From positions 5,828,001 through 5,892,000 of the forward strand of contig CM074522.1 in the NCBI GenBank assembly GCA_037379345.1: a stretch of 64,000 nt of DNA. Direction: 5' to 3'. Position numbers and translations under genes: made by a program. Source of the DNA: Perna viridis (Eukaryota). Numbering within the stretch: position 1 is the first letter of the stretch; every line of letters begins with the position of its first letter. Of the stretch, positions 1-64,000 are shown piece after piece. Below the pieces are notes generated by a model that worked only from the letters and a program-made list of their open reading frames with translations, was not told the origin of the DNA and searched no databases.

Positions 1-82
1 ACTTATAAGCAAATATATATCAATATACCTGTAATTTTGATGGAATATACAGAACGTAAGATTTCACATTACTAATTTTCAG

Positions 83-1393
83 CTTCAAGATTGAGAAGAC
101 TGACCTAGAGACAGTAGCCACATTTGGTGGGGGTCTATGTAACCCTGGGTCCTATCCTGACAAAGAGAATTGTCTTGTGATGATAGATTTACTAGACCAA
201 GCTGTTCTTCCTTTACCTATCTGTTACCCGAATGGTAGTTACTCCTGGCCAGATAGTAAGTATATGCTTGTTAACCTTGTCTTATGATGATGGATTTACT
301 AGACCAAGCTGTTCTTCCTTTACCTATCTGTTACCCGAATGGTAGTTACTCCTGGCCAGATAGTAAGTATATGCTTGTTAACCTTGTCTTATGATGATAG
401 ATTTACTAGACCAAGCTGGTCTTCCTTTACCTATCTGTTACCCGAATGTTAGTTACTCCTGGTCAGATAGTAAGTATATGCTTGTTATCCTTTAAAACTT
501 CTGGTTGTAGGCCAAACTGTGACAAAATTTTTTAAAAAAGTCCCCCTTTTTTACATGAATGATTCTTTTTCGGACTCCTGACCTTCCACTCACAAATGTA
601 ATGAACCTTATTTGGCTTCAATGGCCTTTAAAGGGTACATGCTCTGGGATAAATGCACTTTGGATTCTCTCTTACTCCTAGTTGGCCCCACAACCAGCAA
701 AAAATGGCCAATTGATTTTTTGGTAACAGACCAATTTTTTTGCTAGGTATATTAGCTGGTTCATTTATATTCTATAACTTACTGTAATGACATTTCAGTA
801 TTGCCACATAGTAAGTACTGGTATATTGTTTATTCACATCAAAAATTGAAACAAGTGGTAGAGAGGGAATTTAATGAATTACAACTTCATTTTAATTATC
901 ATTTCTTTACAGTCAACTGGGCAACCTACTTCAGCAAAGAGGCAGTAATGGAACGACTAAAGAAGGCAGGCAAAGAGGCTGCTAAACAACTGGCTGGCAA
1001 TTTAGTTGAGGAAGCACTGAAAGCTCTAGGATTGCCTGAGGTATGTAGCAGCTAGTTTCTCAAAATTAAATCTCATTATTAATTTTTCCATCAAAAGTGA
1101 TATCATAACCTTGTCTTGCCAATTGTATCTGCATTATTATACTGAAGTCTTTCCATGTCATTTTATTCTACAGCTACATGTATTTCAAAATGATAAAGTC
1201 AGTATTGTTGACAAGAATTTCTCATTTCTTGATGTAATTTGATTTTTGAAGGATTTATTGGATGCAACAGGTCCTTGCCCAAGACCGGGCAATATGACAC
1301 TTGCCCTGCTTAAAGGAAAGCTTGAAGATGCCAGTTTATCTGTAATTGGAACAAGGACAGAACTGAATTCCAGATGGGAACTTTATGATAGGA
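83..1393 (+). CDS. Partial repeat 0: module C plus split module D containing a SAP-like motif
   Basis: Exons 83-255 (FKIEKTD...[15 protein letters not shown]), 913-1040 (INWATYFS...LGLPE) and 1252-1393 ([24 protein letters not shown]...WELYDR). Confidence 0.85.
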
Positions 1394-4300
1394 GTAAGTA
1401 TATTTCTAAGTATAAGATTTGATGTAATACATGATGAAAACATTTCGTTGGAAAAGAATTTAGACATATAATGTTGCTTGGTAATCTTTTTACTGTATGA
1501 TCCTAAATAAAAGTTTTAGTATGACAGGGGTTTATCGAGAAAGGTTACACTCTATATTTGTGACTTATAAGGTTGTCAAGCTCAATCATGTACAATGAAT
1601 AGAGTTCCCTATCTTATGATTTTGGCACAAGGTTCACGACTTTTTTGGCCATCTTACACTATTATGATTGTTGTCAAATTTCTAATGATTTGGCAAATTC
1701 TCTAAAAATTTTCTGATTTCCAGATTTTTTTTTCAGTTCTGTTCAGTTCTTTTTTTATATGACTCCGTAACGATTGCATCAATGGTCATTTCTGGTTTGA
1801 AAAAAAAACATGGTTGTAAAGAAAATAGTGATGCTTCTGCCAAGAAAAAAGCTGACCCAGTGGTCACAAAAGTTTAAGGAAGGCTATACATCCTCAATAT
1901 GGATGTTTTATGTTCAATATAATCAGCTTTTTGTGACAAAAAATAACATTACAATTTTTTATCTCAAATTACTATTCTTTTGGGTGTACCTTACTATTGT
2001 CTTTAGAGAGGGGTAGGCAAGTCTGAGTGTCTTAAGACTTTCCAAGGGAGAGCAAAATCCTGGTCACATAAGGCAGATGGTCTTTCTATGCAGGTGATGT
2101 GTTATTTTATAAAATCTGTTGAAAAGACCCAAGTGTATTGAATATACCATGTCTCTTCTAGGTTGTTATTTAGCTCTTTTAAACAAGACCTTGACACTAC
2201 CAGCGATAACCAATCCCACGATGAAAAAACACCTTTATTATTCCCTGACACCAAACTGTATGAGACTGGATGCCTGTGCAGATATTACTATCAAAGCTAT
2301 TGATTACACCAAGGCATTGAGGGCTTATGTTGAACTGGATCCCTGCCATTTTATCTTGTATGCTGGATTTGAGAAGTGGGAGAGACAATTTATACTCATA
2401 TCATATGAGTGGGGTAAGCATTTAGTGATCAGCTGTTTTTACATGGTAGCTGAATTCAGTTTTTTTCCTTTAAATTGAAAAACAATTTTTGAGTCTTATT
2501 TGAGAAAGTTGAATAATTGGATACCTGCAATAAATACAAAGGTAAGGAATGACTTACATGTACATGTATTAACAGTAGTTGTTTTTGCTTTAAAACTTTG
2601 TTAGAATTTAATTTACAATTTAAGATTGTAGTAGACATACTTCATATTTCGTATCTGTTCAGCAATTTATTTTTACAACTTTGCCAATTTTTTTGCAGGT
2701 AAAGAAGAAGTTTTAGAAATCACTCCAGACATAGTTGTCAAGTAAGTATTGTAGGGAGGAAGCGGTATGATAGAAGTGGATTATTGCCCTTTTTATAATT
2801 CACAAAAATCAAACCGAATAAAGAATGGTAATTCTTGCAATGTGCCAATTTCACACACAATCTATATATTTAAAAACTAAGACTGGTTATCTGATCAGTA
2901 AGTGTTTCTGTACAAGAAATAAAAGCGAGTTCCATCAGTTTTGGGTGAATTACCTTCTGACTGATACTTAAAAGGATATTTAATAGTAAATATAAAGGAA
3001 AGGTGACAAAAAAATTGTAGAAAAAATGTGAAAGGATGGATATAGATAAAAAAAACCAGTTTTGTAATGTACATTTTAATCTTTTAGGTTTAAGGTACAG
3101 CGAGATGCAGATGTGAAGAAAGTTTTTATTGTTGATTTTGGACTGAAGATTTGTATCTCAGGAGAATGTATCCTAGATGAGTATGTCATTACAGACTATG
3201 AAGTACCAATTCCACTGTGTAATGAGGATTTCACCCTGCCAGGTTAGAATTTAGTGCTGTAGAGAGATGGTAATACATTGTGTTGAAAGGACTTGTAATT
3301 ACCTGAATCTACTTGTTAGCTGGACTAAAGTTATCCAATGGATAAGTTTAGTTCTATTTATAAAAGTTTTCCAGCAGATAAATACTTATCTTCCAGCTGG
3401 GTTCATTTGTTCAAAACTGTTTATCCACTGGTTAAGTTAGAGATTGTACTGTTCTTTATCCAGTGGATATATCTTATGAAAAAACTGGGCTCAGCTGCTC
3501 AAGCTTTTAACAATTAATATCAGATTCTTGAATATGAAATTAATGGTATGAATTGAACTGAGTTTGATGTACTTTAATTTACTTTTGTACTTGAAACCTT
3601 TTGTGAATGTGACTCTATGGAAAATGGAAAACCAAGAACAACTTGAATACCTTGAAAACCAATAAATCTGAACTAACATATCAATACACTGGCTGCTATG
3701 ATTGAAGTACATGTATTTGATTTAGGTTCAGGTACTATTAAAGACTTTGCTGCCCAACTGGGAGGTGCCATTACTGCTGAGGCCTTTGATTTGATCCTTC
3801 GGACACTCAAACTTGATGTAAGTAATTACACATACATTTCAGGTAGTCATATTTTGGTGTGGCCTATGCACTGCATGTACGGCTTGTTTTATTGACATTT
3901 TCTCAAAGTGGGGTTGCCCCCAGAACTAGACAATCTATAGGTATTGGTAAAGCAAACAATGATAATGATATTGAAACATTTTTAAACTATTTTCAATTTT
4001 ATGTTGTATGTTGTGTGTATGTGTTTTTTCTTTGTCTGGTCTTTGTCCCTGGGTTACATTCTTTTGTTTTCTGCTAGAATCTTGGTTCCCTTGATTACTC
4101 TTTTTTCTTTCCTTGCAGACTGTGTTCATGAAAGGCCCAATTACAATTCCACCAGGACCAACAGGTAAAACATTAAAACTTGAAAACTATTAGTTTCTAA
4201 AATGGTAGATGTTGGGAAGAAATTTAACATGTAATTAACATTCCCATTGTAATGGGTATATAGAAGTTTGTTCCTGTAAAGTCCAATGATACAGACAAAA

Positions 4301-7300
4301 TAAAGAAAATAAAGATAAAAGCAAGACAGAAAACGAAGCAGCTGAAAGCAAACTGAATTTGATGAGTACTCATCAAGAGTATGCAATACTTCCGTAGCTG
4401 GTGAATGTTAGAGTAGTCCCTACAGTATCAATTACAGTTACAAAAGATACAATGACACTGACTCCACTGACAGGCTAAGAACGTTTTGATACAGACTTAA
4501 AGGGAAAGGCTACCTTTGCATTAAGTTTGGCTCTTATGATAAATCATACCCAGGTGAACAAAAATAAACAACCTTAAATACAAAATGCGCTTTTATAAAA
4601 TGCTCAAGGCTATGCAAAGTTCGAAATATATGTAAATAGCCATCGTACAGAGCTCTCCTTTCTGAAGGAAGATCATAAGCAGACTTTATTGATTTTAACT
4701 GAAAGTTTTCGATTGGCTCGTGATGTCATTAAGTCAGTTTGGTACTGATACAAGTACTGTAAATAATATGTAAACATAGAATATTCCGTAAATATTTCTC
4801 CGATCCTGTTTATCTAATCACCAAAACATGTTGTCTTGTCAAAATTACGATTGCAGGAATGATAAAAGAGAATATTCTAAAAGTTGTTGATCGGCAACAC
4901 AAACATTCTTTGGAAGTAGATTTTCCTATGACATACTAATCTTCTGGCAGTAAATCCCGGTTTTCGTCGACGTTGTCTGACATTCACTTAATGTTGTGCC
5001 TCAATCTTTTCTTCTATTAATTTTGGGTTGAAATTATAGAGGAAAAATCCCAGATTTGAGATTTTTTGGACGTCGTTATCAATTACCTATTTACTTTCAC
5101 TTTACAAACCGACTTTGTGACATCACAGCTCAACCAATCATGGTGGCGCCCATGGACGCAGGAAATTCAAATTGCCTAATTTTAAATCGTGATTAATTAA
5201 TTAAAAAAGGGAAATAATTTTGTTTCAATTTAATTTTCATGAACACTCAAAAGACTAGTTTCGATATTTATGACTTGCACAATAACATGGTCTTCTCCTT
5301 TAATGTTCATCACTGCCATCAGTAAGCGTCTTCTAGCTCAATGCAAGTTTTAGTTTTCTTTCCATCATAAAAAGTAGTCTGGTTTTAATGGTCCGTCTTT
5401 TTTTGACACTTACATATTTTTGCTGATATTTAATATACATTGTTTTTGAATCCATTTTAGACTGCCCATGGCAGATTGATGTAAAGAAGTACCTCCCTGC
5501 TTCAGTAAAACACATGGTGAACTGTGAAATGCCACAGAATTGTTTTGGATTGGACTGTGCCATTGATTTGTCCTTCAACCTTCCAGCTGCCCTTGGAGGC
5601 AGAACGATACAGTACAACATCCCATTCTGGTTCAAAATGAGTCCATGTGACTTTGAAATCGATGTTGGATTTGGAACTTTTACTTACAAGAAGACTCTGT
5701 TTGAATATGTTTGGGGTAAGAAATTTTTTTCCCCCTGTAATTCTGAAGATAACTGTTATTATTACAGTTTTCATCTTAAATTCATACTATCAATTATGTT
5801 CTACTTATTTGGTTCAGGACTTTTTATCAATTGAGATTTCTATCATTATCATTTTTGAAAATTGGATAGGGGAAAAAATAGCTTCAATTTAAACAAGGCG
5901 GCTGTAATTAAAAAGTGATTGAAAGTAAAATATGGACAGGGATCCAGTATAGCCTCGTTTATGAATAACAAATGAGGGTAGTAAGATTAAAAGGGGGATC
6001 ACTTTTATTCCAGGTGAAGAGCGTACACTTAACATTGGAGATGCTGATCCAGAAGCACCTGTACAAATCAAGTTAGTGTCATTAGTGTAGACATGTATAT
6101 ATCTATACATGTACTTTACCTTATAATTTTTGTGAATTTTGGCTGTAACCTTTTAACACTATCAAAGTTAAGGTTAAAATGGTGTGATCCAAATAAATTG
6201 AAGCTGTTCAGTGTCAACACCTAGGTGTTTTTTTATAAATGAAAAATTTAGAAATTTTGTTGATTTATTCACCATTGTTGAAGATTAATTGCAGATGTAA
6301 TACAATATCATGTTCAACTTATCAATAGAAATTCGGTAATCAGTAAGATACATGGTAACGGCCTGATTAAATGTCTGCCTTTTTAAATCTGAATTTTACT
6401 GTTATCATTTATTTAACTGTAGACTTCTGATTTTCATTGTTTTTTCTAAAATCATGTCAAAGTGATGCATAATAAAATTTCACAATTTAAAACTTAGATA
6501 CACCATTGATAAGATGGGAGGTGGACAGGGTTTCATTGTTGATTGTACTGTAAGGATTTGTTTCCCATTTGATGGCGATCCATTCTGTGTACCCATAGAG
6601 GAAGGTCTTCATTTACTAAACCAACAGGAAATACCACTTTGTTCTAGGAACATCACGCAACTGTTCAATAAAAGTAAGGAAGCTACAAATTGTTCTTGTT
6701 TGTATGGAGAAGGTTGAATTATTTTATATTTTAGAATAGAAATGGAACTTCTGGTAAAACCTGTCCATTAAACCAGATACCTTTATAAATTCCTGTCTAT
6801 TTAATCAGTATCAATAAATTTGAAACCTGCATACACCAAACACTTGCATAAACTGAACATGACCTTACTGTCTCATACAGTTTTTGTAGGTTTCACTGTA
6901 TATACTATGAAAATTAATATTGATTAGTATGCTTTGATATACATGTTATTTATGGGGTTTTTAGCCGTTAAGTTTGTTAGGACATTGTAACCCAATTTGA
7001 ATTTTATTTTACAAACTGTGAAAGAACTTTAATTTGTAGATCCCAATTTTTGTGGGTTAAGGAAGTCTTGAATTTGTGGTTTTAAGGTTTTCAGTTAACA
7101 CATCAATGATAATCTCTGTTTCGTTAGGAACCTAATTTTGTGGTTTGGCTCAACCATGAAAACCACAAAAATTAGTACTCCACAAACAATAGTACTTTCA
7201 CAGTATTTATCTTAGAAAAGCTTTAGAAGAGAACAGAACATTTTTTGGGGAGTAAAATGGTTTGCCAAAATTATACTGTGTATAATATAACTTCTCTGAA

Positions 7301-10300
7301 TTCTACTTTTATGACACTTGTTAACATTAAAAAATTTCTACTTGCATTTCAGATTTCTCAGTGACTGATATGATGAAGGATGTAGGATATGAGGCTGGGA
7401 AACAGCTGGCTAAGGGTGCTGTTCAGTACGTACTCGAACAATTTGGTTTGACAGACTTCTTTGCTGGACCCAAGTGCGACAGAAAACGTGGAATTTACAA
7501 TCCAAATATACTGGGATGGAATAATCGTTAGTAGATATTGGTCTACCTCATTGATCATGTTCATTATTGACAAACAATGAGATTTTTTACAAATTGAAAT
7601 ACAAGAACTTTCATTACTCATTGACACAGTACATACAATGGTATAATAGTATACATGCTAAATGCTGATTTTTTTATTTTTTTTTAAAGATTTGTCTAAT
7701 TTTGAATATATATGTTGAATTTCTCTTATCTTTATAGAATTAAATACATTTACATGTATAGCATTCAAATAGGGAGACTTTGAAATACATGTAATTTTGA
7801 TGTTGAGTAATATGAGGCATACTTGTAATTTTGCATCTTTGACTACATATATTTCTATTGCAGAGTGTCCAATGAGTATACTGAAGTTACCAGACATTGA
7901 CGGCCCTATGACCTGCATGATAACAGATACTTGCAGTGGTATAGATTGTTGTGGAGAAATACCATTCCTTGACCTGACAATCCATGCCTACTTCATCATA
8001 AACACTTGTGAATATAGTATTTCTTTCGGTATTAACTCCAAGGGCATGAACCTGTCCCTGTTTGAGGGAGGAATTGACAGTTATGAATGGGGTAAGTTCT
8101 TTTTTTCTTCGGATATCTATCGATGCAAAAAGATTTATTTTAAACAATGAATTGCACCATTGTTAAAAAGTAAATTTCAAATGCACAATTTTTAATTCAT
8201 GTTGTATTCAAGGGGACAAAAAGAACAAATATTGCAACTGAAGAATAAACATTTTTTTATTATTTTGAACAAGTATCTCAATTCTTTACTAATCAGCTTA
8301 ATTGCTTTTATTGTAGGAAAACCTTGGATAGTCAACATTGAAGATGTTGTGAAACTAGAGTGAGTACAAAATGACATTACAATTTTGTTTGTACTATTGT
8401 TATAGTTAGTATTCCATTGAAATAGACTTGGGGATGATTGGCGTGACTTCAATTTTATATGCCCCTTTCTCCATTCATTTATCTTTCCACATACCTACAA
8501 TATTTAAAAAAGAGAGAGAGATTTTAAAACTGTTTTCATATTGTTTGTATCATTATTACTCAACATTTATGTAGTATACATTCCATTATTAGGTTTATTT
8601 TGAAGAAACCTGCTGGACAGAAAAAGTTCATTTTAGACTTCAGTGCTCATGTTTGCTTTAATCCTGATGATGTTGACCAATGCTTGGAGTTTCCCATCAT
8701 GAAAGGAACTGAGATACCACAGCTACTCTGTGACATGACTGCAACTATGAGCTTGTCAAGTAAGTATATTGTAAACTGTGGAAAGTTTTGACATCATTTT
8801 TTTTGTTTGTTATTTTCTTCATAAGAACTGCAATTTAAAAATTAGGCTGTAACTGAAATCACAGTCAAAGAAGCCTTTCACATGATTGAAATATGATCCC
8901 TTATTTTCCAAAATCACAAAATAGATTGACTGGAAAACACATGAAATAAAAGACAGCATGACAATTACTCAAATGCAATGGTTACAAATGGTAGTCTGAT
9001 GACAATGATATCTTTTTACACATTTATAACATAAGATATGTTTTGCTAAAAGTTTGGAAAATTTATGCAATCTTTTTTAAAGAGGTATGGTTCTGAAAAA
9101 TACATATAACCAAATCAAAACTTAACTGTGAGTGTTTATACTAACTACTATTTCATCATAATATGAGAATTGTTTATTTTAGATTTCTCTGCCATTGATT
9201 GGGGAAAACAATTGGGAATAAACATTACAGATTTCAAAGGGACATTGGCTAAGAATGTAGCTCAGCTCTTAATACAACAGTTAGGTATAGATGAGTATAT
9301 GGAAGATCCTGGATGTTCCCGCAATGATGACAAGTATCAACCTAGTGTTGGCGGCTGGAAAAATAGTATGTATATTTGTAGATAATGTATGGTGGATTAA
9401 TTTGGGGGGGATGAAAAATTTGGCAATTTTAAGGCAAAAAAGAATTTTAAAAGAAATTTGTCAAATTTGGTATTGGCAGATACTTAGTGCTGCAGTAAGC
9501 ACTTTAGTTCAGAGTAAATACATTAACAGAATTTATTTTGGCGTTTTTATAGACTTCTAAAATATGCCAAATATATTGGACACATTGTCATATTCTTACT
9601 ACCATTCATCCCTTATTTTTTTCACCAAGTATATTCTCAGATATGCAGATTAAACACAGTTTCAGATTGAAATATAAAATTTCTAGTTATATATCTTGTT
9701 TAGGATATTCCTGTAAGTTGACAGCTAGCTGTCATTACCCTGTTTTTGACTTCTGGTTTAGCTTATTGAGGAATCAGATTGGAATTTCAAAAGTGGTTCT
9801 CTTATTGCATCCGGATTGTAACTGAAAAGTTTATTGTGCACTGCACTGATGCAGTGGTTGATCATTGACCACACCCAGCACCCTATTTTAATAATTGTTG
9901 ATGGGGTCTCTGTCTCTTGATTATTTACCAAAATTTGTGTTTGGTGTTGGTGAAGTTTTCACTATTTTTTGGCAAATTTCAATGAATAATCCTGAATCAG
10001 TTAATGAGATTGATATCTACCATTAAATGAATTTGCTTTGTTAACTATTATTTTATGTGGCGTAGATATATATTTATAAAACAAAAGCAATGTTTTTTTT
10101 ATTTTACAGTGTGTCCTTTGGATTTTGTGACACCACCAAACATGACATACCCAATTAACTGTTACATACCTGATTATTGTTTTGGTATTGACTGTTGTTT
10201 TCATTATGATTATCTGGATATCTCGTTAAGGACATACCTGTATGTTGACACCTGTAATTATGTCATTAGTGGTGGTATTGAGAAGTTGACTTTTGAATAT

Positions 10301-13300
10301 GAAGTTCTGAACTTTGATGACTATTGGGGTAAGTACTTGTCTCTGTATCTGTGCCTAGTTAGCTATAGGATATGCCTAAAAAATAACTTCTTAGAAGAAG
10401 TGTTCCTCCTAACGATTAATTAATTCATTAAAATGAAGCTTTAAAACTTTGAACTTTGAAAGCTATTAAAGAGCTTCCATCTACCCCTCTGTCTGTCCCT
10501 TCTGTCAATTTATCGTACTGTAACAATTGTGTGTACACTCTATAATCAAGATATATTGATGGATTTTATCAACCCAGTAAACGAAAATGACAGTTATTCA
10601 TTTATTGTTAGAGTCATAGTTCAAGGGTCAAGGTGACTAAAGAGCATGATTTTCTATGCTTCATGTTGTTTTTCTTCACATTTCCAAAACAAATCTAAAT
10701 ATTAAAAGTTTTGAATTTGCATTTATAGAATTACAAATGAATTATTCCAACATCTGCAAATCTAAATAGTATGAAAGTTTTAGCTTAGTTTTCTCTTTAG
10801 AATACATTGCTGTGCATGTGGTGACTTATATATAGTTTTATTATACACCATATATATTTTTCTTATACAGGTAAAATCATTACTATCCCACTTCAAGAAG
10901 TCATCAAAATCAAGTAAGTTTTAATTTAGCATGAATAGTAATTGAAGTGAAAATCAACAAAAATTGCCATGTTACATGAAAGCAATATTTTTTTAAATTT
11001 ATATAAGACTACATGTATTTCATAATCTGTAATGTAACACAGTAAATAATGATTGCAGGTTTTCAGTGGACAGACTTACAGAACCTGGAAACAAGAAGAA
11101 GTTGGTAGTTGACCTTGGATTACAGATTTGTCTGGACTCTACTCAGGACTGTCAAATAGAATTTTGGATCCTGAAGGGTGAAAAATTCCCACAGCCTCTC
11201 TGTGACATGAGCATGTCATGGTCCAGTGATACTGGTGAGTTACTTCCCTTTGACAAGTATGTTTGGTTTACAAGTCTGAATATAGTAATGCATAGAATTA
11301 AGCAGTAAGAAAGCAGAGATAATGAATTTTAAGCTAAATGACTTGATCTGATTAAAATAAACATAATTCAGCTCAAGTTCAAAATTTGCATTAGAACACG
11401 ACCTCCACTTAAAAAAAAAATCAATACTGGTTAGTCATTAAAAGAAACATGGAATTCCAACATTGCAGATTTTTTAAAATAGGTAAAGTCATGTCTATAA
11501 TTAAGAAAGGTGCATATCTTTCATAAAAAAACTTAATTTAGAAGAAACTTTGATGATGCAAACTACTTAAAACAGTTACTCTACATGTAAATAATTTTTT
11601 CTTTAGATACTTATTTTAATGATTTATATCATTCCAATTTAGTGGCTACTTAATTTTGCATCTAAAGTATTCTATTACAAGAAGGCTTATGTGCTGCAAT
11701 CTATTTTTATGGATTTTTATCTTGATTGTGAAATTATTGAAAAGAAATCAGTCATGCAATAAATTTTAAAGTATTGAATTTTCTTTTTTATTCCAGATTC
11801 ACTGATTGACTGGGTGAAAGACAAAGGTCTTGAGGCAGGACAATCTCTCTCTACAGCTCTGGCTAATAAACTGTTCGATGATATTGGTTTGACCCAGTTT
11901 CTGTATAATCCATCATGTGACCGATTTTCTGGTATTTATGCTGGAGCTGTCAATGGTTGGAAATCTGATGGTAAGAGAGATATTTAATTAAAAATGTCAA
12001 AATAATATGAAAACATTCTTCAACTTAGACAGCATTTTTTTTCTGATAAAAATTCTGATATATTTCTGTTAAGGGCAACAGTTGTTCTGTATTTATTTTT
12101 TAGAATTCCATACTTTTTTAACAAACTATAAATAAAATAATCTTTTCCATTCACCAACATTCCGTCCAGGATGCCACAAAACTTTTGAAATATTAAACCT
12201 TAGAATATTCAAAAATCTTATGATGTCACAAACTGTTAAGAATAAATAAATAATGAAATAAGTAAGGTGTCTCACACAGATGTTAGGACCTGGCAAATGG
12301 GGTTTGTGAATTAAAATTTCTGACAATATTGTACCCATTGGAACAGCTTGCCCACTTGCCAGTAAAATGGAGTTGCCTAAGATTAGAGGAACAGTGAGTT
12401 GCCACGTTCCGGACTATTGTACTGGTATTGACTGCTGTGTTGATGTTGGCAAGATTGGCAAGTCTTTCCGTATCTATGCCCTCTTAGATGCATGTGAATG
12501 GAAACTGAGCATTGGAATTGAGAAGAGAGCTTTCAATTTCACCATAGTGAACTACAACTGGGGTGAGTTATATGCATTAAGAGTATATTTGCTAGCCACA
12601 CAATAGTGGAAGAATGCTGCAGAGGCCATGTGTCCCTTTAGGGGATAACAGGATTGTCAAGTCATGCTTGCTGTTTACTGGCATGTATAAATGATACAAG
12701 GAAAATGTCCTAATTCTAATGGTATCTTTTTGTATTGGAGGAAGAAATTCATCCTTGTCGGTTAGTGATCAATTAATGCCAGGTAGAGACTTTTAATGAT
12801 TTTTATCCTTTTTTTAATTACTATATTTTTATCTTGGAACTGCAGTCATTTTATCTCTCTGAATCTGTCTTTGATATTATGTTTATTTTTTAACAGGACA
12901 AAAGGAATCCATGACAGTTTTACAAGTCCTAAGAATGGAGTAAGTATTATCTTAATATTGTATGCATCTTTTATACTTATTTTTGAAGAGAGAGAGAGAC
13001 AACATTGAATCTGATTTGGAAATGTGGCAACTGTTTTCATGCAAGAATTCATAGGATTAAGATTGATGTCATGCATCCGTAATTGTATAAGCATCAAGAA
13101 AATAGTGTTTCGCTTTTAGTCGTCTTTCTGAAAAATCATGCACAAGAGGACACTACAGTATTGTTTACCTGGGGTCATAGTTCACTTTAAGATTTCTGAT
13201 TGCATCAATTTAATATGAACTTCTCTTGATAGATCAATCATATTTGTTATGCAATTGCATTAGAAATTTCTTTTAAAGATTTTAATGTGTAACCATTAGT

Positions 13301-16300
13301 ACTATTTTTTTTCAGCTATTCCATTCATAACCTACAAGCTGAAGGGCAGTACATGTTAAATATGAACTTAAGTGTCTGTTTTGAGAAAGAAGGACCTTGT
13401 TTGGTGTCAGTACCTGTGTTTGAAAACACAAAACTTCCCAAACTTGGATGTAACTGGAATGCGGCCAACTTTGGTAAGATTAAAAAAAAACATTTTGAAA
13501 AAATTGTATGCCCATTTTAATACAGATCTACCCAGGCCTAGTGAATGATTGAAATAGATATGTAGATAGAAATGTGGGCTACATTATACCAATGTAGCTT
13601 ATTTTATTACTGCAGAACACTGTGTGGTCTTTTGGACACTTTATTTCAAGTTTCAATAGTTGACAATTATGATAATGCCAGATTGTTGCTAAATTTCAAC
13701 TTTGCCTCTGAGCATGGTTTCCTATGTGAAATTGCAGAGTAAAATTTACATGGTTCATTAAATAAATGCACTAATTTTTATTTGAATCCATTAATTTCTA
13801 AGTGGAATTGCCCTTGATCTGAATTTCAAACGCATACATTCAAGGTTCTAATTAAGTTGAATATATCAAAACTGATTTCATTGGTGTGAAAGAAGAATTT
13901 CAATTTTCAAATTCCGATTTTACTGTATATTTACTTCCCATTTTACTAATTTTCATTTTGTTTGTTGAATTTGTAAAATCAGTTCTGATGTTTTATGAAT
14001 CTTTTACTTGAAAAAAATAATCGTAATATTTTATTATCTTCCAGACTTCTCACTAGACGACTTCAAGAATCTGAATGGAGTAACTGGTAAAGTACAGGGA
14101 CTTATCAGAGACAAGTTACTTGAGGCATTAGGACTAACTCCTTACCTGAAATCTCCAGCCTGTAGCAGGGCAGCAAACCCTTTCCTGGATGACATTAATG
14201 GCTGGACCAATAGTATGCTCTATTAGATCAGAAATCATTACATTTTTTTTTATGTTGGCATATAAGTACATGTTAATGGAACAATCCTATTTCTAATTGT
14301 CATGACTAACATATTGATTGAAATGAGTATATCAGACCACAGATTTTGATTCTAAATTCAGAAGTACAGTTCACAAAAAAATAGATTTAAAAGAGGTATA
14401 AATAATGGAAGCGTAAAGTACCAAGAAAATGTAAAACAAGAAAATATAGAAATATTAACTGTTATTGTATGAAGATTTTTATTTAGTCCTAATCATAGAA
14501 CATGATTTTGTGTGTTTGCAAATTGACAGTTTTTGCCAACCCTTTATTTTTTTTATCTTTAGATTGCAGCCTATCTTTGCCTTTTGCTCTACCATCTATT
14601 AGTCCTAACATTCCAATGACATGTCACCTGATGGATACCTGTACAGGTATCACATGCTGTCTTGATGTTAACGAGCTGGACCTTTCTGTCAACTTCTACG
14701 TCAAGTTGGATGCTTGTGAATTTACATTTGAAGTTGGAATAGAAAATCTACCATGGAAGACAAGTTTGGTGAACTATGAATGGGGCAAAGAAGAATACAT
14801 AACATTACAAAATGTGATCCGTATAACGTAAGTACCATAAACACAGCATTTTACACTAAGCACTCATTATTAGTGTACTTTGTAGCAGTATTATTACATT
14901 TGATGATCCAAGCAACTTGTAATTGTTCCTTAATTTAGAACTAATATTATTTCATCACTGTCAGTTGTAGAATTGATTTTAAGATCATTTAGATCTTTAA
15001 ATCAATATTTAAGAAATACAAATATATTATTTAATATTGATGGAAATAATGCAGTTCCATTCTATTTCAGAATTTCTGTTGATGACTTGAAGGCACAGAA
15101 GATGTTTTTGGTGAATGCTAAAGTTGCACTGTGTCTAGATAAGAACAAGGCTTGTGTGTTTGAAGTGCCAATAATGAAAGATATTAAGTTACCAAAGCCC
15201 CTTTGTAACCTGGAGGCCAGTTTATCTCTACCAAGTGAGTTTCCTTTTCTTATAAAGGCCACATTGTTTCGCCTTTCATTAGGTAGGGAAAGTTTTTTTA
15301 TTGCAATGCTCTAAAAAATACCTTACCGATTTTACTGGATGTTGCTTTATCTGCTTTCTTCAACCTGATTGCGAAGCTTTAAAAGACATTATGAGAAATT
15401 ATTAATTTTTTTAAAAACTAAGGGATGAAAATAAAATTGCTGATATTTTTCTGCGTACTACATACATTTCAATCTTATGTATAGTTAAGACTGAATGGGT
15501 AAATACATATATGATTCATTATAATATTATTGGGAAAAAATCTGATATGCTGAGGAAGACTAAATAATCTTTCACTTTGAGCAGTTTGTTATCATATTTC
15601 TATAGTCAAAATAATTATTACTTCAAATCTGTACTGCCAAAACTTACTAATGTGGTAATAAACTTCTTGTACAGAACAGTTCTTTTTCTCCTGAATATAC
15701 CAATATACCAATGCAAATTGATTGGTCTTTTTCACGAATACCCATTTTTCATGTGAACTTTATGCATGAAATCCTCTATATTTCAAGACTTTCTCTATTA
15801 TTCATTTAAATTGCAATAAATTTAGACCAATCAGTGTACAAGAGAAAATAATTTGCATTTGATTGAACAAAAATTTATATAAATCATAACGAATAGGGAA
15901 AGAAATAGAGAAACTACTATTCCAAAATGATGGTCATTGTACTCTCTTTGTAGACATATCTGCCACAGATTTCCTGAAGGAACAGGCAGGTAATGCTCTG
16001 GATGTGATGCCAGAATATGTGGCTACCCTGTTCCTGGAACAGATAGGAGCAACCCAGTACCTAGAGAGCCCTCAGTGTAGCAGGAGTAGTGCTCCATATG
16101 TTCCATCTGTAGATGGCTGGAACAAAGGTATAACATTGTATATATATGTCATAGAAAACTGAAATTTCATTTAGGGGTTGGATTCTCTCCCTTGAGGCAC
16201 TTGAAACGTATAATCAGACCACTTTTCCTACCTATTTCATCAAATTCAGTTGAAAATTTTTCAGGTAAACATTTTCTCCATTGTTGATAATAAGATTAAA

Positions 16301-19300
16301 GGTAGAGATATTCCATACTTTGGTATGTGGTGTGCATATTTTATATGTTGAATGTTTTTATATTTCTAAAAGCTGATACTTAAAGCATTTTTTCTAATTT
16401 CAAATTTCAGGAATAAAAGTCGGATAAAATAATTATTTCAGATTAACATGCTTATGTAGTTTTGACTTGTTTTGAAACATAATCTCATTTACCAGTCTGT
16501 ACTTTTGCTTTGGAGTGATTATTAGAGAATTGTCTTTATAAAGAAGGGTGGTACATGATATGCTAATGAATAGGATAAGATTTTGACAAAAAAACATCTT
16601 TTGAAGAAATGTCTTCAAACATTTCTTTTTCACAAAATTTCAGGCATGATTTTTTTTTGTTTTAAAATAGAATTTCTGTTTTTTTTTTTAAATTCCAAAT
16701 TTTACAGTTATGGCTGTTGTTTTTATAGTCCAGTATATTGAACACTTTCGTCTCTTGATTTCCTTTTTTTTTTTCATCTGAATAAAACCATGCCGGAAAT
16801 TTGTAGCAGGTGAAAACATTTGAAGAATAGAGCCAACATAGATTACAACATTAGCACATGTTCTTCATGGTCCATGTCAAAGCAGGGTCTGTTTGATTAA
16901 TTTATTGTTCAGGTGTCAATTTCACAAAAAGTCGTATATGTATAGTTGATCGTAAGTAATGATGTCACAACCAATAATAGCTTTGTGACGTCATAACTAA
17001 CGATCAATTTCACACTTACAACTTTCTGTGAAATGTACACCTGGTCGAGAAACGCATAATTTACCTGCCATTTGACACTAAACTTTAATCAGTCAATCAA
17101 TCTTCCTTAAAAAAAGTGAAGATATAGATAGTTCAATTTATGAAAACACTGTAAGAATTCTGATTAATGACATTCCAATTTCAGAATGTCCAGTCAAGTT
17201 CAGCCTACCAGCCATACCATCAGATAAAACCATTAGCTGCCACGTTCCAGATTTCTGTACAGGAGTAGAATGTTGTGTAGAAATACCATTCATTAAGAGG
17301 TCTTTCCATTTCTACATACTGGTTGATGGCTGTCGGAACAGGATTAGAGCAGGAATAGAGAAATATGGCATTGATGAAGCTTACTTCTCATTTGACAATG
17401 GTAAGAACTACCTCTTAAGAAATTGGAGAGGTAGAGGGTCAGGGGTTGGAAAGGCAAGACCATTGGCCCTTTGCCCCTTTGACAGAAAATGGCCCTTTCA
17501 TTAAAAAAAAAATTGATATGATTTATTAACAAATAGCCCTTCATTTTTTTGAAAATGACCCCTTCTCAAAATTTCCTTCCCAACAATTTGAAGGTTGGTG
17601 CTTCATTTAAATACATTTCTATGTGAAATCTTGTGTATTGTATTGTATGAAAACTGTATATTGTTTTCTGAAAAGTTGTGATGAAAGAAATTTACGGAAT
17701 AGCCCTAATTAACCTTTACACATACCTTATAACTCTGCAAACAAAGTTTAGGGGTTGTAGGTGGGGTATATGGGTTTTGATCTTTAATTTGGACATAACA
17801 TTGTCCACAACATCTGAGATAGAACTGGCTGTATTTTCATAAAACTAAATGAAGGATAGGATGACTTTTTTTTAAATGTTCATACATGTATTACTTTCTT
17901 TTAGGACGATTTTAGTTTTGAACAGGAAGAATATTAGCAGTGCATTTGGATTTGATTGTTTTAGGGCAACTTTGGAGTGATTAATTTGATCATTTTCTTT
18001 TTAAAGCTTTACAATATTTGACCAAGATGTACACTAGATTATTTATTGAATAATTGTATTTATGTATTTTGCTTTTAAGGTGTACAGCAGGCAGTTAAAC
18101 TAACTGAAGTATTCCACCTTGTGTGAGTAATGCATTTACATGGTATTCTTTATTTTAACTTTGCATTTATTGGTTAAAAACATGATCTTTCATTTGTAAA
18201 AAAAAAGGATTAGTTAAAATAATTTAAAAAAAAAGGCATATTTTTTCTATTTAATTTGAAATTGTTTTCCTGTGTATTAGTTTTGTTTTGACCTTTTGAC
18301 CTTATTAAATATTGCAGTCTCTTGTTCATGTTTAGGATAAGAATTTTTCCTCACTTATTTTGCCTTCTAATGAGAATAATTGTTAAGCTTTCTTATTTCA
18401 GTTTCACTGTCGATGATTTCCCAGATGAGAAAAAGATCTTGCTTAACATGGACCTTAAGATATGTCTGGATGAAGGGAAACCATGTGACCCAGAACTTAC
18501 GATTGTCAAGGATCTTTATCTCCCCAAAGTTGGGTGTGATTGGACAATAAGCCTCCAGAATTTTAGTGCCTCTGACTTTTTGGCAGAACAAGGACTTTCC
18601 TTACAGAATCAGCTGACGGACATTGTTGTTGAACAGGTATTGGAACGACTTGGTATAGCTGAATACCAACAAGACCCACAGTGTGATATCAGTGCTGCTA
18701 TGTACCAGTCACAGTCGGGGGATATAACTGGCTGGAGGAATGGTGAGTTTATGTTGTTATGAAAGTGTTCAATTATTTTCTCTAGACGAGGTCTATGATT
18801 TTAATTAAAATAAGATTATGCAGCCAAATTTTACTGCTATTTGTGTGATGCCTAATGCAATGTTAAAACTGAAGCATTTTTTACACTCTCAGATAAAAAA
18901 AAGTTTGTTGATACAAATTTCTTTTAAAATTTATGGCTAAGTCCTTTTATGACTGTAAGTCTGCCTTCCTGTAAGCAGAACTGCAAACACACAACTTATA
19001 TCCCTTTCTTTCAATACATGCAAACCTTTTCAATTTTTTATCATCTCTAGATTAAAGTTTGTTTTACTTATTTTTTCCCAGAATGCCAACACCCCATTGG
19101 CAATATGACAGTATTAACTCCCTTGTCCATTAATTACATCCTTACAAATTACATCCTTTCCATTTTTTTCATTTTCAGAATGCCCACACCCCATTGGTAA
19201 TCTGACAGAGTTAGCTCTCTTGTCTATGAATTATTTCCTTACAATTTGCATCTTTTTTTTTCTTTTTCAGAATGCCCACACCCCATTGGTAATCTGACAG

Positions 19301-22300
19301 AGTTAACTCCCTTGTCCATAGCTACACCAAAGTGTAATATTGCTTCCCACTGTACATCTATAGACTGTTGCTTGTACATACCAGTACTCAGAACATCTTT
19401 CCATTCGTACTTTGACCTTAACATGTGTGAAAGGTCATTTAAGATTGGAATCGAGAAACTTGTGATTGACCTTGACTTCTTGACTTATGCATGGGGTAAG
19501 TTGATTGGTGTAATATTTTTTTTTTCAATTTTTTTATATGTATGCATTTTGTCAGTTATATTATTGTATAATGTTATTGGTCCATCTATGTTTGTCCTTC
19601 ATCACATTTTTTTTGCTCCTGTGATAATGATTTTATGATAAAACATATATAGCTCCCTTTTGATTACTGAAAATGATACTTGCTGTGTTTATCAGTTTTT
19701 GTTGATAAATTATATTTTTCTATTTATTGGAAGATTACAAAGAGTGATCTGTATATGATTTATCCATTAACAGAAACAATTTATATTACAGATTGTATGA
19801 TTGAATTGTAATAAATTCAAATATTCTAGTTATGTCATGTGTAGAACTATCAAGTACAACATTGTCAACTATATGTCCTAGAATTATATATGTATGTGAT
19901 GTTTTTTTTTAGGTCAAAGAGATACAAGAGATTTACTTGATGCATACATATTTGAGTAAGTTTTTACATCTAGTCACTACTTTTTATTTCAAGTTCTTGA
20001 AGATGATAATGGATAATTGATAATGAAAAATTTACATAGGAGGGGTCTGACCTATTTCATATTAAAATGAGACATTTGAAAAAAATACCAGGTTTTTTTA
20101 CCTTCCATATTTTCACCAGATGGATCTTTTTATTTTACATCAGAGCTGTTCCAAGACAAAGGTGGATCCAAGGGTGCTCCGTGGGCAATGTTCCTAAAGT
20201 CTGGTTGATTATAAAGTAAGAATTGAAAATCACTGGAGTGGTTCAAACTTAGGGCGGTTGGCTGGTCACCTTTTCTATTTTCTGGATATGCCTCTGCTAG
20301 ACCTTTAAATCAGAGAAGGTTAACCCTGGAAAAGATTTTAAATCTCATCATGAGATAAATCTATATGTAGATGAGTTAAATAGAATATGACTCTTGAATC
20401 ATCTTTCATAAAAAAAAAACCAATTTGTTTTAGTTTCATCATTGATTACAACATGGCAGATGAGTTCTTCAGAGTAGACTTGAACATGAGTATGTACTTG
20501 GACAGAAGTCAACAGTATGTGACCTTTGAACTTTATAAGGACCAGATTCTACCCATACCAGCTTGTAATTATGACACAACCTATGGAATCCCAGGTAAAT
20601 TTAAATTTTATTCTCCCCTGCAGCTGAATGGAAAGGGACATAAAATACCTGTGTCTGTGTCTGTCTGACAAAATTGACTACGTGGATGCAACTCCTTAGC
20701 AACTGCCCAACAAATTTTGTTCAAATTTTGAAGGATTGTTAGTCACCATATGTTGTTGATCATATTTGTTTTACACTCACTTTTAAAAAATTTCAGTATT
20801 TTTTTGTTGTTGCCGATATTGTATTGTCAAATTTGACAGGAGTTTTGGGACTTTTTCACTTCATGTTTTTTTGCGGCAACCAAAGGGACATGTGGTTAAG
20901 CATAGCAATCTTGTTTTAATTTATTACTTAGATTTTTTGATAGACATCATGATAACTCATGAACACTTGGAAGGATTTGAAAATTTTTTCAGTTCAACAT
21001 TTGTCGTGATGTAAGAAACTTCATTGTTTTCTAATGTTTTGTTTATGATTTATGCCAAAAAAAGGAGTATGTACATGTATGTATCTTGTGTTTTGATCTA
21101 GTTGTTTATATGAAATCTTCATAATATGACTGATTTAGGAAAAATCACTGTATTTTCTATTTTAATGCTTACATAAGTTTTGATCAGAGCCTCAGTTTAG
21201 GGTAAATAATTGGTCTAGTTGTCAGTTACAAAACACTGTTGCAGATTACATTTTTTAATAAGAACAGTATTTTTTACATTACATGTAAACAACACTACAG
21301 GATTCATGGAACACATATTTTATTTGTATTATCTATCTAATTTAGGATGTTTAGTGGTTTTTATTTGTGGGTTTATATTGATATACATTGAATAGAATTA
21401 CTCTACCTTACAATCTTATGCAGGATTTTATTTGCCTAACTGGTATACATACCACAGCCTCCCACCAAACTCACTACTGACTGCACCCATGGCTTCTAAG
21501 CTGCTGCAGTTCCTTAAGATAGGTGAAATGATGGCTTCTAATCAATGCCAGCAGTCAGGAGAGAAGTACAGCCCAGCTGTCAATAGATGGAAGACAGGTA
21601 AGCTTACAAAAAAAATTAATGGCATAAAAAATGAAAAGAATTAAGTACTTATTGGTTGTAATGTAGTAAAAGTGTTTTTGTTTGAAATTCCATTCTTAAG
21701 AATGCTATAAAATCTATCAATAATTTTTTTCTGTTATTAAAATTAAATAATATTTGTAATATTCTGTTTGGAAGTTACCCAGTTTCTTTCTACCTTCAGT
21801 GTGTCCACTTGATGTTCCCATGGCAACACTAGACTCATCAACAGTGGGTTCAATTGCTGATGTGTGCTCCAACATTGATTTCTGTAGTGAAGTAGATTTC
21901 CTCGGCAGACCATTCCATACCTACCTGCATTTAGATCCCTGTGCAGGGAATGGAACTATTGGTATTGAGAGATTCAACTTGGCACTAGATTTAAAAGATC
22001 CTGCTACTTTTGGTATGATTCTTAAAGAATTGTGAGGTTCCTACCATAGATTGTAATCTCTATGTTATATTTTAAATGCAATCCACTTTAAAATACCTGT
22101 ATATGGAGGTTATTATAGAGAACCCTGTATGTCTTTTGGTTTTAGCTTTGAATGCATCTCCTCCTTTGCAATTTTCAATAGATCTTAAAAAATGTAGTTG
22201 AGCTAGTATCAAATACACATGTAATACTGGAAGGGTGTCAATTGTCTGAATGTGCTTTTAATTTTCAGAATATGAGAATCCCAAGAAGTATTTTTGATAA

Positions 22301-25300
22301 CATTATTTCAAAGGAAAAAATATTGCTGAACATTATCTGCACATGTATGCTGACATGTATATGACAAAAGTAATACAACATGCCAAAGTAATCAGTACTT
22401 TTTTACTGTTTATAGGTGTGGAGAAGAAATTCAACTTAAAAGGAGTTGTCAGACTGACGTAAGTAGCTTTAACTAAGATAATTCTAAAAACATAACTTTC
22501 TAAACCACTGCATGTTTTTTTTCTGAACTTGTTAGTGCTATTTTTTTTATTATTGTCCTCACTTCTAATATAGAAATATTAAATCCATTGTGTTTGCTTT
22601 TGAGTAGGACTTTGAATTTTGAATTGTGGAAAGTAGATTAGTTATCAATAATATTCAACATAGCATAAACTTGTTTGTTATACACATTTGTAATCCACTG
22701 ATTTTACTCATTTTCAAGCTTTTGCAAAATATTAAGATCTCTGTATAAAACTTTCAGATACAAAATAGAAGAATTTGCTGTCAAGCGTCAGTATAGAGTC
22801 AACATGAAAGTTCAGATCTGTTTCAACAGTACAACAGAGTGTCAGATAGAAACAAATGTTTTCACCAATGCAATGATCCCATGGAGACAATGTTCATGGG
22901 ATCTTCCATACTCAACAGCAGGTAAGTAAGGTTAGCTCTGTTACCATGATGACACTGATGTTGGGGTCTTTCATTTTCATTCACAGGTAAGTCAGGTTGA
23001 ATCTATTTCATATTTTAATATATTTGAAATTGATTAGAAATTTAAATGTATAAATGACTAAAATGAAATGAATCCCTGGGAGGACCAAAAAAGTATAAAT
23101 CACAGCCCTTTTCACAGATAAAGACTTGTTACTTCTCAATCATTGCTGTGCACTTCACTTATTACAATTTTGATTTTATCTCAGTGGAAAATTTTGAATA
23201 ACGGCTGGCATAGATATTTATCCATTTTTTTTTTCAGGCTTTTCTCTGGCCAGCCATTTGACATCTATAGGGAAGACATCAGGACAAGTGTTTACAGCCC
23301 AGGAGAAGACAGATTTGTACAACCTACTGGGTATCAACTCATACATGATGGGATCACAGTGTACTTTGGCTGATTATTCTCCTATTAATGTACAGAGATG
23401 GCAAAAAGGTAAAACAAAGTTTGGGTTGATGTAAACATATTAGTATCAGAGGTGACATCAAGTGATCATATTTCTTGTTTCCTTATTATGTGTTTCATAT
23501 TTCCACCACTTCCTCTCATCCAATGCAAGCAGTTAATACCCCTTTACTAAAAATTTGTGATTATCCTCAGATTGTCTTGTTGATATTAGCCTCCAGACCA
23601 TCACTTCCAACAAGGGAGTTGATTCTTTATGCTAAACATTTTTTATTGACTTCAGATTGTGTTGCTGATGTTACCCTCCAGACCCTCCCATCAAATGCTG
23701 CTTGTAATCTACACAGCACTTGTACACACATGGATTGTTGTATGTATAATGACTGGCTCCAGCAGGGATTCCACACAAACCTTAAACTCGACCCCTGTGA
23801 ACACAAACTGACCTTTGGCATTGAAAGGCTCCAGGAGACTGTAGACCTCAATGGATATGCTTTTGGTGAGATGTTAATTTTTTTAGGCTGTTGATGAAAA
23901 TTCGTGTGGGATTTTTGTTCATTGTATTAAGGCTGACTGGCCAAAAACATGCAGGTGATAAATTTGGTAATGTTCAAGGGGAAGAATGGCAAATATAATA
24001 AAATCATGCATACTTTAATACTCATTTTGTAGATGTAAATGTATATTTTTTGCAAGGCAGTCAAGATGAGTTTGTCTATTAAAGTTTTTCTGCCCTGTTA
24101 TAAAATTACAGTGACCTCTACATAGTTACTCAGTATGATTAGTAGGTTTTAAAGATATATAAAATTATTTATATTTGATTTTTTGGAGGTCCAAGATACA
24201 TTGGAGGATGCTATACTTTTAATATGCTGTTGATATCAATTTAGTTAAGTTTGTGTTATTTTGCAGGTGTTGAGGAAACCAAAACGATGATGAATGTGGT
24301 CAGAATGACGTAAGTAGCTGTTTCACTTGAATTTTTTTCAGTCCCTTAATAATATAATTTAAGTAATCTGCTATAGAACATAAAACTACAATTAATCAAT
24401 CTAAATAGGTTCTCTTAATCTTATCAAAACATCTTTTTACCTCTGTAGATACACCATAACAAACCATCAGGCCACAGGAAAATATGAACTAGACATGACA
24501 ATAAAGATCTGTTTTGAGGATACAGGAGCCTGTGAATTTGAGATGACTGTATTTAGTAGTACTGTGCTACCTAAACAATATTGTTTCACTGGGTCGGCAT
24601 TTTATGACAGAGGTGAGCTAGTACAGCAATTTGTTTTCAACTTATGATGGTTTAGAAATGAAATACTTACTTGTTGTCGAGAATTTTTCATTTATTGAAT
24701 TTTTGACGTGGATCTATTAGAATTCAGCTACATTTAGGCAAACAAGGGCTAAAATAAAAGGAAAAAAAAATGTGGCATAATCAATGTTAACAAGGTATAA
24801 TTACACCCCCATTCAACAAGAGGAATCACCATCCATCCAAATTTCCTCACAGTTATCTTGGTTCCCAATAAATGGATTGATTTCAAGTTTGATATGTGGC
24901 TTCATATAGACGGGGCATTCATTGTTAGCAGATTTGGTTGCTGTCAGATATTTACTTCCCGTGGGGGTTTCTAGCATGACAAATTATATAACTTCATGTT
25001 CATTCATTGTTAGCAGATTTGGTTGCTGTCAGATATCCCATGATTGGGGGTTTCTAGCATGACAAATTATGTAACTTCATGTTCATTTTGTAGCTTTCTC
25101 CTTGAACAACTTCTTGGCTGATGAGGGAGTGACCAAAGTAGACCCTCTGCCTGCAGCTACAGCCACCAAACTAATGACAGACACTGGCATTACTGCCTAT
25201 CTACTGACCACTGAGTGCCAACACTCTACTGCTCCATTTGCTACTAGCAATAACAGACTCAATGATGGTAAGATGTTAATTCTGTAGTAGATTTTAGTTG

Positions 25301-28300
25301 AGTGACTCTTGGTAGTGTTTTGCTTGGTCTGTTTATACCTTGTAAGTCTTTTCTTGTGCAATATTTTAAAAATGAGTTCTTGAAATTTAATGTTTGAATA
25401 AGTTGTATATGGTAGAGAAAAATAAAATTCAACCATATTTCAACCTTTTTCATAGTAACATGCTTGAAATTGAAATATGAAAAGTTTTAATAAAATTTAT
25501 AGATTTATTTTTCAATGATAACTTAAATAGGAAAAAAAATCACCTTGAGTGCATTAACGTACCATGGAATGTATTATGTACAGGTTGTATACATACTCAA
25601 ATGTTTTTGCAGAATGTGGTAACATAGAGGGGACTATATCCCTGCCAACAGAGGTCTCTGCTAACATCAAATCAGACTGCACCACTGTCATGTTCTGTGC
25701 CAACATGGGATACATCAGTAGGAACATACAGGGAACCATCAAATTGGATCCCTGTTCATATGAGATTACTGTGGGTCTTGAAAGTATGGAGGCAACTGAG
25801 TCACTCTTAGTTTTCAACTGGGGCAAGTCTCAATCATTTGCCCTGCAGGGAGGCATCAGGATGGAGTAAGTTATTATTTTCATTTATTTATTTAGTGATC
25901 AAAGTAGATCTATATGTTTTCACATGTTATAAATGTTACAAAAATTTGCATTATTAGAAATTTAAAAGTGAAAATTTCTTTTTCGGATGCTTGATTATTT
26001 AATATCAGTTGTATAGAAAAACAAAGCACAATTTTGTATCTATGAAGTTTTCACTTCCATCATTTCTTTAGCATGAGGCACTTTGTGTGCTCTCCGTGGA
26101 TCCGGAAACAGCAAAAAATGCCGGTTATTGACGGACAAATTCTGCAAATGACCGACGACCATTTCCCAATATCAGACATAAAAAAATTGTCAACCCTTAT
26201 AAATTACAGTCTGCGTGGTTTTATTAGTGTATAAACATCCTGTCTACCAGTCTTATAATTGTTTATTGGAAATGAATTGACTGGTGTGTGTCAATTTTAG
26301 CCGATGTGCAGCCACCTGTGACTGCAATTTACCTGTATCTGATTAGTTGATTGCATAATTGAATTAACGGTACACATGCAGCCCCATTGCGTATACAAGT
26401 CATTTGAAGAAACTCGGAGAATTTTCATACATTTATTAGTTGGTAATTAAGAAAAATGTCCACCATTTTCCCGCTGACCTTTCAGAGGTAACGAAAGCAC
26501 ATGGAACTGAAACTATGAATCAGTCGTAGTTTGTAATTATTAATTCATCAATTGTATCTTTTTAACACAGAAGTCAACAGACCGTTTTAAATGCTTTAAA
26601 TAAATATACAAAATGTGTTAGCGATTTTTTTAAATAATCAACATTTTTTTCATCACTTGGAAGTTTTCGGCTGTTTGCCTATGTGATGAAAAAATCTGAG
26701 AGATACAATGTTTTGTTTACATGTTAGACCGTCCATGTGTGGTCGAAACCAGACTAGTCCACTCGCTTTAATATTTTGTAAAAGACAGAGTATGTGCTGA
26801 AATAACACAGTTCCCAATTTTACCTTAAATAACTACATAAAAAAGTTTATTTTCGGTCTGAGCATGTAAAAGACTGACACAAACGTCTGCTGAAGTTTGA
26901 TAAAATGTCCAGCATGGGCAGTCAAAATTTCCAGACCCTTGGTGCTTTCATATTTTAACAAAAAAGAGAACTTAAAAATAGAAATAGCCGGAGTTCTACT
27001 GTCCAATATTTTGCCACTAAACGATGAAGAATAAATCTGTGATATAGATAATGATTAATTAGTAAAGCAACTAATGATATTGGTTGTGATCTGTCAAACT
27101 TATATGTCATATCTTTTCTACTTTAGTTACACAGTCCATGATTTAACAAAGGACGGAATGTATCTGATATCTATTGACATTGGCCTCTGTATGGAAACAT
27201 CTGACAAAACCAACTGTGATGCCAAGTACACTGTATTAAAAAATGTCCAACTACCAAAGAAATCATGTAATTGGAACATGGGATTTGACTTCTCTGGACA
27301 TCCTAGTATGTATTTGTCTTAGAAAATCTATGATGTCACCAGTTTTTGCAGGAGAATATATTTTAACAATGAAAAGAATCATCATAATGTCATGTTCAAC
27401 CAATGAGATTTTATTGACAGTTTGTCACAATCCAGCAACAGCTTATCTAAATGTTGATTTTTTCATTTCACAAGTTCATATCACATTGTCCCTTTATTAA
27501 TGTAGCAAAAGATTTAGTCATTCAAGAATTAGATAAAAAAAAACCAAATCATAGAGATATTGAAATACCTACTTAAAAAACTGAAATTGTTGAAGAAGGG
27601 AGATTTTTTTATTTTGGTTATCTCATGTTCCTTATCTGATTGAAATGAAAATATCACTCCATTATTTCATTGCAGTTCAAAAATGTTCAAGGCATATTTA
27701 GATTTTCATAAATTTGAATTTCCACCAGGAAGGAAGATGGATGTGAGAGCTATGCAAGACATACATTTTTGTGTAAAATAAATGTTATCATACTCTGTTT
27801 CTTCTTACAGCATTTGACTTGACAACCTATCTGACTACCAACAGTTACACAGACAGTACCCCACTCTCCCCATTGGTCATTCAAGAGGTTGTGAGGTACC
27901 TTCAGCTTGAGGACTACCTCCTGGAGAGTCATTGTGATAACTCTGCTTCACCATACACGCCCATCAATGCACAGGGATGGAATGTTAGCACAGGTAGATT
28001 TTCTCATTTTCTCTTTATTGTTTCATGTTTCTCATAATTAATTTTTAACTGTATCAAATTTGTGTCATGTGTTGAAGTATTAGAGGTTTTAGCTTGAATT
28101 TTTTTTCTTCATTTGTGAGAAATTGAAATAAAGAAGACACTAAGGGGAACTACTAATGGCTAATAGAAAAAATAAGGAATTAAGAAAAGCCAACCTAAGC
28201 ATTTTGTTTTTTTCCTATTTTTCAGTTTGTCAAAATGCCCCAACCTTGAACACCATAACAGGAGGAGGCATTGCCTGTCACCTTGGCGACAGCTGTACCA

Positions 28301-43300: not shown

Positions 43301-46300
43301 GTGAGTAATTTCCTGTACTGATCTGCTAGTTTTTAACTTCAACAGTATGGCATCAAAATGGATTGTATAGTCTTTTATCGTTTAACAAATTGTTTTTTTT
43401 TTATTTTTCATTTTCAGATTCCATTACTTTTTTTATTCACAAATTTGGCAAAATTAGAATTTTGTTCACTCTCTGTACAATAGAGTACTACAAATTTGAA
43501 GTACAGTGGGAGTTAATACCTGTACATTATATGAATGAACTTAGAAAATGTCGTCTTTTTCTCAGACTGTGGACTGTCTGTATCTATCCCACCATTACCA
43601 GCGGGAGTAGTCTGTACCATCAACAAAGACACGTGTACAGGACTGGACTGTTGTATTGGTGTACCGCTGACCAATAAAACCATGAACTTCTACATTAATG
43701 TAAACCACTGTTACAAGGATATCAGGGTTGGTGTAGAGACAATGTTCAGAGAGTACAAGTTACTGGACTACAGCTACAACACACCAGAAAAGTTTAATCT
43801 ACGTGGAGTTGGAAGGATGGAGTGAGTTTTTTGCTCTTGTATATAAAAAGTGCCTGTGATACATCACATACATCTTTCAAACGTTTAAAACACTGTTTTT
43901 ATCCTGATACAGTGACCCCAACCAAACTGGCATAAATTCTTGAACTATGTTTTGGTCTTCATTCACTTTTTCATTGCATCTGATTTTTTGTGTCAGAGTA
44001 AAGGGACTTTTTGACACACAAAAAAAGAGGGAATTAGGGTGTATTTTATGCTTTAGTTTTGTCATTAATAAAAAGATGTTTATTTTGCACCAATTTCAAT
44101 TTTCAATATTGATATTAATTCATTTACTGATTCAAGATCAAAATTGTGAGGAATTTTAAAAAATGCATGTTGTAAATTTTAGATATAACATAGAGAATTT
44201 CATTGGTGGTGAAGCTTACTTGGTGGATTTGAAATTTGATTTTTGTCTTGAGTCATCAGCTCCATGTGAGTTCAGTGAGGTCATTATTGAGGATGTCAAG
44301 TTCCCCAAGAAGAAGTGCACATGGGATGATACTTACAGATCCAAAGGTTTGTTGATGTTAAAGTTGCATTTTGTTATTACCACTACCTTGTGATCTAACA
44401 GTGAAACTCTCACCTCAAGTTTAGTATGGTGTTCATATTTGCAAAGGTTTTGATTCCAAGCTTAGATAAATCAATTTGAGATAAATACTGTAATCTGATT
44501 GGTTAAAATAATTTTGTTATATCTCAATGGATAAAAAAAATATTGACACGCTCCTATTCAGTTAAATTTAGAGCTATTTTTCTCATGTTTAAAGATAAAA
44601 ATATGTTTTAAAATTAATTTATAAGAATTGGCTATGATAAAAATTTTGTCTATTGAAAAATAACATAAATTTTCCATGTGCATATTGTTTATTGCACTTC
44701 GCTTCGTGCAATGAACAATATGCTCATGGAAAATTTGTTATTTTTCAATAGACAAAATTTTTTCATAGCCTATTCTTAAGAATACAGAGACAACTGAGAG
44801 GCAGTTTCTGTTTCTTTCTGCTAAGCTTAGAAGAGAAGGGTAATCAAGGGAACCAAGGTTATAGCGGTAATCAAAAGAATGTAATCCAGGGACAAAGACC
44901 AGACATGGAAAACAGACATACACAACAAAGAACATAAAGTAACTAAAATAATACATATAAAGTAACAAAAGTAAATGAGCAACTAAAAACTGGGAGCATG
45001 GACCAGGTGCACTGCTTTTCTAGAAACACCCGCCGAGTTGCTCATAAAAAGTCGTGTCTGGGGTAGACAAACGAGGAAAGGGGAAACTATGATATATGTT
45101 CTGATGACTAAGTTAGGTTTGGAATATAGTTTAGTAAGATTTACAAGACTAAAGGTCTGATATGAGGATTTTAAGAAATTATATACAAGTCACTGAACTC
45201 AAAAGGTCATAATTGGAGCCAAGGGTCAAAATATTTACTCAAGCAATCCTGTTCTTTATTCTTACCAAACTTATCTACTATGTTTAATATTTCTGCTATC
45301 CTATTTTATTATTACTTTACAGAAAAAAGACAACTCACGGTATTTACCTGTTTTCATAAAAAAAACTCATCAAGCAAAACAAGTGATGACCTTGTGCTCT
45401 TACTATTTCTTTAAGGTCAAAGATCAAGGAATTTTCTGAAAGATAAATTGATTAAACAAATTAATAGATGTGTTTTACATTGAAGGTGTTTTTCCATTAT
45501 AGATTTCTCCAAAGAGCAGTGGAGTAGAGAACGAGGAATCACAGCAGCAGTCTATCCCTCATATTACATCTCAGAATTGTTACAGACTGTTGATCTAACA
45601 AACTACTTCAAAACGTCTCAGTGTAGTAGAACAGCAGCTCCATATGACTCTCCCACTGATGGATGGAAAAATGGTACAATCTAAAATAAAATTTAAAAGA
45701 ACAGTTACACTTTTTTTGGCTGTGAGCAATGTAAAAAAAATCCTTAAATTTTTTTTTTTACAATAAACAGATATTAACAGAAATGCCTCCTTCCTACATA
45801 TGTTTTCATGAAAAACGATTCACACAATGTTTTGGTTAGAAAAACAAAATTTCTAGCTGTGATAATTCTGTTTTTGCCTTCCAGTATAACTAATTGAGGT
45901 AGTTAAACTGGAAGGAAGTTCCAGATCATAACTGAAAAAATTGTGATTCTTGTTAGATTGTTATCCCCTACATGAAACTAAGAAATTTATTTGAGTGGCC
46001 TTTCAATAATATTTTATTTTTAGAATGTGCATCATCTAGTGTTGTTGTTGAGACCATACCCACCAATCCATTGACCTGTCATTTGAAGTCTGACTGTGCC
46101 AGTGTCAGCTGCTGTCTTGATGAAACTTTTATCGCCAAAACATTTGAAGTTGTCTTTGAGATAGATGACTGTGAAAAGAAATTGTTCATTGGTATTGAAA
46201 AATTACAGTTCCATGTACCTCTGAAAGATGTTGAATTTGGTATGTTTGGATTTATTTCTTTATTCCTAAAACTTTTTCTATATTGGAGATTAGGAGAGAT

Positions 46301-49300
46301 TATAAATCAGGGGTATTGACAATCCCTAACCTGATTGCATCGTTGATATAAGGCTTTAAGATTAAAAGTGTATATTTCATCAGCTCTTTTACTTTATAAG
46401 TACCTGACTATAAAAGTCATGGACATCAGTTCATTTCAGCTGTTAAATCTATATTGGTTGGTTGTAACAATAAAGTGTCAAAATGATTAAGTGCAGAGCA
46501 TTAATTAAAAGTGACAATCTTTTTATTGCAGATAAATGGAACGAATTCAGCTTGGTCAAAGTAATTAGGTTAAGGTGAGTCTTGTCTTTATGGGATAAAC
46601 TATGGTGGATTGATTTCTTAGATGCTTAATTTCATGATGAGTTGTTCATTTTTAGTGAAGTTTTTTTGTTATTTAAGCATTAATTACAGAGATTTGAAAA
46701 TGAAACTCTTCAGTAAAGGGAGCTTTATTTATGCTTTATTTGCCGAGGGGTATAAAGTGACAGGGTGTCTGTCTGTCTTTCCTTCCTTCCTTCCTTCCTT
46801 CCTTCCTTCTGATAACAGAGGGGGTACCCATCTTTCATTCATTACTCCTCGTATACCATTGAATGGAATTTTAGAAACTCTTCAATTTACAAGGAACGAA
46901 CAATTACATGTTAATACCTTATATATATATTTGAACAGATACAACATCTTCAATCTAGAGAGCCAGGGAGAATACATGGTGTCTCTTGAGATATCATCAT
47001 GCTGGGAGATGTATAGTGATTGTGCCTGGACACAGAAAGTTTTGGATCATGCAAGATTCAAGAAACAAACTTGCCCCTCTCAGATGCCATATAAGACTAC
47101 AGGTATAAATTCTTAATGATACCATGCTCTATGACACAAACTTACCCCTATAACATGCTGCAATGGTATAATATTTGTTGGTGTTGTTAGTTTTTTAGAA
47201 GCATTTGCTGAATTTTTTTTAGATTCCATATAAATTGACATAAAAAAAAAACAGTTAGCCCCTACAGATTTGTGTATAAACTCTTTATCATTAACGTGTT
47301 CTGAAGATTATGAAATTGTTAGTTTACTTTCCCTGTACCCTATTTTGTCATAATTTATATATTCCCTCACTTTACTGTAAATAATGATATTATTTTATCT
47401 TGCCAGGTTTTTCAGTTGCCACATGGGCTACAGCTAACAGTATCGACAAGGACAATATGACCTCTATACAGGTAGACAGACTCCACGACGAGCTTGACAC
47501 AGCATGGTACTTACTTGACTCCCAGTGTAGTGTCAACACAGCTCCATTTGTCAATGGGGACTGGAATAACAGTAAGTTGTTTCCATGATTCTTCATACAT
47601 TTTAATTTGAGGTAATTTAAGCATATTCATTAACATGTTAGTCATTTTTTTTTAATCATAGAATTAGAATTCTGCTGATCTTTGTGGGTCTTATACCCAT
47701 GGTGTCTTCATTAAGTTTAATTTGATAAGCAATTTTTTTTTTACATTCCAAACAATTGATAATGAAATTCTGTACATCATGACATGAATTTGTTCTTCAT
47801 CATATTATAGATGTACTTACTATCTTTCAGTCACATTTCTGTATGCTGTGATGGTGCTTTAAAATTGCTTTAATTTAGACAGGTTTTCAATTCGCCAAGG
47901 TTCAAAATACATTTAAATTGATGTGAAGGGACTGTGAAAAGCATCTGTTTTTTTTTTATTATTCAGACTAGTTTCTCTATATATGGTATTTTCATGGTTT
48001 GCAAAATTGTGGTGTTTTACATTTAGGCATTGCTGGAGCACCTTTATACTTTCTGACGAAACTTTGCAAATTTTATCATTGTTTATGGGAATATGCTTTG
48101 ACCTTACCATGAAATATATGAGACTTGGTACCCCACAAACATTATTCCTTCATAGTATGTGATCCATAAAATAATTAAGTAACCTTTAAATTACAGATAA
48201 ACTCATTCAAAACAATTCATATCTTATATTTTTCCAGCATGTCAAATGAACATAAGCAGCTTACCAATCCTTCCATCTGGATCATCTTGTTACATCACTG
48301 ACTCCTGCACTAATGTTCACTGTTGTGCTAAGGTTCCTGCTCTTCAGAAGTCATTTGACTTTTCTCTTTCACTCCATGGATGTGCTCAGTACTTACAAGT
48401 ACAGCTAGAAGAATTCCAGCAGAAATTCATGTTTGGTGACCTGACTTTTGGACAAGAGGCATACTTGTGGATCAAGGGAGCTTTTAGACTGACGTATGTA
48501 TTAATTATAAGTGCTTATAGGTTTAGTTGCTATACATACAGGAATGAATGTGTATCAGTTGTTGACATCATGCTTACGGATGTCTTCAAAAGCGACTACA
48601 AAATTCATAACAAAACATAATCTTGGTTTTCTCCAGGATTTGCTTCCTTTACTGAGTTCAACTTGTTCAGAATTCTGAAAGTTTCTAAAATTTATTGTCT
48701 GTCTGCTGAATAATATTAATCATTTGTCACCATCTATATTCTTTTTAACAGGTACACTATATATGACCTTGAGGATCAAGACTTATTCAGAGTGTCCCTG
48801 AAGTTTGAGGTTTGTTTAGAATCTGCTGGACCATGTGATTATACTCTGGATGTCATGGATAGTATTGAGTTGCCAAGGGCCGATTGTCTTCCAAAGTGGA
48901 GTTATGGATATATCAAACCAGGTAATAGTCAATAGAGACATACATGATTTTCTTCCACTTTTTCAAATCCAGATTTTTCCTTTACTGTATTTTTTTACCG
49001 TCTATTTACTTTCGAATTTGGCATTTTATGCTTTTTTGGTAGGTTTTGTAAAATGTAGAGAAGAAAGTGGAAACTTGGAACTTGTCAAGTCAAAGAGACA
49101 ATAAACAAATTTATGAAAATAAATACAATCAGACATTATTGCATTCAAGTGGTCTAGAATTTTAGAAATTTTCTGCCAATGGGAAAGTTTGATATGAAAA
49201 TTATCTCAACCAGAATAAAGATCAGCACTAAATTTACCTGCTAAAGGTGACCGGAAATTATAAAACTACAGCCATAGGTGAATCCAACTTGCCCAACTCC

Positions 49301-52300
49301 CAAACTCCGGCATCCCCTTGTACTTGAAAATTTGGTTTAATATAAAGTAAATCACTGGAACGCCTCCCTCTTACCCCTTTTTTTCAAAATTTGTTTGAAT
49401 TGCCAGTGAGACCCTTGCATTTTGTTACTATTGAAATGCTGTAAAGGATTGTAGATTGTTAACATTGACCATATTTACCATTTTTATGAAATTATGCAGG
49501 TGTTCAACTACAATAATCCAAACATACATTTTTCATCATGATGTAACACGAATGTTTCCAAATTTACAAATTTAAATGAGTAATCAAGGGAACAAACGTT
49601 ATAGCGGTAATCAAAAGAATGTGATCCAGGGACAAAGACTAGACATGGAAAACAGACATACACAACAAAGATCATAAAATCATACATACAAAATAACAAA
49701 AGCAAATGAGCAACTCGGACTCCACTAAAAACTGGGAGCATGGACCAGGTGCACAAACTCTCATTTTAATCTGAAGTACCAAAAGAATCATGATAAGAAA
49801 TTGTAATAATTTCTGAATATATAATTACATTAAATATGTTTATATTTTATCACAGGATTCACTATAGAAAACTGGAAGACGAGCCGTGGACTTGCTGATG
49901 ATGCTACATTAAACTCATGGCAAATAGCTAAATTATTAGAAGAAACAGAAGTAGCTCTGTACAAGAAATCACCAGGATGTGATAGGAATGCTGGGAAATT
50001 TTCTGGATCTGTGGATGGATGGGTTAACAGTAAGTGCCGTGCTCTTTTTCAAGGAGATTAATATACCTCTTTTACGTGAAATCACATTGTCGGTCTATCT
50101 GTATCTGTTAATAGACAGTGGTAAGCTCAACTTTTGTTTTGATGAAACTTTAAGCAAGTGTTTTGAAATACTTGACATTGTATCAAATAGTTTCTGTGAC
50201 ATTGTATCAAATAGTTTTTGTGACATTGTATCATAGTTTCTGTGACATTGTATCAAATAGTTCCTGTGACATTGTATCAAGTAGTTTCTGTGACATTGTA
50301 TCAAATAGTTCCTGTGACATTGTATCAAATAGTTTCAGTCTGATGCTTTGAAGAGAGGTAATTTAACTGTACATGAAGCTGTGGTTCTTTACACCATTTC
50401 ACAAAGGAATATTGTTTATGGAAGTAGCTAAGTAATTTGTTATAGGATTTTGTGTATTACTGTCCACCTTTTAGGTAATAAAATCTGACCTAAAAATTTC
50501 TGGCTTTCATTTCAGTATTTTAGTCATTAATAATTGACTTTGAAAAAGTTTGATAATGTGTTATTTGTTTCTTCACAGACTGCACACTGGGTATATCCCC
50601 TAATGTACTGGATGGCAATATTGTGTGTCACATTGGAGCTCTATGTACTGAAGTTGAATGCTGTGTTGGGGACTCAGAAACAGCCATGGACATAAGTTCT
50701 TTTCTTTCAATTAATCCATGTGACTTTACCATTATGGTGGGTGTAGAAGGATACCAGTTTACAGTCCCCCTGTCAGAGTTTGATTATAGTATGTATATTA
50801 GTTTTTCAGTAGGTATAAAATAAACAAGAAATGAGCTGTCATAACAATAGGAAATTGACTTTTTTTGTCGTAGTTACGTCTTTGGATGTTCAAAACCAAA
50901 AATTAGCAACATGCTAGAATTTAATGGAGCTATATTGACAAAAATTTTACAATTGCAATAATCACAAAGTTTTTGTTATCAAATTGATTTAATAAATCAA
51001 GTTTCATGTTTACACTAAATTATACATGACCGTTGTTTTGTCAAAAAGAACAAAATGTTAAAATTGAATTGAACAACATATTCACCAACAAGATCTTAAC
51101 AAGACATGTTCAGCAGTGGCAAGGTGTGAAGGTTTGACTAGTCCAGGAAACTTATCTTGTTGATGTTATATTTATCAATGATTCAGCTCAATTTTCTATG
51201 AGCTTTTCTTTCAATGGCAGCATTATTTTTCTTTTCCTTCAGCCCGTAGTTACGAGTTGGATCTTGGTGGTATATACCACATTAGCTTTACCTTGGCTAA
51301 TCTCATGTACAGCCGGGCCTATATCGTAAACATGACTGTCAGTGTATGTTGGAACAGTGGCCAGAACTGTGACTTTACATCTAAAGTGTTTGAGAACACA
51401 CTTCTACCTAAAATTGAATGTCAAACACAATTGGACTTTGCTCAACCAGGTAACATTACTAATATATCAAAATTATGACTAGGTTTAGGAAGACTATTTT
51501 TGGGATTTGTCTTATATTTTGTTGCAGTTACTTTATATTTGGCAAGTGCATGTCTTTCGAATTCTTTTTGAGATGAATTGTAAAAATTATTACTTCTTGA
51601 TTGCATGTTTTCTCAACCAAATATTGTTTCCAAGTCTAACATATGTTTAAATAATCTGATGACTCTATCAAACCTCAATTGTTGATATTTAAAAGATGTA
51701 CTTGTCCTTTTAACCTGGTATGAATTTTTCAATTGCACTAATCAAAATATACCACTAATTGCTTTCTGTTGAGTGCGAGTTAAACTTAAATTTCAATTTT
51801 AAGGGTTTGATTTGCCAACCTGGTTCACTGCTACTGGACATGTGGATGCTGCTCCTCTCACAGGAGATGCCTTGGATGACCTTGAAGAAGTCCTTGACCT
51901 TGTCAGGTTCATTGAAGCAGATGACTGCATGCAGGCCAATATAACAGCTAATGGCTGGAATGATGGTAAGAATTAAAAACAAAATGAATTATTTACCAAC
52001 CAATAGGGTCTTTAAAGAAAATATACTTGTATCAGATTATTAGGAAGAAAAATATTTGGGCATTAATGCAAACTTTATCATTTTTTTATTTTTATAGATA
52101 AAAGGAGATTATTAAGTGAGTTTAAAGTGACTCAATTTCGATATTACAGTCAAAAACCCTGCATGATATTCAAACTTTTCGCAAAGGGATGCAAAAGGAG
52201 GTAATTCACTGAATTTGTAAGTTTGAAAGTGACATATTTATGATATTTTTATTATTATATAGAGTGCTCAGAAGGCCCAGTCACCCTCCCTGATATTACA

Positions 52301-55300
52301 AACAAAGTGGAGTGTACTCTGCAGTCTTCCTGTTTGGCTATGGACTGTTGTATTGAATCCCCAAGACTTGGTAGAAAGTTCCATACCATAGTGGATGTAG
52401 ACCCTTGTTATGGTCGACTGAAGGTTCAAATTGAGAATATGAAGTTCAATGTTGGACTCTTGGAGAAGGCATATGGTATTTTTTATTTGATTGTAAACTT
52501 CTATTTATTAAATACTGACTATTGACTCCTGTTGAGTTGAAAGTGAATGTAAAAATATCTGTTTTGTCACTCAAATGATTTGCACAAAAAATATCACTTG
52601 TTTCATTGACTTCATGACCACATTAGGATTACCAAATTAATGAGCTGATGTTTAGTTGTAATAATGTGATAATGGTTTTTTTTTTTTACATTTTCAGGAG
52701 ATCTATGGCAAGTTTGGCTGAAGGGAGTTGTAAGAATGGAGTAAGTATAATCTGAACTTTCTCTCCCCCATGAAAAAAATCTATGAAAGGTCTTCTTCTG
52801 TTTATATGAGTTACAATGAATTAGGAATTTACCAGTTCCTACTAAATACTTGAATACCAAAGGTTATAGATTTAAATCAGGATTCAAACAAAAAATTTTC
52901 TCTCTAAAATAAGTATCATTAATATATAATACATATGAACCTGTCCAAACTGAACCCTGAATAAATCTGACACCTGCCAAAAGCAGGCATTTTCTGTCCT
53001 TTCACACCAGTTTCAGTGGGCTCTGAACCTATTAAACTTGAACAAGTCATCAGTTTGAAAGAGTAATCAAGGGAACCAAGGTTATAGCGGTAATCAAAAG
53101 AATGTAATCCAGGGACAAAGACCAGACATGGAAAACAGACATACACAACAAAGAACATAAAGTAAATAAAATCATACATACAAAGTAACAAAAGTAAAAA
53201 CTCTGACTCCACTAAAAACTGGGAGCATGGACCAGGTGCACTGGTTGGGTAAGCGTCCTCTGCTTTTCTAGAAGTGTTATGTTTTAGACAGTTTTTATTG
53301 TAGAAGAAAGTACCATTCATACCATTGTAAAATGTTTTGATATTTATCATATTATTTTTTAACTAGCTTTACAGTAGAAAATCTTCAGAGTGAGAATGTG
53401 TTGCTGTTGAATTTGAACATGAGTGTGTGTTTCCAGTCTTCTGGTCCATGTGAAGTTGGACCAGTGGCTGTTTTTGACAATACCCTGCTACCTAAGGGAA
53501 TGTGTGAATTTATCAGGGATTTCCCAGATCCAGGTATGTAAACTCAATTTTCTGTTTGAAAAATGTCATATAATTTGGAAAGAGTTATTTTCTTTTAATC
53601 AATTTACTTGTTGTTATTTTCTTACCACTTTTATTTTTGCTTCTTTTGCATCTTTTTGCATTCTTCATACCAAGAAAGACTTTAAGGATCAATATTTATT
53701 TAAAAACTATGATCAGTGTTCACAAAAAATAATGAAGTGGCTTTGTTTTTGTGTGTTATTATTATTGATTTTATTGCTTTAGTAATAAACAATACTTTCA
53801 TCATCAATCTCTTCCATAGACCTATGACCAGTTCCTTCATATCTGTCTGCCTGTTAACTGACTGTGCTATACAGTGTGTCACAAGGCATGAGTACTACTA
53901 ATTACAAATCTGCATGGCTGTTTAAGTTGTACTTTACTAATTTGCATAAATACTTAGTTTGGCAGAGATGTAAAGCTTTGAAATAGTGAATATACCCTCT
54001 TCACAGGAGATTGTTCCATCATTACTAACTTTATTTGTACATTTTCAGCTTTCTCTTTGACTGCATTAAAGGCAACCTATGGAATAACAAGTATCAGTCT
54101 TCCATCATTCTTTGTATCTGAGGCCCTCAACACTGTAGCAGTATCTCAGTATCTTATGTCAACTGCTTGCAATCGGTTGACATCTCCATTCGGTAACACA
54201 TTTGATGGCTGGGTCAAAGGTGAGTCTATTAATATCACTAATGCAACTTTGTCATGAAACTTTTACTTTTATACTGATCTTTTTGGATTTGAATGGATTG
54301 GATTAAACAATCAGTTTAGTACTTTTGATAAGACAATTTGCTTCAATCTGACTCTTAGCTATATGGTTTATGGGGTTAAGGATACATTGTAAATCATAAT
54401 ATATGATACTTTTTTCTAGTGTGACCATTTTAGGATGAGGTATCCATGGGATATAGAGATTATTGTTTAATGCATTCTGAAACTGTAATGCCTTTTCACT
54501 GAATTTCAGGATGAAAAAAGAACAGATATGGTGAAATGTAACAAATACACCAAATAACTAAAATTTTAAATAGTAAATACTTTCGGAGATCACCAAAAGG
54601 TCTTTAACAAGTGTAAAGTAAGCTCTGAAAGGTACCAAGAACAAAAAATTGAGAGTCCTTTTTCTTTCTTTTCCAGGATGCACTGCCCAAACTATAACTG
54701 GTGAATACCTCAGTGGTACCGAGACCACCTGCTACACATTACCAGATTGTACTGGTTTCCTGTGCTGTTCTGATACTGCTGACATCAGTCGCTCCTTCCA
54801 GTTCAAGTTGTCTGTTGATGCCTGTAAATACAAGCTGACTATTGGCGTTGAAGATTTAGAATATGAGCAGAATCTTCTGACCTATAAGTTTGGTATGTGT
54901 GCTTGAAATATATTTTAAGCAAAACTTTTCATAAGAATAAAGTTGAATTTATAAAATCGGTAATATACATGTTCAATATCATTAAATGAACAATACATTT
55001 TCACTGATTACCCATACAAATATTGACCTGTCTAAAGAACTATACATATTTATTTTGTTTTTACTCATGTTATGGCTATATGCATGTATGAATGTACAAG
55101 TATGAAATAATTCTCATTGTACACAGATTTGTCATTATTTTACCGTATCAAGACCATTTATGCCAAATCATTTGACCCTTAATTATTGAGATAGAGAAAT
55201 TGTAATAAATGGTGATATGTTGATATATCCTATACATATTTTATTCAGGTACACAAGATAAATTCTACATCAATGGAATGTTTAAGATAGAGTAAGTATA

Positions 55301-58300
55301 AAATTTTACTTCAATTTTACATTTTTTGTCCCCCAAGATGCGTCGTGAAGGGACATGGAAATGGCAGGTGTCCGTCCAAGTTTTCTGCACTTTTTTTGTA
55401 ATGCTCCTATCAAATAAGTTTGTTTTTGGTATATAGCCTTATTATGAAGAGTTACAGACTGAGTTGAACTTTGGTTACGGTTGAATGATTTTTACTTAAG
55501 TTATGGCCCTTGGACTTAGAAAATTTTAGTAAATTATCCACTTTTTTTAGGCATACCCTATGTTTATGTACATTAAAGATGGCAATTTTTTTGGTATCTC
55601 TAGCAGTAAAATCGGATACTATAACATATCTTGACAAAGCACAGTTCTACATTTAGTATTTTATCCTTTTCCAGTTACATGATAACAAACCTACCGATCG
55701 ATGGCTCATTCCTCATCACTGCCTCCCTGAGTGTTTGCCTTGAAGCCAATGCTGACTGTGCTGTCGTCAGAACTGTTGCCAATAACATGAAGATAGACAA
55801 ACCAGTCTGCTCATCTACAGGAGAGTTTGCCATCCCAGGATTCTCTCTTACATCATGGAAGAACCTTAAAGGTCTGATGCCTTCAGATCCGTTACCAGAC
55901 TTTGGTAAATCGCTGTTGATGAATGACCTAAAAATAGCCAAGTATATGGAGGATCCACAATGTACTATATCCTCCTCTGGATGGCAAGCTGGTGGTAAGG
56001 ATTAGATATAACGTGCTGGGTTAGAATATGGGGCATATATCAAAAGACGTTGGTCATGATATACTTATATTTTAAGCTTCACTGAATTCATAGTTAGCAT
56101 ATTTATTTTACATACTGTGTTCTCATACAAGTCATCATATTTTTGAAAGTCGCAGTACTCAAGGATTCATTCAGAAATTGTGATAAAACGCCAGCATCTG
56201 TATTTGAAGTAGGTTTGTTACACAGAAATCATTTTACATTTCAGAAAGATTACGCTAATAAAACTTATCATATCCCTACTTCCTTGTATTTTCTAGGTTG
56301 CCCTCTAAGCATTGAACTTTCTGATCTCCATGACAACATGACATGCCAGATCACAGACAGTTGTACTGGTGTCAAGTGTTGTGTGTATACCAAAGAACTG
56401 GACCGTAATTTTGACATCAATGTCATTCTTGACCCATGTGACCAGAGTTTGTCACTGAGTATTGATCATCTTGTCAATAATGTCAGCCTGTATGATCTAG
56501 GATTTGGTGAGTATTGTACAAAAATAACAACAAAAAGACATTTCATCATTCACAGGCAAAATATACTAGTACGATTCTCATTATTTTCACATGACTTTTG
56601 TTTGAATCAAGCATTTGAATTTTGTGACAGACTTTTTGTGAAATTTATGTGAATCAAGGCTTTACATGAACTTCACATGAAGATTTCACTTAAGAATCAT
56701 GTGAAGTGAATTTCATGTGAACAATATTTGCCTGTGACTTTGATCCATTAATGTTTGTATATGCTAAAGAAATAGAAATATATAACCTGATTCCAATAAA
56801 GTACAATTATTATACAGACACTTTATCTACAAAAATGCTGACACTTTGAATGTGATATGTTACCTCTAGTTTATAATAATTTCTATGTTCAAAGTTCAAA
56901 TATTAAAATCATTATGTTTAAGAAAAGTTTAAAATTTGAAATATGCAGTTCATTTGTGTAAAAAGAACCCAAACTTTACTTTATTTCTTCAAACTATATC
57001 CCAGGTACCCTGAACAAGTTCTACATGGAGAATGTTGTCAGAGTGGAGTAAGTCCGTTTACATTTCTTACAATATTTTTTTACCCAGGGGTAGATATTTC
57101 ATAGGGGTTAAAAAATAATATGACATCAGAGAAAATATGTAGCAAAGTATAAGAAAAGCACAAACAAAATATAGAAACCAAAACAAAAAAAAAGCAGACT
57201 TACAGAAGTCTCAGAGTACAGAAAAAGATAAGCAAACCAGACCATGTAAATGCTGTGAGCATTATCTGCTTTTCTCCAAACACCAACTCGATTATGGCTG
57301 CCATAGGATGTAAAGCCATAAGCAATCAATCAACCAAATGCTGAGTTGTTAATAGAAGAAAACTAATGGAATTCTGTGAGAATCTGTTTATTCATGGTTA
57401 TGAATTTCCAGGATTTGTTTTTAAAAAAATCATAAGTTTTAGGTTGTTTGATTTCATTAATTTTAATACTAAGAGTAACAAAGATTTCAATAAAAACTTT
57501 ACATTTTGTTGGGGAAAAAAATTGTTGTTTGACCGAACTATGAAAAATAAAAAGTAGTATTACCCCACAAACATTTAATAGTTCTTAAACAGTATTTCTG
57601 ATTTTCACGATTAACTTTTGCCTTCCATTTTAATCCACATTTTCTTATGACATCAATCGTTCTATACACACATGTAATTTTCTCTCCCACAGTTATGTAG
57701 TGTATGATCTGATCAGTGACTTTAAATACTTGGTTGATGTGAATATTAGTGTCTGTTACGAGTCTGCTGCACCCTGTGAGCTTGAGACTATGGTCTTCCA
57801 TAGTACCGTTTTACACAAAAAACCGTGTGAATGGAAAACAGGCTTCAGAGATCCAGGTATTTATTTCCTATTTAACCGTGTCCCACCCTTCACCAAACAA
57901 AGATTGAGAAAATTCAATGTTTTTTTCTTTTTTTTTTTTTCTTTTGTTTTTTGGGGCCATTTCACCCAAATGGAACTTGATGAACTTGTGAAGTTTTGCG
58001 TAATTTTTTGGGGGTGAGGATGAAGCAGTACAAATATAGCTTGATTATGGAATTAACCTTTTTGTTGTAGGTTTCTCTCAAGCAACCTGGAGGACATCAA
58101 TGAACATATCATCCAATGCCCAGCTGTTCCCTGTTGACATTGCCCAGCTGAAGGAGGCTCTCTTTGTTGGCCCATTCGAGCTGGATACTGCCTGTCAACC
58201 TTACAACGCTCCATATTCTGGGGCCATAAGTGGATGGAAAGATGGTTTGTATTATGAATATTTTGGTTAGTTTGGGACTGAGTCATTTTTGTTTTTGATA

Positions 58301-61300
58301 GTTCCACTAAGCTTGACAGAGTTAAAATGCTTGATCTATTTAAGTGGCAGTCTTTGTAAGAATCATGCAAAATCTGAAAAATGTGATACACCCCAAAAAA
58401 GGCTACATATTTTTATTTTTGTAATTCAGTTGTTTTATGGGTCTATACTATGAAATGTGTAATTATTTATTCAAATCTGCCTGCGCTTAGGAGATAATCG
58501 CACTGAAAATCCAGTAGATTCTATTGTATTTGAGTGCGATTTACAGAGTTATCTCCCTTAATTTTGAGATCTACAGTGCATTCTATATAATTTTTATCTC
58601 CTAAGAGCATGGGTTATATGAAAATCCACATGTTAATTTCTGTTTACTATGACATTTCAAACAGAATATCAAAAATAAAAATATGTAGGCTTTTTACCCA
58701 TGAATCACATTTTGCATGATCCTTAGCTGGAGTGCTACTTAAAATGTAAATAATAGCAGAAAAAAATGTATATTAGGTTTCTTTAAAAAAGTTATTGGCT
58801 GGAAATAGTTCATTTAAAATTATAACATAACTGTATCATGTTGTTTAGTAAGAAAAGAGTGGTTGGAAAAACAAGCTTTATCCGGCATGGAAATCTATGA
58901 TAGATCCAACATACAAGAAAACGAACAATTCTCATCTGTTTCATTAAATGAACAAAGTAGATTTCACTTTTTATGACAATCTGCTTGTATAATACATGTA
59001 GGAAGGTTAGGGGTCAATTGTGTTTTGAAATTAAGTACCTTTTTTTGACTGTCAGTTAAGTTTCATTATCCTATGCAGTAAATGTATTCATTTTTGCAGT
59101 GGACAGAAAAATGCAAATAGTGGTCCCCCACAAAATTTATTATTAACACTATAACAATTTTTTTAAAATGCAAAATATTGGTACCTGCAAATATGTTCAC
59201 TTGACAGAATTCACGAAAAATTACTACGTTTACAGTGCCTTTATAGCCAACCATAAGGGAATGTCAGTTCCATATAGAGCATATGTTTATTCACTTCCAG
59301 TCCAAACCTAAGCTAAAATTAGATATAGATATTTTACTTTAACCACTGAAAATTTTATTTATGCAGATTGTTCAGTATCATCGGACCTTGAGTCGTTACC
59401 AAGCACTCTGATGAGGTGTTATATCTCCTCTGACTGTAAATCTGTACAGTGTTGTCATGAGGTAAATCTACTTGCTACTCCTATGGAGACAGAGCTGACC
59501 ATGGATCCATGTAACTTTGAACTGAAAGTCAGAATAGAAAAACTGGAATTCAAAGTACCATTCTATGAATTTGACTGGGGTGAGTTGAGTTGTTCTAAGA
59601 CTGTAATTGAATATAAATGAAACCTTTGTGATCCATGTTTAGAACTATAATCTGAAACTGAAGAAAAATGACATAGGAACCACTTTTGATAACTGAAATA
59701 AGATGTTTTATTGCTGTCAAGTACTTAATGGTTCTTTATTTTAAAGGTATTTGACAAAAAATGTTTTTCAAGTAAATTGCACTGGTTGTAATTACAGAAA
59801 AAAAAGGAATTTGGTTCTTTTCTTTGGAGTGCAATCACCATGTTAACAAACATGGTCTTTTTGAAACTTAATCATATACATTTATATTCTGAATATATGG
59901 ATGCAAGCTTGTTAACTTAAGTGATACTTTACAATTGATTCTGTTTATAGGTGTTAAGAAGAGCATTGATTTGTTTGGAATACTTCAAATGGAGTAAGTA
60001 GAAGTTACAGGTTAAGTATAGTTTGTGCAGTGTTGCCTCCTACCCTTACCCTTGTCCATAAAATAAGCTTTTTGCTACAAAAAATGCACCTTGCTTTTTT
60101 TTTTTTTTACAGTTTGTACCCTTTGGTCTTCCCTACCTTGTTTTGTACAGTTTGTACCCTTTGGTCTTCCCTACTTTGTTTTTTTTCAGTTTGTACTCTT
60201 TGGTTTTCCCTACCTTGTTTTGTACAGTTTGTACCCTTTGGTTTTCCCTACCTTGTTTTGTACAGTTTGTACCCTTTTGGTTTTCCCTACCTTGTTTTGT
60301 GCAGTTTGTACCCTTTGGTTTTCCCTACCTTGTTTTGTACAGTTTGTACCCTTTGGTCTTCCCTCCTTTGTTTTGTCCCTTCTTAGTACCTTCTGTATTG
60401 CTCCCTCATTTCTTCTGACTTTTGTGACTGGTATTTAGACAGAACCATTCTTAAAAGTATGAACATCCCAAAATTAAAAAAAAATGTTCTCTTCTTCACA
60501 GTTTCTAATCCAATTGTTTTATTGAAGTCTTTGATACTTATGCAAATACTTTTTCTGTGGTTTTTAGCAGATGAACCTAGGATATCAAATTTACACATGT
60601 TTTACCTTTCCATCATATTTTTTTTTGTTTCCAATGGTATCTCACAAATGACATTAACAAATAATGACTTGATAATTAATTTCAGCTTCATTGCCGAGAA
60701 CCTGTATCTATCTAAAGAATTCCTGGTTTCCATGAATTTGACGTTGAGCTATGAAGCAGCAGGACCAGTCCATTCTAAAACGGTTGTCATGGATAAGGTT
60801 CTGTTACCAAAGAAATCATGTGATTGGAGTTCTGACTTCCATGTTACAAGTGAGTTAAATAAATACATAAAAAAGTTTTTTTCAGTCAGCATGGTTAAGA
60901 AGCAATATATAAAGTGAGTTATTGGTTCTTGAAATTGTGGTTATATTTATTAAATTTAGGGATTATTGTATGTATTTATTATCAAATTTGTCCTTCTAGT
61001 CCATATTGTGACTAATTTTGTTGGTTCAGTACTTGTTAAAATTCCATATTGTTAGCTTTATTTTTGCAATTATATATATTTCCCTCTTGCACATTTGGAA
61101 AAAATAAAAGAGTTGTGTTAGTTATTCAAGCCCTTCCATTTCTGACCCACATATTTACAATGATTTGACCATTGCTAATCCTAATATCCATGGACTTTAT
61201 TTTTGTGTATCTTAAACATTTGTTTATTCAAAGGTTTCTCATACAACACCTGGGCCATACAGAGGAGCCACTCTCCTAGTGTAGCTCTGACTGAGCCCCT

Positions 61301-64000
61301 CCTGCTACAGTTTATGGAAGACACCAATCTGGCACCATTTATGAAGGATGTTATGTGTAATCAGACAGGTAGTCCATACAATGGTGAATCTTGGACACAA
61401 GGTATGACTTGCTTGACTTATTTCACTTTGTCCCATGGGGACATAGGGTGACCACAGCTTCTCTGCACTTCTTCCTGTCTTTTGCCAACATCTTTACTTC
61501 TCCTCAGAGGTCTCCCCAATCCTCAGAACTCAGATGTTTTCCAGGTGTTTTTTTGGTCGCCCCCTCTTTCTGTGGACATAAGGTATGGCAGTGATTAAAT
61601 TTCTCAGAAGAGTGCATGTAGTTTACTTTAAAATTTGCCACAATTTTTTTTTCAACTAATTGCTTACTTGAGGCCTATCTCCTTTAATGGTTAAAAAAAG
61701 AAAATTGCTCAGAAAATTAAGATCTAGTTTGATTGTTTACATATTTCTGCTTTATGCTCTTGACATGTATTCAAAACTAGTACATTTTTAGCTTACCTGG
61801 CCTGAAGGCTTTACTGCCCTTGAAAGTAAAATGAAATAGTCATTCTTTGCATATTTTTTCTTACATTTTAAGAACCACAGCTGATAGGGAAAAGGTTTCA
61901 ATTACTGGAATATTCTTTTATTCCTGCATAATCACTACTACACTAACTCTAAGAAAGATATTCTATTTTTCCATTTCAGATTGTGCTGCAAACATCAGCT
62001 TACCCTCCCTGGACAGCAAAGTGAACTGCCACATTACTAACATGTGTTCTGGGGTGCAGTGTTGTATTCAGAATGATATCATGCAGCGTACTCTGGAGTT
62101 CTCCCTTGAACTGGATCCCTGTGAGAAGGCTCTCAGTATCAGTATAGAAAACACTCGCTACAACAGGACTTTGGATAGTACCTTTGTATATGGTAAGTTC
62201 TTTGTTGTTTTTATACATTTCTGTTTCTCTTTTTTTTTTTGGTCAAGTTTAATTGTGAATTGTAATATGTGCTGTTTTTTTTTTTGGAAATTTTAAAACT
62301 TTGTGCAATATATTTCAATATCCTCTTTGCTTATGGGAAGTAAAACTTATTTTTCAGGTGATGACCACTACTACAACTTACAGGGAATTGTTCGTATCAG
62401 GTAAGGTATTTTGTAATTTTGTATTTTTGAAATTGATGATTTTCAAATATTTTTGCAAGTATTTTGAGCTCATGTTAAGCAGAAAGTTACCTTATTGTTA
62501 GAACTATTAAAATGTGCATATTAGCAGGTACTTATTTTCATCAATAATAAGTGGGAAATTTGTGAAAATAAAAACACTGCGAAAACAATTTAATTGAAAT
62601 TAGCCCTATCAATTGTTCCATTCAGTCACTGCATGTCACAATGTGACTGTATGGAACAATTAATAACTCTAATTTTATTTAGATTGACCGCAAAAAAAAT
62701 TTATTACATCATGTACTTGTATTAAAGATGGAAGTTTCATCTGTTTTGATTTTACATAGTACTGTACACTGATTTTTTTTATGCTAAGTATAGTTATACT
62801 TTTGTTCTTGTTTTGCAAACCCCAGTCTTCAGTGATATGTATTTATGTTTGCTCTTAGTTTCTGCTACCAGGAAACATGTATATCAGCGAAGTTGAAATT
62901 AGAACAAACTCATGAAATAGAAATATACCATTACCTTTAAAATGATCATAGTACTTAAAATAATTGTTTTGGTTTTTTTTAGGTACAACATAGACAACCT
63001 GTATTATGACAGATTCTACCTTGTTAATGTTGTTGCCTTGTTCTGCTACGAGTCAACTGGAGTACAGTGTGCACCAGACAATACATTTACTATCCTGGAG
63101 AATGCCATGTTTCCCAAGAAAATCTGTGGATGGAATGAAGGCTACAGGATCACTAGTATGTTAAAATGAACAAGAATTTTTCTATAAGGGCAATGAGTAA
63201 TACCAGGCAGTAGCAGGTCCAGATGTGGGCAGGGGTTTAGGGCACAGGTTTAAAGAAGATTGACACACCCCTTTTTGTTGGAAAATTTTGGTAATTTTGT
63301 GCAAAATCAGGGCAAAAATTAGCAGGTAATGGCTAGGAACCCCATTCCAAGTCTTTGATCTAAACCTGCAAAATCATATTTTATGAGTCACTCATCCTTT
63401 TTTAAACCAAAAACATAAAAATAAGAACATTTTGATACAGATATGTCATTTTCATTTTTCAGATTTCTCAAGGTCAGCTTGGTATACAGACAATGGACTA
63501 CAACAAGGAGCTGTCCTGCCTGACTGGGCAGCTTCCTCCTTCCTCAATGACCTTCACCTTGCTGCTTACCTGCAGACCACACAATGTGGGCAGACATCAC
63601 TTATCTATAACAGTGGATGGAATATAGGTGAGAATTTATGAATTATGAAGAAATGAAAATAGATTTTTTCCTCAAAAAGAATTTTTCAAAGGATATATTT
63701 ATATATATGGAAACCTCATGGTGCAATCAGTATTCACAGAGAGTGGAAAAAAATACATTTTAACCATTTAAGGAAATTCAGATTTTGTTTAAGCTAAAAC
63801 AGGGTACTTTGTCATTCTTAATTCATCTAAGTCCATGACAATTTCTTTTTACCAGCATGCATTAAATCAGTTGATTTACCTGACATTCCATCACCAACCA
63901 AGTGCCATCTGACAGCAGGATGCACTGCAGTGGAATGTTGTACGGAGATTGACTTCCTGTCACGCTCATTCAAGACCTACTTCCATATTGACCCATGCAC
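83..64000 (+). CDS. Internal part of a giant multi-exon gene (97 exons in window, ~16.7 kb CDS, ~5,580 aa) encoding a probably extracellular protein of tandem ~200-aa, 10-Cys repeats; open at both ends
   Basis: All exons are bounded by AG/GT. Exon lengths mod 3 fit a constant phase scheme (A and D = 0, B = 1, C = 2, fused exons additive), and I found no in-frame stop. Recurring motifs: CxxxxxCxxxxCC...DPC...GIE, then LPKxxCxW, then FSL...C...GW. There are many NxS/T sequons. Confidence 0.92.
170..490 (+). repeat. 107-bp tandem triplication covering the 3' end of the first exon and its donor site
   Basis: Near-identical units start at 170, 277 and 384. Each contains CAGATA|GTAAGT. Confidence 0.92.
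2162..4164 (+). CDS. Repeat 1 (divergent; module D split and lacks its Cys)
   Basis: Exons A 2162-2413, B 2699-2741, C 3088-3242, D 3726-3817 plus 4119-4164 ([15 protein letters not shown]). Confidence 0.82.
3990..4105 (+). repeat. Diverged copy of short interspersed repeat family X
   Basis: TGTCTGGTCTTTGTCCCTGGGTTACATTCTTTTG...CTTGGTTCCCTTGATTACTCTTT matches the copies at 38272, 44835, 49578 and 53057. The left boundary is approximate. Confidence 0.75.
4497..5303. mobile_element. Non-autonomous TTAA-targeting DNA transposon (Kolobok-like), ~800 bp
   Basis: TTAA-AGGGAAAGGC at the left end and GTCTTCTCCT-TTAA at the right end give an imperfect TIR with AGG termini. The interior is richer in CpG than the flanking intron. 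Confidence 0.6.
5461..7526 (+). CDS. Repeat 2
   Basis: Exons A 5461-5715, B 6014-6071 (58 nt), C 6498-6673, D 7353-7526. Confidence 0.88.
7015..7204. mobile_element. Short MITE-like element
   Basis: Inverted termini ACTGTGAAAGAACT ... AGTACTTTCACAGT. Confidence 0.5.
7864..9365 (+). CDS. Repeat 3
   Basis: Exons A 7864-8091, B 8317-8359, C 8593-8759, D 9183-9365. Confidence 0.9.
10110..11970 (+). CDS. Repeat 4
   Basis: Exons A 10110-10328, B 10871-10913, C 11059-11234, D 11797-11970. Confidence 0.9.
12347..14212 (+). CDS. Repeat 5
   Basis: Exons A 12347-12562, B 12897-12939, C 13316-13473, D 14045-14212. Confidence 0.9.
14563..16127 (+). CDS. Repeat 6 (A+B fused)
   Basis: Exons AB 14563-14827, C 15071-15234, D 15954-16127. 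Confidence 0.9.
16910..17043. mobile_element. Foldback (palindromic) MITE
   Basis: The left arm CAGGTGTCAATTTCACAAAAAGTCGTA...GATCGTAAGTAATGATGTCACAA is inverted in TTGTGACGTCATAACTAACGATC...TACAACTTTCTGTGAAATGTACACCTG. Confidence 0.7.
17185..18742 (+). CDS. Repeat 7 (C+D fused)
   Basis: Exons A 17185-17400, B 18080-18122, CD 18402-18742. Confidence 0.9.
19060..19320 (+). repeat. Tandem triplication (~92-97 bp) of a splice acceptor plus exon start
   Basis: Three copies of a pyrimidine tract followed by CAG|AATGCC(C/A)ACACCCCATTGG, with AG at 19080-81, 19177-78 and 19269-70. Confidence 0.88.
19271..21597 (+). CDS. Repeat 8
   Basis: Exons A 19271-19495, B 19913-19955, C 20434-20594 (lacks its Cys pair), D 21424-21597. 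Confidence 0.88.
21800..23408 (+). CDS. Repeat 9
   Basis: Exons A 21800-22012, B 22416-22458, C 22758-22921, D 23238-23408. Confidence 0.9.
23656..25267 (+). CDS. Repeat 10
   Basis: Exons A 23656-23865, B 24267-24309, C 24449-24612, D 25094-25267. Confidence 0.9.
24916..25087 (+). repeat. ~85-bp intronic tandem duplication just upstream of the acceptor at 25093
   Basis: CATTCATTGTTAGCAGATTTGGTTGCTGTCAGATAT...GGGGGTTTCTAGCATGACAAATTAT.TAACTTCATGTT occurs twice. Confidence 0.88.
25613..27993 (+). CDS. Repeat 11 (A+B fused)
   Basis: Exons AB 25613-25865, C 27127-27305, D 27811-27993. Confidence 0.9.
26070..27000. mobile_element. Probable unclassified transposon-derived insertion
   Basis: This B-C intron is unusually long (1.26 kb) and CpG-rich. 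I found no clear TIR or TSD, so the boundaries are approximate. Confidence 0.3.
28226..29517 (+). CDS. Repeat 12 (A+B fused)
   Basis: Exons AB 28226-28481, C 28900-29063, D 29341-29517. Confidence 0.9.
29151..29236 (+). mobile_element. 3' end remnant of an RTE-clade LINE
   Basis: Translates [26 protein letters not shown], resembling the RTE ORF C-terminus (AQNRxxWxxxVxAL). Confidence 0.55.
29831..29945. mobile_element. Tiny TTAA-flanked MITE (~115 bp)
   Basis: Inverted termini TTAA-AGACAATAACAGTGCCAC ... GTGGCACTGAGAGTGTTGTCT-TTAA. Confidence 0.6.
30150..31954 (+). CDS. Repeat 13 (A+B fused)
   Basis: Exons AB 30150-30402, C 30758-30921 (weak AAG acceptor), D 31775-31954. Confidence 0.88.
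31250..31298 (+). repeat. Compound microsatellite poly-C / poly-A / (GA)n
   Basis: Read directly from the sequence. Confidence 0.9.
32444..35448 (+). CDS. Repeats 14 and 15 (A+B fused; D14+A15+B15 in one exon)
   Basis: Exons AB 32444-32696, C 33168-33331, DAB 33673-34111, C 34397-34560, D 35281-35448. Confidence 0.9.
34611..35016 (+). mobile_element. TTAA-flanked MITE, ~400 bp (family Y, copy 1)
   Basis: Termini TTAA-GTAGC ... GCTAC-TTAA with subterminal inverted AGAATCATGCAAAAT. It is the reverse-complement homologue of 58340-58742. Confidence 0.85.
35886..37557 (+). CDS. Repeat 16 (A+B fused)
   Basis: Exons AB 35886-36141, C 36841-37004, D 37381-37557. Confidence 0.9.
37963..40538 (+). 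CDS. Repeat 17 (A+B fused)
   Basis: Exons AB 37963-38215, C 39050-39213, D 40365-40538. Confidence 0.9.
38272..38478 (+). repeat. Short interspersed repeat family X
   Basis: AAGCAGAGGACGCTTACCC...GGTGCACCTGGTCCATG...TGTCCCTGGATTACATTCTTTTGATTAC...TACTCTTTC. Confidence 0.85.
40727..42020 (-). mobile_element. Internally deleted Mutator-like (MULE) DNA transposon, 1294 bp
   Basis: ~32-bp TIRs with GGT termini, including a 26-bp perfect core ATCCTGGTTTGCATACATTTAATTAC (40733-40758 and 41989-42014). 8-bp TSD AACTGCCT at 40719-40726 and 42021-42028. A transposase remnant lies inside. Confidence 0.9.
41201..41665 (-). pseudogene. C-terminal fragment of a MULE-type transposase with one internal stop
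   Basis: Reads [18 protein letters not shown]...YVTEHWVE...[39 protein letters not shown]...[12 protein letters not shown]. The RTxNxxEGWH / HPNI motif is typical of MULE transposases. The TGA stop is at 41429-41431. Confidence 0.85.
42223..43300 (+). CDS. Repeat 18 (A+B fused and C+D fused)
   Basis: Exons AB 42223-42478, CD 42954-43300. Confidence 0.9.
42657..42769 (+). repeat. Degenerate 26-27 bp minisatellite (~4 copies)
   Basis: Units approximate ATCAAGGTTAACCAAGGTCAANTGTN. Confidence 0.8.
43566..45673 (+). CDS. Repeat 19 (A+B fused)
   Basis: Exons AB 43566-43821, C 44183-44346, D 45503-45673. Confidence 0.9.
44622..44778. mobile_element. Near-perfect foldback MITE (~75-bp arms)
   Basis: TAAGAATTGGCTATGA...TTATTGCAC, loop ttcgcttc, GTGCAATGA...TCATAGCCTATTCTTA. 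Both ends are TA. Confidence 0.85.
44835..45085 (-). repeat. Short interspersed repeat family X (longest copy)
   Basis: Reverse complement of the 38272 copy. The distal boundary is approximate. Confidence 0.82.
46024..47571 (+). CDS. Repeat 20
   Basis: Exons A 46024-46239, B 46532-46574, C 46939-47102, D 47407-47571. Confidence 0.9.
48238..50029 (+). CDS. Repeat 21 (A+B fused)
   Basis: Exons AB 48238-48493, C 48752-48921, D 49856-50029. Confidence 0.9.
49578..49754 (-). repeat. Short interspersed repeat family X
   Basis: GAGTAATCAAGGGAAC...CTGGGAGCATGGACCAGGTGCAC. Confidence 0.85.
50173..50336 (+). repeat. 24-bp minisatellite, ~7 copies
   Basis: Head-to-tail units of TGACATTGTATCAAATAGTTTCTG, one with a 2-bp deletion. 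Confidence 0.92.
50579..51965 (+). CDS. Repeat 22 (B+C fused)
   Basis: Exons A 50579-50788, BC 51243-51449 (43+164 nt), D 51804-51965. Confidence 0.88.
52263..54219 (+). CDS. Repeat 23
   Basis: Exons A 52263-52475, B 52698-52740, C 53367-53533, D 54049-54219. Confidence 0.9.
53057..53273 (-). repeat. Short interspersed repeat family X
   Basis: GAAAGAGTAATCAAGGGAACCAAGG...GGGTAAGCGTCCTCTGCTTTTCTAGAA. Confidence 0.85.
54677..55994 (+). CDS. Repeat 24 (C+D fused)
   Basis: Exons A 54677-54892, B 55249-55291, CD 55675-55994. Confidence 0.9.
55322..55545 (+). mobile_element. Degenerate Helentron-associated (HINE/DINE-1-like) fragment
   Basis: A T-run is followed by a short stem (TGTCCCC...GGGACA) and a GTCCGTCC micro-repeat. 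Similar layouts occur at ~20606 and ~46725. The family assignment is from recalled architecture. Confidence 0.4.
56297..58244 (+). CDS. Repeat 25
   Basis: Exons A 56297-56506, B 57005-57047, C 57693-57856, D 58071-58244. Confidence 0.9.
56551..56736. mobile_element. MITE-like element with CACAGGCAAA termini
   Basis: CACAGGCAAAATAT ... ATATTTGCCTGTG, with internal TTCACATGA/TCATGTGAA repeats. Confidence 0.55.
58340..58742 (-). mobile_element. TTAA-flanked MITE, ~400 bp (family Y, copy 2, inverted)
   Basis: TTAA-GTGGCAG...AGAATCATGCAAAAT ... ATTTTGCATGATCCTTAGCTGGAGTGCTAC-TTAA. It is colinear with the reverse complement of 34611-35016. Confidence 0.85.
59367..61401 (+). CDS. Repeat 26
   Basis: Exons A 59367-59579, B 59951-59993, C 60686-60849 (lacks its Cys pair), D 61234-61401. 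Confidence 0.9.
60108..60377 (+). repeat. 38-bp pyrimidine-rich minisatellite, ~7 copies
   Basis: Head-to-tail units of TACAGTTTGTACCCTTTGGTYTTCCCTACCTTGTTTTG. Confidence 0.92.
61406..61575 (-). mobile_element. 3' end remnant of an RTE-clade LINE
   Basis: The minus strand gives KRGRPKNTW... and ...[20 protein letters not shown], followed by a short TAAGTCAAGCAAGT tail. Confidence 0.6.
61980..63627 (+). CDS. Repeat 27
   Basis: Exons A 61980-62192, B 62358-62400, C 62983-63155, D 63463-63627. Confidence 0.9.
63856..64000 (+). CDS. Repeat 28 module A, cut off by the window edge
   Basis: After ttttaccAG the frame reads [48 protein letters not shown]. Confidence 0.88.

Follow-up and report, generated by a model that had tools for sequence, protein, structure and literature searches.

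The window analysed here, a stretch of 64,000 nucleotides from the Perna viridis genome (C12:5828001-5892000), holds 27 whole units and parts of two more out of a 34-unit array on the + strand. Considered jointly, the sequence comparisons and structure predictions are best explained, at a rough probability of 0.6, by a gene of ~165 kb that would encode a type I membrane glycoprotein of ~12,000 aa, in which the 34 self-folding modules may form a rod or platform released by furin. The module, ~200 aa long with 10 cysteines and a confidently predicted structure, appears to represent a new extracellular domain family.

The array and its exon cassette

The window is AT-rich (32-34% G+C). Comparison of all of its stop-free stretches with each other by BLAST places 75 segments in one large family on the + strand; matches on the - strand are scattered. 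With an HMM for each long exon type (three in all), matches follow one another strictly as D-A-C from 7355 to 63998. The repeated cassette consists of four exons: D (phases 1-1), A (1-1), B (1-2) and C (2-1), with B, wherever it is a separate exon, always exactly 43 nt long. The splice sites are identical in kind across every copy. With a slash marking the end of the exon, the D to A junction combines a G/GT donor with an acceptor of AG, two nucleotides and TGY (phase 1); the A to B donor follows the codons for 'WG' (phase 1); B joins C in phase 2; and the C to D junction combines a CCAG/GT donor with an acceptor of AG, two nucleotides and TTC (phase 1). Introns have been lost in several copies, leaving A and B fused in ten units, D, A and B in one, C and D in three, and B and C in one. 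One such exon, in unit 16 (33673-34111), spans D, A and B, and therefore places these three parts in one reading frame.

Units 4-29 (7353-64000, +) comprise 86 exons, which sum to 5,073 aa. All have AG and GT at their borders and compatible phases, and no stop interrupts an exon or a split codon. In the preceding region (72-6672), which is collinear with Lottia and Haliotis proteins, unit 1 ends and two diverged units, 2 and 3, follow. A preliminary description, made from the DNA sequence, had proposed at least 27 tandem copies of a ~200-aa, 10-Cys repeat in one long frame, strongly diverged and free of stops; the 27 whole and two partial units, with their stop-free and phase-compatible exons, agree with it on each of these points. 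Its count of 97 exons and 5,580 aa is nearly reached by the 86 exons together with the end of unit 1 and units 2-3. Both start and stop are absent from the window, and the frame runs on beyond both edges into the remainder of the 34 units, as anticipated from the lack of either signal. Tandem Repeats Finder, run on the window, did not detect the 2.2-kb cassette, since its copies have drifted too far apart in nucleotide sequence.

Individual units

All units lie on the + strand. Unit 1 enters the window as a C-type exon with approximate bounds 72-263, its A exon being ~1 kb upstream of the window. In tblastn, this C exon aligns with Lottia P0172 (1399-1459), Haliotis P0165 (1448-1508) and Sinanodonta P0152 (579-643), and a 107-bp tandem repeat (170-492) leaves three copies of its 3' end and donor. 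The diverged unit 2 (912-3244) has its D helices at 912-1040, a SAP-like insert at 1249-1395, A at ~2176-2413 and C at 3088-3242. It is collinear with P0172 1457-1697 and P0165 1506-1744, is recognised by the A HMM (E 7e-7) and the C HMM (E 2e-4), and clusters with gastropod unit 2 in a tree of A segments (98/86). Unit 3 (3716-6672), also diverged, has D at ~3716-3817, A at 5461-5715 and C at ~6498-6672, the C donor being uncertain; it is collinear with P0172 1697-1897, is recognised by the A HMM (E 2e-5) and clusters with gastropod unit 3 (100/100). A B exon was not found in unit 2 or unit 3.

From unit 4 onwards, the cassette is regular. Unit 4 (7353-8759) has D at 7353-7526, A at 7864-8091, B at 8317-8359 and C at 8593-8759, and unit 5 (9183-11234) has D at 9183-9365, A at 10110-10328, B at 10871-10913 and C at 11074-11234; these cluster with gastropod units 4 and 5, respectively. 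In unit 6 (11797-13473; D 11797-11970, A 12347-12562, B 12897-12939, C 13316-13473), D, A and C are 75-86% identical to the single-unit protein P0044 of Mytilus galloprovincialis, the 13-aa B part being not matchable. Unit 7 (14045-15234) consists of D 14045-14212, a fused A+B exon at 14563-14827 and C 15071-15234. Units 8 and 9 are joined by a C+D exon at 18402-18742: its first half is the C part of unit 8 (15954-18567; D 15954-16127, A 17185-17400, B 18080-18122), and its second half the D part of unit 9 (18562-20594; A 19271-19495, B 19913-19955, C 20434-20594). The A acceptor of unit 9 is duplicated by a 97-bp tandem repeat (19079-19319). Four separate exons are again present in unit 10 (21424-22921; D 21424-21597, A 21800-22012, B 22416-22458, C 22758-22921) and unit 11 (23238-24612; D 23238-23408, A 23656-23865, B 24267-24309, C 24449-24612).

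Units 12 to 20 all lack the A-B intron. They are unit 12 (25094-27305; D 25094-25267, A+B 25613-25865, C 27127-27305), unit 13 (27811-29063; D 27811-27993, A+B 28226-28481, C 28900-29063), unit 14 (29341-30921; D 29341-29517, A+B 30150-30402, C 30758-30921), unit 15 (31775-33331; D 31775-31954, A+B 32444-32696, C 33168-33331), unit 16 (33673-34560), in which the D+A+B exon is followed by C at 34397-34560, unit 17 (35281-37004; D 35281-35448, A+B 35886-36141, C 36841-37004) and unit 18 (37381-39213; D 37381-37557, A+B 37963-38215, C 39050-39213). A second C+D exon, at 42954-43300, supplies the C part of unit 19 (40365-43131; D 40365-40538, A+B 42223-42478) from its first half and the D part of unit 20 (43129-44346; A+B 43566-43821, C 44183-44346) from its second.

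Unit 21 (45503-47102) has D 45503-45673, A 46024-46239, B 46532-46574 and C 46939-47102, and unit 22 (47407-48921) has D 47407-47571, A+B 48238-48493 and C 48752-48921. In unit 23 (49856-51449; D 49856-50029, A 50579-50788), the B-C intron is lost, which gives a fused exon at 51243-51449. Unit 24 (51804-53533) has D 51804-51965, A 52263-52475, B 52698-52740 and C 53367-53533. The third C+D exon, at 55675-55994, is shared in the same way by unit 25 (54049-55843; D 54049-54219, A 54677-54892, B 55249-55291) and unit 26 (55841-57856; A 56297-56506, B 57005-57047, C 57693-57856). Units 27 (58071-60849; D 58071-58265, A 59367-59579, B 59951-59993, C 60686-60849) and 28 (61234-63155; D 61234-61401, A 61980-62192, B 62358-62400, C 62983-63155) precede unit 29 (63463-64000; D 63463-63627, A from 63856), which is cut by the window end and is followed by five further units up to ~75.4 kb. 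Units 19-24 are collinear with residues 778-1748 of Mytilus edulis P0007 (55-78% identity), and the two-unit protein P0025 matches the region that begins with the C part of unit 25 and ends with the A exon of unit 27 (65-76% identity).

Predicted fold of the module

The consensus built from 112 units of database homologues spans 196 match columns, and in 10 of these Cys is conserved at 80% or more. It reproduces the motifs first read from the window (FSL..W, LGI..YL...C, CTG..CC, LDPC, GIEK, DY.WG and LPK..C.W). AlphaFold2, run with shallow input alignments of 32-36 rows, gives a pLDDT of 92.8 and pTM of 0.87 for one unit (P0044, the orthologue of unit 6), and a pLDDT of 89.6 and pTM of 0.80 for three units (P0019), with the helix/strand pattern repeated in every unit. 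The predicted fold comprises two helices in D, then a Cys-rich loop region, and eight to nine strands across A, B and C, matching the helices in D and the beta pattern in A-C that the preliminary description had proposed. The 43-nt B exon is predicted to contribute one strand and the beginning of the next. The confident model of a lone D-A-B-C unit supports the domain boundary drawn in that description, and the high pTM obtained with three units points to a fixed packing between neighbours. Where longer stretches were searched or folded, fused exons of the window and homologues from databases provided the sequence.

At E up to 1, Pfam returned no family on 10 exons of the array, nor on 32 homologues. 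This includes EGF, VWC, TSP1, LDLa, SRCR, CUB, sushi, TIL and C-type lectin, none of which matched the module in the exons or in multi-unit homologues, in keeping with the original remark that the Cys spacing resembles none of these. A PDB sequence search with the module found no chain at E up to 10, and Foldseek against the PDB, with three units or with one, gave only low-TM beta-rich matches, so that the module, as first supposed, lacks a clear counterpart among these sequence families and solved folds. The best fold match, at low TM, is the N-terminal domain of FAIM (PDB 3mx7), an eight-strand closed beta sandwich. BFVD viral structures include no match to the module, and the 'virus' label on one ESM Atlas cluster is therefore probably a binning error.

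In the exon sequences and the consensus, the strands alternate hydrophobic and polar residues. This would be consistent with modules that carry lipid, the amphipathic sheets of the 34 modules acting together with a Vitellogenin_N head in the manner of the apolipoprotein B beta-belt, stapled here by disulfides. An ordinary beta sandwich predicts alternating strands equally well, however, and the FAIM match is a closed sandwich. The ten conserved cysteines and the confident single-unit model point instead to compact, self-contained domains, and the structure of apoB100 is absent from the Foldseek hits. With the lipid-cavity domains known from vitellogenin and apolipophorin (DUF1943, DUF1081 and VWD) also not found by Pfam in homologues, lipid carriage by the modules seems quite unlikely, and compact, self-folding modules are the preferred reading.

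Comparison with DUF4773

DUF4773 (PF15998), which the preliminary description had singled out for comparison, is an uncharacterised Cys-rich domain of arthropod and mollusc proteins. Like the module, it is secreted-type, similar in size and contains a C...C..CC stretch. A DUF4773 cluster is, as a weak lead, among the ESM Atlas feature matches (0.84), and the ESM Atlas structure match between the module and DUF4773 has TM values of 0.41 and 0.43 over 115 residues, below 0.5. On sequence, an assignment of the module to DUF4773 is ruled out by Pfam, hmmsearch and hhalign. The PF15998 model (cut-off 27 bits) has no match on the 10 exons or the 32 homologues at E up to 1; in a search of the genome, its matches lie on contigs C13, C4, C7 and C9, with none at the array locus. 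Alignment of the 112 units with a DUF4773 set by hhalign gives a probability of 0.2%, the DUF4773 profile being thin (five sequences), and the unit profile against the full-length DUF4773 protein P0158 gives -1.2 bits in hmmsearch and 0.3% in hhalign. Word-index searches yielded hardly any matches, whether the query was P0044 or a DUF4773 exon.

The gene beyond the window

The flanks examined extend 50 kb upstream and 90 kb downstream of the window; negative positions below are upstream. A-type exons (n=34) occur from -1.0 kb to +75.4 kb. Upstream exons are collinear in tblastn with residues 23-1551 of Potamilus P0004 and with amphioxus P0155, at 30-85% identity. At ~-37.9 kb, there is a signal-peptide-like start, called by eye from a hydrophobic stretch after Met, which aligns with the N-termini of Haliotis, Patella, Potamilus and Asterias proteins. 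Downstream exons (78-127.5 kb) are collinear in tblastn with residues 3447-6862 of Sinanodonta P0151 and with amphioxus P0010. The next exon (127836-128222) codes for an EGF-like stretch followed by a hydrophobic helix of 22 residues and RWKRRE; its counterparts are the C-termini of Haliotis, Lottia and Patiria proteins. Extension into the flanks, which the preliminary description had recommended for a signal peptide and terminal domains, supplies candidates for both. The EGF, transmembrane helix and tail at the C-terminus indicate that the product is made as a type I membrane protein. The initial proposal of a secreted or matrix protein holds as regards the secreted pathway, but has to be amended by the transmembrane anchor; furin-type sites could still free the array.

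Several known domains accompany the array. Vitellogenin_N (PF01347) forms the head of the homologues, scoring 34 bits in P0004 and 44.3 bits in P0155 against a cut-off of 24, and also appears in the precomputed annotation of full-length relatives; the match is that of the orthologues, as single exons of the Perna gene are too short to score. By Pfam, Peptidase_M23 is above its cut-off in one homologue and just below it in others. SAP (PF02037) is found in homologues, where it follows the D cysteine and precedes the first A cysteine in one of the early units, and in an upstream exon of the Perna gene (L006:7645-7803), which scores 35.7 bits, above the cut-off of 23.9; the SAP-like copy in the window (1243-1419) scores only 14.5 bits. 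An origin of the D exon as a SAP derivative was ruled out, SAP being an insert after the D cysteine in early units. Downstream of the array, Pfam identifies a PAN domain at ~87.7 kb. Sites of the form R-x-K/R-R lie at ~-20.7 kb (after the head), ~76.6 kb (RRRRRR, right after unit 34), ~81.8 kb (RKKR) and ~121.4 kb. A pair of furin-type sites around a ~375-aa cysteine-free module is kept in gastropods, the first right after the last unit and the second ~375 aa on.

Exon phases and the gene models of other species suggest that all of these parts belong to one ~165-kb gene with a single transcript. That the window instead contains several adjacent genes, or a decaying array, could be argued from the many public models of module proteins that are fragments of 100-2,000 aa. 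Against this, the 86 consecutive exons have no stop, start-type exon or phase break; RefSeq models from Haliotis, Asterias, Patiria and Acanthaster (7,360-7,606 aa) join head, array and tail; and the A exons are open in all four paralogous arrays of the genome. Separate genes or decay are very improbable, and a single gene is retained as the working model below.

Relatives and history of the array

A profile of the A(+B) exons (alignment A2) matches 759 proteins at E up to 0.001 among 1.84 billion. The named matches come from the bivalves Mytilus, Mya, Potamilus and Sinanodonta, the limpet Patella, the nemertean Lineus, the flatworm Macrostomum and amphioxus, and all are annotated as 'uncharacterized' or 'hypothetical'. 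The C-terminal part of P0151, used as query, recovers full-length proteins in Haliotis, Patella, Lottia, Gigantopelta, sea stars, a brittle star and amphioxus, and remoter relatives in a hemichordate, a crinoid and cnidarians. The full-length relatives of gastropods, sea stars, brittle star and amphioxus are ~6,500-7,950 aa long. Scanned with the unit HMM, they have 12 units each, Gigantopelta having 13; in the gastropod and echinoderm proteins (7,338-7,954 aa), the first unit begins near residue 1,200-1,400. The same HMM finds 13-21 units in partial bivalve models and no unit in the cnidarian relatives. A sister group of ~5,000 aa, which includes the hemichordate relative, has a single A-like copy, and the nemertean and flatworm carry the module in shorter or partial models. 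The conserved architecture spans the protostome-deuterostome split, being present in molluscs, echinoderms and amphioxus. The giant repeat protein with an unrecognised domain put forward at first is confirmed as to the repeat; it is not an orphan, being the mussel-specific expansion, to 34 units, of a conserved array of 12-13.

Alignments of Mytilus proteins follow the order of particular window units, with 55-86% identity as compared to 25-40% for the next-best unit; this indicates that the units are old and that each has been kept individually. In best matches and in the A-segment tree, the counterparts of mussel units w1-w5 are gastropod u1-u5 (support 98-100), sea-star u1 being a further partner of w1, and w34 pairs with u12. 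Units w6-w33 fall among u6-u11 without resolved order in this tree of only 71 columns. The simplest reading is that six internal units, as in gastropods, were multiplied to 28 in the mussel lineage, with the end units remaining fixed. The symmetric phases of the cassette make duplication of whole units possible, and growth from 12 to 34 units, with fixed ends and multiplied internal units, would be a clean case of copy-number increase by cassette duplication. The genome holds four arrays, at C12 5.83 Mb, C12 23.92-24.03 Mb, C12 28.95-29.06 Mb (-) and C4 8.87-8.94 Mb, which together contain at least 109 open A exons.

These observations also bear on whether the modules serve in ligand recognition (immune, gamete or substrate), each diverged unit having its own target, which would explain the mussel expansion. 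Identity between units within the array is only 25-40%, although every one of them is retained from genus to genus; there are four paralogous arrays; and the neighbouring M23-like and PAN domains are of types that bind peptidoglycan or carbohydrate in other proteins. However, the orthologous units are well conserved between mussel genera, with no sign of fast diversifying change, and the constant 12-13 units of gastropods, sea stars, brittle star and amphioxus fit a structural ruler better. Recognition of separate ligands is unlikely on this balance, and an array acting as a rod or multivalent platform is preferred.

Proposed protein and its function

In the proposed order, the protein would begin with the signal peptide, the Vitellogenin_N head, an M23-peptidase-like domain and a SAP motif, followed by the 34 modules. 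After the array would come the cysteine-free module between furin-type sites, PAN/apple, many beta-rich repeats, EGF, the transmembrane helix and a short tail. Each D-A-B-C module is predicted to fold by itself, as a two-helix cap and Cys-rich loops on an eight-strand antiparallel beta part, and its ten cysteines presumably pair as five disulfides. The array could then act as a stiff, protease-resistant extracellular rod and a multivalent binding platform. Cutting by furin at the conserved sites on either side of the array would release it, probably together with the M23-like and SAP parts, as a separate subunit.

The N-terminal part invites comparison with vitellogenin, the insect apolipophorin II/I precursor and apolipoprotein B, which resemble the mussel protein in their signal peptide, Vitellogenin_N head and very large size. 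Apolipophorin II/I, like the mussel protein, carries an R-x-K/R-R site soon after the head. The remainder differs: Pfam finds no DUF1943, DUF1081 or VWD on P0004, P0022, P0155, P0152 and P0023, and none is present in the annotation of full-length array-bearing relatives. Unlike the large lipid transfer proteins, the mussel protein has M23-like and SAP parts, Cys modules (12-34 in the family), PAN, long beta-repeat regions and an EGF and transmembrane end, a combination that, to our knowledge, no known large lipid transfer protein has. The architecture represents an unusual, transmembrane-ended branch of that family. A broader proposal, which we regard as improbable, is that it belongs to a class of giant, lipoprotein-like proteins so far not described, tethered to the membrane and occurring in marine invertebrates. 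The modules, placed behind the Vitellogenin_N head, would there serve as a scaffold that holds lipid or coats a surface. If so, the scaffold would parallel the apolipoprotein B belt in modular form, and its fold would be one unseen in solved structures.

Other giant extracellular proteins of tandem Cys-rich modules are abalone VERL (22 ZP-N repeats), SCO-spondin and hyalin. They share with the mussel protein tandem modules of 150-200 aa, duplicable exon cassettes and a copy number that depends on lineage. They differ in the module itself, as Pfam searches of the exons and 32 homologues give no ZP-N, TSP1, LDLa, EGF, SRCR, CUB, sushi, VWC or TIL match to it. A literature search by domain combinations and by accession and locus names found no description of the module family, nor do the adhesion-proteome papers PMC9382459 and PMC7333891 contain one.

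Public gene models

A domain model of the module would help to correct fragmentary or misnamed public gene models. Public models of module proteins are mostly fragments, many of them 100-2,000 aa long. P0053, considered as a possible transcriptome contig, proved to be a genome gene model. A few public models carry automatic names that look wrong, such as 'FAT1', 'JAG1', 'CRB-like' and 'TDRD9'.

Related arrays and the DUF4773 family

The Perna viridis genome contains three more arrays of the same A-type exon: approximately 33 copies at C12:23.92-24.03 Mb on the plus strand, approximately 33 at C12:28.95-29.06 Mb on the minus strand, and approximately 19 at C4:8.87-8.94 Mb on the plus strand. 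The frames are open in all, and these arrays represent paralogous giant genes.

DUF4773, which the preliminary description had named among the families to be searched, was rejected on sequence as the identity of the 10-cysteine repeat. Genuine DUF4773 (PF15998) exons above the Pfam cut-off are present at C13:2.77 Mb and C4:9.59 Mb (fetched stretches L012-L014 and L016), and these have no sequence relationship to the repeat.

Region downstream of the array

Directly 3′ of the last unit is a cysteine-free module bounded by RRRRRR and RKKR (L008, ~76.3-81.8 kb from the window start). One of its exons (80542-80790) is 72% identical to the Sinanodonta sequence and 54% identical to that of amphioxus. 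In Haliotis and Lottia proteins, such sites likewise lie ~375 aa apart, matching their spacing around this module. A PAN domain and then a long run of beta-rich repeats follow, at ~86-122 kb (L009-L010, L018-L019). The repeats share a recurrent motif, W..F.DPESGI..Y; their exons, when taken singly, have no Pfam match. Public relatives carry precomputed fn3, Big_9, and cadherin-like matches.

Four public homologues of the giant protein (P0030, P0198, P0202, and P0213) bear the automatic names TDRD9 helicase, FAT1, JAG1, and CRB-like, all of which look wrong. At least one database entry seems to be a chimera of gene models, since DEAD-helicase Pfam matches were obtained for one of the homologues scanned. 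The protein concerned is most plausibly P0030, as this is the entry named as a helicase (TDRD9).

Repeats at splice sites and in introns

Two tandem repeats coincide with splice sites of array exons. At 170-492 of the window, a 107-bp unit present three times in tandem (96% identity) spans the 3′ end and splice donor of the unit 1 C exon, thus creating three tandem copies of the donor site. At 19079-19319, the unit 9 A exon has both its acceptor and its initial codons duplicated by a 97-bp tandem repeat of 2.5 copies, and the adopted model of this exon (19271-19495) has its start set within the repeat region.

Dispersed repeats occupy intronic positions at 497-743, 3847-4165, 38119-38547, 44752-44934, 49576-49674, and 53059-53157. 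The genome contains no fewer than 40 copies of the first of these, at 71-79% identity; the remainder recur in several introns of the giant gene.

An intron of the lipoprotein-type head contains a ~6 kb minisatellite, about -19.6 to -13.4 kb from the window (L005). Its open frame has a 19-aa period (HYIPQHTIGSSWDPEREGL...), with open stretches of at most 303 aa, and the minisatellite is probably non-coding.

Follow-up and report, generated by a model that had tools for sequence, protein, structure and literature searches.

Can the disulfide pattern of a long cysteine-rich repeat array be read from the way in which its repeats lose cysteines? That disulfide cysteines are gained and lost in pairs is well known, as set out in a passage of PMC7456536 that cites Thornton 1981 and Rubinstein and Fiser 2008, and disulfide connectivity has been predicted from correlated mutations (excerpt of PMC3548674). 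The question is raised by a 64,000-nucleotide stretch of the Perna viridis genome (C12:5,828,001-5,892,000, about 33% GC; here called the window), in which a sequence-only reading had noticed seven cysteine losses, all of them paired. We consider it highly probable that the array loses cysteines in five fixed pairs, each a likely disulfide within one predicted domain composed of modules D, A, B and C.

The window lies within a giant gene encoding about 33 ten-cysteine repeats

The window covers the middle of one intron-rich bivalve gene on the plus strand, whose product begins with a signal peptide-like start followed by vitellogenin-like, M23-like and SAP regions and then by about 33 repeats of ~197 amino acids with ten cysteines each. 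Iterative HMM searches recovered a strict exon-module order of A, (B), C, D from position 2162 to the window end, and the array runs ~12.5 kb past the window, up to repeat 33. Cysteines are designated here by module and order (A1 to A6, C1 to C3 and the single D cysteine).

1252..1395, plus strand: second SAP-like exon, from orthologue alignment (Pfam SAP E = 0.023, below the cut-off)
2162..64000, plus strand: repeat array, from module A of repeat 1 to the start of module A of repeat 28 (modules A, B, C and D; ten cysteines per ~197 amino acids)

Mapping a Mytilus protein onto the genome located the N-terminal exons, which encode about 1,340 residues and start 38 kb upstream. Judged by eye, the N-terminus is hydrophobic and signal peptide-like in both this gene and its Mytilus orthologue. 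In Pfam scans of the gene, a SAP exon scores above the cut-off, as does a PAN exon located downstream. The second SAP-like exon sits between a cysteine and the A1 cysteine of repeat 1, replacing the D loop. The protein has a tail of roughly 3,500 residues in common with Sinanodonta and Branchiostoma proteins, and we estimate the full protein length at about 11,000 residues. Repeats 1-26 carry 30 N-glycosylation sequons. A 21,249-nt RNA-like contig joins the exons of repeats 28-32 without introns and continues for about 12.9 kb further 3'; the RNA status of its run (X2) is a guess, and none of the listed runs with matches is recorded as RNA. Three paralogues are located at C12:23.9 Mb, C12:29.0 Mb and C4:8.9 Mb.

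Seven paired cysteine losses occur within the window

All 14 replaced codons were located. They form seven paired losses with no unpaired loss in the window, bearing out the initial observation.

2239..2274, plus strand: repeat 1, A2 replaced by Tyr (2239-2241) and A4 by Ala (2272-2274); loss common to all four paralogues
3726..4164, plus strand: module D of repeat 1, two exons (3726-3817 and 4119-4164), with Ile in the D cysteine slot (4140-4142)
5559..5561, plus strand: repeat 2, located codon of A5, replaced by Ala; partner of the lost cysteine in module D of repeat 1
20495..20515, plus strand: repeat 8, C1 replaced by Tyr (20495) and C2 by Gln (20513); loss common to same-position units in all four paralogues
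21850..21882, plus strand: repeat 9, A2 replaced by Ser (21850) and A4 by Phe (21880); both cysteines kept in same-position paralogue units
25660..25695, plus strand: repeat 11, A2 replaced by Ala (25660) and A4 by Phe (25693); both cysteines kept in same-position paralogue units
33673..34111, plus strand: single exon joining module D of repeat 14 to modules A and B of repeat 15, D cysteine replaced by Ile (33795-33797) and A5 by Ala (33942-33944); same loss in Mytilus orthologues
60747..60770, plus strand: repeat 26, C1 replaced by Ser (60747) and C2 by Val (60768); loss common to the same-position unit in two paralogues

All remaining complete repeats in the window possess exactly ten cysteines, and A1, A3, A6 and C3 are invariant within it. 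The two-exon split of the first D module was called from splice signals and homology to a Mytilus orthologue and is thus a predicted structure. That orthologue keeps the cysteine in this module and in A5 of the next one, both of which are lost here, so that the two cysteines differ together between orthologues. The chance of the three named column pairs matching perfectly in 26 repeats is 3.6e-9, or ~3e-7 by our arithmetic if any matching and offsets of ±1 repeat are allowed. Repeats with the same loss share 15-21% identity compared with an array mean of 22%. Judged from their sequences, they are not near relatives and the losses in the window arose independently.

A splice-acceptor shift accompanies the loss of A3 in repeat 29

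Repeat 29 of the same gene (L007), beyond the window, has Tyr (TAC) in place of A3. Its usual acceptor position is without an AG, and the 21,249-nt contig uses an AG 21 nt downstream, joining L007:1563 to 2210, which leaves the A1 TGC codon in the intron. On the evidence of this one contig, from a run whose RNA status is guessed, repeat 29 represents a co-loss of A1 and A3 with A1 removed by the acceptor shift. The nine cysteines of our first gene model had suggested an unpaired loss, which the contig splicing rules out. An AT-AC intron before repeat 29 was likewise ruled out, since the donor before it reads GT and the acceptor used in the contig is AG.

Paralogues and homologues resolve the ten cysteines into five pairs

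To cover the animal's own genome, 123 units from the four paralogues were compared, with exons called by script and 12 units corrected by hand (acceptor choice, alignment shift). Where both slots are readable, no unpaired loss is found beside 20 co-losses, which fall on C1-C2 (8), A2-A4 (6), D-A5 (3), A1-A3 (2) and A6-C3 (1). Homologues came from a profile search against 1.84 billion representatives, from which we took the best 150 of 892 matches at E ≤ 0.001, originating from bivalves, a nemertean, a flatworm and amphioxus. By eye, 18 of the 439 units were left out as read-through, truncated or mis-modelled. Among the matches listed, the 421 units kept contain 46 co-losses and seven unpaired losses (A4 four times, A5 twice and A3 once), and two more readable unpaired losses are present among the units left out (A1 in P0138 and A4 in P0046). 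The statement that cysteines are lost only in pairs consequently holds in the animal's own genome (20 of 20) and fails across homologue models, with 7-9 unpaired cases. These few, which mostly concern A4, may reflect errors in the models or intermediates that are tolerated.

Covariation across 188 non-redundant units yields phi values of 1.00 for C1-C2, 1.00 for A6-C3, 0.87 for A2-A4, 0.86 for A1-A3 and 0.81 for D-A5 (Fisher p 5e-6 to 2e-14), with the sixth-best pair at 0.42. The five pairs are the top five of 45 column pairs and together partition all ten cysteines. They include all three pairs proposed from the window alone, A2-A4, C1-C2 and D(n)-A5(n+1), which are co-lost again, independently, in paralogues and homologues. 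We infer a disulfide bond for each of the five pairs.

A6-C3 and A1-A3 have only three non-redundant co-losses each. Both A6 and C3 are gone in paralogue unit P29_21 and, at the same position, in Mytilus homologue P0047, and further co-losses of this pair are found in Potamilus and Sinanodonta proteins (P0042, P0161). Similarly, A1 and A3 are both gone in paralogue unit P4_21 and, at the same position, in homologue P0125, as well as in amphioxus P0030/P0164. In comparisons across paralogues, units cluster according to array position (support 0.95-1.0), and the closest paralogue counterpart of repeat n in the window gene is generally repeat n+1, indicating that the array is old and has not been homogenised. 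The neighbours of units W9, W11, W15, W29, P29_21 and P4_21 retain both cysteines, which identifies these as separate loss events. Paralogue unit P29_3 has an extra unpaired cysteine beside A6, and the terminal unit P24_34 has A3 absent and A1 unreadable.

The four cysteines that are invariant in the window had been assigned to two indispensable bonds. They do resolve into two pairs, A1-A3 and A6-C3, and neither is indispensable, as both are lost elsewhere. An array with three dispensable and two indispensable bonds, losing cysteines only ever in pairs, would fit the invariance and the seven of seven paired losses seen inside the window, and the A1-A3 and A6-C3 bonds are lost less often than the others. 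We regard this as very improbable given the A1/A3 co-losses in repeat 29 of the same gene and in the paralogue, homologue and amphioxus units named above, the corresponding A6/C3 co-losses and the unpaired losses in homologue models; indispensability is refuted unless all those co-loss units are unexpressed or unfolded.

A similarly slim chance attaches to the co-lost cysteines being neighbours or metal ligands instead of disulfide partners. Covariation, from which the pairing was read, reports coupling, not chemistry, but the cysteines are lost in twos, not in threes or fours, and these twos divide up all ten of them, and the signal peptide-like start and the sequons in repeats 1-26 also argue against it. 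Least credible is that pairing is only apparent, reflecting the common ancestry of a few degenerate repeats or errors in gene models and alignment: events at positions 1, 8 and 26 are inherited by several paralogues, so that raw counts overstate events, and exon calls were scripted and partly hand-corrected, but repeats that have a loss in common show no more than average identity for the array, the patterns are found again in Mytilus orthologues, which have an additional A2/A4 loss of their own in repeat 8, the pair signal persists after redundancy removal and the data suggest at least 10 independent paired events.

Structure prediction favours a D-A-B-C folding unit

Under the preferred reading of five disulfides per domain, the D cysteine pairs with A5 of the following repeat, and we compared AlphaFold2 models of the two possible frames. 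For D-A-B-C, a Mytilus unit orthologous to module D of repeat 4 and modules A, B and C of repeat 5 (P0067) was folded with a 54-row alignment, from which single-exon rows were left out as they degraded it. The model reaches a pLDDT of 93.4 and a pTM of 0.87, with 96-97 in the loop containing the D cysteine, and consists of two helices, a long cysteine-bearing loop and a meander of about nine strands. The A-B-C-D run, which used part of a different source protein (P0029, 50 rows), gave a pTM of 0.67, with pLDDT falling to 75 and then 45 in the tail with the D cysteine and 58 in the A1 region. The predictions favour D-A-B-C as the folding unit, in which case the D(n)-A5(n+1) bond would lie inside one domain and the link from C to D would be the likely hinge. 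In the predicted domain, module D supplies a helical cap and modules A, B and C form a beta-meander after it, within a protein that is likely secreted. In the D-A-B-C model, A2 (C78) and A4 (C89) are placed on adjacent hairpin strands, and C1 and C2 lie on either side of the turn from strand 157-166 to strand 176-187. Predicted secondary structure and the comparison of domain frames are compatible with bonding distance between the named partners.

The repeat matches no Pfam family and lacks a clear relative of known structure

The closest proteins, with the same architecture and repeat, are Mytilus VDI30403.1 and VDI57613.1 ('SAP domain-containing protein') and LOC134727441 (uncharacterised). 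The single exon spanning repeats 14 and 15 shares 67-70% identity with the Mytilus orthologues, which show the same loss patterns as the present gene. Further relatives sharing architecture and repeat are found in Potamilus, Sinanodonta, Mya, Mercenaria, Lineus, Macrostomum and Branchiostoma. Their records carry automatic names only and are fragments, and the lost pairs vary between orthologues, as exemplified by the first D-A5 pair kept in Mytilus.

The head of the protein may resemble large lipid transfer proteins: homologues P0013, P0030 and P0164 pass the Vitellogenin_N (PF01347) cut-off, and homologues also have M23 and SAP matches in Pfam. No Vitellogenin_N match was obtained in orthologue P0007 or in the one exon of the present gene that was scanned, and no VWD match in the partial proteins scanned. 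Unlike in large lipid transfer proteins, the head is followed by M23-like and SAP domains, then by ~33 novel repeats.

No Pfam family scores above cut-off for the modules and repeats. DUF4773 (PF15998) is the nearest named cluster by language-model features (0.77-0.84), with a TM of 0.41-0.48 between Atlas models, below the tool's bar. Membership was rejected: none of 116 A modules and none of the multi-repeat proteins scanned exceeds 27 bits with its HMM, whose matches in this genome are on C13 and at C4:9.59 Mb, off the arrays. For a possible remote kinship, hhalign returned a probability of 0.1, obtained with a three-sequence half-domain profile only. Passages of PMC11431876 and PMC12064177 list DUF4773 proteins in octopus mucus and oyster haemocytes, with no link to the present family shown there. 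The best structural match is the FAIM beta-sandwich (3mx7), which aligns 88 residues within 82-186 (Z 7.0, rmsd 3.4 Å) at 9% identity, with a Z value that common arrangements also reach (next row 5.0), and misses the helical cap and N-terminal hairpin. Foldseek found no match at E ≤ 0.001 in the PDB and viral models, and sequence searches of the PDB gave none for P0007 at E ≤ 0.1 and one spurious match for the A profile. Literature searches yielded no paper describing the family; its genes may be listed in subscription papers or supplementary tables, which lay outside the scope of the search.

Discussion

That co-lost cysteines mark a bond is the same inference as in the known paired-cysteine rule; here it is used on an uncharacterised domain without a Pfam family or clear solved relative. 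In contrast to earlier uses, the comparison set here is an ancient internal array with its paralogues, and in one case a partner was removed by a splice-acceptor shift and not by substitution.

The paired losses could arise as follows. A mutation in one partner would leave an orphan thiol, which would do harm where the compartment is oxidising and rich in other cysteines; it would promote mispairing in a secreted protein that contains several hundred of them, and the second cysteine of the pair would be lost soon after. Replacement pairs of one small and one large residue (Ser/Phe, Ala/Phe, Tyr/Ala, Ile/Ala) may often refill the space. Any single bond would be dispensable, with most losses taking one pair and a few taking two. 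The domains could each fold separately, stapled by their disulfides, and line up like beads on a string in a stalk that links a vitellogenin-like head to a PAN-containing tail, making the whole protein a putative extracellular scaffold or carrier.

We also lean, with less assurance than for the five pairs, towards an old undescribed family of secreted proteins of ~11,000 residues that have a vitellogenin head and are based on a new five-disulfide domain, whose ~33 copies retain position-specific identity across paralogues and whose complete disulfide map, including the splice-shift case, can be read from sequences alone. Given this retained identity, the individual positions may each make contacts of their own.

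The result is a clean natural case of compensatory cysteine loss and overturns no principle. Annotation pipelines split this giant protein into fragments. The analysis provides a complete, testable disulfide map and a predicted D-A-B-C boundary, offset from the A-B-C-D order suggested by the array; both are required before a single unit of this very large and unstudied invertebrate protein can be expressed and its structure solved.

Paired cysteine changes in the repeat array

At the splice acceptor of repeat 29 (L007, the stretch 3' of the window in the same gene, 2170-2216; window-relative 66,170-66,216), AA stands in place of the expected AG. An AG further downstream is used as the acceptor, which deletes seven codons including that of Cys A1, and A3, the inferred disulfide partner of A1, is a tyrosine in the same repeat. 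In unit P24_25 of a paralogous array (L033), as in the homologue P0044, A1 is followed by an inserted loop that seems to bear an extra cysteine pair, possibly representing a paired gain.

Paralogous arrays and array start

Across the four arrays of the Perna viridis genome (G000), repeats are collinear by position, with 27-61% identity at the same position between paralogues versus a mean of 22% within one array. At about 22 units, the paralogue on C4 is shorter than the 33-34 units of the other arrays. In the first two units the D loop is replaced by a SAP or SAP-like domain placed between a cysteine and the A1 cysteine, an unusual fold for a likely secreted protein.

Window 1252-1395 and L006:7645-7785: SAP or SAP-like domain of the first two units

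Repeats within the gene

Window 170-492 and 19079-19319: 107-bp and 97-bp tandem repeats
Window about 3850-4150, 38200-38500, 44750-45000, 49500-49750 and 52950-53350, both strands: interspersed repeat copies

In these tandem repeats the end of an exon is copied together with its donor site, and the start of an exon together with its acceptor, which may provide alternative splice sites. The introns hold copies of one interspersed repeat in both orientations, recognizable by the same pseudo-translation.

DUF4773 genes and array end

G000:C13:2.77 Mb and C4:9.59 Mb (L061-L063): genes whose DUF4773 match exceeds the Pfam cut-off

The position of the DUF4773 genes is unrelated to the repeat arrays. 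The M23-like domain of the homologue P0004 (residues about 1030-1135) may be inactive, because its zinc-binding histidine motifs appear partly missing. Six arginines directly follow the last repeat (L008, about 2545-2570), a likely proprotein-convertase site, and cleavage there would free the array from the tail.
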